From Amphiscolops sp. MND2022 (lineage: Eukaryota): a DNA stretch of 64,000 nucleotides. Positions 1 through 64,000 of the stretch are shown here, in pieces. The position numbers and the translations under genes were made by a program. Location of the stretch: assembly GCA_964187785.1 (NCBI GenBank), contig OZ076409.1, positions 6,760,001-6,824,000 of the forward strand, given 5' to 3'. Positions within the stretch are counted from its first letter, which is position 1; each line of letters begins with the position of its first letter. The notes below the pieces were generated by a model. That model saw only the letters and a list, made by a program, of their open reading frames with translations, searched no databases and was not told where the DNA came from.

Positions 1-2678
1 ATCATCGACTTTCTGCAGGCGTTCACTTGTAATCCTAGTTGTGTGCACGATTCCTGTCTCTGGAAGCCCTGCAGTAGAAATAAAATTTTCGAAAAATTCT
101 GAAAATTTTTTAAGTCCTACAACTTTTGCTCGGGAAATGCTAGAACGCTGAAACCTCGTTAAAAAGGCCAAATGGTTTCGCTCGGGAAAAATTTGGGCAG
201 GGGTTCCCCCTATACAGGAGGGGTCTTTTAAGAATTTTTTCGGTAAAACGGTAGTGATAAATCGGGATTTTCCTGAAAAATCGTCAAAAACGACAAAATA
301 AAATAAAGACACGTTCTAACCAGTAGGTTTCTCGTCAAATCATCGACTTTCTGCAGGCGTTCACTTGTAATCCTAGTTGTGTGCACGATTCCTGACTTTG
401 GAAGCCCTGCAGTTGAAATAAATTTTTGAAAAATTCTGAAAATTTTCTAAGTCCCACAGTTTTTGCTCGGGAAAAGCTAGAACGCTGAAACCTCGTTAAA
501 AAGGCCAAATGGTTTTGCTCGGGAAAAATTCGGGCAGGGGTTCCCCCTATACAGGAGGGGTCTTGTAAGAACTTTTTCGGTAAAACGGTAGTGATAAATT
601 GGGATTTTCCTGAAAAATGGTCAAAAACGCCAAATTAAAATAAGGACACGTTCTAACCAGTTGTTTTCTCGTCAAATCATCGACTTTCTGCAGGCGTTCA
701 CTTGTAATCCTAGTTGTGTGCACGATTCCTGACTTTGGAAGCCCTGCAGTTGAAATAAATTTTTGAAAAATTCTGAAAATTTTCTAAGTCCCACAACTTA
801 TGCTCGGGAAAAGCTAGAACGCTGAAACCTCGTTAAAAAGGCCAAATGGTTTTGCTCGGGAAAAATTCGGGCAGGGGTTCCCCCTATACAGGACGGGTCT
901 TGTAAGAACTTTTTCGGTAAAACGGTAGTGATAAATCGGGGTTTTCCTGAATATTCGTCAAAAACGCCAGGTTAAAACAAAGACACGTTCTAACCAGTAG
1001 TTTTCTCGTCAAATCATCGACTTTCTGCAGGCGTTCACTTGTAATCCTAGTTGTGTGCACGATTCCTGTCTCTGGAAGCCCTGCAGTAGAAATAAAATTT
1101 TCGAAAAATTCTGAAAATTTTTTAAGTCCTACAACTTTTGCTCGGGAAATGCTAGAACGCTGAAACCTCGTTAAAAAGGCCAAATGGTTTCGCTCGGGAA
1201 AAATTTGGGCAGGGGTTCCCCCTATACAGGAGGGGTCTTGTAAGAATTTTTTCGGTAAAACGGTAGTGATAAATCGGGATTTTCCTGAAAAATCGTCAAA
1301 AACGACAAAATAAAATAAAGACACGTTCTAACCAGTAGGTTTCTCGTCAAATCATCGACTTTCTGCAGGCGTTCACTTGTAATCCTAGTTGTGTGCACGA
1401 TTCCTGACTTTGGAAGCCCTGCAGTTGAAATAAATTTTTGAAAAATTCTGAAAATTTTTCAAGTCCCACAACTTTTTTCTCGGGAAAAGCTAGAACGCTG
1501 AAACCTCGTTAAAAAGGCCAAATGGTTTTGCTCGGGAAAAATTCGGGCAGGGGTTCCCCCTATACAGGAGGGGTCTTGTAAGAACTTTTTCGGTAAAACG
1601 GTAGTGATAAATTGGGATTTTCCTGAAAAATGGTCAAAAACGCCAAATTAAAATAAGGACACGTTCTAACCAGTTGTTTTCTCGTCAAATCATCGACTTT
1701 CTGCAGGCGTTCACTTGTAATCCTAGTTGTGTGCACGATTCCTGACTTTGGAAGCCCTGCAGTTGAAATAATTTTTTGAAAAATTCTGAAAATTTTCTAA
1801 GTCCCACAACTTATGCTCGGGAAAAGCTAGAACGCTGAAACCTCGTTAAAAAGGCCAAATGGTTTTGCTCGGGAAAAATTCGGGCAGGGGTTCCCCCTAT
1901 ACAGGACGGGTCTTGTAAGAACTTTTTCGGTAAAACGGTAGTGATAAATCGGGGTTTTCCTGAATATTCGTCAAAAACGCCAGGTTAAAACAAAGACACG
2001 TTCTAACCAGTAGTTTTCTCGTCAAATCATCGACTTTCTGCAGGCGTTCACTTGTAATCCTAGTTGTGTGCACGATTCCTGTCTCTGGAAGCCCTGCAGT
2101 AGAAATAAAATTTTCGAAAAATTCTGAAAATTTTTTAAGTCCTACAACTTTTGCTCGGGAAATGCTAGAACGCTGAAACCTCGTTAAAAAGGCCAAATGG
2201 TTTCGCTCGGGAAAAATTTGGGCAGGGGTTCCCCCTATACAGGAGGGGTCTTGTAAGAATTTTTTCGGTAAAACGGTAGTGATAAATCGGGATTTTCCTG
2301 AAAAATCGTCAAAAACGACAAAATAAAATAAAGACACGTTCTAACCAGTAGGTTTCTCGTCAAATCATCGACTTTCTGCAGGCGTTCACTTGTAATCCTA
2401 GTTGTGTGCACGATTCCTGACTTTGGAAGCCCTGCAGTTGAAATAAATTTTTGGAAAATTCTGAAAATTTCTCAAGTCCCACAACTTTTGCTCGGGAAAA
2501 GCTAGAACGCTGAAACCTCGTTAAAAAGGCCAAATGGTTTTGCTCGGGAAAAATTCGGGCAGGGGTTCCCCTTATACAGGAGGGGTCTTGTAAGAACTTT
2601 TTCGGTAAAACGGTAGTGATAAATTGGGATTTTCCTGAAAAATGGTCAAAAACGCCAAATTAAAATAAGGACACGTTC
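1..2678. repeat. Satellite array, ~337-338 bp monomer, ~8 copies, 3-monomer (1012-1013 bp) higher-order period; runs off the left edge
   Basis: Monomer start ATCATCGACT at 1, 339, 676, 1013, 1351, 1689, 2026, 2364. Diagnostic variants recur every third monomer. Identical spurious 146-aa ORFs lie 1013 bp apart. Confidence 0.97.
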
Positions 2679-3041
2679 CAATTTCAACTGGTTATTAGAT
2701 TTTAAACACTCGTTAAAACGGGTTTGTCAAAAATCTCAAGGGGGATCCTTTTGTACCATTGGAAAATTCGCCAAGAAACGTTATATTCGTTATACGTTAA
2801 ATCCGGTATGGATCCTTTTTGTCGAAGGGGACTCATTAGCACTCGAGCGTCAGTTGCCTTGTTCGTTTGCAAACAAAATTCGCGCCTAGTCTACCGAAAT
2901 CCCCTTTTTCTATGCAATCTGTGAGCTAATGAGAAAGAAGTGTTGACATATCGTTTCACCAATTTCAACAAATTCAACTGAAGATTCGTGAGAAAAATAA
3001 ATTAACTCTCTGAACGTTCAGAATTTGTGATTGGAAAACAG

Positions 3042-3563
3042 TTACAGCTGAGAGGTTTTTCTAGGTCGTTTCGGAGCCTTGAATACAACCAGGGCCTGAT
3101 CATCTTCATCTGTCGCTTCTCCTTGTTGCACTTCTTCAGCTGTCTGTGCTTCTTGTTTTTCTTGCTCTGCTTTCTCCTCCACTGATGCAGTTTCTCCAAC
3201 TTGTCCCAGTACCTCTCTTGCTTCATCTTCACCGTGTGATTCCAGCCAGCTACGATACTTCAATACCAACCCCATCAACTCGCAATGATGGATGCTTAGG
3301 TGAAACTTTTTCTCCATCCGATCTTTGTCCTGATTGAATTTGAACGCCTTGAGTGTATAATACACTGCCTTTTTAGAAACCAAATCAACGTTGTAGATGT
3401 TTGTTGAGACACGGAAGACGTCGTGTTCTCCTAAATTCGATAAGAACTCACGAGACAAACTATAAATGTTACCAACTTTCACCTTTTGTAATGAGCGGGA
3501 AAAGAACAAATGGAAGTAACTGTCACGTTTGAAGATTTTCAATGATTTTACCTGAAATTTCAA
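3042..3563 (-). CDS. Hypothetical protein (173 aa ORF, acidic/basic C-terminal tail); start uncertain
   Basis: Protein-like ORF with an E/Q-rich tail ending KAPKRPRK. No ATG start; the frame stays open ~70 nt further upstream to a TAG. No recognisable domain. Confidence 0.35.
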   Translation of the reverse strand: MKFQVKSLKIFKRDSYFHLFFSRSLQKVKVGNIYSLSREFLSNLGEHDVFRVSTNIYNVDLVSKKAVYYTLKAFKFNQDKDRMEKKFHLSIHHCELMGLVLKYRSWLESHGEDEAREVLGQVGETASVEEKAEQEKQEAQTAEEVQQGEATDEDDQALVVFKAPKRPRKTSQL

Positions 3564-3687
3564 CAGTTTGAATTGACGTTTTTGCCTTTTTGTTTCGATT
3601 TTTAGACCTTTTTCTTTGCCCTGATTCTAAATCTTATCCAAGTCCTAAAATTATAGATCTCAACTCGTATTGTGTTCGTTTTTGACT

Positions 3688-4128
3688 CTAGAATATTAGA
3701 TCTTTTTCTTTACTCCCACCCGAAATACAGTAACTTGAAATTCCATGAAGCACCAATTCAAATTTCAGAAACTTACTTTGTTGGTGAAATATGATTGTAG
3801 TGAACCTGCTGTCCGTTTTCAACCCGTTATCTTCGGTGACCGGAGGCTTATAAATAAAGTCTGTCGGCGTTTGGCTGAACGCGAGCTGGGTAAAGATTAT
3901 TTGAACCCAGTCCAAGTCCATCAGTTCAGAGAAAATTGATTTATCAACCATCAACTTGATTTCGTCCTCGTTGTGTTTTTGCATTGTAATTTGCATTTTG
4001 TCAGTGTTTTCCACGACTGTTAGTTCCCTACCATTGTGCCAGTTCACAAACAAGAAATTCGATTGATCCATTTGAACGAATGAGTTGGGGCTGATTGTCA
4101 AAGATTTTTCGGTGTTTAGCTCGAACAA
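3688..4128 (-). CDS. Hypothetical protein (146 aa ORF)
   Basis: Protein-like composition, same strand as the adjacent ORF; no recognisable domain. Confidence 0.3.
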   Translation of the reverse strand: MFELNTEKSLTISPNSFVQMDQSNFLFVNWHNGRELTVVENTDKMQITMQKHNEDEIKLMVDKSIFSELMDLDWVQIIFTQLAFSQTPTDFIYKPPVTEDNGLKTDSRFTTIIFHQQSKFLKFELVLHGISSYCISGGSKEKDLIF

Positions 4129-4544
4129 AATTGGTGTTCTGTTCTGAGTTGTTCTTTGGGAAATTTGCTGATTGCGGGTTTGTATGATTGTTAATCTGTG
4201 AGTTGATGGTTACTTTTGTTCATTCAGTCATTTGATAACGGATGAAATTTATTGAAGTTTAAAATCTGATAGCAGTTGAATTTAATTGAAGTTTAAATTT
4301 TTCAAAGAGGCAGTTCAATCATCTTATGACACTAGCTAACTGAGTCAATGTTTGAAAAGTATTAAAATTCGGTTCATTTTCCGGTGTTGTCTGCGATAAA
4401 AGACCATTTCGATTGATAATCAATAATTACCATAGTTTATGATCATAATTATTGACTATTTGGTCTCGAAATATTTGGCATGAATATGAACTTCAGAAAA
4501 GAGTCAGTTTGACCTTTGAGCTTTAAGACTTTGAAAGTTTTCGA

Positions 4545-4662
4545 GTTGGGAGCCCAAAACGTGCATAAGAAATCTATCTTAGAAAATTTTCGGTTGGGAG
4601 CCCAAAACGTGCATAAGAAATCTATCTTAGAAATTTTCGGTTGGGAGCCAAAAACGTTCATA
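4545..4662. repeat. Short tandem repeat, ~47 bp unit, ~2.5 copies
   Basis: GTTGGGAGCCCAAAACGTGCATAAGAAATCTATCTTAGAAAATTTTCG repeated. Confidence 0.85.
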
Positions 4663-4858
4663 AACCCCCCCTTCCTTTACTACTGATGTTCCTTTTTATT
4701 TTCCTTTAAAGGATCCTTTAAAAAATCCTTGCTTTAAACATCGATCCTTTAAAAGGATTTTCCTTTAAAGGATCCTTTTTCCTTTGAACAAAATAAAAAG
4801 GAAACTTGATAGCAATTATAAATACAAATAGCACGGTGAGAAAATTATTCTATGAACC

Positions 4859-5026
4859 TGTAATAGCTAACGGCTTGATAAAAGAAGTGTGAATGCAAAT
4901 CAACTGTATTTCAGCAATCTCAGACCGTAATGGTAGTCTTTTCTATTTTGTCAGAACATTGTGTTTCTGTCTGGCAGGTACTTTGTCAACTTTGACTAAC
5001 TGCTCTTTTATCGCAACACTACTACA
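4859..5026 (-). repeat. 3' LTR (168 bp)
   Basis: Direct repeat of 9702-9869 with TG...CA ends; PPT adjacent at 5027-5036. Confidence 0.95.
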
Positions 5027-5169
5027 TTCCCCCGCCTGCAATTGACGGTTGGGAATGTTAAGGGATACAGTGATTTATAAATGTAACAAGAACACAATTG
5101 TACAGGTTAGATAAGGTAAGGATAACTGAAAAATACTACAACGTCAAGTTTAAAATGTTTCTCATGTTT

Positions 5170-8100
5170 TTAGTTTTTCGCCGCTTTTTTCTTCTCTTTC
5201 ACTTCACAGATGTACACTGGAAATCCATATCGATCGGGTGCCCGTCTAGTTCTTCTGATCTTTTCTGGCATATCGTCTGGGTCGTCTTGTTCTATTCTCT
5301 CTTCTTGTTCCAATTCAGCAAACACCTGTGTGTTTTCTTGTTTCTGCTTGTCGATATCTCCCAGGGCATATTGTCTCGCTCTTTTTGGGGCTCTTTGTTT
5401 TCTCGCTGACTTTGGCACTCGTGCCACCTCTCTTTTGGATAAGACTGTCTCGTCTGTTTTTCCTTCTGGGATGAATTTCACCGTGTGCCTTGTTTCTGCG
5501 GTGACCTTTCCCCTTCTCTTTTTGAAAAGTCCCGTCAACTTCCCTTTTCTCTGCCGTTCTCTGACGAATATCGTGCTATCGTCATCTCTTGGGAAGTCTT
5601 GGAGTCTGTCCAGGTCCACATTTTTGTCGTAATCTAAATCATTCAATTCTTTATAAAGTTTTACGATTAAAGATGTTATCGTGTTTGGTTTTCGGCCCGT
5701 ATGCCTCTCGAACGGTGACTTTCCATCTTTTCCTTTGATAGTTCTTAGTGCGCTTACCAGTTGGTAGAACAATTTGTTCTGCCTTTCCGCTAAAACTTCA
5801 GGGTTAGTTCTTAGTCTTTCGTTCACTGTTCTTATGAGTCTCTCGACCTTTCCGTTTCCTCTGTGGTCATATGTTGGGCAAACTATGTGGCGGATCCCGA
5901 ATTCTTCTCTAAAGTTTTTAAATTCGCTTCCCATGAAGACCGCGGCTTGGTCTGTTCGCACAATTTGTGGAATTCCGTTGTCACTTATATATTTTCGCAA
6001 GAATTTTTCGATTCCTTTCATGTCAGTACTTTTTACAAATTTTAGAGTAGGGTATGCTGAAAAATGATCTATTGCGACTAATATATATTTTCTATTTTCG
6101 GGAGCTCCTGAAAAGGGACCCATAAAATCTAGCGCGATTTCTTCATTAACCTGTTTTGGTTTTCTAATATTTCCGAATTCCCGTTGACTTTTTAGGGGTT
6201 TTACATTCTTACCTGCTTTTTGGCAGTTTGCGCATGTCCTTGCTACCGCAACAATTTGTCGATTAATTTGCGGCCACCATACCTCATCTACCGACCCCAG
6301 CATCGCATCTCTGCCATTATGACCGCTGTGGATGCTGTTTAATACTGCTTGTCTTAAGTCGGAAGGGATAACTAATCGGTTTTCGAAATGAACAAGCTCT
6401 CTGTCCACTCTCAAGTCCTTAAATACATGGCGATACAATTTGTTTTCTTTACTGAGGAGGTTTATATCACGCCTTAATACAGCGTCACGAACGTTTTGTA
6501 ATTTCAAGTCAGCTTGATAATTTGACATTAATAGGCCATCAGTAATTTCTTTGAAGGTTTTCACCTTTACAAATTTAACTTCAGGTTCGGGGTTAACTTG
6601 CGATGCAGATGAACTTTCCTCTATTGAGGATACAATTGATTGAAGTGGGGAAGTTTTTAATTTCTCTTCTCTCACTTGTACAATTTGTTCGCTTTTGGGA
6701 GTTTTTAACGCTTTAATTAAATTGCGTGTATTATTTCTTTCACGGCTAATTTGCAGTCGACTCCTTTCCAATTGTTTATTCTCGCACTCAAGACGGTCAG
6801 CGCTTTCTACTTTCTCTTCAGCGTTGTTTCTTTGCTGAACGCTGATTGGCTGATTGCACAATTTGTTTAGCCTCTGATTCGTAGATAGCTGCCTGCTGCC
6901 ATTCTTATCTAATTCTTGTACTGAATTAACTACGAACCAACTTTCCCATAGTTTTTTAGCGCTTTTTGACCATTCGTTTTCATTATAATCGCTTGGATGC
7001 CTTGACAAATAGTCGGCTAATCCCATGGTTCGTCCTGGTTGATGTACTACTTCCATATCAAAGGGCAAAAGCCTGTCTATCCACCTCGTAAGCCTACTTG
7101 AATAAGTTTTATTACCGTGATTGCTTTTTAGTGCGGTTTCTAAGGCTTTGTGGTCCGAAATTACTTCGAATTGGACTCCGTACACGTAGTTCCGGAAATG
7201 TTCTACAGCCCAGACTATGGCAAGTAATTCTAATTCATTCGTAGAATATCTTGTTTCGTAATCTGACAAATATCGTGATGCGCATGATAATTCCCACTCA
7301 TTTTTATCGTTTTTCTGCATTAATATTGCCCCCAGGCCTTCGTGACTCGCGTCGCAAATTATGCGCAATTTGTTTGATCTATTGAAGTGCGATAGTTTAA
7401 TAATTTGTTATACACTTTTTTGTACTCGATTGAAAGCTAAATCGTGTTTTTCTTTCCACTGCCAAGTTTCCTCCCTTTTTAGTAAGTCTCTAAACGGTTC
7501 GGTAATTTGGGCCAATCCGGGAATGAATTTTGTTAATTGGTTTACGGCTCCCAAATAGGATCTTAGTTCTTTTAAGTTTTTGGGTTTAAGTTTCTCCGTT
7601 ATCCCTTGCACTTTTTCATTCAATGGTTTTATTCCCTTTTCTGAAATGTTGAATCCGAGCCAATCTATTTCATTTTTCGCAATTTTACATTTTTCTTCCT
7701 TGAGTTGTAGTTTTCTACTATCTAATTTTCTAAAAACCTCCCTAACCTTTTCTTCGTGTTCTTCCTTTGTTACTATTAAAATATCATCTATAAAAACAAA
7801 CACATTAGAGATATTTATTAAAATGTCCTCCATTATTCGCTGAAATTCTGTGGGCATTACTGTGAGCCCGTAAAATCCTGTTTTAAAACGGTATATGCCG
7901 CTAGCTTTTCCCCCGATAATTGCAAAGTTACAGTGTTTCGCCAATTCGGGGTTTAGTTTTACTTGTCCGAATGCGTATTTAAGGTCGACTGATGTAAACC
8001 ATACTTTTTCTCCGTCTTCCGACATGATCGTTTCTGCCAAGGTATTCAATAAGTCGTCCAAATTCGGCATCTGGTATTTATCTTTCTTTATATTTTCGTT

Positions 8101-9702
8101 CATCGCTCTGGCATCTAACGCTATTTTAACTGTTTTGTCTCGTTTTACTGTAATGACCGTGGGTTGTATGAAAACGTCATCTTTTATTTCACTGACTTTT
8201 TCAATATGTCCATTTTTCATCAGTTTTTGCAGTTCCTTTTCAACCGAATTTTGGAGTTGTAGAGGTATGCGGCGTCCCTTTTGTTGTTTTGGTACAAAAT
8301 TTTCTTTAAATTGTGCATTTATTTCGTGTCCTTCGACTCGTCCGTGCCTATTGAACAATTCTCCAAATTCGGTAAACAATTTGTTTGGTGGTTCATCTAC
8401 GCAATTAATTTCACACTTACCACCTCCTGTCTTTAGCTTGACGCCCAAACCCCTCAACCAGTCTCGGCCTATCACTGTTCTCGCGCCGTTTTCTGCTATT
8501 AGGGCCCTGACCTTGTCCAGCTTTTTACATCCTGCTTCGACTTGTCCAATAATAGCCCCGATGAACTCAATTTTGTTTCGGCTGTAGTCAACGTATTTTT
8601 CGTCTTCTCCCAGGGTTTGCAATTTGTAGTTTTTTCCAAACATTTTGTCCGCGTGTGCTTTTGTGAAAATTGTGATCGGGAACCCGGTGTCAATGAGTGC
8701 GTGGAAGGGTTTTCTGTTAAACTTTCCTTTCAATACAAAGGGTTTGTTTGTGTGTCCCTTTTCCTCGTCGATGTGAAGTATTTCCACTTCTTCTCCTGAC
8801 TCGTCCTCCGAGCTGCTCCATGATGATTTTGACTGTACTACATTCACCCTTTTTTGTTGGGGGGCCTTGTTTTGTTTCACGTCTGTTTGTTTCATTCGGC
8901 ACATTCGCGCATTGTGACCCATTCTCCCGCAGTTTCTGCACTGTACGTTTTTCGCCTTGCAAATCTTCTGATGTCCGGCGACGAATGGTCTTTCTCCGCA
9001 TTTGTAACATTCGTTGTGTTTTTCTATCGCGAACACCGGTTCCTCTTTAATGTTTGTTGATTTCACACAAATTGTTTTCTTTTGGTAGGCACCTTGTTCG
9101 AATGCTACCGCAAATTTTAATGCGTCCTCTGGGTTGTCCTTTGGTTCAGTGAAAAGTCTCTCTTGCACTGTTGTATTCTTCATATTCGATACGAATATAT
9201 CGTAAACTAGTCCAGTGGTCTGTGAACCAAAGTCACAATTTGCAGCTAGTCCGTTTAAGGCGTGCCAAAACTGTTCTAAACTCTCGTTGTCCTTTTGTTT
9301 TCTATTTAAAAATTTGTGGCGGTCCATCAACCGATTTCGCTTTTTCTGAAATGCCTCGTTGCATTCTTTCAGGAGATCTTTCAGTGTAGTTGTTTTTATG
9401 TCCATATTGGGTTTCCGATCCAATAATGCCTTTCTGGCAGCTTCTCCGAGCGCTATATACAGGAAACTCACTGCTTTTTTCTCTGCAATGGACTCTTCTG
9501 CACCTCCCATCAGTTCTTTTTTTCTAGGGTTTGTGCTTGCATCCTCTCTTGTGAGTTCTTCTAACGATATGGAGGATTTCGCCATGAGGGTTGCTTCAAA
9601 CAGTTCTAGCCATCGACTCCATTCGTGTTGTTTTTCTGTGGCTGGATCTTGCCAGAATACGGGTATGCCCGATATCGGCTGGTTTTCCGCTCGCAACGCC
9701 AT
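5170..9702 (-). pseudogene. gag-pol polyprotein (two Zn knuckles, aspartic protease, RT, RNase H, integrase) split by one in-frame TAA at 7408-7410
   Basis: Motifs CYKC..H..C and CRNCGRMGHNARMC (gag), LIDTG (protease), FIDD (RT), CDAS/ELELLAIVWAVEHF/ADYLSR (RNase H), and HHCC plus DFMGP..TDQ..VER (integrase). ORFs 7408-9741 and 5170-7368 are in the same frame. Confidence 0.93.
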
Positions 9703-9869
9703 GTAATAGCTAACGGCTTGATGAAAGAAGTGTGAATGCAAATCAACTGTATTTCAGCAATCTCAGACCGTAATGGTAGTCTTTTCTATTTTGTCAGAAC
9801 ACTGTGTTTCTGTCTGGCAGGTACTTTGTCAACTTTGACTAACTGCTCTTTTATCGCAACACTACTACA
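9702..9869 (-). repeat. 5' LTR (168 bp)
   Basis: Direct repeat of 4859-5026; PBS immediately adjacent. Confidence 0.95.
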
Positions 9870-9874
9870 GAACC

Positions 9875-10265
9875 TAATCTGGATTTTTCGGTGCAGCTGC
9901 TTACCATAATGGGTCGAACTAATCGATTTGGTTTTTTGCTGATGTTTTTTGGTGCGACACGTATTAATCCAAGATATCTAATATGGCGTAGAATGACTAG
10001 AAAATTTCGTTCAAATCGTATGGAAAGTTTTTGAGAAAATCGAAAAATGGCCATTTTTGGGATAATTTTGGCTATGTTTCTCACATCCCAATCATACGAT
10101 TTTGATGCCTTTGGGCACGCAGGAGCACCTTTGGGTGTAGGATGACTGCTAAATATTATAAAAAATCGTATGAACAGTTTTTGAGAAATTTGAATTTTCA
10201 TTGAAAGGTCGGGAGAAAAAAACACTATTGCATAAGCAGTCGAAAATTTTTTTCCGACTCCTAAT
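9875..10265 (-). mobile_element. HINE-like family C copy (GGAGTCGGAAA subterminal repeat), partial
   Basis: Reverse complement of the repeat at 32004-32296 and 43556-43846; TTTCCGACTCCTAA at ~10251. Confidence 0.6.
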
Positions 10266-11880
10266 AATTCCGACAAAATCAGACACGCGTTTTCAGCATA
10301 GTGAATTCAATGCGATTCCACATTTCAGCCAGTCAGATTACCACATAAATATTCTGTTTGAAAATTAGATGTGTATTACATTGTCTGTATGACGTTCCCC
10401 TTAAAGTATTTGTTGAAATGTGTTTTTTCGAATCCTTTAAAGGATCCTTTAATATAAAAAATCTTTGGAAAAATTAGAAAGGGACATCACTGCTTCCTCC
10501 CTAAATGATCGTCATTCCGTTTAATAAATTCTCTTGATGAAGCCTGGGACATTTAAATTGAACTCTGAAAAAGCGGAGCTCCGAGACAAGTTCTAATTAA
10601 CCAGAGTTTTTTGCTTCGTATGATCGAATAATTCCACGCTTTCGAATCTAATTCTTCCTTTTTTAGCGTTACTTTCTTCACTAAATGATCACTCAGTGCT
10701 AAATTAGCATTTTCAGGGTCAAAAGTCGCAGTTTTGAATTGTTCTGGACGCATTTATTTATTTCCAAAACAGTGATACCTATGGTGCTTATTTGGACCTT
10801 ATTTGACGTAATTAGATAAATTGAAGTTTTCTATATGCTTTCAAGTTACCTTTCGCTCTAAAAACGTTTACGTTTTTAGACTCGATTTTACGACATGGAG
10901 TTTTTGTGGGTTGCGTTTGGGCCTCTCGTATCATCCGAAGGGTCTTAGATTTCTCAGTTGTCTTAGAGGTTAATATCATTGTCATGCTTCGGGTAGGTTT
11001 TTCTTTTCTTCATTCACATCGCGAAATATGCTTCCACGTTTATTGCAAGATTTTAGACTTTGACAGTTTTGAGAAAATTTATGCAGTTTAGAATTTATTT
11101 CATTAGATTTCAGAATTTCCTTACGTTTCAATATCCAAGCCAGCTACGATTACGAAGAAGGTTTTTAACGGGAGAAAGTAGAGTACCCACAATTGAAAAT
11201 ACTGTTTCTGTTCTTACTTAATTCCTGATTTTTTTGTAAAACTTATATACCAAGGTAAAAAGTCCTTAATGATAAGGAAATGGTAAAAATGGGGTTTTTG
11301 ACTTGAACTTCATAGCTCTGTTGATGACCCAGTGTGAACAACATTTCGTAAAACGTTTTTTCCATTTTAGTAATAAGAGGAAACAAACTCATTTCCGATG
11401 TGAATTCCTTCAGATCTTATTCTTCTTTGTTAAATGGATTAAATTTGATTCCATTAGATGTCCTTCCGTCCTCCCAATGAAAGATTCAAAATGTAAAAAA
11501 AGACTCCCCATTTCAATTGTGTTATTCCATTTGTGCTCATTTGTCTCACGAATTTAAGGGACTGGAAAGACAAATTGAATGTTTAAGATAATGACTGCAA
11601 TCGCTTTCATTAACAGATTCTCCTCATATTAATTTAATCCTGTACATGGAACTGTACCACGGCAGCATCACAGCTCTTCGGCACTTCAAAATTCCTCTCC
11701 AATGAGCATTCAAAGTAAATAATCGCTCGCTTCATAATTTTTGAACCGAATACTTTTTGAGTTTGAAGTCTCGATGATTCTGTACATTTTCAGATATATG
11801 CACGTGTACTAACAGCTGAACGAACGGTTTTTCATACTTGCTATACAACTCACTCAAATCGACCACCTTTTATTCTTCCA

Positions 11881-12135
11881 ATGGGTCCTAAATGGGGTGG
11901 CGGAGACAAATGTGCGTCTTGTAGCAAGACTGTGTACGCCATGGAGAAAGTGGAGGCCCTCGGTGGAATATATCATAAAACTTGCCTGAAGTGTGGAACT
12001 TGCGAGAAAGTCATACAATTGAGCACTTCATCGGACCATGATGGTGTCTTGTATTGCAACCCTTGTCATCGCAAAAACTTCGGACCAAAGGGCGTTGGAT
12101 TCGGAGTTGGCGCGGGCGCCTTGAATTCAACATGA
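11881..12135 (+). CDS. Single-LIM cysteine/glycine-rich protein (CSRP/muscle LIM protein-like), copy 1, 84 aa
   Basis: Complete LIM domain (C-x2-C..H-x2-C-x2-C-x2-C..C-x2-C) with WGGG N-terminus and Gly-rich FGPKGVGFGVGAG tail; intronless CDS. Confidence 0.93.
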   Translation: MGPKWGGGDKCASCSKTVYAMEKVEALGGIYHKTCLKCGTCEKVIQLSTSSDHDGVLYCNPCHRKNFGPKGVGFGVGAGALNST

Positions 12136-13064
12136 AAAAACGCTTATTCTGCTTCTTCATTTGCTTTTGTACTCATTAATTTGAACGAAAATATCATCTC
12201 AGAGATGACCCTATATTTATTCATTATAGAATTTAATATAGCGTATACTAGAGAAAATAAACGAAGAGAATTCTATCATAGCTTTAAATTTTGATAATAG
12301 ATAAAAGATTATCTTTTTTCGAAAGACATCATTTTGCCATTTCTGGGGGTGACTGAACTCAAACCATTTTATTGAATTGAAAACATTTCATTGAAAATTG
12401 TTCAACATGAACTAGTTGGGATAGCAATCTACAATTTGTCTAGTTTCAAAACGTTGAGCCAAAATTTTCAGTTAGAAGTATGTTTGGGAAGCCTTTGAAA
12501 TTTGGGACAAGGAAAGCCAAACGCATTTCAATAATCGCGGCTATAATAGAATTATATTCTAGAATTTCTCTATATGTCTAAAGTATAGCCGTTTTTACAG
12601 TAGTCATTGTATGATAGTTATAGCTGTCATTATAGTTTTTCTATTATAGAATAGAATTTCACGCTATGGTCATCTCTAATCTCTGGTCTTTTCCATTCCC
12701 AATTTTCAGTTGAAAATTTCATTTGCAAGTTTGGCTTGCATTTTGTAGAGACACGATACTTTTTGTTGAAGAAAGTGAATAGTCAATCCCTAGTTTCTCG
12801 TGACATTTTCTACCATTTCAACTTCAAATTCAATCGAGGAAATGGAAAAGACCTACACTTTATTCCCAAATTGTCTTTTCTGAAGACAAATATCACTCGG
12901 TGCGCAAAATAAGTTTTCTATCTTTTTATATTCTCGGTAAAGATTGAATATTTTGAAATCATCCATTTTGTAGAATCAATCGTCATATTTGTAATCAAAT
13001 GAATTAATTTAAAGTATTTAACATTGCTCGTGCCTTTTCTCTTGAGAAGTAATACCTGTTAACC

Positions 13065-13428
13065 AAAGTTTTGACACCACTAATCAGCGAATTAGCGTCC
13101 GCGCAGAATTTTTTCAGCGGTTTTTTTAGCGATTCAACTTAGCAGCGGCAACTAATAGATTGTCCAAATTCAAACTTTCCTCCAGAAAATGCACTGAGTT
13201 TTGAAAGAATTTCGAAAATTTCAAATTTTACACTTGTAAATCCCACACAGTATGAGAAATTCTAGTCTTTTTTCCTGCGAAAATTGAATGAAGTTATCAT
13301 TGAATTTTGAAACATACTTGATTCAAACATTTAATAGAATGAAGAAAAAAGTTTTTCAGCTAAAGAGTGATTTTGAAATTAGCGGTTTAGCGATTTGCGA
13401 AAACAAATTAGGGATGCCAAAATTCTGC
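13065..13428. mobile_element. MITE with CA(G/A)AGTTTTGACA-type TIR and GCTAA-rich interior
   Basis: Related copies at ~17170-17601, ~18708-19237 and ~41004-41335; the last has a near-perfect 8-bp TSD (ATGTGGAG/ATGTTGAG). Confidence 0.6.
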
Positions 13429-14343
13429 CGCAAACCATGAGCCGTAGCTGATTTTACTACTGAAATTTTTTTATCATCAGATCACTTTATCACATTATCA
13501 GTTTTACCACGAGTTTTCATCTGACAAGTTAACTATTTGTTTACCAATCTTCCACTGCAATGAAATATTTATCAAAAAGCGGTGCCCCGTTTTTGCAAAG
13601 CATGATACCCACATTTTGTAGAGTTTGAGATTCCCTTGTTCCGAAAGCGTCCGGTTACTTTTGGCAATGAGTATAACGAAATACCATGTGAATTGACCCA
13701 TATAACACAAATTTTGATGCCTTTCCGAAAATTTTGAGTCGCCGAACATTCTTTGAAACGTATGGAATTTTTAATGCAAAGGCGTACCAATCAAACTGAG
13801 CATCATTGAATTAGGTTTTTCCAAAATACGAGCTTATCACTGGTTGCGTTTATGATTGGCCCGCTTACGCTTAAGCGGCGCTTTTTGGAATAAAACTTCA
13901 GTGCAGCGAATTTCAGTTCTCAGGAGCTGCAATTTTTGGTTATTTTAATCTGTTACTCCCTTTTCTCACCAAACTACCACCACAAAAGACATGTTTCAAC
14001 TGTACTGGTGTCGGGTGAAACGCCCAGTATGAACAGTTGGCCATTGTAAGAGTTTGACACTTTTTAAAACCAAAATAGCTGAAATCTTCGACCAATCGGA
14101 TAAGCGGAAATGTCAGTCGTCGCTTTCGGCGCTGATTCTGATATTACGTTGCTTTCGCTTCGTTTGCGTTTTCGCTCACAATCGACCTAATTCACTGCTG
14201 AGCGCTTAGCCTACCTCATTTAAGAATGAGTGATGGGAAAAAGTACGATGAGAAAAACACTTTGTTCGTCATTTTCTTAGTGATGTGCTGTTTCGTTCTC
14301 CTTTCATATGTGAACACGTGCTTCATTTTTCTAGTCAACTTAT

Positions 14344-14792
14344 GGCTATTTTCTGCCCCCCCCCACCAAAATTTTTGAAAACAACACCTTCCAAAATTGT
14401 TTTGGAAAAAATATTGTGAAAATATTAAAATAAAAAGTCATAGGACTAAATCAGAAACCTTTACTTTTATATTTCAGGGGCAGGGTGACAGTTTAGAATT
14501 GAGATACAAACTTTGTTCACGCTATAATTCCTTAAGAAGTCATGCATTCCTGTTGAAATTTCAACAGCTTCCTGTTTTGAATCACAAAAAAAAACAGTCA
14601 ATTTCCAACATATCTGCACAGTCAAAATGTGTGAAAAATGTTTTGTTCAAACAAAAAACTATTCCAATAGAAGGTAATTTCATGTTATGGAAACAACTTC
14701 ACTTCGATTTCGACCAGTTTAGAAAAATTTTGTTAATTTCTCGAAGCATTTTCATGGTAGGGGGCTGGGGCTTGGGAAAAGAGAAAAGAGCC
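14344..14792. mobile_element. GG-terminal MITE (GGCTCTTTTC TIR family, Merlin-like), 8-bp TSD CAACTTAT
   Basis: Termini GGCTATTTTCT...AGAAAAGAGCC; perfect TSD at 14336-14343 and 14793-14800; same family as 38355-38732. Confidence 0.85.
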
Positions 14793-15485
14793 CAACTTAT
14801 TGCTAATCTTTTAATCGAAAACAATTTGCGATCACTTTTTCTTTTGAGCAGTCGCAGCCTCGGAAGATATGCAGCTCTGATAAGTTTCGGTCAAAAATTT
14901 CTTCATACTTGTTAATGAGAGGCCTTAGCTCTTTTCGGTTTTCCCACCATCTGAATTTTTGAAATTTTGAAATGAAAAGTTTTTCAAACCAGCTGAATTG
15001 AAAGTGGAATTTTCTCCATAGCAGGAAGTTAACTTCTATTGGAACAGTTTTTCTTCACTTGAACAAAACATTTTTCAATCACTTAGGCTGTTATTATGCT
15101 CAAATTAACTGTTTTTTTTTGTGACTCAAAGACAGGAAGCTGTTGACTTCCTAATCAATAATGCGTGATTTCATAAGGAAAAATAGTGTGAACAAAGCTG
15201 TATAGGATCCTTAACTGGCATCTTGAGAATAATTTTAAAATTGAAGGTTTCTGGTTTGATTTTTAGTCTTTTTGTCCTAATATTTTCACTAATTTCCCAA
15301 AATTTTATGATGGGGGGGGTGTTGTGACAGAAATTCAAGAATGACGATTTTTCAATCAATCAATTAGAAAGACTACATTGATGGTTCTGTACACTTTCAG
15401 ATATTTGCATGTACTAACAGCTGAACGAACGATCTTCCATATTTGCTCTATAACTAACTCAAATCGACCAACTTTTATTCTTCCA

Positions 15486-15740
15486 ATGGGTCCTAAATGG
15501 GGTGGCGGAGACAAATGTGCGTCTTGTAGCAAGACTGTGTACGCCATGGAGAAAGTGGAGGCACTCAGTGGTATATACCATAAAAGTTGTCTGAAGTGTG
15601 CAACTTGCAGCAAAGTCATTCAACTGAGCACTTCTTCGGACCATGATGGTGTCTTGTATTGCAACCCCTGCCATCGCAAAAACTTCGGACCAAAGGGCAT
15701 CGGTTTTGGAGTGGGTGCAGGTACCTTGCACTCAACATGA
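15486..15740 (+). CDS. Single-LIM cysteine/glycine-rich protein, copy 2, 84 aa
   Basis: 77/84 aa identical to copy 1. True ATG is at 15486; the longer ORF-track start crosses a TTTCAG acceptor-like site at 15400. Confidence 0.93.
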   Translation: MGPKWGGGDKCASCSKTVYAMEKVEALSGIYHKSCLKCATCSKVIQLSTSSDHDGVLYCNPCHRKNFGPKGIGFGVGAGTLHST

Positions 15741-16685
15741 AAAACGCTTCTTATTCTTCACTTGCTTCTTGTAATCATTGGTTTTAAAAACCGTCTCTGG
15801 TCTTTTTCATTCCAATTTTTTCTCATCCTTTTTTTCTCATATCATTCCCAATTTTGACTTGAAAATTTCTCGAAACACGATGTTTTCGGTTGAAGAAGGT
15901 GATGATCACAAAAAATGTCGTCTGCTTTTTCGTGACTTCTCTTACTGTGTCTACCGTTGAATTAGGTTTTAGCAAAAAAACGCGCTTATCGCTTGTTGCG
16001 CTTATGATTGACCAGCTTACGCTTAAGCGGCGCTTTTTGGAAGAAAACTTTAGTCCAACGAATTTAAGTTTTCAAAAGCTGCAATTTCGATCGGTTACTC
16101 CCTTTTTTGTTATTGAAATAGCTCAAAATTCTGATATTGAAATAGCTCAAAATCAGATAAGCGCAAATTTCAGTCTTCGCTTTCGGCGCTTATTCTATTA
16201 CCTCGCTTTCACTTCTTTTGTGCTTTCCCGCACAAGCGACCTAATTTACTGGTGTCTAGTGTTTGATACTATTGCTAATTTTAAATATTCACCGTCTTGC
16301 TTTGTTAAAATGAATTTTGAACTTCAAATTCAGTCGAGGACATGAAAAAGACCTTCACTTCATTCCAAACTGTCTTTCTGCAGACTGATATCACTCGGTG
16401 CGTAAAACAGGCTTCTATCGTTTTTCAATCTTTTCGGTAAAGAATGGCTATTATTTCGAAAATATTCTCTGTCGAATCATGAATATTAGATGTGTTGTCC
16501 AATATCTTTGATGTAAAAGTTTTATTCTCTCCGTCGTTTTCACGGTGATGGGCTGTATCTTTCTTATTTCATCTGTGAATGAGTAGTGTTCTTCAGAATT
16601 TAGGTGCTTCACTTTTCTAGTCAACAAATTGTAATTTAATTTAATAATGTTATCAACGTTTTCGTTTTGAGTGACAGCTTCGGAG

Positions 16686-17149
16686 CAGGGGCGGAAATAA
16701 AACACGGAGTGAAATCGCGTGAAATTCCATGTAATTCGACTAGTCAAATCACGCCGTGATATAGCATGAAATTACTGCTCAATAAGTAAAATAGCGTGTA
16801 AAATAACACAATTACCGCCATCGTATACCACTTTTATCGTTAATACATACTAATTTAATCACTTATTAACTAATTCATTTCTTCCCTCGTCTTCTGCGTC
16901 GGAAGAGCGAACATTCTCATATTTCAATAAATTACTGAGCGAAGAAAGGGAAAATATGGATGAAACTACCATAAATCACCTTTTGTTTCTTTATGTCAAT
17001 GCAAAATTTATTGAATAAGTATGTGTTAATTGATATTTTTTGCGTGAAAAAGCGTGTTTTTATACATTTTCCGTGTAATTTGTTTGAATCTAACGTGAAA
17101 CTTTCCGTGATTTTTCAGTTGTCATGTCCGTGTAATATTACCGCCCCTG
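16686..17149. mobile_element. hAT-like MITE, 8-bp TSD CTTCGGAG
   Basis: TIR CAGGGGCGG...CCGCCCCTG with perfect TSD. Confidence 0.88.
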
Positions 17150-17950
17150 CTTCGGAGAGATGAGCAGCTCTGAGAATTTTTGGTCACACGTTTCTTCAAA
17201 CATGAAAATTGGCGGGCTTTCAACGAGCTGTTTCAAAACAATTAACCAACTTTGTCATTCAATTTACAGCAAAGTCTTGACATCGCTATTTTTTCGCCAA
17301 ACCGCTAATTTCAAAATCTGTATTTCGTTGCAAAACTTTTTCAAACTAAAAAATGTTTGAATTCAAGAATATTTTAGAACTAAACGATAACTTGATTTAA
17401 TTTTTGCAAGAAAGAATTTTTATACCGTGTGGGTTTTAGTCAAAAAGATTTTGTATTTTTGTGGAATCCATTTTGAAACTTCCATTTAGAAACCAGAAGA
17501 AATTTTGAATTTCGATATTCTATTAGATGCCGCTAATTCGAATCGCTAAAAAATTCTGGGCGACCGCTAAATCGCTAATTAGCGGCGGTGTCAAAACTCT
17601 GATTCAGAAGGAGAGAAAGACTGAATCATCTTTCAAGATTGGGTTTTTACAAACATTCCTGCATTGTAGGAGATAGGGTAGGGTATAGTACCTTCAATAT
17701 AACATTGGTTTTGTTCACATGTCTCGATATTTTTTGTGAAACTGATGTAGGTTGAACAGTTGTACTTATAACGCCCATTAATCGCATATGGTAACCAGCA
17801 TAACAAAGGTCAAAAGCTCTATTTATTGGCAGTTCGGTTTTTGACTTGAACTTCATGGCTTTGTTTATGACCTAACACCCAGCGGGAACACAGTTTCGTA
17901 AAACGTTTTTTTCATTTTTGCGATAACAGGAAACCAAGCTCGATTACCAT

Positions 17951-18343
17951 GGATGCGGGGCAAAACAGCCGATTTTAAAACGAGACAAAACAGCCGATTT
18001 TCAAAACGGAACAAAATGAGTGCTGTCACAGCCAAAATGCATGGAACTTGATTTATTTGAAGAGGTTCATATTTGTTGTATGGCTCGGTCGCTTCGCTCC
18101 CTTCGCCAAGTAGCAACATTGAGGCATGGCCATATGGCACGTCGCTTCGCTTCGCTCCTGCATTTAGGGCACTTTGGGTATGTGAACACAGCTGACTATG
18201 TTATAATGATAAATTCATTGACTGCTAATCTTACGCATTGATGAAATCGGCGATTTTTATTTTTTACCATTCGGCGATTTTGTACTGTTTTAAAATCGGC
18301 TGTTTTGTCCTATTTTGAAAATCGGCTGTTTTGTCCCGCTCCC
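17951..18343. mobile_element. Mutator-like MITE, 9-bp TSD GATTACCAT
   Basis: Imperfect TIR GGATGCGGGGCAAAACAGCCGATTTT / AAATCGGCTGTTTTGTCCCGCTCCC with repeated subterminal units; TSD on both sides. Confidence 0.8.
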
Positions 18344-19274
18344 GATTACCATAGATGGAGGTAGAAAGGACTTTTCTCTCAACAACATCACTTGTTTTAC
18401 GCGAGGGGGTTACGAAGCGATTCTGTTCTTTACAGTATAAACCGACGCTTTCTTGCTTTGTGGAGTTGAATGGCTAACTCGGTTAAGATCATTGGAAATA
18501 GAAATTACCCAATTTGTTTTCCGGCACGTTTTCCGATAGCTCTACTCACCATGAAAACATACTCGGGTGACCCTCTACTGCTAAGTTTTCGATCGTACCT
18601 TCAGCTAAATTCCAAATCCTTGATGAATCGTTTAGTAACCATTCCGACGTGAAGTGAATTTTTAGATCATCTAACAACCACAGTATGTCGAAGGGTGAAT
18701 GTTTATAAGAGAATTTTGACACCCCTAATTGACGAATTGGCGGCCGCAAAATTTTTCAGCGATTTTAGCTGCAGCTAATAGATCGTCCAAAATCAAAATT
18801 TGCTCGGAGCATACACGGAGTTTCAAAAGGAATTTGGAAAAATGCACCTCTTGCCCTTGTAAAACCGACACAGTATGAAAAATTCAAGTCTTTTTCCTTG
18901 AAAAAACTGAACTAAGATATTCTAAAACCTACTTTAACCTACTTTTTTGCCGGTGGTTCTAAAAACAAACTATATTGACTCAAATAACAACTCGCCACAA
19001 ATAGTCCAATAGATTGTTGATAAGAAAGACAAACTTTCGTTTTCCTATATGCTTTTTGCGTTTCGTAATTTTTAATTAATTGTGAAAAAATGGCTGTGCT
19101 CATTTTCCCCGGACGAAATCGCTATTGAGGTTAAGTCAAGCATTTAATAGTTTGCAGAAAAAGCCTTTCAGCGAAATAGCAATTTCCAGGTTAGCGGTTT
19201 AGCAATTAGCGAAAAAAATAGCGATGTCAAAACCCTTGTTGATGAAAAGCAAAAACAGCATGAGGTATGAACTT

Positions 19275-19665
19275 TTTTCAGTCGGCGCTTTTCGGAAGAA
19301 AGAACTAACTATAGCTGTGGCTTTTTGCACATGACGAAGTCAATGTGCATTGCAGTCCAGCTAAGAAAGTTTTTTTTCCACAATAGTCAACTTCATAACG
19401 AGCGCTTTTTAGAATATAAGCCAAAACCCCAGAGAGATTCGAACCTGCAGCCTCCCGATTGCACGGCATATGTGTTGACCACTGTGCCATAGGGACGTTA
19501 TTGAACAAAGTTGAACTGTTGAATATATACGCATGCGATTAAAATAATATATACGCATATTAAAATAATTGTCTTCGTCATGTGTTGCGAAGCACCGCTT
19601 CGCCTCTGTGTTAAGCCTTTTTGAGCCTCAAGCGGGTCACCAACGTTTGCCATTCCCGGCTTGTT
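19275..19665 (+). mobile_element. HINE-like family A copy carrying a tRNA-like segment
   Basis: 5' AGTCGGCGC; degenerate 3' GCCATTCCCGGCTTGTT. Confidence 0.65.
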
Positions 19666-20272
19666 TACATGATAAATGAGATATAGATATCTTCACTATC
19701 CAAAGCAAATCCAGAATGCCAGAATGCTTTGTGCAGGATCAAGGAAGATGGTGAATGTGCTTTAGTTATTGTGCCTATGGGTCATTTCAATGGAAATATC
19801 AACTGGAGCACTGAGCTAATTCTCGACTGAAAAGGCCTTAAATTATTCATTCGAGAAATTGGAAATTTTGGAAAATTTTCCTCCCCTGCTGAAAAACTGG
19901 GAAAAAATGTAAAATTAGCATTAAAAATGTAGCTGGGGCTATAGGCATTTATGTGAATTCATCTGAATTGAGTAAAGTAAAAAGTTTTAGCAAAAGTAAT
20001 GTTGGTAAAATTCATTAGGTGAATTTGTAGGTTTTCCATGTCTGGGGGAGGGGAGCCGAATTTTTGGAATAAGACTGCTACCAAAAATACGATGGAACTA
20101 AAATTATCTAAAGAGTTTCACTTTGTGTCCACCGCGCAAATTTTTTCCACCGCATTTTTTCATTGAAACTTATTCGAATGAAACTAACTCACGCAGTTCT
20201 AGTGTAACTCCCCATCAAATTATGCCTCATTCAGATCAGAGATGAGAATTTATTGTAAACGCAATAATGCAA

Positions 20273-20747
20273 TTTTTAGTCGGCGCATTTTAGTAGAAAA
20301 TGTGCCCGACTCTTACAGTGGGTAGTTTTTTTAGTCGGCGCATTTTAGTAGAAATTGTGCCCGACTCTTACACTGGGTAGTTTTTTTTAGACACGAAAGG
20401 TCCACTTTTTTGTTCAGTTCATCTGTTCAACAACTTGGGGGAGGTTCAAAACACTCGAAATCTCAGAACCTTGTGCAAAACAAAAAAAAGAAACAAACGA
20501 ACGTCCTGGAAAACATAATAAGGGTCCAAAGTTAGACATTTCTATTTTTTTCGGCACTATGAGGCATTATTTTGAATTATTTTGTTACTGGAAAAATTTT
20601 TAATGTCTCCAAAGGGATCCCCTTTTCATACTTTGGAACAAACTGGAGTTTCTGAAAGCCTAAAAGGTCCACCTTTTTACAATTTTAAAAACTTCGCGCT
20701 TTTTGAGTCCCAGATATAGCGCCGACTTTGGCCGTTCCCGGCTTGTT
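20273..20747 (+). mobile_element. HINE-like family A copy (5' end locally duplicated)
   Basis: TTTTAGTCGGCGC...GCGCCGACTTTGGCCGTTCCCGGCTTGTT. Confidence 0.8.
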
Positions 20748-21111
20748 AGACATTTCTGAGGAATGTGCCAAGATGTTTCGTATTGCTAATAAATGTTCCT
20801 ATAGAAAAAATGTGCATTTCTGAGAAACGTTTAAAATTTTGAAATACAGAAAATCGCCGATTGCAAGCGCAGATATTGAGTGGGCGTTCTCGAGAATGTC
20901 AGCAATTTTGACGCCCCAAAGACAAAAACTTACGTTTAACTCGCTAAAGATGCATCTTATTATAAATTGGAACACCTATGAATTTGATGAAAATATTGAA
21001 TAAATTTTGTTTAAAACACTTTTTTCGCAATTTTTTCATTTTTTACGCATTTTTGGTCATTTTTGAGGTAGATTTATTGCGCAACTTTTCAATTATTTTC
21101 AGAGTTTTGCC

Positions 21112-21391
21112 ATGGAATCGATGATAAGTGATCCCCACATTGGCACAGTGGCCCCCATGCATTTTTCTTATTCCACCCTCAACTCCTCGCTAGAGGGCTG
21201 CGAAGTGTCATCGGGGGGTCACCCGCTCTCCGCGGTCGCCGAGGACTCGAACCAGAGTGTGACCTCTACAGATCAGTCTGTGTTGACCCCTGGCGAACTC
21301 ATCAGCAAGTTGGACATGGTCGTGAAAAAACTGCAGAAGAAAGATTACCGAAATCTGTTCATGTGGCCGTGGACCGAATCTTTTGCTCCAG
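21112..21391 (+). CDS. BRD7/9: BRD7/BRD9-like protein, coding exon 1
   Basis: ATG shortly after a TTTTCAG acceptor. LQKKDYRNLFMWPWTESFAPG resembles the start of the BRD7/9 bromodomain. Ends at GC donor CAG|GCAGGG, phase 1. Confidence 0.8.
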
Positions 21392-21420
21392 GCAGGGTTG
21401 CACAACATCAATCAACAGTT

Positions 21421-21610
21421 GTTATTTTCCGCCCCAATATAATGGGGCGGAAAATCATAATGTGTTTTTTACAAATTCTGCCAAATCTCCACCATGGCGC
21501 AGTTGGTAGTGCGTCTGCCTGGCAGACACGAGGTCCTGAGTTCGAACCCGTGCTGATGCGTTACATTTTTAGCGGAAAATATCCCGGTGCTTAGAGGGTG
21601 TCTTGTTTTA
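21421..21610 (+). mobile_element. HINE-like family B copy with tRNA-like internal segment
   Basis: 5' hairpin TTTTCCGCCCCA-ATATAA-TGGGGCGGAAAA, 3' subTIR GCGGAAAATA, ends GTCTTGTTT; relatives at ~30248-30480 and ~55745-56072. Confidence 0.65.
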
Positions 21611-21829
21611 AATAATATTGGATTCAATAGCTTGAAAGTTTTTAGGAGTCGGAGAAAATTTTCCAATACTTTATGAACTCGTACACCTTTTTTCTCCCGA
21701 TCTTTCAATTTTAAATTTCAATAAATTTCCAAATAAAGTTAGAGGAAACAAGCCGGGAACGACTCAAGTCGGCGCCCGCTCCTGATAGTTCTAACTAATT
21801 CGAAACATCAAAAACCCGGAATATTTCGT

Positions 21830-22490
21830 AACAAGCCGGGACCGGCCCAAGTCGGCGACATATCCAAGGCTCAAAAATAGCAAAAAGACTTCCAAGTGTC
21901 AAGTATTCTCTTTTACAGTACTCGAAAATCGAAAATTTTACGAGAAAAAATTTTCGAAAAAATTACATACTCAAAAAAATGGACCGAGTGGCGCACCGGG
22001 GCCCCTGGCGCGCTGAAAGGTGGACACTTCCGAAATTGTCGACATTTTGGCCGCAGTTGAGGGGGTTTTGTCGCAAAACATCAAAAAATTGAAACGGGGA
22101 AAATTTTTATTTTCGGAAAAAAATTTCACAGTGCCGAAAAAAACTGAAAGGGGGGACCCTTTGGGATTTTCCAACATCCATTCTGTCGCAAAACAGCAAA
22201 AAAATTGAAGGGGGAGGACCCTTTGAGGAAAAAAAATTTCCCGGAAAAAAAAGTCTCGCAGTGCCGAAAAAAATTGGAAGGGGGACCCTTTGGTCTCGCC
22301 GGGTATGGTATGTTACGCGGGAAAACAGGAAAAACCTTTTTGGTTCAGTTCGCTAGACCAAATAGTGCAATTTGGTGCAATGATATTTTGTAGAACTTTT
22401 GTAGAACTATTTTGGTCAGTTCGTGTGGATTCAAAAAAAGAAAAGCCACTATAATAGTCGCGTTTCACTTCATGAAGCGCCGACTAAAAA
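21830..22490 (-). mobile_element. HINE-like family A copy
   Basis: AACAAGCCGGGACCGGC...GCGCCGACTAAAA; an extra isolated 3' end lies at ~21748-21777. Confidence 0.8.
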
Positions 22491-23179
22491 AGACGTTTTT
22501 TTCTTCTGAAAAAGTCTATAGTGCCAAAAAACTTAAAAGGAGACCCTTCAAGTTCGCACAACCTTTTTTTTCAAGCCGAAAACGTTTTTTGAAAAGTGAA
22601 GGTGATTCCCTTTGACCAAATGATTTTTTTTCGAAACAAGTCGCACGAAGCGGAAAATTTTTTTCAACAGAAATTTTTTTAAAAATTGTGTGATTCAAAA
22701 ATCTTTCATTTTTTCGATAAGTCGCATAGTGCCGAAAAACTCTAAGGGTTGCAAAACGTTTCGTCTAAGGGTTGCAAAAAACTCTAAGGGTTGCAAAAAA
22801 AGGGAGGCTCCGGTTTAAAAATTTAGAAAAGTAGCAAGTACTGGTACCCTTTGCTCTTTCCTCTACTTTTGCGAACATAAAAAACTTGGATTAGTGCGGG
22901 ACTCGAACCCACGTCCTCCTGCTTTTCAGACTCCGTCACCAGGCCTGGAAATCCTCCTAATCTTTGGGTCAAAACGAGAAACCCTTCCATTTAAAATTGG
23001 TGAAATCCATTTAAAATTATAAAATTGGGTGCTTCGAGGTGACGAAGGAAATACTTGCCTCTGTAAAATTTGTGCTTTTTTTACTAAACTGGCTAACTTA
23101 TCTGCAAACTAATATCAGAAGACTTTTTCTCTTGGTGTAGCAAGAATCGTGAATTACATTGTTGAAGACGGAGTCACTA

Positions 23180-23936
23180 CAGTAGCGTTCTAAAATATCG
23201 CAACTCCAATGCTTAAAATTGCAAATTTCAAAACCAAATTTCTTGAAAACTGTCACAAATACGAAAAAGTGTCAGCTAGGAAAGTTTCTTAGAATATTAT
23301 CTAGTTTACAAAAATGTTTGTTTGAAATTTCTGCGACAAAAATTACAAAAGTTAGAAATTGGAAATTTTGACAAAATTTAATCAAATTTGTACTTTTTCT
23401 GGATTTTCACAAAGTTGAAAATATATTTTTGAAAAATTTTCAGTCCATCATTTGTCCCTAAATCTCCTGAGGATGTTGATATAATTTGATCGGAAACTTT
23501 TACGATTTCAAATAAAAATCATCAATTTTCTAAATACAATTCTTATAGCCTATCTTAATACATGTACTTCAGTGCTCATAGACACAAAATATAGTGTATT
23601 TTATCTGATTCGAAAAACAATTCTCGATCAAAACAATTCAGTAGGTTCGGGAGATTATAGGAAGTTTCCCAATGAAAAAAAATCCAAAAAAATTATTCTA
23701 AGTTCCTCAATTTTCGAAAAAGCTCAAATTTCAATTAAAATTTACCAAAATTTGCAATTTCTCACTTTTCTGGGAACGGTCGTAGAAATTTCAAACAAAC
23801 ATTTTTGTAAACTAGATAAAATTCTAAGAAACTTTCCTAGCTGACAAAACTTTGTATTCGTGACAGTTTATGAGATATTTGGTTTTGAATTTTGCCATTT
23901 TATGCTATGAGGTTGCGATATTTTAGAACGCTACTG
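23180..23936. mobile_element. Tc1/mariner-like MITE with long TIRs, TA TSD
   Basis: TA|CAGTAGCGTTCTAAAATATCGCAAC...GTTGCGATATTTTAGAACGCTACTG|TA; inverted arms ~200 bp. Confidence 0.85.
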
Positions 23937-24418
23937 TATGTAACATTAATGATTAGAGCAATGAATCTATTTGATACCGTTTTTAGTGAATCCGTTAAAT
24001 TTCCCATTGACTAAATTGTGAAAACGCAATAAAGTAATGCATTGAAATTTCCAATGCCTACATAACTTGTTAGTCTTCAACCTTCAAGTTTCGGTAATCG
24101 TCATCGTCTCCATGAATTTATAATGATTTATCTGACAAACTATTCCGAACCAATTTTTGTGAGCAAATAATAGGCTCACTATATGCTGTTAAATACTACT
24201 GCCGTGTTTGCTTTGCGTTCGATTGGTCGCGGTTTCTTAAAATGACTGCATAATCAAACATTGGGAGACAGTTTTATCCCAAAATCCATTGAATGAACCC
24301 AAAGTACTCGTTACATGATGAATTTCCTTTTGAACTACTTTTGATTAGTAATCACAGCAATCCATCAGCGTCTTCGTTGATTAAGTTTTGATCGTGAATT
24401 TTGTAACCCTGTCTTTAG

Positions 24419-24819
24419 GATTCAACCAAACGTACCCCCAGCAACAAACGCTCGCTCAAATCGGAAAGGACATATCAGAAGCGAAAATCCATTCAGTCCA
24501 ATCTTTCTATTCAATTTGTTTCGCCATCTTCGAAAACGTTGCCCAATTCGGCGGGGACCCCGAAACTTTTTTGTTCAAGTACGGCCGGAAGATGCAGTTT
24601 TTTCTGCAGAAAGAAGTGCTTAAAGTGTTTCCAACGTTCAGCGTGCCTGAAAACAGCGTCGCCGAGGCTTCTGGCTCCGAAATCCTGGCACGGAAAAGGT
24701 CATTTGTTGAGGCCGAGGCGGAATCTGCACAAGAACCAGATGGTAATGAAGCCAGCAACACTCTTCCGAAGCTGACTCAATTGGAAACGTTTGTGCTTGC
24801 GGCTTTGCCAAACCAGCCG
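24419..24819 (+). CDS. BRD7/9: BRD7/BRD9-like protein, exon 2 (remainder of bromodomain)
   Basis: Acceptor TCTTTAG|GA joins exon 1 in frame to give APG-FNQTYP; donor CCG|GTTAGA. Confidence 0.78.
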
Positions 24820-24929
24820 GTTAGATTTTCATTGAATACGGTCAACTCCGGTTAATTCGTATTCTGATAATTCAGATCTTCGTTTAATTCGTATGTATCT
24901 GGGATCTCCGTTTTGCGACGAAACAAGTA

Positions 24930-26142
24930 CAGTAGTGATATTATTAAAAGCAACAAAAGGCAAATCTCAAAATCAAATATCTCTAAAACAGCAGCGATTT
25001 TTGAAAAATGATAAGAGTGAAAGTTTCTTAGATTTTCATCTAGTTTACAAATATGTTTGTTTGAAAATTATGCGATGAAAATTGTAGAAGTTACGATAGG
25101 CCAATTTTAGCCAAAATTGAGGTTTTTCTCACTTTTGATATACTTTTTCTCAAAATTTTTGAAAAATTTTATGTTTAATTGGGGCCCCCCTGATTTAACT
25201 GAATCCCCTGATATGTTTTGATTGAGAAATCATTCTAAAATTGCAAAGAAAATACGCTGTAAAATTAAGCTTTTTCGAAAATACATGTATTAAGATACGA
25301 TTTTGAAATTTAGCCACTTAAAACAAGCTCGTACTAATACAATTTACAATATTTTCGAGAAAAAATTATATTGTCAGATTCGAAATGTTTGGGAGAATTT
25401 TTCTGTGAAAATTATTTTGAAATCAAAAAATTGTAAGTTGGTCAAAAATTCAAACAAGCCGGGAACGGCCCAAGTCGGCGCCATATCTAAGGCTCAAAAA
25501 TAGCAAAAGGACTTCAAAGTGTCAAGTATTCTCTTCTACAGTACCCGCGTGAGGAAAAATTTAAAAAAATCCGAATTTTTTTGAATTTTTTTTTCGAAAT
25601 TTTTTGGTCTCCGGTAAGTCGCATAGTGCCAAAAAATTGTAAAAGGGGCCCTTTGGGAGGTTTTGAACATCCATTCTTATGCAAAATAGAAAAAAAATGA
25701 AGGGTGGACCCTTTGGAGACATTAAAAAAATTTGCGAAAAAAGTCTCACAAAGCCGAAAAAAACCTGCACAAAAAAATTTGATCAAGGACGGGACTCGAA
25801 CCCACGTCCTTCTGCTTGGCAGACCTCAAAAAGCTTAATTAACCTCTATGCCAAGTGCCAGCAGTGATAGCTAGCGTTGCGGTTACTGTTAGTGCAGTTA
25901 CTGTAAGTCAGCTCAGCTATTTATAACTCTTTATAAAATCTGTCAGTTCGTTGGTCTTAAAAAAAAGTCACTACTATAGCCTGCGTTTTTCTTCGAAAAG
26001 CGCCGACTAAAAACTAAAAAATGATGTTTTGGAAATCGCTCTCGACCAATGAAATGAGCGCGTGAGACGTTATTTAGCCAATGAGATTTGTTTATTTGCT
26101 CTTTTTCCGCGTGCTTTGTTGCTTTTAATAATATCACTACTG
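24930..26142. mobile_element. Tc1/mariner-like MITE, TA TSD, interrupted by a HINE-like element
   Basis: TA|CAGTAGTGATATTATTAAAAGCAAC...GTTGCTTTTAATAATATCACTACTG|TA; uninterrupted partial paralog at ~59551-59794. Confidence 0.85.
25453..26013 (-). mobile_element. HINE-like family A copy nested in Tc1-like MITE
   Basis: Both termini present; paralogous empty site at ~59657-59670. Confidence 0.85.
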
Positions 26143-26154
26143 TAACATACGGTT

Positions 26155-26620
26155 AATTTGTATTTCTCATTATTCGTACGATTCACAATCACAAATGCTG
26201 TTAACGCTGCTCCTAAAACTGTATACTCGGCAATGCATTCATTCCTTGAAGCCTCAGTTTCGTGTATTGGGTCATCACGCAATTTCATTTCTTGAAACCT
26301 GAGACCAAAAAGCATAGTTCAAAAAAACTTCAAGCATAGTTCAATAATCCTATGAAAATATGTTTTAGGTCTAGTCAGGAAGTTTATTAGGGAATGAAAT
26401 AAGCTTCCTGATTTAACCAAAAACGTTTTTTTCATGCGATTTTCGAACTATGCTTGAAGACTTTTATGGTCTCAGGTTTCAAGAATTGAAATTGCGTAAT
26501 GAACCAATACACGAAACTGGGGCTTCAAAGAATCAATGCACTAGCGCGTATACAGTTTTAGGAGCAGTTTTAGCAACATTTGTCATGGTCAATCGTACGA
26601 ATAATGAGAAATATCAATTC
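26155..26620. mobile_element. Foldback (palindromic) element with ~200-bp inverted arms
   Basis: Arms yield mirror spurious ORFs (26070-26315 minus, 26450-26743 plus). Confidence 0.75.
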
Positions 26621-26767
26621 GTCGTCGTCGCGGAATGGGGGTCCCTGATACATACCAATGGAATGAAGATCCTAATGATCCGGATACGATTTATCCGTAG
26701 TTGGTTGTATTTTCTCAATTCAGTGAGCCCTTTTGTCCTGTAGCTAGCCTCTTCTCCCGAAAGTGTG

Positions 26768-27130
26768 TTTTAGTCGGTCGGCGCTTTTTTTAAAATAAAA
26801 GAGCCCGACTATTACATTCATTCGTTTTGCTTTTTTTTGTTTTTTTTTCAAGTCAGACTCGAATGTGACAAAATTTTTGCTCAACTAAACGAACACCTCG
26901 GAAACGCATCTAAAATAGTGCAAAGGTAGGTTCGAAAAAAATCGCTCCAACCTGGCCCAGCGCGCCATCCGAAGTTCTGAAGCGTTTTCCGATCACGAAA
27001 GACACCCTTTGGGTGTTTCGAAACTTTTCTTGTGAGTTTTTCATTTAAAAAAGTCCTGAGCACATTTTAAAAACTTATCACTTTTTGAGCACTAAGTGAG
27101 GCGCCGACTTGAGACGTTCCCGTCTTGTTT
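26768..27130 (+). mobile_element. HINE-like family A copy abutting BRD7/9 exon 3 acceptor
   Basis: TTTTAGTCGG...GGCGCCGACTTGAGACGTTCCCGTCTTGTT. Confidence 0.8.
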
Positions 27131-27138
27131 TCTTTCAG

Positions 27139-27291
27139 GCGCAAGAAGTGTCATCTTTGAGTGACTGTGTGGGCACGACCGAGTCTGGCGAGAAGATGCT
27201 CAAGATCCTGACTCCGTTCGACAACTCCAAAGTGGAGACCTCCAACTCCTACATCAACGTGCAGACCAAAGTAGAGAAATCGAAACTAAAG
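27139..27291 (+). CDS. BRD7/9: BRD7/BRD9-like protein, exon 3
   Basis: TTTCAG|GCG...AAG|GTCAGT, 51 codons, phase 0/0, GC-richer coding-like composition. Confidence 0.72.
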
Positions 27292-27641
27292 GTCAGTTGC
27301 AGCCAAAAGGAAGAGAAAAGCAAATGATAATAATAAAAAATTAATTTATCTAGCTTAAAAGCCAGAAAAGACCTACTGTAGGCTATCGCCCGTTTAGTGG
27401 AAGCCTTGAAGAGCCTGTCAATGTAATTTGGACAGCATGTTTGAAACTAAAGCATTTAGGAGGAAGAATTGTTTGAAGTATTTTCAAGAATCGATCAAAT
27501 TGAAGAAAAAAATTTCACGAAAAAAAAGAACCACAGAAAAGAATCGGTGCATCACCGTCTTGAAAATCGAGTTCTGGATTCGACATTACAACTGAGGATA
27601 TCTGTAGAAGCTACCTCTGTAAAAAAATATATAGTTTATGG

Positions 27642-28070
27642 CAGGGTTCGCATGTTTAATACATGCCGTGTTTTAAACGCGTTTTAAACATAGTTTTAAA
27701 CATGACAAAAACCTTCATTTTGTTCAATTGTTTTCATTTCAGTTGTAGATTTTTTAGTTCTAATAATCGCAATAATCTTGGGCAATTTGGCTGAAAACAT
27801 CAAGAAAATTGCCGATGCGCTTCTGGTTTTTATTCCAAGTTCGGGAGACTTGGAACGTATTTTCAGCACTCTAGGCTTCGTCCACGGCGAAACACGAAAT
27901 CGACCTCAGTTGAGAAAGCCACTGGCAACGAACTTGCTTTCTGTCTTCGCTCACTGCAGTAAACTCAGTTCTTAGGTCGTTTAGTGTTAGAAGTATTTGA
28001 AATAGATCTAAAGTTTCGAACATGTTTTAAGCAAAATTTTTTAAATGTTTTAATTTTTTTCCGAACCCTG
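27642..28070 (+). mobile_element. Non-autonomous hAT deletion derivative retaining a transposase C-terminal dimerization fragment
   Basis: TIR CAGGGTTCG/CGAACCCTG; perfect 8-bp TSD GTTTATGG. ORF 27778-27975 IPSSGDLERIFSTLGFVHGETRNR matches the hAT PxSSxxxERxFS..RNRL motif. Confidence 0.9.
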
Positions 28071-28399
28071 GTTTATGGATGAAAGAAAAGAGCCAAAAAA
28101 TCTAGCTTGCTGTCCTTTTATTGGATCACTTAAGAAGTGTTGCAAAAAGACTCGAAAATGCGCTTTGATTTCATTCGAGCTGCACAACGGACTTCGAACT
28201 GTTACTTCCGACTGTGCCTGAGAAACAATTTCAAACGTTTGTCCACAAGCGATTGATGACTGAGATCATTGATTTCTCGAAGTTTTAAGAAATTTGACTG
28301 AAACTTGAAAGTAAACATACCTTGATGAACTCTTGAGATTCTGTTCAGTTGAAGAAATTTTTTAATCTAGGGAAATTACCACCATTTGAGTCGTGTGAA

Positions 28400-29435
28400 A
28401 AATTCATTTTATCAGGAGGCTCCAGATAGAGCTGTACAGGCAATGCTGCCCTTAGCCCGCCACATTCAGGTCACGAATAAGTGCTCTCCATTGGCTTCTG
28501 TTCTGGGCTGTTTCTTTACACAGATCAAACCACTGTGCCTCCCACTTCTTCAGCGTCATCTTTGGAGATTTTACAACTGTCTTCAGCTCTTCACGGACAA
28601 TTTTTCGCCAGGATTTGCGTACGCCGCCGGGGGGTCTTCTCCAGTTTTCACCTTTTTCAAACTCAACTACTGCATTAGGAATTTCCGAGGACTTCATACG
28701 GAATACATGTCCTAGCCATTTCAAGCGTCTCTTTTGTATCATAGGGGCAAGAGGGTCACATTTTGCAGTAGGAGTGATCAATGATTAGGGCAGGTCATGT
28801 CCCTTATGGAGTATACGTCGCAGACAGCGGTTTTCGAAGGACTGTGAGCTGCTTAGGTCGGATTCCTTAACTGGCCAGCTCTCGCATCCGTACAGAAGAA
28901 CACTTCTCACGCACGCGTTGTAGATTTTCACTTTTACTGGCTGTGGGATACTCCTCTGGTTCCAAACTCTTTTCAAATTGTTAAAACTACCTGCAGCATT
29001 CCCTATCCTGGCCTTGATATCTGATGTTACATTTCCATCAAGTTGGATCTTGCTTCCAAGATAGGTGAAGTCCTCGACTCGCTCTAGTTCTTCACCATAG
29101 ACGTGGAACTTCTGGTTGATGTCGTGGGTGCAGAATTTGGTCTTGCCGACATTTAAATGGAGGCCTACTAAAGCAGCGTAGCTGGTTACTTGATCGAGTA
29201 GCCTTCGGGCATCTGTGCCGTTGTCGTCAAGCAAACAGATGTCGTCGGCGAAGTCAAGGTCAGCAATTGTCATGTCATCTAACGCGACGCCTACATTTTC
29301 GTTTTCGAGAGCTTGTTCCATGATCCAATCGATTACGATGTTAAACAGAAAGGGGGATAGAATGGAGCCTTGTCACACTCCACTGAGAATGCTGAATTGG
29401 CGTGACATGGTGTTATGTACTCGGATTTGGCTGTA
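28400..29435 (-). mobile_element. 5'-truncated RTE-like non-LTR retrotransposon (RT pseudogene fragment), antisense in BRD7/9 intron 3
   Basis: Motifs GV*QGSILSP, LDFADDICLL, FTYLGS, LLYGCESW, RRLKWLGHVFRM; stops/frameshifts present. Confidence 0.9.
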
Positions 29436-30098
29436 GGCTCGTATCATCAAAACTCAATGTAGTTTATGTGTCAGTTGTATATGAAGCCATGATATCCAAA
29501 AAGCCACAGATCTATGCATCTGACTTTTTCTGCATTTCTGCAAGCCTAATTTTTATCGATTTCTCATATTCACAGTTTAACGAAATACCGAATGAAATAT
29601 TATCGACACTTTTTCCTTTTCCCCCACACTTTACTAGATTGTTTTAGCAGTTAATTTCTCTCAATTGAGTTTCCAATGAAACATTTCACGTAATTTCAAA
29701 AAGTTAATCTTTTTTAAATATTGAAAAGTCTTTTTAAATAATTGTTCAGCTCACTTCCGTTTGTATTCTGATTCGCAAAAATGAATTTCGCCGCAAAATT
29801 GTATGTTAGCGTGAATGAAAAAAATGAATCTGTGAAATTTTTTCATGATCGTTATCGTTTATTTGAAACTCGAAATTGTTTTCATTGTAATACTGAATTG
29901 ACTATTTACCTTGTATAAGATATAATCTTTCATGTTGAATTGTTTTCTTTGAAAGTGGAGGTGGGGGTTGAGTTAAAAGAACCACATTATCAACCTTGTT
30001 CGTTCGTTCGTTCCAAACTAGCGTATTCTGGTTTATTTTCAGGGTTTTTTAGGATATTTCATCTATCCTATCTATCAAAACCAAGGTTTCTGTTTTAG

Positions 30099-30206
30099 GT
30101 GAAGCCCTACAAATACTTCAACTTCGGCCCATTCTCATCTCACGCGCCCACCTATGACTCATCACTAAGTTACTTCACAAAGGACGAGTCGGACCTGTTA
30201 TATCAG
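30099..30206 (+). CDS. BRD7/9: BRD7/BRD9-like protein, exon 4 (DUF3512 region)
   Basis: VKPYKYFNFGPFSSHAPTYDSSLSYFTKDESDLLYQ matches the BRD7/9 YLNYGPxSSxAPxYDS motif; GC donor CAG|GCAAGT. Confidence 0.88.
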
Positions 30207-30929
30207 GCAAGTTGACCCCAAATTTACCTCATTTTTATTACCTTTTTTATTTTCGCCCCCACAATTTATTTGTGTAGAAGGAGGAAAATCACCATCTGTG
30301 TAGCGTTTTTTTCCAAATTCTACCAAAAATCCACTAATGATATAATCCATTCAATTTAGTCACGTTAGCCCAGTTGGTAGGGCGTCTGCCTGATAGTCAG
30401 TACGTCGTGGGTTCGAACCCGGGTGGGAGCATGGAACCGTGTACTTGAAGTTTTGTTACGCATCAAAGCGGATGTTTTTTAGTACTTTTTCGTCAACTTT
30501 TCGGTAATCCGGTGGAAGCAATCATAGAACTTCTACGAAATGCCGCAGATCTGAAGTAGACCAAAAATGATTCGGAGAGTCTTTCCTCCTTTTACTTTTT
30601 TTGCATAATCTGATTACAAAGCTATATGACTTTATCCGCACTGTGCGATTTTTGTTTCCAAAAATTCGAATTTACTATTCATCATACCGTATTTGATCGA
30701 AAAACGCCCGGCCTCGAATGTAAATAGTTTAGGTTGAACTTTGCACATTTCTTACTGAATCATTTTTGAACCAGAAATTTTGAAGCACCTCAAGAAGTTG
30801 AAGCTACCTCATGATATTTGAAATACAAACCGGTGTAGCTTTGTGCAAGTTTAAATTTGAACTATAGAAGTCAGAAAAATTACAAGCTTTTTCAGAAGTT
30901 TGCAGTTTAGGCGATTGAAAAAGTCACGA

Positions 30930-31413
30930 TTTTTAGTCGGCGCTTTGCTTAAGAAAAGAGTCGACTATAGTCATGGCGTTTCGCCAGTTTTTTTTTCGAT
31001 ACACCTGAAGTGACCAAAATAGTTCTAACAAAAGTTCTTTAAAATTATTAGTTGTACCTGTTGGCCCAGGGAACTGAACTAAAAAGGTTTTTCCTTTTTT
31101 CCGCGTAGCATACAATTCCGGGCGAGGCTAGAGGGTCCCCTTTTCAGTATTTTTCGGGGCATTGTGGGACTAGTTTTTTTCGAAAAAAGTTTCTCCAAAG
31201 GGTCCCCTTAATTTTTTTGAAGTTTTGCGACAGAATGGATGTTGAAATATTCCAATGTGTCCCCCCTTCGTTTTCTTCGGCACTGAGAGATTTTTTCAAA
31301 AAAATATTTCCATCAAAGGGTCCCCAATTCACCAATACTTTGACACTTTGAAGTCCTTTTGCTATTTTTGGGCCTCAGATATGGCGCCGACTTGGGCCGG
31401 TTCCGGCTTGTTT
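30930..31413 (+). mobile_element. HINE-like family A copy
   Basis: TTTTAGTCGGCGC...GGCGCCGACTTGGGCCGGTTCCGGCTTGTT. Confidence 0.8.
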
Positions 31414-31551
31414 GATATAAATTCCACTACACTTCTTGAGAAGGCGTCACTTTTCGCTGATTAAAGTCTCTTAATGCCAGATCGGAAAAGCCTCGTTTAC
31501 AAAAACTATAGTCCTCTTTTGTGAAGTGAAATCATCTCGTTTTAATTTCAG

Positions 31552-31981
31552 GAGTACTTTGGAAAACCCCAAAAACAGTTTGCCAGAGAAATGCTTCATT
31601 TCGCTGAGAAACATGAGTTCATGACGACCTACTTTGCCAGAGATTACTACGACAGTGTTATGAATAACCCTAACATTCCTGATGACATTGAGATACCCTC
31701 CAATTTAGCAGAATCCAATCATGACCCCCCTAGTGACGACGAACTACGCAAACTCAAAGAGCTGTCCAAACTGGGAATCGATGTATCTTTCTTGGACCCG
31801 AAACCTTCTGTTAAAGTGCCAACAGAAAAGGAACTGAAATCGCTCACTCCTAATGAACTGTTGGAAAGGATGATCAAGCTGCAAAACCACAGAATGAGCA
31901 AGTCGCAAGTCAACTCTAAATTGTTTCCTCAAGAGGAGAAAATGTCCGCCATTCTCATGACCAAACTGGCCCATGCCCTAG
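31552..31981 (+). CDS. BRD7/9: BRD7/BRD9-like protein, exon 5
   Basis: TTTCAG|GAG in frame with ORF 31591-31998. LKELSKLGIDVSFL and LLERMIKLQNHRMS resemble BRD7/9 C-terminal motifs. Donor CTAG|GTCAGG, or else reads to TGA at 31998. Confidence 0.82.
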
Positions 31982-32003
31982 GTCAGGGTCACAGCTGATC
32001 TGT

Positions 32004-32296
32004 TTTTAGGAGTCGGAAAAAATTTGCTATTTATGCAGCATATCTTTTCTCTCCCGATTTTTCAATGAACAAAAAAAGTTTCAAATGTCCATACAATTTT
32101 TATAAAATTTAGCACAGTCCTTGTACACCCAAACGGGCTCCTGTGCGTGCACAATGACATCAAAATCGTATGACTGGAATGTGAGAAATGTAGCCAAATT
32201 TGTCCAAAAATGGCCAAATTACAGTAAAGTACGCAATTTGTTCTTCAATATTTTAATCCGTTTCCGACTCCTTTGCCGCTCATGCGGCTTTGCTTA
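32004..32296 (+). mobile_element. HINE-like family C copy
   Basis: TTTTTAGGAGTCGGAAA...TTTCCGACTCC followed by hairpin GCCGC-TCAT-GCGGC. Confidence 0.7.
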
Positions 32297-32879
32297 TCAC
32301 TTTTTGTGTTATCTAGTGGCTTTTAGTTCTAATGTTTCGTCATTTGCTTTATTTTGTTCCTCTTTCTCATAGACAATTTATATCATAGCTGTTAATTAGT
32401 AGATAAATTTTTTCTGTCAATGTTTTGAAATCTACAAACTTCGTGCTTTTGTTCAAAAAACTTCAAGTGAAACGCGGAACCATGAATCGATTTGAAAAAA
32501 AAAATGAAGTGAACGTTTCATTGTTTTTAATCGTAATTCCAGTCCAACCTGTATTTTGACGTTAGAGTAAAATAGTCTTCGGCATCAAAACGCTGAAAAT
32601 TTCTGTTTTCTGGAATAACAATATTTTAAAGTGTTTTTTTTCTCACTTTCAACCAACGCTTTCCTGAAAAAGTCAAAATGTCTTTAGTTGAAATCTCCGA
32701 CGGCAAATTCTGAATTAAGGTATCGTGATTAGCTAAGTTCACATACCAATAGTGCCTTAAATACAGGAGCGGAGCGACGTACAACTACTGGTCCAGCGGC
32801 TGGTTTTGACGAAGCGCCCGGAAGGAGGAATGTCAGGTCTTATAACCATTTTTTTGACTTTTTCCTTTTTAATATTTCT

Positions 32880-34640
32880 GCTTTAGCAGGAATGTTAGTG
32901 AAATCTCAAAATGTCTACTTTTTTCAGTACAATTCTTGGCACGATACTGAATAATTCAGATATTTTGTTCGGCAGTGATTATAAGCGTGAGAATTAAATT
33001 TCTCAAGCTGCCGACGACAATTCAATTCTCGTGCGATGGAACGAGCGAGTAGTAATTATGCATTCGTAAGCTGACGTCATTGGGATGAAGCGAGCGAATG
33101 TTCGTAAATGTGCTTTCGTTACGCCGAGTTATTGAGATGAAGCGAGTGAGTGGTAATTATACTTTCGTGGAGAGCTTCGCCTGCATTCAAATATATATTT
33201 GCTTTAGTCCGAGATTTACTATTACTAAATGACTGAATTGATTCTAGTCAGAAATTGATTCTAGAAAGAAATACTTGATATTTACATGCACAGATTTTTT
33301 TAACAACAGATTTGAAGGCGGTATAAACTGGTAGTGATTAATTGTGCGCTAAATAATGATTAAACAGGAGTGTATTAGTATTCAAGATATGATTCTTTTA
33401 TTAATGAAAGATTAAAGCAGAAATAGTAGTGTGCCCCGGAGGGGCCTATTTTGGGAAATTTTAACCTAGGAGATTTCAAGTCAGGAGAAATTGACATGCA
33501 AGTAGTGCGATGCTATAACTACGTGTCAGAGCAGTGGGGGTGTTTGAAATTATGCGAATTTTGGCTAAGTTTGTACACTTGTCTATGTACACCTTGTTTT
33601 CTTCGAGTGACAAACGTCTAAAATGATTAACTTTCAGTTGCGCATGACAAACGTGTAAAATATCAACTTTCCATTCACGCGTCACTATCGTGAAAATTTA
33701 TCTACTTTCTATTTACGCGTGACGAAAGTCAAATTTGGATAACTTTCGGATTTAGTATTTTTCAACCATCAGTTCTAGAATACTCAGCAGATTTATCCAG
33801 GCTGTTCTACCAGCGGGGGAATATCTTAAGGGCGTCACTTGCTTTCCTTTGAAACTTTTATTCTAACTTGGATCTTGCCGGCTGGTTTGCAAAGCGTTAC
33901 GGAAGCAAAATTTTGCAAAATCTGCAACCTCAAGAGTCTGAGTTTATTCTAATAATTGAATTCTTTCAAGCAGAGAAAATAACATTATTTATTATTTCTG
34001 CGATAGCAGGAATATTATTGAAATCTCAAGATTCCAACTTTTCTTTCAGTAAAATTTTTGTGTTCCTGAAAATTTCAGATTGTTTGATCGGCTGTGAGTA
34101 TAAGCGTGAGATTTGAATTTCTCAAGCTGCCGACAACAAATCGTTTCTCGTGCGATGCAACGGGCGAGTGGTAATTATGCTTTCGTACGCCGAGTTATTG
34201 AGATGAAGCGAACGAGTGTTAATTATTCGTTCGTTGAGAGCTTTGCCTGCATTCAAATGTGAATGCGAAACTTTGTCTACGCTTAGTAATTATATTTTCT
34301 TTAATCCGAGAAGCATTAAAGGCGGTGCAAACTTGTAGTGATTACTTGTGCGCTATATATATGAATAAAATATGCTTCTATTATTGAAGATGAAAGCCTA
34401 AAAGCAGAAATAATTCACTCAACTCCGTTTATAAAGATTACGTTTATAATGATATTCCGGTTATAGCGATAAAGTTTCACGGTCCCGGCCACGATGCTAG
34501 TATATAACTATTTTCGTCTATAGCGATATTCGGATTAAAAAACACCGGTCCCGGGCAATCAGTATAAGCGGAGTTGAGTGTACTATGCCCCGCAGGGGCC
34601 TATTTTTGAATAAAGCAGCTTTCAAAAACACCTCCTAGGA
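32880..34640. repeat. Diverged direct duplication (~32880-33475 vs ~34000-34640)
   Basis: Shared blocks such as TATAAGCGTGAGA..TTTCTCAAGCTGCCGAC and TGCCCCG.AGGGGCCTATTTT; the second copy carries a MITE. Confidence 0.7.
34416..34580. mobile_element. Small Tc1/pogo-like MITE
   Basis: TIR CACTCAACTCCG(T/C)TTATA; absent from the paralogous site at ~33420-33430. Confidence 0.75.
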
Positions 34641-35039
34641 GAACGACGTTTCTGCTCACTACAACTCTCTTCACTCAAAAGAGTCACCTGAGCTTCCGAA
34701 TCAAGCTGATTTCTTTTGCTGTCTGAATTTTGATGGATTACCTGAGGGTGCTTCGGAATTAGATCGGACGAGAGTTCGTTTTCCTCGGAAAACAGTTATG
34801 CCTCGAACACCTCTCTTAGCCTCCTTCCCAAACGACAACCATGTCTGATGCATTTTTGAAACGTCACTTTCAATTTAAAGCCAACCTCCTATTTTCTTTT
34901 ATGACTCCTGCCACTTTTCGTTTCACTCTTCCCAAGACAGCATCTTTTATCGTTATGTGTCCCCTACGCGTCTAAACAACCATCTCAATTCTCCTTTGGC
35001 AAACAAAATTTTTTTTAATCTCATTTCAATTCAACATTT

Positions 35040-35589
35040 AACAAGCCGAGAACGGCCAAAGTCGGCGCCATATCTAAGGCTCAAAATTTAAAAGGGGGAC
35101 CTTTTTGGCTTTGTGAAACTCCAGCTGGTTGCAAAAAAATTTAAAAAATCGAAGGGGGGACCCTTTGAAGACATGAAAAATTTCCGAAAAAAATTTTAAT
35201 GAGATTTTTGAACAGTGTCACAGTGCCGAAAAATGTAAAAGGGGGGACCCTTTGCGATTTTTTGACATCCATTGTGTTGCAAAATATCGAAACAAATGAA
35301 GGGGGGACCCTCTGGTGCAATCCAAAAAACTTCAAAAAAAAGTCGCATAGTTCCGAAAAAAAGTGGGGCTAATGTGGGATCTTTAGTGTGTTTTCGAAGT
35401 TGTGGACGTCTGTTTTGTTTTTTCTTTTCGTTTTGGACGCGCTTCTGAGGTTGGAGTTGTTGAGGTTTGAAGTTGTTGAGGTTTGAGGTTGTTCAACAAA
35501 TGAACAAAAAAGTGGACTTTTCGTGTCTAAAAAAAACTACCCACTGTAATAGTCGGGCACATTTTCTACTAAAATGCGCCGACTAAAAA
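35040..35589 (-). mobile_element. HINE-like family A copy
   Basis: AACAAGCCGAGAACGGCCAAAGTCGGCGCC...GCGCCGACTAAAA. Confidence 0.8.
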
Positions 35590-35676
35590 CTGTCTCTATA
35601 TGACTGAAAAAATGACACTAACAGTCTGACAACTTGCCTTCTGTAAAAAAAAGTTCACCATGCCACCTAAGCACTG

Positions 35677-36400
35677 TTTTTAGTCGGCGCCTTTTCCCTT
35701 AAGGAAAAAAGCCCGACTCTTACAGTGAGTAGTTTTTTTTTTTTTTTTTTTGTTTTTTTCAGTTGACAATCTCACTCTGAGTGGTCCACTTTTCTTACAA
35801 TTCTGCAATTCTGCGCAGAAGGCAAACTTTACTCCAACCCTTTCAGTTTTTACTTTTTCAAGGAAACATACACAACCGGACGTGCCCAAAGGGTCCCCCC
35901 TTTGGATTTTTTTCGGCATTTTGCGACTTAAAAAATACTTTTTTTTCGAAAAAAAATTTCAAAAATAATTTTTTTGAAAAATTTTTTTTCCAAATTTTTA
36001 CAATAGTTGTTCCTTGAATATTTTTGAGCCTAAGATATGGCGCCGACTTGGGACGTTCCCGTCTTGTTTTTTTTTTGTTTTTTTCAGTTGACAATCTCAC
36101 TCTGAGTGGTCCACTTTTCTTACAATTCTGCAATTCTGCGCAGAAGGCAAACTTTACTCCAAAGGGTCCCCCTTTCAGTTTTTACTTTTTCAAGGAAACA
36201 TACACAACCGGACGTGCCCAAAGGGTCCCCCCTTTGGATTTTTTTCGGCATTTTGCGACTTAAAAAATACTTTTTTTTCGAAAAAAAATTTCAAAAATAA
36301 TTTTTTTGAAAATTTTTTTTTCCAAATTTTTACAATAGTTGTTCCTTGAATATTTTTGAGCCTAAGATATGGCGCCGACTTGGGACGTTCCCGTCTTGTT
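35677..36400 (+). mobile_element. HINE-like family A copy with head-to-tail tandem second unit
   Basis: One 5' end, two 3' ends (~36069 and 36400); ~330-bp near-identical duplication. Confidence 0.85.
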
Positions 36401-36774
36401 AGATCTTAGAAAAGCACCACAAAAATGATTCTTCCGAAACCATAATTTCACATCACCCCACTCATGCCACGTTCTTTATACCTTAGGTCATCTCGCCACT
36501 GTTGGAGCATTCGTAATGTTGATCCCGTCAAACAATGTTTTATCCTTTTATCCTATCTCGTTATCATAAATAATCCCACTCGTCCCGTTTTTGAACCTGG
36601 AAATACCTGAATCTTCCTTCGAAATATTGCAAATAAAGTTGAAATTTTCTTCCCCAAACTTGATAAATTAGTAAATACACCTCTCGATGACCATGTTCAT
36701 CTCCCTTCACCTCTTTAGTACATACACAATAGTCCAACACAACTCAACTAAACTTCATTGATGCAAAACTCTCC

Positions 36775-37134
36775 TTTTTAGTCGGCGCTTTTCGTAGAAA
36801 AACGCAGACTTAAGTAGTGACTTTTTTTAAGACCAACGATCTGACAGATTTTATAAGTTTTATAAGCTGACTTGAACTAACACTAAATGCCACACTACTT
36901 CTACTGGCACTTGAGATAGAGGTTAATTAGGCTTTTTTGAGGTCTCTTTTACATTTTTCGGCACTATGCGACTTATCGGAGACCAAAAAAATTTTGAAAA
37001 TCTTCAAAAAATGTTTTTTTTTCAATTTTTTCCTCATGCGGGTACTGTAGAAGAGAATCCTTGACACTTTGAAGTCCCTTTGCTATTTTTGAGACTTAGA
37101 TATGGCGCCGACTTGGGCCGTTCCCGGCTCGTTT
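36775..37134 (+). mobile_element. HINE-like family A copy
   Basis: Both termini present. Confidence 0.8.
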
Positions 37135-37274
37135 ATCATGACTGTTATCTTTGCAACTTGACGTCCAGCGTGGGTAGTGAATTTTTCGTTGCTCTGGTTC
37201 TGTCGGTTTACTTTGTCGTTTATTTCGTTCTTTTTTGTTAGCAACCCCGATGTGTGTCCATCTTCCCCCTACAG

Positions 37275-37336
37275 GGCCCCAGATTAACGACGACGATCTA
37301 TGTCATCTGAGAGAAGTTTTTTGGGATGAAAACTAG
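37275..37336 (+). CDS. BRD7/9: BRD7/BRD9-like protein, putative terminal exon 6 (GPQINDDDLCHLREVFWDEN*)
   Basis: Pyrimidine-rich acceptor TCTTCCCCCTACAG; phase-1 compatible with exon 5; total CDS 1434 nt, divisible by 3. Confidence 0.5.
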
Positions 37337-37578
37337 TGTTTTGGGGCTTGTGTATAGACTATGGTCTCCTATCCAAGCAACTAAAACAATGTCCCAGCTC
37401 TAGCATGTGCTCCTTTTGTTGGATGTTACAGGTTGTTCGCAAGCGAGGGCGTAGTTCTAAGAAGCCATATAAGCTCTAAGTACGTTAGAGGGAATGGTTG
37501 CATGATGCCCTCAGAATAAGCCGAACCTTGATCACAAGGGCCCTCGGAGCGGGCTCTTACTATTTCAGGGAACTTACC

Positions 37579-37979
37579 AAGGTTGCGGAGGTGTTTTATT
37601 CATGAATAAAACACCAGAAAAAACATAAAACAATAAAAACTTTTTCAGACACCATTACAGTTATTTAAGGTCTAGTTTCTGACTGTTCCATTTGTTTAGT
37701 ACTTTTTACCTTTTTCACATCAGAATATCTCATGTGAAAGATGGTATCTGGAAAATTCAATGGAGTAAATGACTTTGTATGCTTTGTATTCCTTCGTTAA
37801 ATTTTTGTACCACGAAATATTTGGCAACAAATGAAAAACCGTTGTACATAGCACATTGTTTTCCACGGTAGTTTTCCCAAGAGGAAAGAAACAATAAAAT
37901 ACAAAAAACCAGTATTTTTTGTTTGAAAAACCTGTTTAAAAAACATTTTTCGTGAAAAAAAATACAATTAACAACCTTG
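37579..37979. mobile_element. CAAGGTTG-TIR MITE (P/hAT-like), 8-bp TSD GAACTTAC/CAACTTAC
   Basis: Same family as the SPACA9 intron element (opposite orientation) and 41491-41901. Confidence 0.85.
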
Positions 37980-38062
37980 CAACTTACTACCATACTCTAA
38001 CTACAATTTTATTCTGACTTTTTTCAGGTGCATGATCAACAGAGTCGCAATCTTTTGCTTCA

Positions 38063-38348
38063 ATGTCTTATGAAAGCAGTAAAAAGTGGCGCTATGCTTG
38101 CTCCGATGGTTTCAAGGAATTCAAATCAATTATCCCCAACAACATTCGAGTTAAGTCAAAATTACATTGTGTGCAATTGGTCCAATCGTACGTGAACTAT
38201 CTCGAAACTTTGTGTATGGTTCTTGATTATTCAGACAGTCGAAGTTCATTATCATTGCTCAAACGGGACTTCTTCAAGTCGATGGAATTGGAATGTTTCC
38301 ATAGATACAAGCGAAAGCGTGCCAAAAATGCCGGCCCATTAAGTAGAG
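38063..38348 (+). CDS. Divergent bHLH-like protein, coding exon 1
   Basis: KKWRYACSDGFKEFKSIIP...KSKLHCVQLVQSYVNYLE fits helix1-loop-helix2 spacing (F..L...IP / K...L.....Y...L); 5' UTR acceptor at 38027. Confidence 0.6.
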
Positions 38349-38354
38349 GTTGTC

Positions 38355-38732
38355 GGCTCTTTTCTGTTTCGGTCCCCGAACCCTTCACACTAGCCTGATC
38401 AAAAGTAAAACCTTTCATAACGGGAAGTTAACGTCTATTAGAACAGTTTTTTGCTTGAACAAAGCATTTTTCACGCATTTTGACAATAATCATGTTCGTA
38501 TTAAGTGTTTATTGATGACTCAAAACAGGAAGCTGTTCATTTCTTCATCAAAAATGCGTGACTATATAGCGAAAAAGTGTGAACAAAGTTTGTATCTCAA
38601 TCCTAAACTGTCACTCCGAGAATAAATTTTAAATTGAAGCTTTCTGGTTTGTATTCCAGTCTTTTTGTCAGCAGATTTTCATTAATTTTCCAAAAAAAAT
38701 GGTGGTGGGGGAAAAGAAAACAGAAAAGAGCC
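38355..38732. mobile_element. GG-terminal MITE inside the bHLH CDS (candidate Introner), perfect 8-bp TSD AGGTTGTC
   Basis: TIR GGCTCTTTTCTGTTT / AAACAGAAAAGAGCC; TSD at 38347-38354 and 38733-38740. Confidence 0.92.
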
Positions 38733-38734
38733 AG

Positions 38735-38982
38735 GTTGTCTAAATGTGCCTGGAAATGGTGAAATCGATCGAAATGAGAGTGAACAAGGAAATCGGATCG
38801 CTGTCAATGCAGGCCTCCATTTTCGACAGACGAACAGTTTCACAGACACATTTCATGGTGAAGAGAAGGCCGGAATGTGCGATTCTTGGACTTTGCGCAA
38901 TCAGGAATTTCAACCAATTGATGATATGCTCTGGGTAGACTTGGAGAACCATCCTGATATATTCGCTGCCTCAGTTCAATGA
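38735..38982 (+). CDS. Divergent bHLH-like protein, exon 2 (177 aa total)
   Basis: Removing the MITE plus one TSD joins SRG-CLNVPGNGE in frame with ORF 38746-38982. Confidence 0.6.
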
Positions 38983-39084
38983 TTGACTTTGTTTATTGTG
39001 GTTTGATTGATTTTGTTTTGTTTCATTGGTTTGGTTGGGTCAGTTCATTGCTGTCTTTTGTTTTTTTTTTGTTTCTGTCGATCG

Positions 39085-39829
39085 TTTTTAGTCGGCGCTT
39101 TTGAAAAAAGTGCCCGACTCTTACAGTGCGTAGTTTTTTATACGCATAAAGTCCACTTCTTTGTTCATTTGCTAAACAATTTGAACTAACCTACGGACGT
39201 TCAAAACTACTCGAAACGTCAGAAACTCGTCCAAAACAAAACAAAACCGACCTTCAGAACCTTGAAAACAACTAAGGATCCCCGTTTGGCTATCTGGGTG
39301 TTTTCACAGATTTTTTCGGCGTTATGAGACTTTTTCCGAAAACTTTTGGATTGCACCAAAGGGTCCCACCTTCAATTTTGCAAAAATGGATGTTTAAAAA
39401 TTCCAAAGGACCCCCCCTTTAAATTTTTTTTTGGCACTGTGACACTGTTCAAGAATTCCATTTTTTCGAAAATTTTTCAATGTTTCCAAATTGCCCCTTC
39501 AATTTTTTCAATATTTTGCAACAACTGGGATTCTCAAAAAACCCTTTTACAATTTTTGACGTTGAGATTTTCCAAAATGATAATTTTTCGACGTCCGGCA
39601 TTTTCCGAAAGAAAAAATTCCGAATTTTTCAAAATGTTTTTTATTCAAGTTCGGGGAAAATTGGTTTCCGAGTCTTACCGAGCATGAAAGGCATTCTTTG
39701 GGTGTCTCGAAAGTGTCTGCGACATTCTTTTCTGAGATTTTCATGAAAACGTCCTTGGCATATGTTTAGAACTTCGCACTTTTTTTGAGCCTTAGATATT
39801 GCGCCGACTTCAGACGTTCCCGTCTTGTT
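39085..39829 (+). mobile_element. HINE-like family A copy
   Basis: TTTTAGTCGGCGC...GCGCCGACTTCAGACGTTCCCGTCTTGTT. Confidence 0.8.
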
Positions 39830-41490
39830 CGGTTTGGTAGTGTGAAATAACCGTGAAGTCTTCGTTTAAACTTCCAGTCATGATGCCAGCCTATAGTTGG
39901 CTCGGAATGATCAACTCAACCCGAGAGTTAGCAAACTAAGTAAAAGGTTGACATTGAGATGAATCATTTGGACGAAAGGCGAGTCTTGACTAAGTGATTA
40001 TGATCTTACACACTAGTTCTGAGCAAGTTGGGAACGGTAAAAGTCGGCGCCCCAAGTGTTTGAATTATTCAAGGGAAAACGCTGCGAAGCATCAAAAAAC
40101 ACAAACTTTTAAAGATTTTTTCGAAAAATTTGTCTTTCAAAAGAAACGTAAGTTACATAGTGCCAAAAAACAAAAGGACACCATTAGAGCTCGCAAAATG
40201 TTTTTTCCAACCCAAAAACATTTCAAATAGTTAAGGGGGCACTCTTTGATCGAATGTCATTTTTTGTAGGAAGTAGCACAGTGCGAAAGAAACCCAGAGT
40301 AGTTTGAACTTTGTGAACATTTCGCATAGTTGAATTTAACTGAACAGAGGTTAGACGACAGTTTAAACCTCTGAATTAAAAGAACTTCAAAATTTTTCTT
40401 GTATAGTTCTCGAAAAAAACTGAGCCAACAGTTTTTTTAATAGGTGTAAGTGGCGGAACCTCTTGAGTTGTGAATTGTAGAGGATACATGATTTTTTGCT
40501 TTTTTAATACCCGAACTTACACGGTACACGATTTTTTGAAATGTACAGGAAAAATACACGAAATTACACGATAATTAAATTGAGCGTATGAATTTAGGAC
40601 GCAGAAAATGTGCCAGTAGTGTTCAAAAAATTGATCCTTGAAATTTTAGCCATTCCAGCAAGCTCAGGAGCAGCAAAAGGCTATTTTCTCAATGTAACAT
40701 ACGATGCGCAATTAGAAGAAATCGGATGTCGCTAAAAAACTCCGCAGTTTTTTTTTCAGAAAAGAAACACAATTATACACAAAAATACACGATTTTTTAA
40801 AATACACGTACACGTAACGGTTTTTGCAAATACACGATACACGAAAAACTCGATACATAATTCACTGCTCTTAAGTACGTATGCACTAAAACAGATATTG
40901 AATAATAGTTTTCATTTAAATAGTTTTCTGTTCTTTTCATAACACGGCTTTAGGCTATGTTTAATTGAACTCGTCAAATAACTCAGGCGCAATGGCATGT
41001 GGAGCTGAGTTTTGACATCACTAATTTTTTTCACTCATTTCAAAATTGCTTTTTCGCTGAAAAACTTTTTTCAAGCCAGTAAATGTTTGAACTCAAGATT
41101 GTTCCGAAATCCAATGATAACTTCGATTTTTGCCAGAAAAACTAAAATTTCTAATACTGTGGGTTGTACGAGTGTAAGAGTTGGAATTTTGCGGAATTCA
41201 TTTTAAAACTGGGTGTATTTTCCGAGGACATTTTGAATTTGAACAACCTATTAGTTGCCACTAATTTGAATCGCTGAAAAAATTATGTGTGTCCTCTAAT
41301 TCGCTAAATTGCTGATTAGAGGTGTCAAACCTCTGATGTTGAGGTTCCAGTTTTTTTCACGTAATTCAGCTTTGTTCTTCGGACAAGCTTTCGCAAGCTG
41401 AGAATTGTAGTAGCGTTGAATGAAGCGGTGACGGATACCTTCTAGGAGAGAGAAGTCTTTGCTACCGACGTGTATTGAAACGTTTTTTTT

Positions 41491-41901
41491 CAAGGTTGTT
41501 AAGGTGTTTTACTCATGAATAAAACACAAGAAAAAACTTGATTAAAACAATTTAAAAAAACACTGTTTTTTCAGACACTTCTTTTCAGTTGTTTATGGTC
41601 TAGTTTCTGGTTGTTCAATTTGTTTGATACTTTTTGTTCACAGATCAGAACGTCTCGTGGGAATGATGTGGAAAAAATTCAATGAAGTGGACAACTTTCT
41701 TGCTTTCTAGTCCTTTTTCAAATTTTTGTACAATGAAATATAAATTTAAATGCAAATTTAAAACCGCTGCGCATAAGACATTGTTTTCCACGGTAGTTTT
41801 CCCAAGGGAAGAAACAATAAAATCTAAACAAAATAGAGTATTTCGTTAAAAAACCTTCTAAAAACATTTTTCGGGAAAAAAACTATAGTTCACAACCTTT
41901 G
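41491..41901. mobile_element. CAAGGTTG-TIR MITE copy
   Basis: Homologous to 37579-37979; TSD not evident. Confidence 0.75.
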
Positions 41902-42089
41902 CCGTCCTCTTTCGTTTTAGTTCCTTATATGGAGTTGACCATCTAGTTTTCACTGCCAAATCAATCATTCGATTTTATAAGCAATGACGCGATAAGCTAC
42001 ATCAGAACCAAGATAAGTTTTGCTCTTCTACGTAGTTCTGTCCTCTGTCTCAGGCTGCAGAGCGACACGCCGCCAACAAGCAATCGTAG

Positions 42090-42532
42090 CAGAGATTTGA
42101 CTCGCTAATTTTTTTTCGCTAAATGCTAAATAACGCTAATTACATATCGCTAAGCGCTAACTTCGCTAATGGATAGTCGCTAACGCTAATTAAAATCTAT
42201 AATGAAAAGTTTAATTCCTATTATGTTTAAAAAATCGAGCCGAAAAAGAATTCATTACTGTTTACTGTGTAAAAATGTTTAAAACATAATAAAGTACATG
42301 TATATGATAATATATAACAGTTCTTGGGAGGAATCAGTATATGTAGAGACAATTGATAATTTATATGTAATCTTTGGTGCAAAATCTAGCATTGTTATAG
42401 AAAATTTACCAATGGGAAAACGCCATCGTTAAACGGTCGCTAAATAATATGTATTCCGCTAACTAATTTCCGCTAATGTAATCCCTCGCTAACGCTAATG
42501 CGGCGCTATTAGCGATTAGCGTCAAATCTCTG
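42090..42532. mobile_element. hAT-like MITE, TSD AATCGTAG/GATCGTAG
   Basis: TIR CAGAGATTTGAC/GTCAAATCTCTG; CGCTAA subterminal repeats. Confidence 0.85.
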
Positions 42533-42650
42533 GATCGTAGAGTCATCCATCAGTGCTATAGTTCACCAGGGAGGGCTGTCATAAATGCGACAATCCCTCG
42601 GGTGCTTCCCATGAAACCATATAATTTCTGACGATTTTCTAGGTAATCGG

Positions 42651-43313
42651 ATGTCATTTCTGGAGAAGCGAATTGTGAAAGATAAACGAGGATGTCGAAT
42701 TACTGCCGCTGTTCCCGAGGACAAAAGTCCCTTAATGCTGGACGATCCGTTCTGGGTTCCTGACAGCCGAAGTCAGCATTGTAATCATTGTCATGCCAAA
42801 TTCAACACCATTCGAAGACGTCACCACTGTCGCAGATGTGGGCTATGCTTCTGCGACTCTTGCTCAAAGTCGTTTCCTCTCATGCGCATGGGTTTTGTCG
42901 AAGCAGTCTTACAATGCCCCAAGTGTACAAATTTGAGCCGGGCTGAAATGGACTTTTTCAAATTCGCAGTTCCTGCATTAGAAATGGGGTCAGAAGTTTA
43001 TGTGGAGAATTACGATGGCATATTTTTTGCAAGATTGACACCTAACCATCAGAATATCGTTCTAACAGACCCTCAGAATTCCCTGCACACGGAAAAGATT
43101 CCGTTGACGTCAATTTTATCTGTGTGTGAGTCTTGCGCTGGGGATCAGAGGACGCTTGTGGACTTACCAGTGATAGAACTGGAATTCACAGGAAACGTAA
43201 CAGTTTCCAACCGAACAATGAAACTAATCGCGGTTGCTGGGCATCAAAGATTCGTTTCACAGACATGGCTTCGCAACCTGAAAAAGGCAATACTGTTGAT
43301 TCAGCCGACTTAA
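42651..43313 (+). CDS. ZFYVE21: Zinc finger FYVE domain-containing protein 21 (220 aa, intronless CDS)
   Basis: FYVE motifs WVPD and RRHHCRRCG; RMGFVEAVLQC and the C-terminal domain match recalled ZFYVE21 architecture. Confidence 0.88.
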   Translation: MSFLEKRIVKDKRGCRITAAVPEDKSPLMLDDPFWVPDSRSQHCNHCHAKFNTIRRRHHCRRCGLCFCDSCSKSFPLMRMGFVEAVLQCPKCTNLSRAEMDFFKFAVPALEMGSEVYVENYDGIFFARLTPNHQNIVLTDPQNSLHTEKIPLTSILSVCESCAGDQRTLVDLPVIELEFTGNVTVSNRTMKLIAVAGHQRFVSQTWLRNLKKAILLIQPT

Positions 43314-43555
43314 CTAACAGCCGACAATATCAGAATAATCTAATGTAGCTATAGCATCCCAGGCTAGATTAGTTTTCCCAGGGTTCTGACATCACTGCAA
43401 TTAGCGTAAAATTTCAAGAATGCCTATTTTCGACAATTTCTCGGGTTTACAAATTTTTCAGAGGCATGTTCCGTGATACTACCAAAATTTGATATAAGGA
43501 TCTTTGAATGCACGCATCAATTCGCACCTACAATAATCCGGTTTTGAAGTATCGT

Positions 43556-43846
43556 TTTTAGGAGTCGGAAAAAAATTTCGACTACTTGTGCGATCCTACC
43601 TTTTTTCTCCCGACCTCACAATGAAAATCTCAAATTTCTCAAACTGTCCGTTCCATTATTATACACCCAGTTGTTCTACACCCAAAGGTGCTCCTGCGTG
43701 TGTAATGCCATCAAAATCGTGTGACTGGGATCTGAAAACGATAGCCGAAATTGTGCAAAAATGACGAAATGACAATAAAGTATGTAATTTGTTTTTCAAT
43801 ATTTTATCTGTTTCCGACTCCTTTACCGCACATGCGGTTCTGCTTC
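43556..43846 (+). mobile_element. HINE-like family C copy
   Basis: TTTTTAGGAGTCGGAAA...TTTCCGACTCC followed by hairpin ACCGC-ACAT-GCGGT. Confidence 0.72.
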
Positions 43847-46695
43847 TAATTTTTCGGGAAGACGGAACGTGCAGCCAATCGATGCTATCCACACCTATTA
43901 ACAGAAAAGTCAGCCCTGTACACAACACGGGCCGCATCGTTTTTTTTGGTTTCCACCAAATTTTCCAAAAATGTTATAGCAAAAAAAATTAGCTTCCTTA
44001 TTCGCTAAATGGCTTTGTCATTACTCCTGTTTGACCGTGAAAAGTGACGATAATTCTATAAATGATGAAATGAACTTAATCAATTTCACCCTCAGATATA
44101 TATTTTTGTACTTTGTGATTTTGTGAATCATGTATTTATTTCAATTTTATTCGCTACCCAAATGTAAAAAATGTTTTGTCTGGAATAGATCAACATTTAG
44201 AAATAGATAATTGAAGATGAAACCAAAATATGGCTGGTGAGCCTGATAATGTACATTAGAGGTGAAAGAGAAAGAAAATACAGGAATATGGGGATTGCTG
44301 AGCAGAGTCGAATTCTGTAGGATGGAAACTTTTGCAAAATTATCCAGGATCGAATTGTGAAATATTGTTATTACACCATACCTTTAGTGCCCTGAACACA
44401 GGAACGGAACGACGTGCCACCACTGGATCAGCAGCATGTCTTGATGAAGGTCTAATGAGTTCCGAAAATAGCGATTCTAAAAAGCAATAGTCTCATCTTC
44501 GGAAGATCCAATTTTGGGAATAACTTCGTATACGGGCATTTTGTTATATAATAAATCCGAAAACAGTGATAATAATGTTCAAGTTGAAAAAAAACTTCCA
44601 CTCTGATCAGTCGAACCCCGGACTAATCCTGAAACCTAAGACAACCGGGGTAAAGGCTTTTCGTCGAAAAAGGCAATTCATCAGAAAACGAAACTAAGAT
44701 ATCAATTTGGAATGACCCAAGATGAGAAAGATTGACTCTGAATGATAGGATTCCTTGTCTGGGGACTACTGTTTGATCAAACACAAACTCGAAAAAGCGT
44801 AAAATGAAAAAAGTCTCACATTTTTTCGAAAAAACGTCGCACAGTGTTGGAAAAACCGTTGTGTTGTTTTTTTTTGTACGGTTTACCATTTCAGTGCAGA
44901 ATGGGAAAGGATTACTCGTACACCTGCTTCACAGTCTTTATCACCGCAATCAGACACTCACGATAACCACCACATCAATTTGCAAGCTTTTTCCAGCAAA
45001 ATCAAGCCTAGTAGATTCAGGCAAAAGTTTTGGGAACCCGCTAAAATTAATCCTCGAGAAAACGGAGGAAATCTTGACAATGATCCCTGTTTTCAAATAG
45101 TTTCAACAATCAATAAATTACGTTTGAAACGCGCCCGTCGAGCAAAATTTGAAGACAGATATTTGTTTAGGGCTACTTGTTTGAAGCGCAATTGTCATTA
45201 GGCTGGTCGGAGCAGTCATGTTTTCATTTAGGTAGCACGATGTAGAAGATAATTTCAAATTTAACCTAGGAAAGGTTCATCCGAAGATGAGTTTTTTAAA
45301 TTTTTTTTTCACTTGAGTTATGAACAAAAATTACGTAAGAAAGGCCTTGTAGTGAAGTTAATGTTTCAAGTAAGATTGAAGAAGCAAAGTTGGAAAAAGA
45401 CCAGGTTTGTTCAAGGTTCAAAACAAGCAGAATGTTTCCAATAAATAAAAGGACACTGTGGTGGAAATGAAGTGTTTATCCAATCTACAGGGCCGAAAAT
45501 GCGTGAAGAGATTTTCCGAAGCCTTTTTCACTAACAAGAAGCAACGAAAAATTTTCGAAAAATTCTCTTTCGAAAGAGTTTTTCTCTTGAGACAGAAACT
45601 TTTTAGTACAAAACTTGAATGAAAACCCTTCAAGCTCGCAAAACGTATTTCAAAAGCTCAAAACAGTAATAAAGGCGAAGTTGATGTCTTTTGACCAAAT
45701 GAAAGATTTTTTCGAAAAAGAAGTTACACAGTGCAAAAAAAACCTAGGGGATCGCTGTATTAACGCCTGTATTTCCGCGAGAATAAAAAAACTTTTAGTC
45801 CAACGCTTGAAAACGCAAAGAAGTTTAAAATTGGAGCTTTGACATTTTTCGATGCAACATTCGGAACGAAAACAGTGTTTTCAAAACACCTAAATCATGA
45901 ACACGCTAGATACCTAATTGTTTTTGTTGATGAGTTCTGTCGATACCAGTACTCACGTGCACTTTCAAAATACACAGTTCAGATGGGAAGAAGGAGTCCA
46001 GATTTGACAAAAAGGAGAATAGTCAATTACCGACTTATGCAATGTCCAAAAATGGCCAATATTTGATTTTCGTGATCAATACACTTCCCTATTAAATCTC
46101 CCAGAGAAAGCTATAATATGGTGGCAGCCACGTGACCAGATGATAGTTGGCTCGAAAATGTGAATCCAATCAGATTCGCTCGATGTCACAAAGTTCTAAC
46201 TGCACGTTAATGCTTCTTCACTTTTGTTTTATCGGCCAATTGCTGTTTTTTCGAGAAGTTAAGAGCTCACTGAAACCCAACTGTGCTGAGTTGAGAGAAA
46301 TTCAACCGAGAATCCGCGCTAACACATGCCTTTAACAACTACGCAATGGTCTTCAAGAACAGGAAACTTTGGTTCATTTAACTCAACTTCTGATGAAAAA
46401 AATCTATTCCTTCCTATGAAAAAGTATAATAAGTATCTAATAGTTTCGCTGTCTAGCTGATTAGAAATAACTCGGAAACACCGAAAAGAACATCTCAACA
46501 AGAGTTAGAAAAAATTGAATTTTGCTGATTGCATCGACTTGAAGTATGACAAAAACCAGCCGTCAGCTTCTGTATAAACACAGGCGGAGCCGTGCTTCGC
46601 AAACACTTGCGAAGAGAGTTGTGAATTTTTAAAGAGAAAACCAAATCAGCAATATCATACGGAGAACCAGGGATTAAGGAGTCGGATCAATTCAA

Positions 46696-47279
46696 AACAA
46701 ACCGTGAACGGCCCAAGACGGCACCTCTCAAGGTTTGAAAAATCAGATTTTTAAATACGCAAAAGGACATTATTGTTAAAGTTTCATCAATTTTACAGTG
46801 CCAAATTATACCAAAAGGGATACGCATGAGACTCGAAAACCACTTTTTCCACAACTGGAGACAACAAAACTTCTCAAAAAAACTAAAAATTGAAGAAAAA
46901 AGTTTTTCGATTTTTTTTGAAATTTTTTTGAAGTTTGGGATTTTTCGAACATCTATTTTGTTGCAAAATATCAAAAAAAATTGAGGGGGGACCCTTTGAA
47001 GACATTGAAAAAATATGCGACAAAAAGTCTCACAAAGCCGAAATAACATGCACAAAAAAACTTTGGTCAAAGGCGAGACTCGAACCCACGTCCTTCTGCT
47101 TCCCAGACCTCAAAAAAATCCTGATTAACCTCGATGCCCAGTGGCAGTAGAAGTTACTAGTTTAGTGTGACAGTTAGTGGAAGCATATAAAGCTTATAAA
47201 ATCTGTCACTTCGTTGGTCTCAAAAAAAGAAAAGCCAGTGCTATAGTCTGCGTTTTTTACGAAAAGCGCCGACTAAAAA
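46696..47279 (-). mobile_element. HINE-like family A copy
   Basis: Degenerate 3' end AACAAACCGTGAACGGC; 5' end GCGCCGACTAAAA. Confidence 0.75.
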
Positions 47280-47752
47280 TTGGAAGATTTTAGAATTTTT
47301 GACCATTTCAGGGTCATTATGAGTTTTTTGCAAGTAATTAAGAAAAACAAATTGCGTAGGTGATTCTTTCGATGCGGAATTATTTGTTCTTGTTAACCCA
47401 CAAAATCTTTTTAAAATTTTACCAATATTGCTGAAGATCAAAAATTGGAAAATTTCGGAGTTATAGACTACATTTAGGTCACTTTTTTTTGTTATTTTGG
47501 TCACGAAAATAATCCGAAAATCTTATGCTACAAAGATATTGCACGAAGCCAAGTTTATGGAAGGTGATTTTCATGGATTTTCCATATGTAAATATGGGTG
47601 GAAAATAAAAATGGGCAGACCAGAAATGCTAAAGTTAGCATACAGTCGGTTATGGAAGAGGATGGTTTGGCTCAAAGAGCATGTAACAATCTGAAGTGTG
47701 AATGTGAGGAAAGGAAAACTGGACCCAATAATTGGACGTTTCAGCATTGAGA

Positions 47753-48255
47753 AACAAGACGAGAACGTCTAAAGTCGGCGCTATATCTAAGGCTCAAAAA
47801 GCGCAAAACATTTTTTTCGGAAAAAACTTGAAATTTTTGAAAAAAAACTTGAAATTTTCGAAAAAAAAATTTTTAAGGAAAATGTCGCGCAGTGCAGAAA
47901 AAAATCAAAAGGGGGGACCCTTTAGCTTCGGACGGTTTTGTAGATTACGTTAAAAAAGTACAAAATGAAAGGGGGGACCCTTTGGAGACAAAAAATTTTC
48001 GAAAAAAAGTCGCACAGTGCCGAAAAAAAATCGAAAAAATCGAAAGGGGGGACTCTGTAGTCCCGTCCGGTTTTGTAGGTTACCTTGAAAAAGGTTTGCA
48101 CTAAATTTGCCTTGGCCTCTTTGTCGGACTGGGCGCCTTGGGTGGTTTCAGGATTGTTTCTAAAAAGTGGACCGATCAGTGTGAGGCTGAAGAAAAAAAA
48201 GGTCACTGCTATAGTCGGGCATTTTTCCTTAAAAGGAAAACGCGCCGACTAAAAA
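47753..48255 (-). mobile_element. HINE-like family A copy
   Basis: AACAAGACGAGAACGTC...GCGCCGACTAAAA. Confidence 0.8.
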
Positions 48256-48582
48256 GATGTCATTTTTGCTTCAAGTAACATTGATGTGAACAAAAGCTCT
48301 CGAAATGAAGGTTTTCACTCTCCTGAGTAGTACTTCTTGACCCCGCAATACTGATTTTTACTTTCATGTCACTCTTCGAATTGTAGCTACTTTGATATCT
48401 GGACCTATAAACTACTTAATGTAAAACCAGACAGGTAACCTCTTCCATTATACTGGAGCATTAGCGAAACTAAAAAAGTGTCTTTTGAGTGTAATTATTC
48501 TTTTTAATTGTTTTTACTCAGAAGTACATTTAGAAGTTTTCTACAAAAAAATCGAAATCATGGTTATAATTTTCAATATATG

Positions 48583-49062
48583 TTTTTAGTCGGCGCGTTT
48601 TCCTTTTAAGGAAAAATGCCCGACTATAGCAGTGACTTTTTTTTTCTTCAGACTACAATCCTCACACTGATCGGTCCACTTTTTACAATTCTGCGCAGAG
48701 CACCTGAGGCCAAGTAGTCCGCCCAAGGCAAACTTTACTCCAAAGGGTCCCCCTTTCATTTTTTACTTTTTCAAGGAAACAATCAAGGTCCCCCCTTTGG
48801 ATTTTTTTCGGAACGGTGCGACTTTTTTTCGAAAATTTTTTAATGTCCCCAAAGGGCCCCCCTTTTGAGTTTTTTGATATTTTGCAACGGAATGTTTGTT
48901 AATAAATCCAGAAGGGTCCCCCCTTTTACATTTTTCGGCACTATGCGACTTCTTTTGAAAGAAAAATTTTTTTTCAAAAATTTCAATTTTTTTCCAAAAA
49001 AAGTGTTTTACGCTTTTTGAGCCTTAGATATGGCGCCGACTTTAGACGTTCTCGTCTTGTTT
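48583..49062 (+). mobile_element. HINE-like family A copy
   Basis: TTTTAGTCGGCGCG...GACGTTCTCGTCTTGTT. Confidence 0.8.
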
Positions 49063-50038
49063 GTCCTTAGAATCAGCTGTGTAATTCATTTCATTATTGG
49101 TCAAAATGACTTTCTCGCTTAAGCATCAATAATTATCAGTAATCTCGTCAATCGAATATAAACCTTCAAAAACAAATATTTTTGACATCTGAACTCCGCA
49201 ATAGCATAAAAAACCTACCTCCTTTCAACCAATAACAGGAAAAAAGGAATGATATTGGATAGCAAAAAACTCCAATATTTTCCTTAGTAATACAAGGCGT
49301 GAACAAAGAATTTTTGAGTTATTGTTTTACTGAACAGAGAGCACAAAGCCTTTGGTGAAACCAACACAAACAAGCCTTGAGCTGCTTTGATTTATGAAAA
49401 CCTTGATTCACATACAGAAATATCCCTTGTCTTACCGGCATGTACAATGACTAATACCATGGAACACAGTCTACTAGGTATAAAAAAACACTTATACATT
49501 ATGTAAAACCAAAAAAATCATGGTAACAGCCGCTTCAAAATAATGGCTCCATTGACGAACTCTTTTTTGGATCCAGCAAACTCTGGTTTCTTTGATCCGA
49601 GTTTCTTTATTGCCACATTTTCGCTTCATTTGAAGTTTTGAACTGAAAAAAAACAAAGAAAAAGACTGAGATTTGATTCGAACGAAATGTTTTACGAACT
49701 ATATGTTCGTCACTTCAGTCACAAAACAATTAAACAAAAGACACTTGATAATCTTTTCACTCCTTCTCATGCTGAGTCTAGTTTTCGTTTCAAGAGCTCT
49801 GTAGTTTGAAGTCATTTTTCGTGATCGACTTGAAAGCCAAAACTGGCACGCTGCAAACGCTTTCACCTACCTTCGATGTGAAAAATGGTCACAGTAGATA
49901 AGATTAAGTTGATTGTTGCTTAGCCACTGTGTTTTAATCTCGATATTGGTTTCAATCGTACAATACGTCAAAGCATTCGCTTATTTTGACTTATTCACCA
50001 ACATATGATTTTATTTTGTTTTCTTTTAAAACTGAAAT

Positions 50039-51239
50039 ATGGATGAAATTAGAGAAAAACTGGACGATTTGGAAGACAGGTATTACCGGTTCACCCACCA
50101 ACAGCGTTGCTTCGCCGACGCCCTAACTGCTGGTAGGCGGGGCTTCATAATTCCAGCCCCTATAAAGACGGTAACAGAGGTTCTTGCTCTTTTGGAAGGC
50201 GAAGACCTCGAACGAAGCAAAGATGTTCGAATCGTGGAGGCCTTTGCCTCTATTTTTTCCGACATCGATGCCTTACGCAAGCAGTTCAAACATATCCTCA
50301 TTGGATGCCTGGAGACGAATGAGAAAATCAAGACATCTCAAGCTGCTAAAAAATTGGTCCAGTGTTTGAAAAAATGGCGGACCATGATGGACCCGGACTT
50401 TGATTTCTCGGAACTGAGAGCCAAGTATCCACACAGCGTGGTTGAGAGACTGAGTTCCGTGGAAGCCAGAGAACTTTACGCTGGCGTTGTATCGTTTCTT
50501 CCTATAGCTTTAGATAACGTCAGAATTGCCTTCATTTATTTACAACGTGTTTTCAAACAAACTACTGCCCAAATCCCGTTCGGTTTTTCTGACCAATGGT
50601 CTTCACGAAGTAGCGCTACTTCTTTATCAAGAGCTCTTGCCTCGACACGACCCAACTCAGCGTTTATAAACACAATAAGGGACGAAAACAATAATGAGGA
50701 GTGTCAAATTGAAGGCAAGAGTAGACCCCAAACGGCGCATTCTTCCTTAAAACTTGACATCCCTAAAACTGCCTCAAACGCAACCAGAAGCAACTCCCTT
50801 GCCACAAATGACTTAGCCAGACTTGACACCCCAGCTGTTCGGAGTCCCTCAGCTGCCAGTGCGCTTTCCAGGCGCTCGTCGGGTCACCCAAAATCCAGGG
50901 TTTCATCGTCACACAACAACCGACCCAAAACAAGCAGCTCCGCCGATTGGATCGATATTGAGAATGTCGATGAAGGATTGACTCACGGCGATGTTGAAGT
51001 GAATCCCCGTTATTCAAAAAGTTCTCGAAATTCAGCGACGCGACGTTCGGCCCCCTTGTCGAGAACACCTTTGAGCACCATCAGACAGAGATTGAAGGCG
51101 AATCCAAGGGAAGTTTCAGCTATCCAGGAGAAGCTGAGACAAATGAGATCCCAATCAGCAACTTCCACCCCTGGAAGAATCCAGGCGTTGGACGGGTCGA
51201 GCCAGAACGGGAAGTCGTCAGAAAATGGTTACAAACAAG
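50039..51239 (+). CDS. SPACA9: Sperm acrosome-associated protein 9-like, exon 1
   Basis: MDEIREKL..RFTHQQRCF and LRAKYPHSVVERLSSVEARELYAGVVSFLP match SPACA9 (LRAKYPHDVVNHLSCDEARNHYGGVVSLIP, from recall); long S/R-rich tail follows. Confidence 0.88.
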
Positions 51240-51659
51240 GTTGTTAATTATTCAGTTTTCACGAAAAATGTTTTAAACAGGTTTTTAACGAAATATACTG
51301 TTTTTTTTTTGTATTTTATTGTTTTTTCCTCTTGGGAAAAATACCGTGGAAAACAATGTGTTAAGTAAAACTGTTTTTTCATTTATTGTCAAATATTTCA
51401 TTGTACAAAAATTTAACAAACGAATATAAAGCATGGAAGTCATTCACTCCATTGAATTTTTCCCAGATATCATCATTCACACGAGGCGTTTTGATCTGTG
51501 ATCAAAAAGTACCAAACAAATTGGAGTCAGAAACTAGACCATAACCAACTGAAAAGAAGTGTCTGAACAAAAACAGGAAAAAACGGTGTTCTTTTAAAAA
51601 TGGTGTTCTTCATGTTTTTTCTTGTGTTTTATTCATGAAAAAACACCTTACCAACCTTG
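51236..51659. mobile_element. CAAGGTTG-TIR MITE forming the SPACA9 intron (candidate Introner)
   Basis: TIR CAAGGTTG/CAACCTTG; TSD GTTACAAA (51228-51235) / ATTACAAA (51660-51667). Confidence 0.92.
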
Positions 51660-51668
51660 ATTACAAAG

Positions 51669-52138
51669 TTCCAACTGTGACCCCAATTGCAAATGGCTCA
51701 GCAAGACTGGATCCTATCAGTTCACAGGCTAGTTACAACTTGGGCAGACACTCGAAAAATGATGCCAGTCCAACGTCAAAGTTTACCATCGAGGTTTATG
51801 AGTCATCAAAGGGAAAACCCGACATCTCACCGTTTCCCGTAAGTGGCACCAAAAAAGAAATAGTAGAATCTCCGCGGAAAACATCAGCCACCAAGCGGCA
51901 ACAAGCGTCATCGTCAGCGAGAATGAGTCAGCTTTTGGGCAGGGAAAACAGAATAGATTCCAGAGCGTCTGAATTTGGCCAGTCTTGGCGAGGAGAAAGT
52001 GAAAAGTCGTTCGTAGCGAGTCTGAACAAATTTTCGTCTAATGGGAAAGACAGAGATGTGGCAAGTAGTTCGATCAACCAATCAGCGAAGCTCACGATTC
52101 CTCATACGAGAGGAACAGACAGGCTATGGCAGCCATAA
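51669..52138 (+). CDS. SPACA9: SPACA9-like, exon 2 (556 aa total)
   Basis: CAAG|GT...AAAG|TT splice gives GYKQVPTV in frame with ORF 51635-52138; same S/R-rich composition as the end of exon 1. Confidence 0.78.
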
Positions 52139-52948
52139 AAGGAAGGTCGAACAGCGAAAGTCTGGGTCAACTCGAATTTTGACGAGTTTCAAGATTAATC
52201 ATCATTATTCATCGCGAACAAACTTCATCAATGACGCAGGAATATGTCTTTCGAAGAATAGATGGGAACTATTCATTTTTCGTTTTTCAGTGGAAATAAA
52301 CTAAGTAAAATTATCACGATGAAAGTAAAAGCTCCCAAAAGCTCTATTTGAAATAAAATTTTACTTAATTTTTCAACTTATCATAACGGAAATGCTGTAT
52401 AGAGTCGGATCATGAAGAATCCAAAACTTAGCAAAATTATATAAAAACCGAATTGTGTCTTTATTTTTAGTATTGCAAGAGATGAAAATTTCATTACTAT
52501 CACGCCTGTCATACTGTGCTCTAAATACAGAAGGCCGACTCTGAATTTACATAAAAATTAAGGCAAAAAAGATATCCGTTAAGTTTGCTGCCGGAATTCT
52601 CGGGTAACACGCAAAAATGCCGACTCTTTACGTGAAACTTTCGGGTGGGTGAAAGTCATTTGTCGGTCAAAACTGAAGCTGTACCTAATAAGTGCTTGCG
52701 GAGGTTTTAACGAGGCAGTTTTTTGAAGAGCACTTCTTTTTTTTTCTCCGCCGAAAACGTTTTTTGTTAAAATTACAAAAACTACATAAAACCACTCTTT
52801 ATATTTTTTTGGTCATTTCTTTTGAAAGATTGACAGCCAAAAGCAGTCGGAGTAAAAATTGCAAACGGAGTAAAAATTGAAAAGTTGTCATCAGGTGATC
52901 AATTTGCTCCTGCGAATCGCTTTGTATGAACTGAAACAATTTTCTCTG

Positions 52949-53680
52949 CCCTGGTTGGGAAAAAACACAAATCTTGCAAGATTTTGGCAGACATTCTTGC
53001 AAGATCTTGCAAGTGAATGCATTAACCTGGCAGATTTCTTGCAAAAATCTTGCAAGATTTGTGTCATCTTGCAAGATTCTTGCAAGATTTCTGTCATCTT
53101 GCAAGAATCTTGCAAGGTTCAAATTTTCTTCCAAGACTCCGTTTTATAGGCTGCCCCTCCTCAAGATATTTTGGCAATTGAAACAGTCATTCCCTTCAAA
53201 ACTGAAAATGATTCAATGCTGAAAAATTTTCTTTTCTGTTTGGGGTTCATCCGACACAGTTCGATGCATTTCCAGTGAGCATTCGTAATGTTCATGATAA
53301 AAACCTCCAGCACCCATTGCTTGCATTTCGTTGTCACCGTTCGTAGAAATCGATGGCGCGGTCGTTCAACCATACGTCACAATAGTTTCATCAGAGAACC
53401 CGCAAACATGGAAACCTTAACACCCCTAGTCGAACTGCCATACATTTCTTGCAAGAGTCTCGCAGAAGGGGAACATATCAGACATTATCTGTAAGAATCT
53501 TGCAAGTATCTTACATTTCAGACAAACCTGTCAGATTCTAGCAGATCAGACATTTCTTGCAAATACAGATTTTCCTTGCAAGATTCTTGCAGGTCCAGAC
53601 AATTCTTCAAGCTTCTTAGACAGATCTTGCAAGACAATGTCCTAAAATTGTAAGAAATTCTGCAAGAAAATATCGGATGG
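52949..53680. repeat. Repeat element with arrays of palindromic TCTTGCAAGA units at both ends
   Basis: Clusters at ~52970-53120 and ~53445-53670; probably a non-autonomous DNA transposon. Confidence 0.6.
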
Positions 53681-56554
53681 AATGTACGGAAAGCAAAACA
53701 CTAAAACTCTTTAAGTACGTGTATATTTGTTTTGCTGTAATAGTCTCTCAATTGAATTATTTCACACTCATTTTCTTCCAAGTTACTTTCAAGAATCAGG
53801 CATTTTCTTCCAAGGTGTTGGAAGTGAAATCTGACAGATTCTGGCAGAAAATGTATGGAAGTTCGACTAGGGACATACTGCGATCCTCTAACGAAGCCCT
53901 TCGACATTCAAATAAAAGCATTAGAACATGAATTATGATGAAATTGGTGATAGTCTCGATCGAGTAAGTTTCACACAACAGCATCCAATAGACATATTTA
54001 CCGAGAAAATGATACAAATATGTACAAATATCACGAATAAATAAACAAACTGAACTCACTCTGTGTAGCATGCCAACACATTTTGTAAACCCAGTGACAA
54101 ATAGTGACGGTCTTAATATTAAGTGGAATAGTCGTTGTCTCAGATGTAACTCAGACATTATTGATGGTTGAATTACTTTGACGGGAGATACCAGACTTGA
54201 CAATTTTGAACAAAATGTGTAGATCCGGACCATCGCTGGCATGTCTTTGTATTCTGCCTTCCAAAAGTAAGTGGCTCATTTCACCCTGGAAAGGAATTGA
54301 ACTGGAATAACTTTCAATTTACTCCCATATGGTGAGTAAACTTTCAGGAACTTCCCGCAAATATGACTCATTTTGTCCGACCAGGTTCATTTTGAACTTG
54401 TGCAATTTTGCATGTCAAGTATTCAACAATTCAACATAAGTACTGGGTTATTCTAGTATCATTTAGTTTTTACTACAATTTATCTCACGATTTGCCAGTT
54501 ATAAAAGGAAATTCTAAATTTTATCGGGTTAGCGAGAGTCCATACCTTGTCTCATTGACTCAGGGCGAAGCAAAAGTTCAAAAATGTCTCTACTTTTCGA
54601 CAAGAAGTCTGGAACATTCAGAACTTGCACAAAATGTCAAGAGATTTCTGTGAGACTTTTGGGCATTTTGACTCATCTTTAGAAAACGCCACATTTCTTC
54701 AAAAAGTACGCTACGGAGCTGATTGTTTTGTCAATAAACTCTGTGGGTACGGATACCCACACAAAATTCAAAACTTATACTAAAGTTGCATCAAAGGGTT
54801 GATTAAAAGTGAAAATTTATTCATTTTACGAAAAAAGGTTTTCGGGACCTTTTGACACTTTTTGAGCACATTGCGTTTTAGACATGTTTTTCAAAACACC
54901 TCAAACATCCAAACAACCCCAATGATGAAAATTCATTTTTTTGTAGTTGACTTCTGTGAAAGAACATATTTACGAATGGAGCACGGCAAAATTTGGACAA
55001 AACACGGCTGAGATATTATTATTTTTTACATTTCTTCAAAACAACTTCGATTCAGATGATTTCGTTTTCTCCATCAGTTTTTAGCTGTGATTTTTGAACA
55101 AGATCTTGATACTTTACATCGAAAAAGAAATAAAATTGAAGTCGTCAAAAAAGCATTGAAAAATAAAACTGATGCAAAAGGAAATCGTCAGAAAGTCACG
55201 TTTTCTAAAAGTCGCCAAAACATTTATAAATCGTCAAAGCACTTTGATGAAAGTCCAATAATATAACTTTACGACAGAACTTTCTGTAAAGATCTACGAA
55301 AATCATGATGAAAGTTGTTTGGAGAGCAACGCAAAATTGGAGAACGTTAAACATCGTGCAATTTCATGAAGTGTATTTGGACTTTGTCAGGCGAAGGTTC
55401 AGAGTCTGTGATCCGAACGTTCCAATATGTTTGAGATTTTTGTCCCTCCGAATAACGAGTTTTCTAGAGAACTTCAATCTGAATCTGACCAACTTGACAA
55501 TTGAAAATTGTGGAAAATGAATTTTTTTATACCGTATTCAGTTTCAACTATTTTGAGTATTTTCAGTTGGTTTATTGTGTTCTCCGAAGAAGTCCTAGAA
55601 AACTAATTTCACTTTGAATCAATTTTATTCAAATTAAACATCCTTGTTGAGTTTACAAAAAACTTTTTTTCAATTCGAGGTTTCTTCAGAAATCACTTCT
55701 ATGGTGGTTTCACCCAGGAAAGCGGAGTCTAAAAAAGACTTTATTATTTTCCGCCCACATATAATACGGAAAGACAATCATAATCCGTGTTGCGTTTTTC
55801 TCCAAATTCCGCCAAATCTTAGTTACTTGACTATTTTAGTTACATGACTATTTTAGTTACTAGTATTTAATATTGGGTTTTACTAAAGAGGAGGCAGAAG
55901 TTGGAAAACAAGCGCTCCCATATGTCCCAGCACGCTATATCCGAATTTTGGCGTTATATCCGAAGTAAATTGCGTTTTACCAAGGAGGAGGTAAATTTTC
56001 GATTAAGTGTCTATTGTTAGCAAATTGAAGGAGGAAAATATCCAGGTGCAGTGCATAGCAGGCGTCTTGTTTATAGATGAAAGATTTCATGCGGTGGTAA
56101 TTTTAATGATGTCATGCCCGGACACAGCAAAAAACAACCCCCCTCAAACAAAAGTACTTCCACTATGACTGGATTCTTCGTCCGATCGAACCCATGAAAA
56201 TTGCCTAACATTGTCAAAACTCTTATTTTATCTTTTTTTTTTCAAAATTCATATCATGTGTTCATTGTATTTATTTTGAAAGTTTAAAACAACCTAGTTA
56301 TCAGGCACTTAATACCGACAAAGCTGGTATAAATCGTGATTAGTTATGCATTGAAGTTTGCTTTGATAATTGCTGTAAATCAATCAACTGTAGCATTTAA
56401 AAGGAAACTAATTCAATTGGTACGTTGCTGCCGTCCAGTTGACGTTTCGTACGTCAAATTAGCTGTCGAATCAGGATGCACGAACTCACGCTTGACCAAG
56501 TTGCTACTCACAGATTAACATGAGCGTGATTTACCTGTGATGCAAAATTTAACA

Positions 56555-57282
56555 TTTTTGGTCGGCGCTTCATGAAGTGAAACGCGACTATAATAGTGGC
56601 TTTTTTCAATCCACACGAACTGACCAAAATAGTCTCAAAACTTATACGAAACTTTATGGTGTCAAATTGAACCATTTGGCCTAGCGAACTGAGCAAAAAG
56701 ATTTCCTTTTTTCACGTAACATACAATACCGGGCGAGACTAAAAGGTCCCCCTCCCAAATTTTTTCGGCAATGTGAAACTTTTTTTTGGAAATTTTTTTT
56801 CAACAAAGGGTCCTCTCTTCAATTGTTTTGATGTTTTGCGATAGAATGGATGATAAAAAATTCCAAAATGTCCACCCTTGCAGTTTTTTTGGCATTGTGG
56901 GACTTGTTTTCCACCAAAGGACCCCCTTCAATTTTCTTGATGTTTTGCGACAGAAACGTTGACGAATACCAAAGGGTCCCCCCTTCAATTTTTTGATGTT
57001 TCGTGGCAGAATGGATGTTGAAAAATCCCAAACGGTGCACCCTTCCAGTTTTTTGGCATTATGAGACTTTTTTGCAAAAAAAATACCCAAAATGTCCCCT
57101 TCAATTTTTTGATGTTTTGCTACAAAAAACGTTGAAAAAAAACAAAAGGGTCCCCCCTTTTAGCGCGCCAATTCGGTCCAACTTTTCGGGTACTGTAAAA
57201 GAGAATATTTGACACTTTGAAGTCCTTTTGCTGTTTTTGAGCCTTAAATATGGTGCCGACTTATGCCGTTCCCGGCTTATTT
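56555..57282 (+). mobile_element. HINE-like family A copy
   Basis: TTTTGGTCGGCGC...GCCGTTCCCGGCTTATT. Confidence 0.78.
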
Positions 57283-57379
57283 GATCATACTTCTACTGAC
57301 AACAATCGATTACTGATGATACGGTTTGTCTCTGATAACACAATTTTGTTAACTCTGGATCTTCTAGGCAAGAACTCAG

Positions 57380-58048
57380 TTTTTAGTCGGCGCTTCTATT
57401 AATAAAAGAGCCCGACTATTACAGTCACTCGTTGTTTTTCTTTTTTTTTCAAGACCGACTCGAAGCGACGAACGTTAACGTTCAACTAAAGGAAACTAAA
57501 CAAATACCGGGAAACGCATCTAACTTGTTCCAAAGGGGCCCCTTTGGATTTTTATTTTTTACACGTAACCTACAAAACCGGACGGGACTAAAGGGTCCTC
57601 CCTTTCGATTTTTTTCGGCACTGTGCGACTTTTTCCGAAAATTCTTTTTGTCTCCAAAGAGTCCCCCTTTTGGTTTTTTACTTTTTAAACGTAGCCTACA
57701 AAACCGGATGAGTGTTAAGGGTCCCCCCATTTTTTTTACTTTTTCAAGGAAGCCTACAAAATCGGACGTGCCTAAAGGCCCCCTTTGGATTTTTTCGGCC
57801 GGGCACTGCGACTTTTTCTCGAAAGTTTTTTAGATGTCCCCAAAGGGCCCCTTTCGAGTTTTTTGATATTTTGCAACTGAATGTATGTTAATAAATTCCA
57901 AAGGGCCCCCTTATACATTTTTTGGCACTGTGCGACATTTTCCGAAAGAAAAAAATTTTCAAAAATTTCAAGTTTTTTTTTCAAAAAAGATGTTTTGCGC
58001 TTTTTGAGCCTTAGATATAGCGCCGACTTAAGACGTTCCCGTCTTGTT
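57380..58048 (+). mobile_element. HINE-like family A copy
   Basis: TTTTAGTCGGCGC...GCGCCGACTTAAGACGTTCCCGTCTTGTT; internal ~60-bp AAGGGTCCCCC repeats. Confidence 0.82.
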
Positions 58049-58663
58049 GAAACTTTCGCTGGTTACGTTTCTGTTTCTGTTTTTGGTTTACAGAATATCA
58101 AACAATAACCTTCATGTAACTGAGAAGAGTGTACATTTCGGATGGCTATATTTGTTGAAATGAAATTCTTTTCCAGTTCTACCACTATCAGTGAAGTGAA
58201 TTAAAGTAATAATATTTCGCTATTGCGCCTAGTGAACGCCGAATAACCAAATCTGTTTTCCGAGTCAGGGCTGTTTCCGGATACTATCTCCCTATAGCAA
58301 GCTACAGTACCATTTGGTGCAATACCATTAAAAATTTTTCTATCTTGGTAGGCAAATGAAATGCTGCAATCAAATTTTCCTTCATGTTTTCCTATTTTCA
58401 CGTTTTCATTCCAATTTTCATAAATAAGAACTGCTTTTCGCATGAGTGCCCATAATTGGCACCAAAACGTGATCAACAGAGAAATTAAAGTTTGCAGGGT
58501 TCAATTGGAGTGAGATAGGGCCTTGTACTCGCGAAATATTCCCGGAAAAAGCCTTGATTCCAAAATTCCTCTCCTTTCAAGAAGTATTTCAGCAAATTTT
58601 TATGCTTTAGTTGATGCTAATAAGTTGTTTGTTTGGCTCGGCATTTCTGTCCCACCATTAAAA

Positions 58664-59030
58664 CGGCGGATTCCCAAATAACATAAAAGCAAATAACATA
58701 AAATCGAAATTACCTTTAAATAACATAAACTGAAATGAGTTTCACTAAAAATGAAAATAAAGTTGTTTACGAGAAAGTATTATTGGTCATTCACAAATCA
58801 AAAGAGCCACTGAAAAAAGTATAAAAATTACAGATCGAACTCGCGAAATTTTGTCAGTAATTTTCTTTTTTTTTTCAGTGAATCTTTCAAATTGTGAATG
58901 CTTTTGACCAATAAAACTTCTTCGGAAACAACTTTATTTTTATTTTTAGTGAAACTCATTTCAGTTTACGTTATTTGAAGCTAATTTCGATTTTATGTTA
59001 TTTGCTTTTCTGTTATTTGGGAATCCACCG
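58664..59030. mobile_element. Palindromic MITE with long inverted arms
   Basis: CGGCGGATTCCCAAATAACATAAAAGC / GCTTTTCTGTTATTTGGGAATCCACCG. Confidence 0.75.
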
Positions 59031-59452
59031 GATTGTTTAACCGGGTATTCGTTTCTTTATTTTTATGTTACATGAAACCAATTTCATTTTTATGTTAAAT
59101 GGGACTAATTTCGTTTTTATGTTATTTCTTTTTTTGTTATTTGTTACGTAATCCATTAAAACTGTCAAATTTGTTTCAGAATTGTGGTTCCTGCTCCTCA
59201 GCATTTTCACAATTTTCCCAATCTCCCAGATTGTCATCGGTTAGTTTGTCTCCGTTTGTTTGCTATTTGTTTCCATACAAAAGTTCATGAATTACTGAGG
59301 AGTTGTTTTGAAGTTTGAATAAACAGTTAAAAGATTGATTTGTTTATTCGCATTATGCAAAAGAGAATTTTTTTTACAAATTATGGCCCTTTTTGACCCT
59401 GTTGCAAAGGTTTCATTCAAAGATCATTCATGGCTATAAATAGACTAATGAC

Positions 59453-60143
59453 CAGGCTTGTGCGTATGTCACGGCGTGAATCGCGTGTAAAATAGCGTGT
59501 AATTGGTCGATTGGATTTTTGCGTGCAATGGCGTATAAATGAGCGTGAAATTTACAATATTTTCGAAAAAAAAATATATTGTCAGATTCGAAATAGTTGG
59601 GAGAATTTTTCTGTCAAAATTATTTTGAAATCAAAAAATTGTAAGTGGGTCAAAAATTCAAAAAACTAAAAATTGATGTTTTGGAAATCGCTCTCGACCA
59701 ATGAAATGAGCGCGTGAGACGTTATTTAGGAAATGAGATTTGTTTATTTGCTCTCTTTTCGCGCGCTTTGTTGCTTTTAATAATATCACTACTGTACTCA
59801 CTCGTATTATGAAGTATGGTTCCTTTTAGTTCGGTTGCCGGCGGACGGGCGCCGTGAGAAAAATCTCCCACTGAGATATTCAATAATTTCCAAAAAATGT
59901 CGATGCTGGGGACAAAAAAGAGCCACTTTTGTTCCTCTTTTTCAACGCTGGAAATATGTAACTCTGATTTACATCTTTGGATGTATCAATTTTGTTTTTT
60001 TTTTAAAAAAAAACGTAAAAATAGAGTGAAATGAGCGTGTATTCAGTTGTTGCGCGTGAAATAGAGCGTGAAATTACGTTAAAATTGCCCTGAAATGTGG
60101 CGTGAAAATCGAGGAAATTTTCCGTGAAAAACGAACAGGCCTG
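59453..60143. mobile_element. hAT-like MITE, 8-bp TSD CTAATGAC, containing a Tc1-MITE fragment
   Basis: TIR CAGGCTTGT/ACAGGCCTG with perfect TSD. Confidence 0.85.
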
Positions 60144-61465
60144 CTAATGACCATTAATCGAAGGCAACCTTACAATAAAAGATCACTATGTGGATTCTTG
60201 AAAACGTATAGCATTAAACTTTGCCGTTCAAAAAATCGAAATTGATTAGAAATTTTTTTACAATGTTTTTAATATTCACACCCCCTGCCCTGATTGGCCG
60301 GTATGCTTTTTGTCCGAAAAAACATAATAAAGTCCGGCTAATTGTTTGCAGCAAGTGTCGAAACAAATATTATTGGTCATATCAATTTTTTTCGCCCAAG
60401 AAGTTTTTTCGAGGATGAAAGTTGTTTTCGTGTTGGGAGAATTAAGAAACAAGGTGTGTCTGGGGAGATTGAGTAAGAAACATGGTCTGAAATTTTGCGT
60501 TGCAGGCTCCCTCTACCGGCGAAAGTGTATGAAAGTGCGAAATAGAATTTTTAAAAAACGTATAGCATTAAAATCGGCTTTTTTCCCTTTTGCCCACACT
60601 TTCAAACAAAAAAATCAACAAAGGATTCTATTTGGCTATATCGTTTAATATTTCTTCAAATGAATCTTTTCCTTTGTTTTGTTGTCTCCACATGAACTCA
60701 CACAACTTTTAAATAAGAGATAACAATGCTGCAGAAATTTGACAGCTGCATTTTTTTTTCGTTCACGCCAACATACAATTTTGCGGCGAAACTCATTTTT
60801 GCGAATTAGAATAAAGCAGGAAATTATTTTTTTTGACATTACGTGAAATGTTTCATTGGAAACTCAATTGAGAGCAAATTAATTGCGAAAACAGTATCAT
60901 CTAAAAAAGTGTGTGGGAAAAGGAAAAAGTTCCCCGTATAGTATTAAAATATGCCGTTTAAAAATCGATATTGAGTAGAAATTTTGCCTCAATACTGGTT
61001 GTAGAATTGTTTTGCAACAAATGATAATAAACCTTCTTTTTCTTCAAAACTCCCCCCCCCCACACACACACACTTTTCAAGATGATGTTTTTGCAATTAA
61101 TTATATCTCAATTGAGTTTCCAATGAAACAAAAAGTGAAAAAGTGAAACGTTCTTTCATAACAAGAAGTTAACGTCTATTACAATAATTTTTTGCTTGAA
61201 CAAAACATTGTTCACACATTTTGACAATGATTATGTTCGAATTAACTGTTTTTTTTGTGACTCAAAACAGGAAGCTGTTGATTTCCTCATCAAAAATGCG
61301 TGACTACATAGGGAAAAAGTTTGTAGCTCAATTCTCAACTGTCACCCTGAAAATAAATTTTAAATTGAAGCTTTCTGGTTTATTATGTTGAGTTTGTTTT
61401 CTTTTAAAAGTGGGGGGGGGGGGTGTGTGTGAAGGAAAAAGAGCCTCTTTTTCTTCTTCTTACAG

Positions 61466-61762
61466 GCTCCCTCTACCGGCGGAAGTGTGAAGACGGCGGG
61501 TTCTATCTGTCTTTGTGGAACTTGGTCAGTGGAATTCTGCTGCTGTGTGCGGTCACCATGGAGGCAGTGTACTCGGCCGTGATGCGCATCCGGGTGCCCA
61601 AAAGGACCTACCCCCTGGAGAGACCCTTTGGTCTGCAGGGCATGCAACTCAACAGTGCGGTGTCACCCAGACACACCTCTGCCGTCACCCCCCGCAGGGT
61701 GATCTTCTACCCTCTCATGGTCATCGTGTTCCAGATCAGCATCGCGGTATCCGCCGGGTTCG
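61466..61762 (+). CDS. Internal exon of an unidentified membrane protein (two hydrophobic segments)
   Basis: Strong acceptor TTCTTCTTACAG and donor G|GTCAGT; 297 nt, phase 1/1, GC3-rich; other exons not confidently located. Confidence 0.6.
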
Positions 61763-63331
61763 GTCAGTAAAAAAGTACAATTTGAGATCTCTATCATTTC
61801 AAATTTCTTCATTGTTTAGAAAACCTTATCAAGAATGCTAGGGTAGTTGTTGCAGGCTGCCTCGTGTGATCTTTATTTGTCTTTTGGATCAAGACTAAAA
61901 CAGCAGATTACCTCCAGAGTAGTTCACCAATGCAGGGACCATCGATCCACCTAGGGAGTCAGCAAATATATAGTACATATGTCGAGCTCTTAAGATGTGG
62001 ATGTTTCATATGAAATATCAATTCAATGTGGAATAAACATTAGACATTAGTGCCACCTCTGTGAGTGGACTTAAAGTCACTTCGACCACACCAATACAGT
62101 ACATCGCTTAACTCACTTTGGATTTATGTAGTTTTTTAAATGATTTTACTTCATGTATTTATTGTACAACCTAGTACAGTACAACGTATAATTAATTCGT
62201 CGAAAAGATTTAAACGAATCAATCAATTATCGAGAATGTGTATTGAAACGTGTTCAACTGGTACAGTGCTATAGTCTAGATGACGCGTTGTCCAATCCTA
62301 TTTATTAACCAATTACATGTAGTGTAACGACCGGCTAGCGACGCACATCTAGGAAGAGGGACAATGCCTAGGATGCTTAAACAGGAGACCGTTGTCTTAC
62401 TACATACCTAGACATTGGTTTTTGATCCCAAAATGGTCTCCTAGGGGACTTTTCTATCGTCTAAGGAGGCTTCTCTAGTTAGAGCTCCGAAGCACCGCGC
62501 CGGCACTCTCAAAGTCCGGACACGCCCCACAAGCCTGTAAAAACATTCCCTAGTGCTTTTAATGCGTTCCTACGACTTCCCGCATACTTCCGAGGTCCAA
62601 AAAGGTGTCTAACTGAAATACATTATATTGAGTGAATGAGGACTGAAATGGAGACCTACTAGGTGTAACATTATCCAAATACTCAGAAAACAGTAATAAA
62701 CACGGGGATAAGTCCCAATTACTTTACAGTCCATCGTCGTTCGTCGATTTTCTGCCTCTGGCATCATTCTTCATCATCGGGCACTTCTTCGGAGAGATGG
62801 CACAACACCCCGATCCGCTTGTTCTTTTCTTCTGATCTCTTTCACTTTTCCCTCGCATTCTTTTTTTGATATTTTTCCACGTGCTCTCTTCTTTGCTCTG
62901 TCTTCGCGTGTCTTCTTTTTTTGTTCATGTGCTCGTACATGCCAGGTCGGCCATTTTGATTGTTCCATTTTGATATCGCACATTTCGAATTTTTCATCGA
63001 AATGTTGTCATGCCGGTGGCAGACGTTACATAGCTTTTCGCATCTGAATGTTTTCGTGGTGAGCATATTACCAGAGTAGATGAACTCATTACTTTATATC
63101 AAACAATGTAAACAGTTGTTTTATCTAAAAGCTTGATTTCATTTGTGGCTTGTGAGACATGAAACCCATTTCGTTTGCTGCATAACGTAATGTCACTCGT
63201 TGCTAAATATAGAAACCTATGTAAATTGAATTAGGGCAACCAATAACAAGCGTGACGTCACTTTTTTGATATGGATCTATTTATACTTGTGACTTACCTT
63301 TTAGGCCATTATGATTCTCTGATGACGTTAA

Positions 63332-63797
63332 TTTTAGTCGGCATTTTGATTATTGAAAGAGATCGACTATTACAGTCACTCGTTTGTTTTCTTTGAGACA
63401 AAATTGAAGCGACGAAACTTTTCTTCAGTTGTTCAACTAAACGAATACATGGGAAACGCATCTAAGTTATTGCAAAGGGTCCGTTCTTTCAATTGTTACT
63501 TTTTAAACATTACACACAAACCCGGGCGAGACTAAAGGCTCCCCCTTCTCAAATTTTCAGGCGCTTTTTTTCAAAAAACATTGTGTCTTCAAAGCGCCTT
63601 CTTCGATTTTGTTGAAGTCCCCCTCGTAAGATCCAAATTTAAATTTTTGACGTTACATCCGAACTATAAAGCTTTTTAGTAAATAGGAGACGGAGGTTCG
63701 AAAATGAAGTTTTCACGAAAACGACCTACGCATGTTTCAAATCTGAGCTGTTTGAGCCTCAGATATAGTGACGACTTCAGACGTTCCCGTCTTTTTT
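63332..63797 (+). mobile_element. HINE-like family A copy (degenerate)
   Basis: TTTTAGTCGGCA...GACGTTCCCGTCTTTT. Confidence 0.7.
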
Positions 63798-64000
63798 GTA
63801 ACATTACATGAGTGCCATGCCCTGTAGAGTATATATCACTCGGACGTTGAGTCCGCATGGCTGAACTTGTTACGACCACATCTAATGACAACCTTTGCAT
63901 CAACCATTCCCTGTTTTGTTGTGACTTGTGTTTTCGCATTTTGTTTAATAACTTGTGAATCTGCTATTAATTTGTTAAGTTGAAAAACCAATTTCATTAG

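Follow-up and report, generated by a model that had tools for sequence, protein, structure and literature searches.

In the acoel worm Amphiscolops sp. MND2022, a gene for a BRD7/9-like bromodomain protein has its first coding exon interrupted by 3027 nt that begin with GC and end with AG, and the question raised by this locus is where such an interruption could come from and why it should have an unusual donor. In our view it is probably a lineage-specific intron with MITE-like (hAT-like) termini, which arose by insertion of a transposon into the exon and was later spliced out. Coordinates refer to the window, i.e., the whole analysed stretch of 64,000 nt (GCA_964187785.1, OZ076409.1, positions 6,760,001-6,824,000, forward strand).

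The gene and the boundaries of its first intron

The part of the gene considered here is composed as follows.

21112..21391, + strand: coding exon 1a, from ATG to ...TTT GCT CCA G; 280 nt, phase 1 end (translation; tblastn of P0025, P0026 and P0030)
21392..24418, + strand: lineage-specific GC-AG intron, 3027 nt, phase 1, placed by frame and homology; absent in three relatives
24419..24819, + strand: coding exon 1b, GA TTC AAC ... CCG, with most of the bromodomain (P0003)
27139..27291, + strand: next coding exon of the BRD7/9-like gene (tblastn; splice contexts TTTCAG|GCG and AAG|GTCAGT)
30099..30206, + strand: coding exon followed by the second GC donor, CAG|GCAAGT (tblastn, 69-72% identity)
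30207..31551, + strand: further GC-AG intron, the second in this gene, whose position is shared with Symsagittifera roscoffensis
31552..31998, + strand: last coding exon, conserved C-terminal region (tblastn, 62% identity to P0026 over 149 aa; ORF listing)

The gene is assigned to the BRD7/9 type by homology. Its cluster mates bear the NCBI names 'bromodomain-containing protein 9-like' and '7-like', and the protein P0002 of the closest relative matches the Pfam Bromodomain profile (PF00439) with 22.2 bits at a cut-off of 21.7, over residues 51-128, which span the junction in question; exon 1b alone stays below the cut-off (E = 0.085). The C-terminal domain of BRD7/9 proteins is Pfam DUF3512 (PF12024); a profile search with the last-exon ORF (31546-31998) retrieved no Pfam family at E up to 1. 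Own-genome matches of P0002 were confined to this locus and some weak ones, the best of which (C7:57065053, E = 0.0155) proved to be a different bromodomain gene, uninterrupted over the junction region inside a 1775-aa open frame, and is uninformative as a paralogue.

Exon 1a is followed by G (21392) and C (21393), and of the GY-AG pairs near the boundaries, GC(21392)...AG(24418) alone keeps the frame and yields ...FAPG|FN...; with the GT at 21397-21398 as the donor, the exon would become 5 nt longer and the frame would be lost. The sequence-only reading of this DNA had on the same grounds called for a GC donor at 21392, and these sequence facts hold. Its layout of the feature (21385..24419) stands as well, with the correction that the intron ends at 24418 and that 24419 is the first exon base. 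Judging from frame and conservation, the 3027-nt intron should be spliced, with the predicted transcript junction GCTCCAG|GATTCAAC and a predicted join of ...TTTGCTCCAG to GATTCAACC... The usual consensus of GC donors is GCAAGT; the donor CAG|GCAGGG is consistent with the consensus at -3 to +1, +3 and +5, and deviates from it at +4 and +6. The other GC donor of the gene, CAG|GCAAGT at 30207, has the textbook form, and the position of its intron is conserved (the S. roscoffensis ORF P0028 starts with ..EYFGKPQ, and the annotated P0026 reads LLYE|EYFGKPQ), so that GC donors, needed by two of the four introns of this gene, are presumably used in the species.

The insertion might have disrupted the gene without creating a working intron, the transcript being broken or beginning downstream and exon 1a being a decaying remnant. 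The weakness of the donor CAG|GCAGGG, the 3 kb of repeats that make up the intron and the fact that splicing is predicted from the sequence agree with this explanation. However, exon 1a remains open, and its conserved part shows ~90% identity in comparison with the closest relative, on a par with the ~86% of the bromodomain part in exon 1b (both values read from the alignment). The five exons join in frame into a CDS of 462 codons, the later ones (30099-30206 and 31552-31998) being 62-72% identical to the distant relative S. roscoffensis. Moreover, the insertion is old enough to hold nested repeats, and the read-through ORF of exon 1a, including its part within these repeats, is identical on two database contigs. 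We therefore regard disruption as unlikely; by homology, the gene appears intact and constrained.

Absence of the intron in relatives

In all three acoel relatives available, the region ...WPWT..FAPGF.. is read through by an uninterrupted genomic ORF: P0002 and P0025 in the closest relative (on contigs of 120 and 109 kb), P0004 in S. roscoffensis (in the 90% cluster of XP_063726398.1), and P0005 and P0031 in Convolutriloba macropyga (in the cluster of XP_075243597.1). The 'ENA' proteins are plain ORF calls on genomic contigs, and the absence of the intron is thus judged from ORFs. That such entries are unspliced follows from two of them which are ORFs of the window DNA itself: P0006 is exon 1a with read-through into the intron, and P0003 is the ORF of exon 1b with GTG read as M. 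Up to the next intron, the ORFs of the relatives agree with the annotated proteins, and P0028 has its start at the last exon; the remaining introns of the gene are therefore retained in the relatives. Since the other introns are kept while the FAPGF region is continuous, the 3027-nt intron is a lineage-specific gain, in line with the earlier expectation that its position is not ancestral.

An ancestral intron lost precisely in all three relatives, with terminal repeats arising by chance, would produce the same pattern, and the relatives are indeed known from ORFs only, while precise intron loss is common in some lineages. Such a history would, however, demand two or three independent exact losses instead of one gain; the neighbouring introns are kept in the relatives, which excludes wholesale loss through a retrocopy; and transposon termini lie exactly at the intron ends. 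We consider it very improbable.

Transposon termini at the intron ends

The intron starts with G+CAGGGTTGCACAA and ends with TTTTGTAACCCTG+TCTTTAG. These ends can be divided into the following elements.

21385..21392, + strand: putative 8-bp target-site duplication, left copy GCTCCAGG; its last G is intron base +1
21393..21405, + strand: left terminal inverted repeat (TIR-L) CAGGGTTGCACAA; it begins with the C of the GC donor (intron base +2)
24399..24411, + strand: right terminal inverted repeat (TIR-R) TTTTGTAACCCTG
24412..24419, + strand: putative 8-bp target-site duplication, right copy TCTTTAGG, source of the pyrimidine tract and of the acceptor AG (24417-24418), with the first exon base as its last position

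The left arm lies 1 nt and the right arm 7 nt from the respective intron end. They complement each other at 11 of 13 positions, as had been noticed from the sequence, and of the two mismatches one would form a G-U wobble in RNA. Among 20000 random intervals of the window, 64 had an inverted pair of 13-mers with at least 11 matches lying no more than 10 nt from both ends, and among 20000 GY..AG intervals there were 50 of this kind, i.e., about 0.3%. The similarity of the left and right arms is not significant past 13 nt (457 of 5000), with 9 nt left before the nested repeat on the left side. The predicted RNA duplex of the intron ends has an energy of -17.9 kcal/mol, and equally stable duplexes were found for 12 of 3000 null interval ends; according to this model, the pre-mRNA can form a duplex between the arms, by which the two splice sites may be kept close to each other.

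As to the duplication, GCTCCAGG and TCTTTAGG match at five of eight positions, which is by itself not significant; three of the five matches are the AGG required by the splice consensus and coding, the other positions matching at 2/5. The sequence-only reading had pointed out that at all three mismatches the intronic copy has T, and this is correct: the copy reads TCTTT there, all pyrimidines. The duplication positions have changed more than the terminal repeats (3/5 vs 2/26; Fisher p = 0.02), and the T changes in the second copy may have been selected for improving the pyrimidine tract. GCTCCAGG has no T at position 2, which is present in all eight clearly read flanks of another hAT-like family here and in four of the five well-matched duplications of the MITE family described below.

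The search for a CAGGGTT(G/A)CA MITE family, suggested previously, brought such a family to light: an old MITE family with the terminus CAGGGTTGCAAAA is present in the genome. A 399-bp element of it, CAGGGTTGCAAAA...CGCAACCCTG in locus L066, was used for an own-genome search, which gave 55 candidate places, 40 of them scored, with 45 matches at 68-86% identity (two, at 99-100%, represent the query itself and a tandem copy of it). At least nine of the matches start no more than 3 nt away from the initial C of CAGGG. The 8-nt flanks of seven full copies match at 8/8, 7/8, 7/8, 7/8, 6/8, 4/8 and 4/8, so that five of the seven reach at least 6/8, which identifies 8-bp target-site duplications.

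Each arm of the intron agrees with the MITE terminus CAGGGTTGCAAAA at 12 of 13 positions, and the reverse complement of the right arm agrees at 18 of 21 over CAGGGTTGCAAAAAACACGAT; since the family was retrieved with the intron's own motif, this agreement is not wholly independent evidence. For positions 14-21 of the right arm, which had played no part in the retrieval of loci, at least 5 of the 8 nt match in 6 of 14 family ends vs 1 of 29 non-family motif hits. The terminal motif showed no genome-wide enrichment, either as the exact 13-mer (13 matches vs 3 for the reversed control, with roughly 17 expected from base composition) or in degenerate form (158 vs 126 for the control), and the 3' part of the intron has no similarity to the interiors of the MITEs. 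The intron would thus belong to this family by the 13-21 terminal nt of each arm. Elements of the Ac-like hAT group have termini beginning with CAGGG. The length of the duplication and the CAGGG terminus of the related family suggest the hAT label.

Upstream of the gene there is another element:

20237..21099, + strand: 3'-truncated hAT-like element of a different family, with the left end CAGAGATGAGAATTTATTG, ending 13 nt before the ATG

It carries the only hAT-like coding remnant seen, at 20824-21000, which weakly resembles the dimerisation domain Dimer_Tnp_hAT (E = 0.015, below the cut-off), and the termini of its family, CAGGGATGAGAAT, are unlike the intron TIRs. We considered this element as a source of the left TIR and rejected it, as its family ends with ...TCATCCCTG, which is another sequence in the wrong orientation.

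Interior of the intron and its proposed origin

The interior of the intron consists of four parts.

21415..23088, no strand: nested interspersed repeat block (own-genome searches, local BLAST)
23089..23177, no strand: short intron core, unmatched in the genome (repeat matches cover query positions 1-164 only, i.e., to 23088)
23178..23938, no strand: nested foldback element bounded by TA|CAGTAGCG...CGCTACTG|TA, its arms 160 nt long and complementary at 88% (repeat-pair search)
23939..24398, no strand: essentially single-copy 3' part, taken as the body of the original element (own-genome searches)

For the nested block, an own-genome search gave 3436 candidates, with copies 92-96% identical. Two tRNA-like SINE heads lie within it, one at ~21490-21560 (+ strand) and the other at ~22880-23088 (- strand). 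ARAGORN detected no tRNA genes in 20000-26000, and the only Rfam match was a sub-threshold one of the tmRNA model to a tRNA-like SINE head (17.7 vs 47 bits). The foldback element may be Tc1/mariner-like. The growth of the intron to 3 kb through nested elements, as supposed earlier, is thus borne out by the repeats at 21415-23088 and 23178-23938. Three internal copies of AAGGGTTGCAAAA (22744-22798) were considered as further MITE ends, an idea that found no support, their flanking unit GTCGCATAGTGCCGAAAAACTCTAAGGG being part of a common interspersed repeat. Outside the nested repeats, the intron comprises ~580 nt of single-copy sequence: the region 24150-24480 matches itself only, 23930-24160 matches itself and one weak stretch of 66 nt, and in own-genome searches this non-nested interior was a member of no repeat family.

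A new intron could also have come from DNA captured during double-strand-break repair or from another non-transposon insertion which left an AGG repeat, the two 13-mers being coincidental. An essentially single-copy interior, flanks that match at 5/8 only, the terminal motif without genome-wide enrichment and an inverted pair of the kind seen in ~0.3% of random intervals all speak for such an event. Nevertheless, both arms are spaced as expected for a terminal repeat with an 8-bp duplication, and both agree at 12/13 (the right one at 18/21) with a terminus which in this genome bounds elements with 8-bp duplications; all these features together are far less probable by chance than the inverted pair taken on its own. 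This origin seems quite unlikely to us.

For the transposon origin that we prefer, the following course of events may be proposed. After the split from the closest sequenced relative, a non-autonomous DNA transposon of ~0.6 kb, with termini CAGGGTTGCA... like those of the resident (hAT-like) MITE family with 8-bp duplications, would have inserted into the first coding exon at the target GCTCCAGG, within the Ala-Pro-Gly codons. The duplicated target holds CAG|G, and its left copy would have served as the exon-side context of the donor, the right copy as the acceptor CAG|G, supplying the acceptor AG. The GC donor would then be composed of the last G of the left duplication copy and the first C of the terminal repeat; in other words, the donor would be GC because the transposon begins with C. 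Splicing would remove the element together with one copy of the duplication and restore ...FAPG|FN... without an indel. Later, SINE-like repeats and the foldback element would have nested inside, enlarging the intron to 3027 nt, and the intronic duplication copy would have become TCTTT, while pairing of the arms in the pre-mRNA may keep the splice sites together.

This mechanism is of an already known kind. Transposon-derived introns of the Introner type are described in Micromonas, Aureococcus, dinoflagellates and others (PMC9860276, PMC11282704, in the portions consulted). According to the consulted part of PMC9860276, some Introner families carry one splice site and co-opt the other, a Florenciella family co-opts both, and, in its large survey, families of transposon-derived introns turned up in two animal groups only; the corresponding part of PMC11282704 reports GC-AG borders as prevalent among the introner-derived introns of some dinoflagellates. 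As far as these excerpts go, our locus would share with Introners the insertion into an exon of a non-autonomous DNA transposon that has terminal repeats and is flanked by a (here putative) duplication of its target site, the removal of this element as an intron, and the co-option of splice sites from the duplication or the insertion site. In contrast to them, it is a single locus instead of a set of similar introns, with an essentially single-copy interior; it occurs in an acoel, hence in a bilaterian animal, and it has a putative 8-bp duplication of the hAT type with a donor split between duplication (G) and terminal repeat (C).

A parallel among animals is the tunicate Fritillaria borealis, where species-specific introns with non-GT donors stem from MITE insertions (Henriet et al., 2019, as summarized in the consulted part of PMC11282704); they are mostly AG-AC or AG-AT and, by the same summary, depend on an altered spliceosome. 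Both cases, so far as that summary goes, would represent MITE-derived introns of animals with non-GT donors in which pairing of terminal repeats may join the intron ends, whereas the borders of the Amphiscolops intron are those of the ordinary minor GC-AG variant of U2-type introns. Compared with hAT-superfamily MITEs, the intron is alike in that the related family in the genome has 8-bp target-site duplications and starts with CAGGG, and differs in its duplication, matched at 5/8 only and without the T at position 2 typical of most hAT-like flanks here. For the acoel Praesagittifera naikaiensis, the consulted part of the genome paper (PMC6451197) states that no introns made of transposable elements only were found. 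Our literature search retrieved no report of a transposon-derived intron in an acoel, and likewise none on acoel GC-AG introns.

To our knowledge, clear and datable intron births are rare in animals. The locus unites an exon continuous in three relatives, transposon termini at the intron ends, assembled splice sites and later nested growth; if RNA confirms the junction, it will offer a ready test of the roles of TIR pairing and GC-donor tolerance in the survival of new introns. A broader idea, which we consider doubtful, is that the acoel lineage may have recent or ongoing introner-like gain, in which hAT-type MITEs ending in CAGGGTTGCA and landing in ...CAGG targets would become GC-AG introns at once, aided by TIR pairing and a GC-tolerant spliceosome; if so, a bilaterian animal would provide a tractable model of transposon-driven intron birth.

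Predicted splicing of the segment between coding exons 1a and 1b

The proteins of related acoels, compared with the window by tblastn, delineate five coding exons of the BRD7/9-like gene, all of them in frame.

Coding exons of the gene and the intron under study
21112 (ATG)–21391, + strand: coding exon 1a, 280 nt, ending ...TGG ACC GAA TCT TTT GCT CCA G
21392–24418, + strand: GC–AG intron, 3027 nt, starting G+CAGGGTTGCACAA and ending TTTTGTAACCCTG+TCTTTAG
24419–24819, + strand: coding exon 1b, 401 nt, preceded by ...TCTTTAG and starting GA TTC AAC
27139–27291, + strand: third coding exon (tblastn with relatives' proteins)
30099–30206, + strand: fourth coding exon (same evidence)
31552–31998, + strand: fifth coding exon (same evidence)

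Exons 1a and 1b make up 227 codons only with the junction 21391|24419, and inspection of the sequence near their boundaries revealed no alternative GY...AG pair that keeps the frame. The sequence-only reading had held a GC donor at 21392–21393 to be necessary, and this stands, since the GT at 21397–21398 would add 5 nt; the donor deviates from GCAAGT at +4 and +6. Compared with the closest relative, identity is ~90% in the conserved stretch of exon 1a and a similar ~86% in the bromodomain part of exon 1b; the later exons show 62–72% identity to S. roscoffensis (tblastn). Over its full length the gene appears to be under constraint, which would require in-frame removal of the 3-kb segment. P0002, a protein of the closest relative, scores 22.2 bits for Pfam Bromodomain (cut-off 21.7) over residues 51–128, across the junction; cluster mates are named by NCBI 'bromodomain-containing protein 9-like [Symsagittifera roscoffensis]' and '7-like [Convolutriloba macropyga]'. 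We predict with good confidence that the segment is spliced at GC–AG.

In the same gene, intron 30207–31551 also needs a GC donor (TAT CAG|GCAAGT; use of the closest GT would lengthen the exon by 5 nt), and its position is conserved, being common to S. roscoffensis. GC donors are therefore presumably in use in this Amphiscolops species, and GC–AG borders in two of the four introns of one gene hint that they may be unusually common in it. Intron 27292–30098 holds a reverse-transcriptase fragment of a retroelement (28785–29372, − strand; RVT_1 E = 3e-11, DUF6451 E = 4e-8). The neighbouring ORFs 15345–15737 (LIM domain, E = 1e-10) and 32106–32369 (PHD finger, a weak match at E = 0.005) probably belong to flanking genes as exons.

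Absence of the intron in related acoels

The collection proteins labelled 'ENA' are plain ORF calls from genomic contigs. At the locus studied, P0006 (160 aa) is exon 1a with intron read-through as far as ...YPGA, and P0003 (153 aa) is the ORF of exon 1b with GTG taken as M. The equivalent ORFs run uninterrupted across ...WPWT(E/D)xFAPGF(N/K)... in three relatives.

Uninterrupted ORF proteins of the relatives
Closest relative: P0002 and P0025, contigs of 120 and 109 kb
S. roscoffensis: P0004 and P0027, contigs of 358 and 567 kb
C. macropyga: P0005 and P0031, contigs of 52 and 192 kb

Agreement between these ORFs and the spliced proteins annotated by NCBI ends only ~130–150 residues further on (GKDDNE|VNIYH versus annotated GKDDNE|ELRTV; QEKIE|ASCRAY versus QEKIE|KPRPV), and P0028 of S. 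roscoffensis is a separate ORF starting at the last exon (..EYFGKPQ); hence it is only this intron that the relatives lack, the others being kept. The continuity of FAPGF in the three relatives rules against an intron position ancestral in the orthologues, which the sequence-only reading had named as a finding that would overturn it. A single gain in the window's lineage accounts for this far more parsimoniously than two or three exact losses would, and the segment is almost certainly a lineage-specific insertion.

Termini, interior and the matching MITE family

The intron ends are exactly those first read, and 11 of the 13 arm positions are complementary. Among 20000 random intervals of the window, 64 had an inverted 13-mer pair with at least 11 matches no more than 10 nt from both ends, as did 50 of 20000 GY..AG intervals; a chance of ~0.3% per intron is suggestive, not decisive. 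Past 13 nt the similarity between the arms is not significant. Between the 8-nt flanks, GCTCCAGG and TCTTTAGG, 5 of 8 positions agree, three of the five being the AGG imposed by splice consensus and coding, and this match by itself is not significantly above chance.

Genome-wide, the arm motif shows no bulk enrichment: there are 13 exact copies of the 13-mer in 1.07 Gb (reversed control, 3; ~17 expected from base composition) and 158 of the degenerate motif CAGGGTTRCAMAA, versus 126 for its control. Its matches are mostly unrelated to each other; some are genuine element ends. The locus L066 holds a 399-bp element, CAGGGTTGCAAAAAT...CGCAACCCTG, with which a genome search found 55 candidates, 40 of them scored, and 45 matches of 68–86% identity; at least nine matches start no more than 3 nt from the first C of CAGGG. 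Eight further copies were fetched, six with both ends; in the resulting seven full copies, L066 included, the 8-nt flanks match at 8, 7, 7, 7, 6, 4 and 4 of 8 positions. L066-type elements form a MITE family that is old and has target-site duplications of 8 bp, a length typical of hAT elements, and the CAGGGTT(G/A)CA MITE family that had been anticipated is present in the genome. Each intron arm differs at one position from the family terminus, CAGGGTTGCAAAA, and 18 of 21 positions agree between the right arm and the left end of the family. The family was retrieved with the intron's own motif as query; at positions 14–21 of the right arm, unused in that retrieval, at least 5 of 8 positions match in 6 of 14 family ends versus 1 of 29 non-family motif matches. 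No transposase could be linked to CAGGGTTGCAAAA-type termini.

At L066/L067 (G000:C2:20022763-20026785) the MITE lies within a tandemly duplicated unit of ~1010 bp, the two copies being 99–100% identical and spaced 1010 nt. The 64-kb window contains five matches to the MITE terminus with at most one mismatch, all inside this intron. Three tandem copies of AAGGGTTGCAAAA (22744–22798) are each one mismatch off this terminus; since the adjoining unit belongs to a common interspersed repeat, the likeness may be accidental.

Composition of the intron interior
21415–23088: interspersed repeats, among them a tRNA-like SINE of very high abundance (3436 candidates in the genome, copies 92–96% identical)
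23178–23938: nested foldback element whose 160-nt arms are 88% complementary, with TA|CAGT... ends (TA|CAGTAGCG...CGCTACTG|TA), putatively Tc1/mariner-like
21393–21414, 23089–23177 and 23939–24411: essentially single-copy remainder, ~580 nt in total, unlike MITE interiors

The suggested growth of the intron through nested elements is borne out by the first two of these. In genome searches and in the comparison with MITE interiors, the interior outside the nested repeats matched no repeat family. Given the ~580 nt outside the nested repeats, the original insert was probably a non-autonomous element of ~0.6 kb, sharing its termini alone with the MITE family.

Several findings count against the interpretation. 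The duplication at the intron itself is weak, and its position 2 is not the T found in all 8 flanks of another hAT-like family that could be read clearly and in 4 of the 5 MITE-family duplications with good matches. The lack of motif enrichment, the interior outside any family, the termini with no linked transposase, the arm similarity limited to 13 nt and the donor's deviations at +4 and +6 point the same way. The segment is very likely transposon-derived, and the element quite likely hAT-like.

Proposed assembly of the splice sites and comparison with known cases

Once a transposon origin is accepted, the assembly of the splice sites follows from the sequence. Insertion into the target GCTCCAGG would yield GCTCCAGG-[CAGGG...CCCTG]-GCTCCAGG-ATTC, and splicing after the first and second CAG would remove the element with one duplication copy and restore FAPGFN. 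The donor GC would combine the G of the duplication with the C that opens the terminal repeat, and the acceptor AG would be supplied by the second duplication copy. In that copy, three of the five positions free of splicing and coding constraint have changed, all to T, versus 2 of 26 in the terminal repeats when these are set against the family terminus (Fisher p = 0.02), which fits selection for a pyrimidine tract and does not prove it. For pairing of the intron ends as RNA, -17.9 kcal/mol is predicted, a stability equalled by 12 of 3000 null interval ends; by analogy with MITE-derived introns, as described in a review (PMC11282704), one may speculate that pairing of the arms has a role in splicing.

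What was read from the sequence is confirmed, and its interpretation, a hAT-like insertion behind the GC–AG intron 1 of BRD7/9, is supported; that the segment is at once lineage-specific, transposon-derived, hAT-like and spliced as a GC–AG intron is fairly likely. Transposon-derived introns are established. PMC9860276 describes Introner families that bear terminal repeats together with target-site duplications; they bring one splice site and co-opt the second, or co-opt the two, and are reported from only two groups of animals. The review PMC11282704 includes GC–AG borders among dinoflagellate introner-derived introns, and non-canonical introns of MITE origin in the tunicate Fritillaria. The acoel locus works like the Introner, dinoflagellate and Fritillaria cases and is a further case of an already known type. 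It falls outside an 'Introner family', because it is a single locus with an essentially single-copy interior. A literature search on GC–AG introns in acoels gave no report of a comparable case, and for Praesagittifera naikaiensis the authors of PMC6451197 state that they found no introns made solely of transposable elements.

A hAT-like element of a different family lies upstream of the gene (20237–21099; left end CAGAGATGAGAATTTATTG, family right end in nine other copies ...AATAAATTCTCATCCCTG) and holds a weak remnant of a hAT dimerisation domain (20824–21000, E = 0.015). Its right end is short by ~24 nt and stops 13 nt before the ATG, just before TTTTCAG.

Follow-up and report, generated by a model that had tools for sequence, protein, structure and literature searches.

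Transposon insertions that are probably removed as introns in three single-copy genes, with one candidate Introner-like family

Three single-copy genes in the window (the whole 64,000-nt stretch of DNA that was analysed) carry what appear to be lineage-specific DNA-transposon interruptions, which the spliceosome most likely removes as introns. The case is strongest for a SPACA9-like gene. Its element, E3, belongs to what is probably one Introner-like family, not a multi-family system. The other two interruptions lie in an HLH-like gene (element E2) and in a BRD-like gene (element E1). The initial annotation had reported a TIR and an 8-bp flanking repeat at all three breaks in the open reading frames, and a frame that is restored when the insert is removed (+3 nt in the SPACA9-like gene, 0 nt in the HLH-like gene and 0 nt in the BRD-like gene). 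Both observations were confirmed at the same positions.

The SPACA9-like gene and its insertion

The features of this gene and the other copies of the E3 family in the window are listed below; a slash in a splice motif marks the splice boundary.

50039..51239, + strand: SPACA9-like gene, exon 1 (Pfam SPACA9, E 3.4e-16; 78.5% identity to P0002 residues 1-366)
51228..51235, + strand: left TSD of E3, GTTACAAA (7/8 match with the right TSD)
51236..51659, + strand: E3, located in the SPACA9-like gene; a 424-bp MITE whose family has the TIR CAAGGTTGTTAA
51240..51668, + strand: predicted SPACA9 intron (donor CAAG/GTTGTT inside the TIR; acceptor ACAAAG/)
51660..51667, + strand: right TSD of E3, ATTACAAA (7/8 match with the left TSD)
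51669..52138, + strand: SPACA9-like gene, exon 2, with the stop codon at its end (155 open codons; 67.7% identity to P0002 residues 368-522)
37578..37979, - strand: E3-family copy, non-coding (nhmmer E 1.2e-104)
41491..41899, - strand: E3-family copy, non-coding (nhmmer E 5e-98)

The E3 copy in the gene matches the family profile with an nhmmer E of 1.4e-118 and is 87.6% identical to the family consensus. Its TIR, CAAGGTTG(T/G)TAA, matches at 11 of 12 positions. As the predicted donor GT stands at 51240, within the TIR, and the AG at 51667-51668, removal of the predicted intron would change the message by +3 nt, which is one extra Gln. A genome search with the gene returned the gene itself and no second locus. 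The downstream exon was kept open in 0.03-4% of neutral simulations run at the element's own divergence. The two non-coding copies had been noted before, as had the E2-family copy at 14344-14792, and all three were recovered by nhmmer.

Comparison with related species

Absence of the interruptions from related species was the test proposed with the initial annotation, and it was passed at all three sites: P0002, P0004 and P0006, the orthologues of the SPACA9-like, HLH-like and BRD-like genes, each span the corresponding site without a gap, where an orthologue is an ORF-called protein from the genomic contigs of a relative and not orthologue DNA. P0006 and P0020 (the latter matching another gene interrupted by E3, see below) carry non-homologous read-through tails and are therefore unspliced calls. 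The window's own ORFs are present in the same protein collection, also unspliced, and these (P0001, P0005 and P0019) stop inside the elements. The sole named homologue is an acoel protein. The gene labels first given fared unevenly: SPACA9 is supported by Pfam, the bromodomain of the BRD-like gene is confirmed via the orthologue only, and the HLH domain is a weak match that was obtained with the orthologue only and lies below the cut-off (E 0.084).

Two alternatives bear on this comparison. One is that the insertions are plainly disruptive: each gene would be cut short or dead, and any frame still open beyond the insert would be a remnant. This is unlikely, since all three genes are single-copy, and since the downstream exons of the SPACA9-like and BRD-like genes are still open, with 68-74% identity to the orthologue, despite 6-10% substitution divergence and many indels in the elements; what speaks for it comes from the HLH-like gene and is given there. 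The other is that old introns were later colonised by transposons, and that the related species lost the introns. For the window genes, the comparison covered the relative only, and the BRD intron, which is familyless and full of nested repeats, would suit such a history. However, the termini and TSDs of E2 and E3 meet the ORF break to the base, and removal of the element with one TSD leaves a gap-free alignment to the orthologue, which makes this second alternative improbable.

The E3 family across the genome

Insertion followed by splicing is the preferred reading, and part of its evidence comes from the behaviour of E3 elsewhere in the genome. The family is hAT-like, non-autonomous and about 420 bp long, with a 12-bp TIR (CAAGGTTGTTAA) and an 8-bp TSD. 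A first look gave 328-371 candidates, and the family holds at least 371 candidate copies; the signatures of a transposon (TIR, TSD and many dispersed copies) are present. The sampled copies were the best BLAST matches and thus a non-random sample: at 49 non-window loci, both termini were found in 31, and 27 of these 31 also had a TSD matching at 5/8 or better. A copy was scored as lying between long open frames when at least 70 codons were open on both sides. This was the case for 7 of 27 copies, against 4 of 174 control points at the same loci and 0 of 174 at E2 loci (Fisher p = 3.8e-7).

A single splice rule was applied, in which the donor is CAAG/GT in the TIR and the acceptor is the first AG past the element. 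This rule preserves the frame in 5 of the 7 long-ORF copies, or in 6 of 8 when the window copy is included (binomial p = 0.02), and in just 4 of 20 copies outside long ORFs. The two long-ORF copies that are out of frame under the rule are L041 and L052. Pfam gave no support at L033, L052, L078 and L088, four of the seven loci with long ORFs, and an Atlas search with the ORF of L078 gave no usable match; L033, L078 and L088 are counted as long in-frame ORFs without homology support. Three genes interrupted by E3 were verified by homology, namely the SPACA9-like gene, ATP-citrate lyase and the gene at L055.

In the ATP-citrate lyase gene, the copy breaks the ATP-grasp domain of ATP-citrate synthase at Pfam profile positions 110/112. 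Both flanking halves of the domain score (E 1e-35 to 1e-47), the following exon is intact, and the gene is the sole such locus in the genome. An interruption of this kind, within a conserved domain of the only copy of the gene, argues against plain disruption, as does the in-frame bias of 6 of 8. At L055, the splice rule yields the uninterrupted protein exactly. The site is uninterrupted in the ORF-called proteins of three relatives, P0020, P0021 and P0022 (60%, 42% and 43% identity), so absence is the ancestral state at this locus, which again argues against old introns that were later colonised. L055 also has a native donor, GTAAGT, beside which the proposed E3 donor GTTGTT is weak.

Since E3 lies in frame within several conserved genes, it probably behaves as an Introner. 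A single-copy essential gene, conserved downstream exons and the in-frame bias together lend indirect support to splicing of E3. Because both ends carry the same TIR, either orientation opens with the donor-like CAAG/GTTGTT, four bases in. The far TIR holds TTAAC/CTTAC, which resembles a branch point and may serve as one. The acceptor would be the first AG of the exon after the element, so that the transcript would retain the left TSD and CAAG (12 nt) and drop everything up to the acceptor AG; in surviving copies, the net change would be 0 or +/-3 nt. A wider proposal can be put forward tentatively, at somewhat less than even confidence: a hAT-like MITE with a 12-bp TIR may act as an orientation-independent splice module, with the donor CAAG/GU at one end, a branch point at the other and an acceptor in the host exon, and may have seeded dozens of in-frame introns in a marine bilaterian that is otherwise poor in introns, with essential single-copy genes among the targets.

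The HLH-like gene and the E2 family

The features of the HLH-like gene and the other E2-family copies in the window are as follows.

38060..38348, + strand: HLH-like gene, upstream coding part (70.9% identity to P0004 residues 1-86)
38347..38354, + strand: left TSD of E2, AGGTTGTC, carrying the predicted GT (8/8 match with the right TSD)
38349..38734, + strand: predicted HLH intron, whose donor and acceptor both come from the TSD (net 0 nt)
38355..38732, + strand: E2, located in the HLH-like gene; 378 bp, from the MITE family with the TIR GGCTCTTTTCTG (TIR 12/12; nhmmer E 1.2e-111)
38733..38740, + strand: right TSD of E2, AGGTTGTC, carrying the predicted AG (8/8 match with the left TSD)
38735..38982, + strand: HLH-like gene, downstream coding part with a conserved C-terminal motif (local alignment to the P0004 C-terminus)
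14344..14792, - strand: E2-family copy (nhmmer E 6.7e-60)
14927..15340, + strand: E2-family copy (nhmmer E 3.5e-69)
61052..61445, + strand: E2-family copy (nhmmer E 9.6e-70)

The HLH-like gene matched only itself in the genome. Here, the element would have happened to duplicate its AGGTTGTC target, and a GT and an AG therefore flank E2. The TSD copies contain the GT (38349) as well as the AG (38733-38734), so that the net change is 0 nt, and precise removal would restore the original message. The reconstructed empty site has an open frame of 186 codons. The downstream part aligns to the P0004 C-terminus with a score of 52, against 25 +/- 4.8 for shuffled sequences, of which 0 of 2000 reached 52. 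This gene also provides the points in favour of plain disruption. The downstream region is 30% identical to the orthologue, and its 81-codon open frame survives in 8-18% of neutral simulations, so that a truncating insertion is plausible at this site. The acceptor region is poor as well: the 3' end of E2 is purine-rich, and four further AGs stand shortly 5' of the acceptor.

The family of E2 is very abundant, with 4341 first-look candidates, and its TSD is 8 bp long. Of the 27 copies that have both termini, 24 show a TSD match of 7/8 or better. None of the 26 sampled copies was flanked on each side by 80 or more open codons. The E2 terminus followed by AGGT occurs four times in the genome, and the other three instances are outside ORFs. 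The MITE family is an ordinary one, and the insert is a one-off that landed in an AGGT site; several E2 copies forming introns, as expected of an Introner family, were not found in this sample. The window copy shares 88% identity with the consensus of the young subfamily and lacks about 30 bp near its left end. An age series had been read from the perfection of the TSDs. It did not hold up: the E2 copy and the SPACA9 copy are nearly equal in identity to consensus (88% versus 87.6%), and a perfect TSD is therefore no mark of a younger insertion.

The BRD-like gene and E1

The third interruption is the longest and comprises the following features.

21112..21391, + strand: BRD-like gene, exon 5' of the intron
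21392..24418, + strand: intron that divides the bromodomain (GC-AG is the one splice-site pair that preserves the frame; net 0 nt)
21393..24411, + strand: E1, a putative old element with ends CAGGGTTGCA/TGTAACCCTG and an interior filled by other repeats
24419..24819, + strand: BRD-like gene, exon 3' of the intron (3' end approximate)

This gene, too, is a single locus that matched only itself in the genome. The interruption is certainly an intron that is absent from the relative. P0006 reads TESFAPGFNRMYPQQQ through the intron site, with 74% identity on both sides, and the junction corresponds to residue 75 within a Pfam Bromodomain match that spans residues 51-128 (E 1.4e-4). The ends of E1 match at 9 of 10 positions and its flanks, GCTCCAGG/TCTTTAGG, at 5 of 8, where three of the five matching TSD bases are the AGG expected of any AG/G...AG/G intron. 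Among 12000 random pairs of points in the window, 24 had a TIR of 9/10 or better together with a TSD of 5/8 or better no more than 9 nt away. A genome search with the right 452 bp of E1 returned E1 itself and one weak 66-bp match, and the left 24 nt is unique in the genome at up to three mismatches. As the ends of E1 match nothing else in the genome, a transposon origin of the intron is only suggestive. In these searches, E1 has no family of similar elements.

The 9/10 terminal inverted repeat of E1 resembles hAT ends. A repeat with 3275 candidates makes up the interior from position +27 onward, and 23178-23938 is a self-inverted repeat. Two assignments were rejected. One was that E1 is a diverged member of the E3 family: the E3 profile has no match in 21393-24411, and BLAST matches between E1 and the CAGGGTTCG-ended element at 27642-28070 were at chance level only. 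The other was a tRNA-derived origin of the repeat at 21419-21600, as ARAGORN found zero tRNA in 21300-24500.

The initial annotation had gone further and proposed a multi-family Introner system, in which several unrelated MITE families make introns. That each of the three families regularly creates introns is hardly probable. Three cases do fall within one 64-kb window, and the window has several hAT-like MITEs with CAGGG, CAAGG or CAGAG ends and 8-bp TSDs. Against this stand the absence of E2 copies between long ORFs among the 26 sampled, the rarity of the E2 terminus next to AGGT and the lack of detectable relatives of E1. What is retained from the proposal is the SPACA9-type family, which is recurrently in frame in coding sequence.

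Comparison with known systems

hAT-superfamily MITEs have an 8-bp TSD and a short TIR that begins with YARNG. The E2 and E3 families share the 8-bp TSD, and the ends of E3 and E1 begin with CAAGG/CAGGG. However, the TIR of E2 (GGCTC...) is unlike a hAT end. The one candidate for a transposase remnant, a by-eye likeness to a hAT dimerisation domain at 27706-27972, was dropped, as zero Pfam matches were obtained at E <= 1.

In Gozashti et al. 2022 (PMC9860276), a family of Introners derived from DNA transposons with TIRs and TSDs is defined by at least four annotated spliced introns that lie in non-paralogous genes and resemble one another as far as the two splice boundaries. E3 resembles the Introners described there and in Gozashti et al. 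2025 (PMC12130899) in several respects. It is a TIR element, non-autonomous and flanked by a TSD, and its ends coincide with those of the predicted intron; it lies in unrelated host genes; the element would bear one splice site, and its insertion site would provide the other; and certain copies would gain or lose a codon. The Introners of PMC9860276 were, however, called from spliced introns, whereas splicing of E3 is predicted, with three genes verified and three to four loci having long ORFs only.

A further parallel may be drawn with the Aureococcus Introners, which also have an 8-bp TSD and a splice site 4 bp inside the element (PMC9860276, Fig. 2F legend) and thus have 12 nt of new sequence 5' of the donor. 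They bring both splice sites and add 12 nt, whereas E3 would take its acceptor from the downstream exon, for a net change of 0 or +/-3 nt. E2 resembles the Florenciella type (PMC9860276, Fig. 2E legend), as GT and AG both lie in its duplicated target AGGTTGTC. In Florenciella, target-derived splice sites are a property of the whole family, whereas in the E2 family, with its more than 4000 candidates, they were found for one copy.

Reported animal hosts of Introners are few: 'two taxonomic groups' were given in the 2022 text (PMC9860276), and a sea urchin joined them in 2025 (PMC12130899). A search for Introners in acoels gave no report beyond a passing co-mention of 'introner' and 'acoel', and none of six acoel and flatworm names is present in 12 of the 14 supplementary files of PMC12130899.

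Significance

Among the sources of new spliceosomal introns, Introners are the best documented, and introns made by transposons in this way are rare in animals. If E3 does act as a splice module, its spread would amount to a burst of Introners in an animal lineage for which the passages covered here from PMC9860276 and PMC12130899 give no report. A family of a few hundred copies would then offer a tractable animal system for how the end of a transposon turns into a splice site, with the advantages of measurable age, insertion-free orthologues and copies within conserved genes, ATP-citrate lyase among them. The family might also reveal a route by which intron number rises in an intron-poor lineage.

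Genes and Repeats of the Window

The window belongs to a 1.07-Gb eukaryotic assembly (G000:C1:6760001-6824000) and has a G+C content of 37.6%. The only named homologue met came from the acoel Convolutriloba macropyga (a protein with 37% identity). The part of PMC9911081 used here gives 36.7% GC and 3.2 introns per gene for a published acoel genome, which is consistent with the long single-exon ORFs of the window. Three genes carry an interruption, and a genome search returned the self-match alone for each. A Pfam SPACA9 match (E 3.4e-16) lies in the exon at 50036-51238. The BRD-like gene was identified through a relative's orthologue, P0006, whose Bromodomain match (E 1.4e-4; 22.2 bits, cut-off 21.7) spans residues 51-128, with the exon junction at residue 75. 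The label "bHLH" is weak: the HLH match of the relative's orthologue P0004 (E 0.084) is under the cut-off and leaves the basic region unmatched.

Features of the window (E1, E2 and E3 are the interruptions)
1-2700: tandem repeats, period ~1 kb, with minus-strand open frames; one 147-aa ORF occurs twice (887-1327, 1900-2340)
5173-9753 (-): two long ORFs (745 and 781 aa) resembling, by eye, retrotransposon Pol and Gag-like proteins
11767-12132 and 15345-15737: two LIM-domain ORFs in tandem, their proteins nearly identical (first ORF: Pfam LIM E 2.3e-10)
14344-15340: E2-family copies between the LIM-domain ORFs
16686-17149: MITE-like element, ends CAGGGGCGG, TIR, 8-bp TSD 8/8
21393-24411: E1, in the BRD-like gene, ends 9/10, flanks 5/8
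27642-28070: MITE-like element, ends CAGGGTTCG, TIR, 8-bp TSD 8/8
28788-29372: further reverse-transcriptase-like ORF
38355-38732: E2, in the HLH-like gene, TIR GGCTCTTTTCTG 12/12, TSD AGGTTGTC 8/8
42090-42532: MITE-like element, ends CAGAGATTTGAC, TIR, 8-bp TSD 7/8
51236-51659: E3, in the SPACA9-like gene, TIR CAAGGTTG(T/G)TAA, TSD 7/8

Predicted Splice Geometry and Uninterrupted Orthologues

The initial annotation had described three ORF breaks, each with a TIR and an 8-bp flanking repeat and each restoring the frame on removal, and all three were found as described. The GT (38349) and AG (38733-38734) of E2 lie one in each TSD copy, so that removal gives back the pre-insertion sequence exactly. 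In E3, the GT (51240) is 4 bases into the TIR; with 51667-51668 as the acceptor AG, the net change is +3 nt. For E1, the frame survives with one pair only, GC at 21392 as donor and AG at 24417-24418 as acceptor. A scan of the window for TIR pairs with 8-bp TSDs whose removal opens a long frame gave 116 candidates, among which E2 and E3 alone were convincing. None of the three other MITE-like elements (16686-17149, 27642-28070 and 42090-42532) lies within a long ORF.

The protein collection consists of unspliced ORF calls; P0001 and P0005, called from the window itself, enter the elements and terminate there. The relative's SPACA9 orthologue P0002 (522 aa, from genomic contigs) aligns to the two exons over residues 1-366 and 368-522, with 78.5% and 67.7% identity. 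In P0006 (227 aa), residues 3-74 and 75-206 correspond to the BRD exons, with 74% identity on each side. P0004 (173 aa) shows 70.9% identity to the upstream part of the HLH-like gene; against the downstream part it scores 52 versus 25 +/- 4.8 for shuffles, and 0/2000 shuffles equalled it. All three proteins cross the insertion sites without a gap, the relative being known here from ORF calls, and the absence of the interruptions from a relative, the outcome that the initial annotation had predicted, was borne out at the protein level. The P0002 call begins at an internal Met and is without the first ~37 residues found here (window 50039-50150), so the relative's gene may have an upstream interruption of its own.

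The E3 Family

The E3 element is ~420 bp long, with 328-371 first-look candidates in the genome, and copies share 83-90% identity with the consensus. Both termini were present at 31 of 49 loci outside the window, and 27 had a TSD of at least 5/8. Seven of these 27 are flanked by at least 70 open codons on each side, compared with 4/174 control points in E3 loci and 0/174 in E2 loci (Fisher p = 3.8e-7). At L043, the genome's only ATP-citrate synthase locus, the copy splits the ATP-grasp domain between Pfam profile positions 1-110 and 112-232 (E 1e-35 and 3e-45), and the following exon is intact. The gene at L055 is crossed gap-free by relatives' proteins P0020 (60% identity), P0021 and P0022 (42-43%), so that its uninterrupted state is the ancestral one. 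Of the exonic copies, 7/8 share one orientation relative to the gene.

The element starts with CAAG|GTTGTT in either orientation. A common rule was applied, taking the GT of this motif as donor and the first AG past the element as acceptor. The net change is +3 nt for SPACA9, 0 for L043, L055 and L078, +3 for L088 and -3 for L033; L041 (-4) and L052 (+5) are out of frame. The rule therefore holds the frame in 6/8 long-ORF copies (binomial p = 0.02) versus 4/20 outside long ORFs, and at L055 its product is exactly the uninterrupted protein. L052 and E1 have a TSD ending in AGG that adjoins a CA(A/G)GG end, a geometry that would allow an AG|GCA(A/G)GG GC-AG intron with no net change. TTAAC in the far TIR could serve as branch point.

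Compared with the family consensus, the SPACA9 copy carries 28 substitutions and 9 gap openings in 434 aligned positions. With this much divergence, the downstream exon of 155 codons remained open in 0.03-4% of neutral simulations, a range set by the assumed indel rate of a rough model. E3 copies are concentrated near the ends of chromosome-scale contigs (48/64 within the terminal 15% of either end, 30% expected), with a weaker bias for E2 copies (16/30). Seven more E3 copies surround the window's three in C1:6.0-8.4 Mb.

The E2 Family

E2 belongs to a family of ~410-bp MITEs (TIR ~37 bp; 4341 first-look candidates) with an 8-bp TSD of at least 7/8 in 24 of the 27 copies having both termini. 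Members of a young subfamily of this GGCTCTTTTCTG MITE (loci L003-L030) have perfect TSDs and 97-99.8% identity to their consensus, a sign that transposition is very recent and possibly still ongoing. To that consensus the window copy shows 88% identity, and it is shortened at its left end. In 26 sampled copies, the restored site was never flanked on both sides by 80 or more open codons. A terminus followed by AGGT occurs four times in the whole genome, and the three other instances are not within ORFs. The family does not behave like Introners, and the window copy is a one-off insertion into a proto-splice site. Around its acceptor the sequence is rich in purines and has four additional AGs, and by sequence reading the acceptors at 38716 and 38728 would be in frame as well (+18 and +6 nt). 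Since the 81-codon downstream frame stayed open in 8-18% of neutral simulations, splicing of E2 from the HLH-like gene seems plausible but not compelling.

The Bromodomain Intron

The E1 intron is taken to be real because it splits a bromodomain of which both halves are conserved. It may have been gained here or lost in the relative. The genome contains no relatives of the outer "element": no second copy was found of its right 452 bp or of its left 24 nt (up to 3 mismatches allowed). The interior is a repeat from position +27 onward (3275 first-look candidates), and 23178-23938 is a foldback. The E1 ends resemble those of other 8-bp-TSD elements of the window, e.g., CAGGGTTCG at 27642-28070. 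TIR and TSD of this quality arose in 24/12000 random pairs, but splice consensus accounts for three of the five matching TSD positions. Given the unique ends and this share of splice consensus, a transposon origin is suggestive only.

The ~180-bp repeat at 21419-21600 (the same 3275 candidates) occurs at many genome loci, some copies being 93-97% identical, and its translation matches ORFs (P0007-P0018) from numerous contigs of related assemblies. A tRNA-like nature was considered from a GTTCGAACC box seen by eye, yet ARAGORN called no tRNA.

Comparison with Introners

In the portions of Gozashti et al. 2022 (PMC9860276) used here, Introner families are at least four similar annotated introns, some elements bring a single splice site, the second being recruited, Aureococcus elements add 4 + 8 nt, and animal Introners are given for two groups only. 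Sea urchin was added by Gozashti et al. 2025 (PMC12130899); acoel names are absent from 12 of the 14 supplement files of that paper. The initial annotation had proposed a multi-family Introner system. This reading is partly supported: it probably holds for one family, and it is not supported for the E2 family (0/26) or for E1, which is without relatives. From the sequence, E1 would be a lineage-specific intron of uncertain origin and E2 an incidental MITE intronisation or truncation, and E3 is probably an Introner-like family with predicted splicing.

Follow-up and report, generated by a model that had tools for sequence, protein, structure and literature searches.

In the window, that is, the whole 64,000-nt stretch of Amphiscolops sp. 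MND2022 DNA that was analysed, a MITE appears to have landed in a single coding exon at AGGTTGTC and is now probably removed as a new spliceosomal intron, a reading to which we assign a probability of about 60%. In the left copy of the target-site duplication (TSD) a GT follows the AG, and in the right copy the AG precedes a GT. Since AGGT was duplicated by the insertion, ordinary splicing could take the element out without leaving a scar: a cut at the TSD sites takes out the element together with one TSD copy. The initial annotation had described two identical copies of an 8-bp TSD, a perfect terminal inverted repeat (TIR), both splice dinucleotides supplied by the TSD, a 177-aa open reading frame (ORF) after scarless removal, and a frame closing early if the element is retained. 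All of this could be reproduced (Table 1).

Table 1. Features of the gene and the inserted element in window coordinates (a slash marks the candidate exon-intron border).
Feature	Position	Strand	Remarks
Probable 5' untranslated beginning of the coding exon	38029..38062	+	Follows an acceptor-like ttttttcag ending at 38028; putative
Coding part 1, ATG (38063) up to the G that precedes the candidate donor	38063..38348	+	95 codons + 1 nt; conserved N-terminal HLH-like domain
Left target-site duplication AGGTTGTC	38347..38354	+	Candidate 5' splice site GAG/GTTGTC, GT at 38349-50
Candidate MITE-derived intron	38349..38734	+	386 nt, phase 1; excision gives the 177-aa ORF; splicing suggested by the genome-wide pattern
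MITE	38355..38732	.	378 bp, non-coding, longest internal ORF 36 aa; ORF scan and copy comparison
Left terminal inverted repeat GGCTCTTTTCTGTTT	38355..38369	+	From the sequence; 15/15 against the reverse complement of 38718-38732
TGA met if the element is retained	38396..38398	+	111 aa = 95 native + 16 from TSD/MITE
Pyrimidine-rich stretch with three internal AGs	38647..38674	+	AGs ending at 38659, 38671 and 38674; competing acceptor-like sites
Branch-point-like TTAAT, followed by ttttcc	38682..38686	+	YTNAY scan; about 49 nt 5' of the candidate acceptor; putative role
AG outside the perfect TIR stem	38715..38716	+	Possible alternative in-frame acceptor, +18 nt (6 aa)
Right terminal inverted repeat AAACAGAAAAGAGCC	38718..38732	+	Three AGs; forms a stem with the left TIR in the RNA fold prediction
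Right target-site duplication AGGTTGTC	38733..38740	+	Candidate 3' splice site ...GAGCCAG/G, AG at 38733-34
Coding part 2	38735..38982	+	82 codons including the split codon, stop at 38980-82; conserved C-terminal motif DDMLWVDLEN

Host gene and inserted element

The host gene would be small, lineage-restricted and HLH-like, with the MITE inserted into its coding exon. The stop-to-stop frame of this exon opens right behind a TGA at 38033-35. Only three relatives of the protein were found among 1.84 billion representatives. The homologue P0001, one continuous protein of 173 aa, showed 71% identity over the N-terminal 86 aa, and its sequence VDDLFWIELEN aligned with the C-terminal motif of the 177-aa ORF, the restored frame being colinear with the uninterrupted homologue across the junction. 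Since P0001 matches both parts in one continuous protein, the ancestral gene was most likely intronless. In the assembly, the N-terminal protein sequence matched this locus alone; the gene is present there in a single copy, and neither an empty-site haplotig nor a paralogue was found.

The designation as a bHLH gene is weakly supported: the similarity to HLH proteins is below threshold, and the basic region is missing. The Pfam HLH profile (PF00010) matched P0001 with an E of 0.084 and 13.1 bits, compared to a cut-off of 20.7, over profile positions 12-53 of 53, and gave no match at E<=1 to the window's own protein. A basic DNA-contacting region before helix 1 is absent; the protein begins with MSYESSKKWR, and the profile match of P0001 starts from HLH position 12. 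An AlphaFold2 model of low confidence (mean pLDDT 62.8) comprised helices at 3-23, 33-57 and 62-89, and a Foldseek search of this model against the PDB returned no match. In an Atlas feature search the ten best named clusters were all HLH (0.82-0.85), which is a lead only. A weak PDB profile alignment to the bHLH protein TAL1 (E 1) spans the pattern WR..AF.E.k..vP...SK...L..Y..L. The predicted topology of the first two helices may be likened to that of HLH proteins of the Id/Emc type, which lack a basic region, and of class A bHLH proteins such as TAL1, but the protein starts where the basic region would end, and its C-terminal motif cannot be assigned to any HLH family.

The identification of the element as a MITE holds true. 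It is short and non-coding, carries TIRs and a TSD, and belongs to a high-copy repeat family with TSDs of fixed length and varied sequence. The exact 15-mer of the TIR occurs 2046 times in the 1.07-Gb genome, compared to 7 occurrences of a reversed control, and the family comprises about 1000 copies (4342 candidates at first look). Other copies showed TIRs of about 45 nt and perfect 8-bp TSDs of unrelated sequence, with about 100 sites having matching flanks. The left subterminal repeat of the other copies is shortened by about 31-43 bp in the MITE at the locus, and no copy with the same left-end deletion was found genome-wide (left 40-mer unique at <=3 mismatches).

An 8-bp TSD, as present in this family, is a trait of hAT elements. 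These elements have the target consensus nTnnnnAn and TIRs beginning with YARNG. In the family, T2 occurred in 9/24 and A7 in 8/24 TSDs, which is about the base composition, and the TIR starts with GGCTC. A search for an autonomous partner yielded three longer TIR-bounded stretches (2.4-4.9 kb) without an ORF of more than 143 aa. Since no transposase-sized ORF is contained in them, membership in hAT is not established.

Compared to the other family copies, the MITE at the locus showed private states at 23 of 377 aligned positions. Despite these, the TSD and TIR sequences (46 nt) and both halves of the ORF are unaltered. With this number of private positions, a recent date of the insertion, as considered initially among the alternatives, is not demonstrable. 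A dating from interior divergence was considered and rejected as unsafe, because cut-and-paste elements may bring old mutations to a new site: the copy at L049 is at most 79% identical to any relative, yet its TSD and TIRs are perfect.

Insertion sites of the family across the genome

AGGT was found at TSD positions 1-4 of 7 of the 2046 ends, compared to about 7 expected from base composition, and over all five usable TSD offsets at 22 ends, compared to about 35 expected. Words of the same composition showed similar abundances (TGGA at 26 ends, GATG at 33 ends). As AGGT occurs at no more than chance frequency, the family has no AGGT target preference, and the AGGT at this locus is a chance outcome.

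Of the 100 distinct insertion sites in a census, 14 carried AGGT or its complement in each of the two TSD copies, and 86 served as controls. The census excludes five of the 22 AGGT ends (L035, L055, L056, L060, L061), which lacked a partner TIR within 1.5 kb, as well as L037/L038 and L057, for which the word was present in one TSD copy only. With a split defined as an open frame with >=60 aa on each side, a threshold that was picked after the data were seen, long open frames were split at 5/14 AGGT sites compared to 1/86 others (Fisher one-sided p=1.5e-4). Without the present locus the values change to 4/13 and 1/86 (p=8.8e-4), the numbers being small. The single control that splits a frame (L084) concerns an ORF of 152 aa with no Pfam match, and none of 35 copies chosen for TGGA or GATG in the TSD split a frame. 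The split ORF is on the AGGT strand in each of the five cases; the orientation of the MITE is mixed (two one way, three the other way). The four sister loci are located at C1444 near 509,100, at C3 near 1,840,340, and at C4 near 1,663,150 and near 4,768,800.

Judged by their domains, other split ORFs look like real genes, for example those at L052 and L049. The frame split at L052 encodes succinyl-CoA synthetase beta, with an ATP-grasp_2 match (E 3e-62) starting at the junction. On C4, the same strand carries further Ligase_CoA exons of this gene at 10 and 13.5 kb downstream; none were found in the first 4 kb. The ORF at L049 contains a PAN domain above the cut-off. Its first half showed a sub-threshold Lectin_C match (E 0.009) and weak mannose-receptor matches (E about 0.08); a continuity of a C-type lectin across the junction was not found, the second half giving no match. 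For the remaining two of the five, L039 and L051, no domain was recognised. The sister insertion L051 occurs also in a second assembly record (P0004).

Altogether, this pattern looks like a selection filter, in which insertions into exons were kept mainly where the TSD gives GT...AG, and the element is therefore likely to be spliced. Exon insertions of the family would persist mainly when AGGT happens to be present in the TSD in sense orientation, as no others can leave the RNA without a scar. The survival of AGGT insertions requires no more than partial splicing.

Splice signals and alternative readings

The candidate splice sites were compared to those of 15 real introns of this genome. At positions -23 to -4 of the candidate acceptor the pyrimidine fraction was 0.10, compared to 0.45-0.80 (mean 0.61) in the real introns; the reservation made in the initial annotation, namely a purine-rich acceptor without a polypyrimidine tract, is thus justified. 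The candidate donor is akin to the real donors GTTATC, GTTGGC and GTTGGT, and a T at +3 is found in 6/15 of them. It has no G at +5, which is found in 11/15. The three internal AGs ending at 38659, 38671 and 38674 showed pyrimidine fractions of 0.65-0.75 and look better than the TSD acceptor. Joining the TSD donor to any of them leads to an in-frame TAA.

A stem of the two TIRs is predicted in both the MFE and the centroid fold. For each of the five candidate introns, pairing with the 5' end is predicted for the right TIR and the AGs it contains; this TIR is preceded by an AG-free zone, and YTNAY motifs are located at about -43 to -58. The copy at the locus, having lost the left subterminal repeat, keeps merely a stem of 15-16 bp, and the AG at 38715-16 is unmasked. 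The branch point, together with a short tract rich in T, would presumably be provided by subterminal MITE sequence located about 45-60 nt upstream of the acceptor. Pairing of both TIRs in the pre-mRNA would juxtapose the splice sites and conceal the three AGs of the right TIR, so that the AG of the TSD would be the first accessible one. That a still-active ordinary MITE family repeatedly makes introns in exonic AGGT in this manner, spliced without a polypyrimidine tract via TIR pairing, is a tentative and rather doubtful generalisation.

It is unlikely, if by no means negligible, that the MITE is a plain disruptive insertion, which is not or negligibly spliced and in which the AG/GT of the TSD is coincidental. 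The gene would then be a young pseudogene or a truncated allele, and its 111-aa product would keep the N-terminal domain and lose the C-terminal motif. The pyrimidine content of the acceptor, far outside the range of the real ones, the donor without a G at +5 and the chance frequency of AGGT in the TSDs of the family are in line with this explanation, and perfect TSD and TIRs suit a young, undecayed insertion. Since the stop sits in the apparent last exon, the truncated message need presumably not be degraded. At low divergence an intact ORF would still be fairly probable under neutrality (0.48 at d=0.01). However, if the private states of the MITE post-date the insertion, an intact ORF of 177 codons is unlikely to have been kept neutrally (0.11 at d=0.03 and 0.01 at d=0.06). 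Furthermore, a disruptive insertion leaves unexplained why the other AGGT copies split ORFs so much more often than the controls and always on the AGGT strand, and why one of them splits an otherwise intact multi-exon gene for succinyl-CoA synthetase beta.

Splicing with a scar, by use of a different AG together with the TSD donor or some other GT, is considered improbable. In this case the gene would yield a slightly altered protein via the AG at 38715-16, which is in frame and outside the perfect TIR stem, or mostly non-productive isoforms via the three AGs further upstream, whose pyrimidine content is normal. An addition of codons is known for some published introners, as for example 12 bp in Aureococcus (PMC9860276). 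Against this, the internal AGs are located upstream of the branch-point-like motifs, and the census shows an enrichment specifically for AGGT in the TSD, a feature that is of no relevance unless splicing takes place at the TSD sites. An accidental repeat structure, an accidentally restored ORF or an assembly error is very improbable. No point in support of it was found, while the excess of exact TIR ends over the reversed control, the TSDs at about 100 sites, the colinearity of P0001 over the junction, the single copy of the gene in the assembly and the presence of the sister insertion L051 in a second assembly record all speak against it. The preferred reading is that the MITE is removed at the TSD sites as a new intron.

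Comparison with known routes of intron gain

The origin of introns in animals is a long-standing question with few documented cases. For this gene, the outcome of splicing decides between the full product of 177 aa and the truncation to 111 aa. Beyond the single locus, one generic MITE family accounts for five independent candidate cases in this genome, which share an unusual acceptor architecture and a statistical footprint of selection; a housekeeping gene is affected in one case. If confirmed, they would be early-stage examples of intron birth, in which one could test whether pairing of the TIRs can substitute for a polypyrimidine tract. If this pairing operates as proposed, it would open a structure-assisted path from any TIR transposon to an intron.

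Introners are described as MITE-like DNA elements with TIRs and TSDs that give rise to introns (Gozashti et al. 2022, PNAS, PMC9860276; review PMC11282704). For the introners of Florenciella, both splice sites come from the insertion site according to the legend of Fig. 2E in PMC9860276. Such elements share with the candidate intron the recruitment of splice sites from a TSD. The introner families of that survey are specialised, with many near-identical introns and an enrichment in genes in 161/175 genomes, and among 3,325 eukaryotic genomes they are given for only two animal groups (PMC9860276). In contrast, the family described here is generic, with about 1000 copies, no AGGT preference and a split ORF at 5 of the 100 examined sites. 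It acts introner-like at single loci but is no introner family.

In the review PMC11282704, MITE-derived non-canonical introns with TIRs and TSDs at their borders are described for the tunicate Fritillaria borealis, and for the nonconventional introns of euglenids a pairing of the ends that juxtaposes the splice sites without a polypyrimidine tract. Both kinds have TIRs and TSDs at the borders, as does the present candidate. Unlike it, those introns are described there as very numerous and as having non-canonical borders (AG-AC, AG-AT and others), while here GT-AG, the canonical pair, forms the borders, and it is AGGT for which the enrichment is specific.

Tandem duplication of an exon segment with AGGT is another route of intron gain (PMC3443670), as in the case of a potato RdRp (PMC4974935). 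In this route, the GT likewise stems from the first copy and the AG from the second, and removal is scarless. At the present locus, by contrast, an 8-bp TSD was duplicated by transposition, and the body of the intron is a transposon.

The closest counterpart is the model of "transposon insertion into AGGT" (Yenerall and Zhou 2012, Biol Direct 7:29, PMC3443670), in which the TSD sets AG/GT on either side, so that the element and one TSD copy can be spliced and the coding sequence is unchanged. The model is backed by few concrete cases. As presented in that article, the evidence is indirect, with 35 events from Oryza, Drosophila, Oikopleura and Zea given in Table 1 therein. Its logic, as set out there, is identical to that of the present locus, where the element and its TSD lie at the candidate exon-intron borders and the ORF is restored as in the intron-less homologue. 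Compared to the events reported in PMC3443670, the five candidate instances described here all stem from an ordinary MITE family of a single animal genome and carry a statistical sign of selection.

Anatomy and identity of the interrupted gene

The initial annotation had placed a MITE in a bHLH gene, with the TSD supplying both splice sites for scarless removal. The anatomical part of this claim is borne out, since the 8-bp TSD, the pairing of the 15-nt TIRs and the joined ORF are all present (see table). The element comprises 378 bp with 35% G+C, compared to 37.6% for the window.

Coordinates of the interrupted locus, of further features in the window and of the sister loci carrying AGGT in the TSD (bare numbers are window positions; the window spans C1:6760001-6824000, C1 being OZ076409.1 in assembly G000)
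Feature	Position	TSD	Frame	Remark
TSD copies	38347-38354, 38733-38740	AGGTTGTC		read from window sequence
Left TIR GGCTCTTTTCTGTTT	38355-38369			immediately inside TSD
Right TIR	38718-38732			exact reverse complement
ORF, element retained	ATG 38063, stop TGA 38396-38398		111 aa	
ORF, 38349-38734 excised	end 38980-38982		177 aa	single ORF; 386 nt removed
Ty3/gypsy-type retroelement	5170-9753 (-)		two long ORFs	aspartyl protease, reverse transcriptase, RNase H, integrase
Reverse-transcriptase fragment	28785-29372 (-)			
FYVE/ZFYVE21-like	42615-43313 (+)		single, uninterrupted	
SPACA9-like	50036-51247 (+)		single, uninterrupted	
L039	G000 C1444 ~509,100	AGGTTCTC	227 aa	no domain found
L049	C3 ~1,840,340	CAGGTATT	279 aa	PAN_1, 25.5 bits (cut-off 21.4)
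L051	C4 ~1,663,150	AAGGTGTC / AAGGTCTC	258 aa	no domain found
L052	C4 ~4,768,800	TTCAGGTT	283+ aa	930-bp composite element

The gene is single-copy in the genome. Among 1.84 billion representatives its only relatives were P0001, a 173-aa protein from another assembly record, and two shorter ones (E 3e-10 and 2.6e-6). P0001 showed 71% identity to residues 1-86 and a common C-terminal motif (DDMLWVDLEN in the window's protein, VDDLFWIELEN in P0001). Since P0001 matches both the N-terminal part and this motif, the two halves formed one uninterrupted protein before the insertion.

The bHLH part of the claim is weakly supported. Pfam gave no match at E<=1 for either half, and PF00010 reached 13.1 bits on P0001 against a cut-off of 20.7 (E 0.084, profile positions 12-53 only). 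A four-sequence profile search returned TAL1 bHLH at E=1, ranked below an unrelated adhesin at E=0.25. AlphaFold2 predicted helices at 3-23, 33-57 and 62-89 with a mean pLDDT of 62.8, and Foldseek of this model found no match in the PDB. The top Atlas feature matches were all HLH clusters (scores 0.82-0.85), which is a lead only. The HLH assignment is therefore weak, and we call the product HLH-like without a basic region rather than an established bHLH. Pfam matches in the window and related loci were SPACA9, FYVE/ZFYVE21, PAN and Ty3/gypsy-type pol, which mark the genome as that of an animal.

The MITE family and the census of its insertion sites

The element is one of many copies in a large MITE family. 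In the 1.07-Gb assembly, 4342 first-look candidates came up in a DNA search, the 40 scored candidates showed 87-90% identity across element positions 29-378, and the exact 15-mer TIR occurred 2046 times compared to 7 for the reversed control. Usual copies comprise 400-425 bp, with TIRs of about 45 nt and perfect 8-bp TSDs of unrelated sequences; as many copies are near-identical to one another, the family was recently active. The window's copy is atypical: roughly 31-43 bp of the left subterminal repeat are missing, and its left 40-mer has no second occurrence in the genome. Private positions amount to 23 of 377 aligned, about 10 of them beyond the rearranged left end and the G-run (own count), compared to 0-4% in other copies. 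While the TSD length agrees with hAT elements, the start of the TIR and the target pattern (T at TSD position 2 in 9/24, A at position 7 in 8/24; own count) do not. Three longer stretches bounded by TIRs contained no autonomous partner.

Three insertions occur twice with identical TSDs and flanks, at L004/L010 (C7, 16.71 and 16.86 Mb), L006/L007 (C5, 13.29 and 13.54 Mb) and L037/L038 (C11, 55.83 Mb), and thus reflect recent segmental duplications, the C5 pair being inverted. A degenerate copy lies within an ordinary CCT-gene intron (L044 ~715-775; G000 C13 ~9,335,515-9,335,575).

The family has no preference for AGGT targets. At TSD positions 1-4, AGGT was present at 7 of 2046 ends, with about 7 expected from base composition (37.6% G+C, own arithmetic); the other four usable offsets added 15 ends, giving 22 compared to about 35 expected. 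The same-composition words TGGA and GATG were found at 26 and 33 ends. About 1-2% of insertions thus obtain AGGT by chance.

L039, the second AGGT copy examined, also splits a long frame. How often removal of a MITE copy and one TSD opens such a frame was determined at 100 distinct insertion sites (flank >=500 nt, partner TIR <=3 mismatches, TSD <=1 mismatch). The test set comprised all AGGT-TSD ends; the controls were the top DNA-search matches, TIR pairs within the initial 77 Mb of C1, and copies whose TSD contains TGGA or GATG. Frames with at least 60 aa per side, a threshold fixed after the data were seen, were split at 5 of the 14 sites where both TSD copies contained AGGT or its complement, and at 1 of the 86 others (one-sided Fisher test, p=1.5e-4; 4/13 vs 1/86 and p=8.8e-4 when the window's locus is left out). 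The composition-matched TGGA/GATG copies alone gave 0/35. The single control (L084, 152 aa) had no Pfam match at E<=1 and by eye was not protein-like; a looser rule (>=30 aa per side, >=170 aa in total) added one more, L106. All five frames lie on the strand reading AGGT, with mixed MITE orientation (2 one way, 3 the other). Copies that break up coding sequence hence cluster in the group whose TSD reads AGGT on the sense strand.

At the sister locus L052, the half after the junction matches ATP-grasp_2 of succinyl-CoA synthetase beta (E 3e-62, profile 17-199), starting at the junction, with a joined reading of ...EYQSKSLMREF/RLNVQPF.... Since further Ligase_CoA exons of the same orientation follow at distances of 10 and 13.5 kb downstream, this is a normal multi-exon gene and a retrocopy is ruled out; a paralogue lies on C3. 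The L049 frame also contains the start of a C-type lectin domain, below threshold. P0004, a public 189-aa protein 100% identical to L051, begins with residues from the MITE right end and the TSD, and the L051 insertion is therefore present in a second assembly record too. The final ~30 aa of the L051 frame pass into a dispersed repeat, recognised as such because this tail (~2390-2475, ..FSRRFRRKSRLLQWLVFFSSVQR..) is found again in numerous unrelated protein predictions (P0005-P0011). Motifs such as KGGPF and RVPPF recur also in ORF translations of locus L063. A repeat that is abundant and unclassified seems to be present close to genes, and window positions 39280-39600 may resemble it.

Splice sites and the probable fate of the insertion

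The reference comprised 15 introns of this genome, taken from four CCT genes with multiple exons. Their junctions were set by visual inspection according to the GT/GC-AG rule, and a subsequent check showed all of them to keep phase (15/15). Four joined pieces retain one stop each, since the outermost parts of the search matches extend into adjacent introns. The donors showed A at -2 in 14/15, G at -1 in 15/15, A or T at +3 in 6/15 each and G at +5 in 11/15; two introns were GC-AG (both GCTAGT), and real donors include GTTATC, GTTGGC and GTTGGT. Donors of this genome, as sampled in the CCT genes (L043-L047; G000 C11, C13, C1383, C8), look unusually loose, with only -2A, -1G and +5G well kept, in a small sample with junctions set by eye. 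Besides the FYVE/ZFYVE21-like and SPACA9-like frames, several CCT genes contain few introns (one 547-aa frame makes up C1:33715344), whereas 7-8 exons are present in paralogues; the genes of this genome seem to differ widely in intron content.

The candidate donor GAG/GTTGTC agrees with the genome's donors except at +5. For the acceptor, the earlier caveat of a purine-rich site lacking a polypyrimidine tract is confirmed: the pyrimidine fraction at -23..-4 is 0.10, compared to 0.45-0.80 (mean 0.61) in the reference, whose acceptors, unlike its donors, are not loose. AGs inside the element at 38659, 38671 and 38674 have fractions of 0.65-0.75, and joining the TSD donor to any of them yields an in-frame TAA. 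Private substitutions at 38657, 38669 and 38671 changed the family's TTCAAG and TTATAAG to TTCCAG and TCAGCAG, which resemble acceptors more strongly and precede the branch-point-like motif.

On splice-site quality alone, scarless splicing would be unlikely, and the main rival, a disruptive insertion leaving a truncated 111-aa product, would agree with such an acceptor. The census points the other way. Its simplest explanation would be a selection filter, by which exon insertions are lost unless removable from the message, and a GT...AG derived from the TSD would permit exact removal; this corresponds to the 'transposon insertion into AGGT' model as outlined in PMC3443670. The intact frame also bears on the rival. 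The window's copy shows no change in the TSD or in either TIR (46 nt), and private states in the interior amount to 3-6%. Assuming an indel-to-substitution ratio of 0.1, a 177-codon ORF evolving neutrally would stay intact with a probability of 0.48 for d=0.01, 0.11 for d=0.03 and 0.01 for d=0.06. This leans towards constraint; ORF survival cannot settle the matter, because cut-and-paste elements bring earlier mutations along. A disruptive insertion appears the less probable reading, and under the AGGT model the MITE likely serves as an intron that functions fully or at least in part. A MITE-derived, probably spliced intron is the best explanation, to which we assign a probability of about 0.6.

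How a purine-rich acceptor might be used is suggested by features common to all five candidate introns, which end in the same TIR. In 5/5 predicted folds the right TIR, with its three AGs, is paired with the intron 5' end (end-to-end duplex energies of -35 to -52 kcal/mol). The sequence upstream of this TIR is free of AG back to about -50 to -83, and T-rich sequence with YTNAY motifs is located at about -43 to -58. As a rule, splicing uses as its 3' site the accessible AG that comes first after the branch point. Were the branch point distal, within subterminal MITE sequence, this rule would be respected, and the stem may mask the AGs of the TIR, leaving that of the TSD as the first free AG. 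In the window's copy the predicted stem is shortened to 15-16 bp by the left subterminal deletion, which would leave the AG at 38715-38716 unmasked; splicing there would add 18 nt in frame. In the four sister copies, the TIR ends outside the search pattern matched at 14, 15, 14 and 15 of 15 positions, although the interiors showed only 69-78% identity to the young subfamily (L049: <=79% to any relative). The kept TIRs are not decisive, as they could result from selection on the stem or from re-mobilised old copies retaining them by chance.

Comparison with known systems

The mechanism is already known in principle, as outlined in PMC3443670, and introners represent its specialised form according to the accounts in PMC9860276 and PMC11282704. 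Compared to introners, the MITE family described here shows neither a gene bias nor an AGGT preference and has few intronic copies, and is introner-like at single loci only. TIR pairing in place of a pyrimidine tract would, if true, constitute a new variant of this mechanism.

Follow-up and report, generated by a model that had tools for sequence, protein, structure and literature searches.

The window is the whole 64,000-nucleotide stretch of Amphiscolops sp. MND2022 DNA that was analysed. On its forward strand it holds a SPACA9-like gene in two open pieces. The first, predicted exon 1 (50039..51239), is an ORF that starts with the ATG at 50039 and carries the SPACA9 domain (Pfam PF15120) in residues 5-163, encoded at 50051-50527. 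The match to the profile covers positions 4-149 of 164, with an E value of 3.4e-16 and 59.8 bits against a cut-off of 25. The second piece, predicted exon 2 (51669..52138, forward strand), is an open frame that ends with the stop codon TAA at 52136-52138. An AATAAA at 52295-52300, 157 nt past this stop, is a plausible poly(A) signal. Upstream of the gene, positions 47877-49070 are occupied by an abundant interspersed repeat whose frames read KGPPF, FFRHYETFF, and RGDPL on both strands.

Between the two pieces lies an AT-rich element of 424 bp (51236..51659). Its ends, CAAGGTTGTTAA (51236..51247) and TTACCAACCTTG (51648..51659), are complementary at 11 of 12 positions and form 12-bp terminal inverted repeats (TIRs), of which the right one has 1 mismatch to the family form. 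The element is flanked by the 8-mers GTTACAAA (51228..51235), which is coding as part of GYK, and ATTACAAA (51660..51667), which would be intronic if the element is spliced. These target site duplications (TSDs) are identical at 7 of 8 bases, and by our own arithmetic the chance of a match of at least 7/8 for one pair is about 4e-4. Read without splicing, the frame from the ATG at 50039 continues into the element as GYKQGC and stops at the TAA at 51245-51247, inside the left TIR, while a second open frame begins within the element and ends at the TAA at 52136-52138. Virtual removal of the element together with one 8-mer leaves a frame of 556 codons. A first-pass annotation had described a MITE of these dimensions, flanked by TSDs, which would truncate the protein at this TAA if retained; its coordinates and sequence hold, with the TSD at 7/8, the truncation follows from the frame, and its status as a MITE agrees with the TIRs, the TSD, and the related repeats found elsewhere in the genome. 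The stretch 51236-51659 is almost certainly an insertion of a hAT-like, non-autonomous MITE into coding sequence.

Matches to the element occur elsewhere in the host genome (1.07 Gb in 1929 contigs): of 381 candidates 40 were scored, which gave 43 matches with identities of 79-87%, many of them spanning positions 1-424 exactly. The first 16 bases had 74 exact occurrences genome-wide, versus 0 for the reversed control. Within the window, the 12-mer of the TIR was found 5 times with at most 1 mismatch, versus 0.66 expected. Two further copies of the family lie on the minus strand of the window, both less than 14 kb from the SPACA9 gene and both outside long ORFs. One, of 402 bp (37578..37979), has the TSD GAACTTAC/CAACTTAC; the other, of about 409 bp and 79% identical (41491..41899), has no clear TSD.

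We examined 70 loci, 30 from the similarity search and 40 from the 16-mer TIR hits; of the 58 further 16-mer hits, 41 were sampled, and 17 loci were left out. Elements were delimited by an exact left TIR, a right TIR matching at 10/12 or better, and an 8-bp TSD matching at 6/8 or better. By this procedure 42 elements were delimited, with lengths from 121 to 1992 bp (27 are no longer than 443 bp) and TSDs that were perfect in 8, at 7/8 in 21, and at 6/8 in 13. The KGPPF-type repeat was also seen inside loci L016, L022, L034, L039, L055, L064, L066, and L069, nested in longer members of the MITE family.

Transposons of the hAT superfamily have short TIRs that begin YARNG, and a TSD preference of nTnnnnAn. 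The family is hAT-like in that it has an 8-bp TSD and a short TIR starting with CAAGG, in agreement with that motif; its TSDs show the base preference weakly, with a T at position 2 in 19-20 and an A at position 7 in 16-18 of the 42. The genome contains 150 matches to the hAT dimerisation domain above the cut-off. The family TIR, at 11/12 or better, was absent from all 12 hAT transposase loci looked at as possible autonomous partners. No transposase-sized frame was present in the 10 longest family members (up to 1992 bp), whose frames by eye resemble nested repeats, and no oppositely oriented pair of the 16-mer TIR a few kb apart was found among the 74 hits. Compared with the majority of 23 subfamily copies, the SPACA9 copy differs by a K2P distance of 0.08 and 10 indel events. 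At the substitution rates applied, this places the insertion at roughly 18-30 Myr, an age that is probably underestimated because the compared copies were chosen for their likeness to the SPACA9 copy.

A protein search with exon 1 returned two proteins, P0001 and P0002. The former is the window's own ORF of 402 aa, which runs into the element and ends GYKQGC. The latter comes from another assembly, has 522 aa, and is 78% identical to the exon 1 product. It also shares 68% identity with the exon 2 product along 158 aa; the alignment has a single gap of one residue, and the homology begins at YK/VP. Over the insertion site P0002 is uninterrupted and reads ...ESKNSYNVPIGSPIANGSAKL..., whereas the window reads ...SSENGYK[element]...VPTVTPIANGSARL. 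An orthologue without the element had been expected to read GYKVP, and at the protein level P0002 has SYNVP where the predicted spliced product of the window has GYKQVP. Tyr366 of P0002 aligns both with the Tyr of the left TSD and, in the downstream frame, with the Tyr of the right TSD; as deduced from these alignments, this double match is the protein-level image of the target duplication. The anticipated net gain of one Gln also agrees with this orthologue, which is one residue shorter at the site, as expected if the Gln is the element's CAA. P0006, a distant relative, is likewise continuous over the region.

A further database protein, P0003, begins with an ATG that lies within the element and agrees with the window at all but 3 of 167 residues. 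A near-identical genome therefore carries the element as well. We infer that the database proteins are plain, unspliced ORF calls, since P0001 enters the element and P0003 starts inside it, and since P0034, P0037, and P0038, relatives of the ATP-citrate lyase discussed below, end by reading into an intron. The SPACA9 case has a consequence for annotation: calls based on ORFs split such genes, as with P0001 and P0003. No transcript-derived protein of this species was among the matches of the protein-database searches with SPACA9 and ACLY.

The proposed 5' splice site, CAAG|GTTGTT, is formed by the GT at 51240-51241 directly after the CAAG of the left TIR, so that the 12 nt closing exon 1 consist of the left TSD and the element's CAAG. 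The proposed 3' splice site is the AG at 51667-51668, made of the last TSD base and the flanking G; it is the first AG 3' of the element (d = 1, where d is the number of flank bases removed). By frame arithmetic, the predicted intron (51240..51668, forward strand) is a GT..AG intron of 429 nt in phase 1. Joining 51239 to 51669 keeps the frame and gives GYKQ/VP, with the predicted spliced junction ...ACAAACAAG|TTCCAACT.

This intron could instead be an older one at the same site, later colonised by a MITE. MITEs are frequent in introns, and neither of the window's two other copies is in a long ORF. However, the predicted intron is made up of the element less 4 nt, plus the TSD and 1 nt, so that no other intronic sequence is present; removal of the element and one TSD restores the 556-codon frame, and P0002 and P0006 are continuous at the site. 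Colonisation of a previous intron is therefore improbable in the extreme. At the protein level, the predicted intron is absent from the orthologues of SPACA9 and also from those of ACLY, which points to a gain in this lineage.

Exon 2 bears on the fate of the element. The first-pass annotation had noted that the downstream frame of 470 nt is still open and had suggested from this that it remains translated. The 468 nt of exon 2 are open for 156 codons and are colinear with P0002, with homology that begins exactly at the predicted junction. Exon 2 is still under constraint, while the adjacent element, similar in length, has gained about 8% divergence and about 10 indels.

Several other genes are interrupted by members of the family. 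In L012 (ACLY site at C7:71190533-71190945), the element splits the ATP-grasp domain of ATP-citrate lyase (ACLY), which has one locus only in the genome; the flanks match positions 1-113 of the Pfam profile on the left and 116-232 on the right. With respect to human ACLY, the left half ends at residue 113-114 and the right half starts at 116-117, which leaves one junction codon. The only frame-keeping GT..AG pair near the ends joins CAAG|GT with TCAG| and would yield HEPSEE, the sequence of the uninterrupted relative P0034 (87% identical). The relatives P0034, P0036, P0037, and P0038 are all continuous at the site. Among named proteins the closest is ACLY of the acoel Convolutriloba macropyga, with 78% identity versus about 70% for other animals; judged by this single gene, the genome is probably acoel-like. 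We also considered HEPSEE in P0034 as the footprint of an intron lost after its gain, and preferred the simpler reading, in which the codon encoded Pro from the start and a single base that is now intronic has changed; the data agree equally with both.

A second intron, about 453 bp long (L012:363-815, minus strand; G000:C7:71189395-71189847), with the ends AAG|GTGCTA ... TTAAAG|GTT, occurs in the same ACLY gene between K and VLIIGG. It lies outside the MITE family, and P0034, P0037, and P0038, which are continuous ORFs, lack it. Nested in it is a small element with the TIRs CTACAGYGGATCC and a TAA duplication.

In L016 (G000:C1:6601714-6605058), a 947-bp member of the family at 899-1845 interrupts SF3B3. 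Its flanks are colinear with human SF3B3, at residues 604-684 and 686-749 of chain 7b0i_A. SF3B3 is itself a core component of the spliceosome. The element flanks with matches over the Pfam cut-off were those of SPACA9, ACLY, DAP3 (L048), ASC (L055), Sel1, and CPSF_A/SF3B3. In the ASC/ENaC channel, one side matches positions 27-368 of the profile and the other 373-453. A flank match to a rhodopsin-type receptor was below the Pfam cut-off, and none of 29 flank pieces matched a transposon protein family (Pfam, E <= 0.01).

Two elements occur 1.4 kb apart in L034 (G000:C1:6048796-6054100), at 1501-1894 and 3275-4223, and open frames of the same strand flank both. The two may be introns of a single gene, and each is in frame by the TIR-donor rule; the flanks had no Pfam match. 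Weak SPACA9-like matches with 28-35% identity were seen at L032 and L033 (G000:C8:37961519-37961956 and C8:36279983-36280222), one of them in an open frame of 970 aa. Long unbroken coding was observed in L012, L048, L055, and the window at 50039-52138, where the element is the sole break seen. The unbroken stretches comprise ACLY residues 1-340 and the whole of DAP3, the ASC channel, and SPACA9, which suggests that the lineage has few ancestral introns.

If the element were retained in the mRNA, the product of the SPACA9-like gene would be a protein of 402 aa ending at the TAA of the TIR, and exon 2 an untranslated relic. ORF callers give exactly this protein (P0001), and the SPACA9 domain lies wholly within exon 1. 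Against this, the 156 open codons of exon 2 and their 68% identity to P0002 have persisted while the element accumulated about 10 indels and 8% substitutions, and unspliced copies would be intolerable in the single-copy ACLY and in SF3B3. Retention is very unlikely, and removal of the element from the transcript is the reading we follow.

The frame consequences of the proposed sites were evaluated across the family. Virtual excision had to restore an ORF of at least 150 codons, at least 35 of them on each side, which was the case for 16 of the 42 elements. For a donor after CAAG and an acceptor at the first AG past the element, the frame is kept if d = 1 mod 3. This combination was in frame in 13 of the 16 exonic copies (binomial p = 1.2e-4; Fisher p = 0.003). 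The corresponding counts were 25 of 63 in background orientations and 3979 of 11904 (0.334) when an insertion was simulated at each position of these ORFs. The loci had been picked by similarity or by the exact TIR 16-mer, a choice that may enrich copies whose donor is under selection.

Among the 13 in-frame copies, d was 4 in six, 1 in three, 7 in two, -5 in one, and -2 in one. A d of 4 leaves the length unchanged, a d of 1 adds one residue, as in SPACA9, and a d of 7 removes one; a net change of 0 was the commonest (6/13). L021, L035, and L053 broke the first-AG rule. The left end of L035 is mutated to ACAGGT, and its d is 9. In L053 the first AG lies within the TSD (d = -1), and the rule would hold for the next one (d = 7). 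Both strands of L021 carry ORFs, and the shorter of them would agree with the rule at d = 7. Within the subfamily of about 420 bp, exonic copies were found in sense (L001, L010) and in antisense (L005, L012, L034, L038); the occurrence of both orientations fits signals that lie in the symmetric TIRs.

The bias in frame also bears on routes of removal that do not involve GT-AG splicing, for instance, a precise removal from TSD to TSD with non-canonical ends, or a somatic excision of DNA. Non-canonical introns derived from transposons are described for Fritillaria and euglenids in PMC11282704. Precise removal would not predict the in-frame excess at the first AG (13/16 versus 0.334), because it keeps the frame whatever the position of the next AG. 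The predicted intron RNA also folds in an ordinary manner: its minimum free energy has a z of 0.62, and 75 of 100 shuffled sequences fold as well. Such removal is highly improbable, which leaves spliceosomal GT-AG splicing as the preferred reading.

A different choice of splice sites has more in its favour and is still unlikely. Three GTs of the SPACA9 gene (51228, 51240, and 51243) share phase 1, and each keeps the frame with the acceptor at 51668. Splicing might use ATG|GTTACA (51227|51228), with the product ENVP, or GTT|GTTAAT (51242|51243), with GYKQGFP; it might also use an acceptor 33 nt beyond 51668, as the AG that ends 34 nt into the flank is in frame too. Past its GT, the TIR donor AAG|GTTGTT is weak, a poor match to the usual metazoan consensus. 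However, it has the best exon side (AAG) of the three; with it, the commonest net change among the in-frame copies is 0 nt, and ACLY and SF3B3 remain colinear with the human proteins, while with a donor 3 nt further on each would gain a residue. The predicted ACLY junction is moreover that of P0034. For these reasons the TIR donor at 51240 is favoured over the GTs at 51228 and 51243, and the family-wide frame statistics are on the side of the earlier proposal of a donor CAAG|GTTGTT 4 nt inside the TIR. The farther acceptor would remove the 11 residues VPTVTPIANGS, which are conserved in P0002 and are thus coding. The conventional donors met in this host, AAG|GTGCTA in ACLY and CAG|GTAATA in SF3B3, suggest, with n = 2, that positions +3 to +6 of the donor are loosely constrained here. 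Judged from the sequence, it is likely that the element is spliced at exactly the proposed sites.

The first-pass annotation had assigned the acceptor to the last A of the TSD plus the flanking G. This stands for the SPACA9 copy and does not carry over to most exonic copies, in which the first AG lies 4 or 7 nt past the TSD. The family rule would be the TIR donor combined with the first AG after the element, and the TSD-derived acceptor would be a feature of the SPACA9 copy. The TTAAC of the right TIR might serve as the branch site. In the SPACA9 copy this candidate reads CTTAC (51647-51651, forward strand), 18 nt before the acceptor G; at d = 1-7, TTAAC/CTTAC would sit 17-23 nt before the acceptors.

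In the mechanism that we propose, a SPACA9-like gene with an otherwise single exon would have received a non-autonomous hAT-type transposon in the part that encodes its C-terminus, after the split from the lineage that encodes P0002. The pre-mRNA would lose the element as a spliceosomal GT-AG intron, with a 5' splice site provided by the element 4 nt inside its TIR (CAAG|GTTGTT) and a 3' splice site at the first AG past it, formed by the last base of the duplicated target and the next exon base. Splicing would keep the 8 nt of the TSD and 4 nt of the element and remove 9 nt on the right side, a net gain of 3 nt, or one Gln, that would change GYKVP to GYKQVP. Across the family the acceptor would be taken either from the TSD or from the adjoining exon. 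Either orientation would supply a donor, because both TIRs read CAAGGT inward. The family would act as an introner, because it would have made introns in many other genes. We hold this proposal as a whole, a SPACA9 insertion spliced as a GT-AG intron and a family that is an introner, to be probable.

More tentatively, and with somewhat less than even confidence, we suggest a broader reading: an orientation-independent introner family of hAT type in an animal, apparently an acoel-like worm, whose TIR would serve as a 5' splice site at one end and as a branch site (TTAAC) at the other, so that an exonic insertion with a nearby in-frame AG would become a working intron. In this way essential single-copy genes (ATP-citrate lyase, SF3B3, DAP3) would have been seeded, and, with several conserved genes of this lineage otherwise unbroken over very long exons, a tractable animal model of intron gain might be available. 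The TIRs and TSDs of the family are clear, one of its insertions can be dated and has an empty site in a relative, and the family would follow a simple testable rule (TIR donor, first AG past the element, net change of 4 minus d nt). Of the routes to large-scale intron gain, introners are the best documented, and this family would add an animal case.

Splicing of transposons out of genes has precedents. Wessler and colleagues reportedly found that Ds/Ac (hAT) elements are spliced out of maize genes. The SPACA9 family resembles these, as they are said to be, in being an exonic hAT-type element spliced with a donor in or near its terminus. The maize cases differ in that they are single mutant alleles with imperfect splicing, and not a family fixed in many genes. 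The mechanism proposed here is that of introners, a kind that is already known: the genome holds many similar copies, and in silico these form whole introns of protein-coding genes (16/42). What is probably new is the family itself and its host, set apart from catalogued families by names and TIR string only. Among the literature matches listed for the TIR string, all were unrelated and of primer type.

Introners have been reported in Micromonas pusilla and Aureococcus anophagefferens by Huff et al. (2016), as summarised in PMC11282704 and PMC9860276. In Micromonas, one of the two splice sites is brought by the element, and the second originates within the duplicated target (PMC11282704). In Aureococcus the TSD of the introners is 8 bp long, and 4 bp of the element stay in the mRNA (PMC9860276). 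From the text on introners in PMC9860276, Gozashti et al. (2022) describe families that carry a 5' site and co-opt a 3' site, with recruitment from the neighbouring exon, as well as cases that add or delete neighbouring codons. Among 835 animal and land-plant genomes, that survey reported introners in only two animal groups (PMC9860276); a sea urchin and a tunicate were added by the survey of Gozashti et al. (2025), in which about 82% of the classifiable introner families are TIR DNA transposons and whose Dataset S2 lists families classified as hAT, for example, Salvia splendens fam1 (PMC12130899). Four acoel genus names did not occur in the 12 files searched of the 14 in the supplement of that paper (PMC12130899), and our search for literature on acoels and introners found none except one paper on Copia elements.

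The SPACA9 family and the elements of Micromonas and Aureococcus are alike as short non-autonomous TIR/TSD transposons in exons. As described for M. pusilla, the element brings one of the splice sites, and the second is co-opted from the TSD or sequence around it. The Aureococcus element, by its description, differs in carrying both sites and adding 12 nt, whereas the SPACA9 family would provide only the donor and change the length by 4 minus d nt (+3 in SPACA9). The host is unlike the picoalgae, with an animal-like genome of 1.07 Gb, and the likeness among the elements is one of description and not of sequence. With the families catalogued by Gozashti et al., as far as their descriptions go, the present one shares multi-copy TIR DNA transposons that constitute whole introns and splice sites that are drawn variably from the TSD or the exon. 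The MITE introns of Fritillaria borealis, in the account given in PMC11282704, are similar in having an animal host and in being TIR/TSD insertions that form lineage-specific introns, but they mostly have non-canonical ends (AG-AC, AG-AT), in contrast to the GT-AG ends predicted here.
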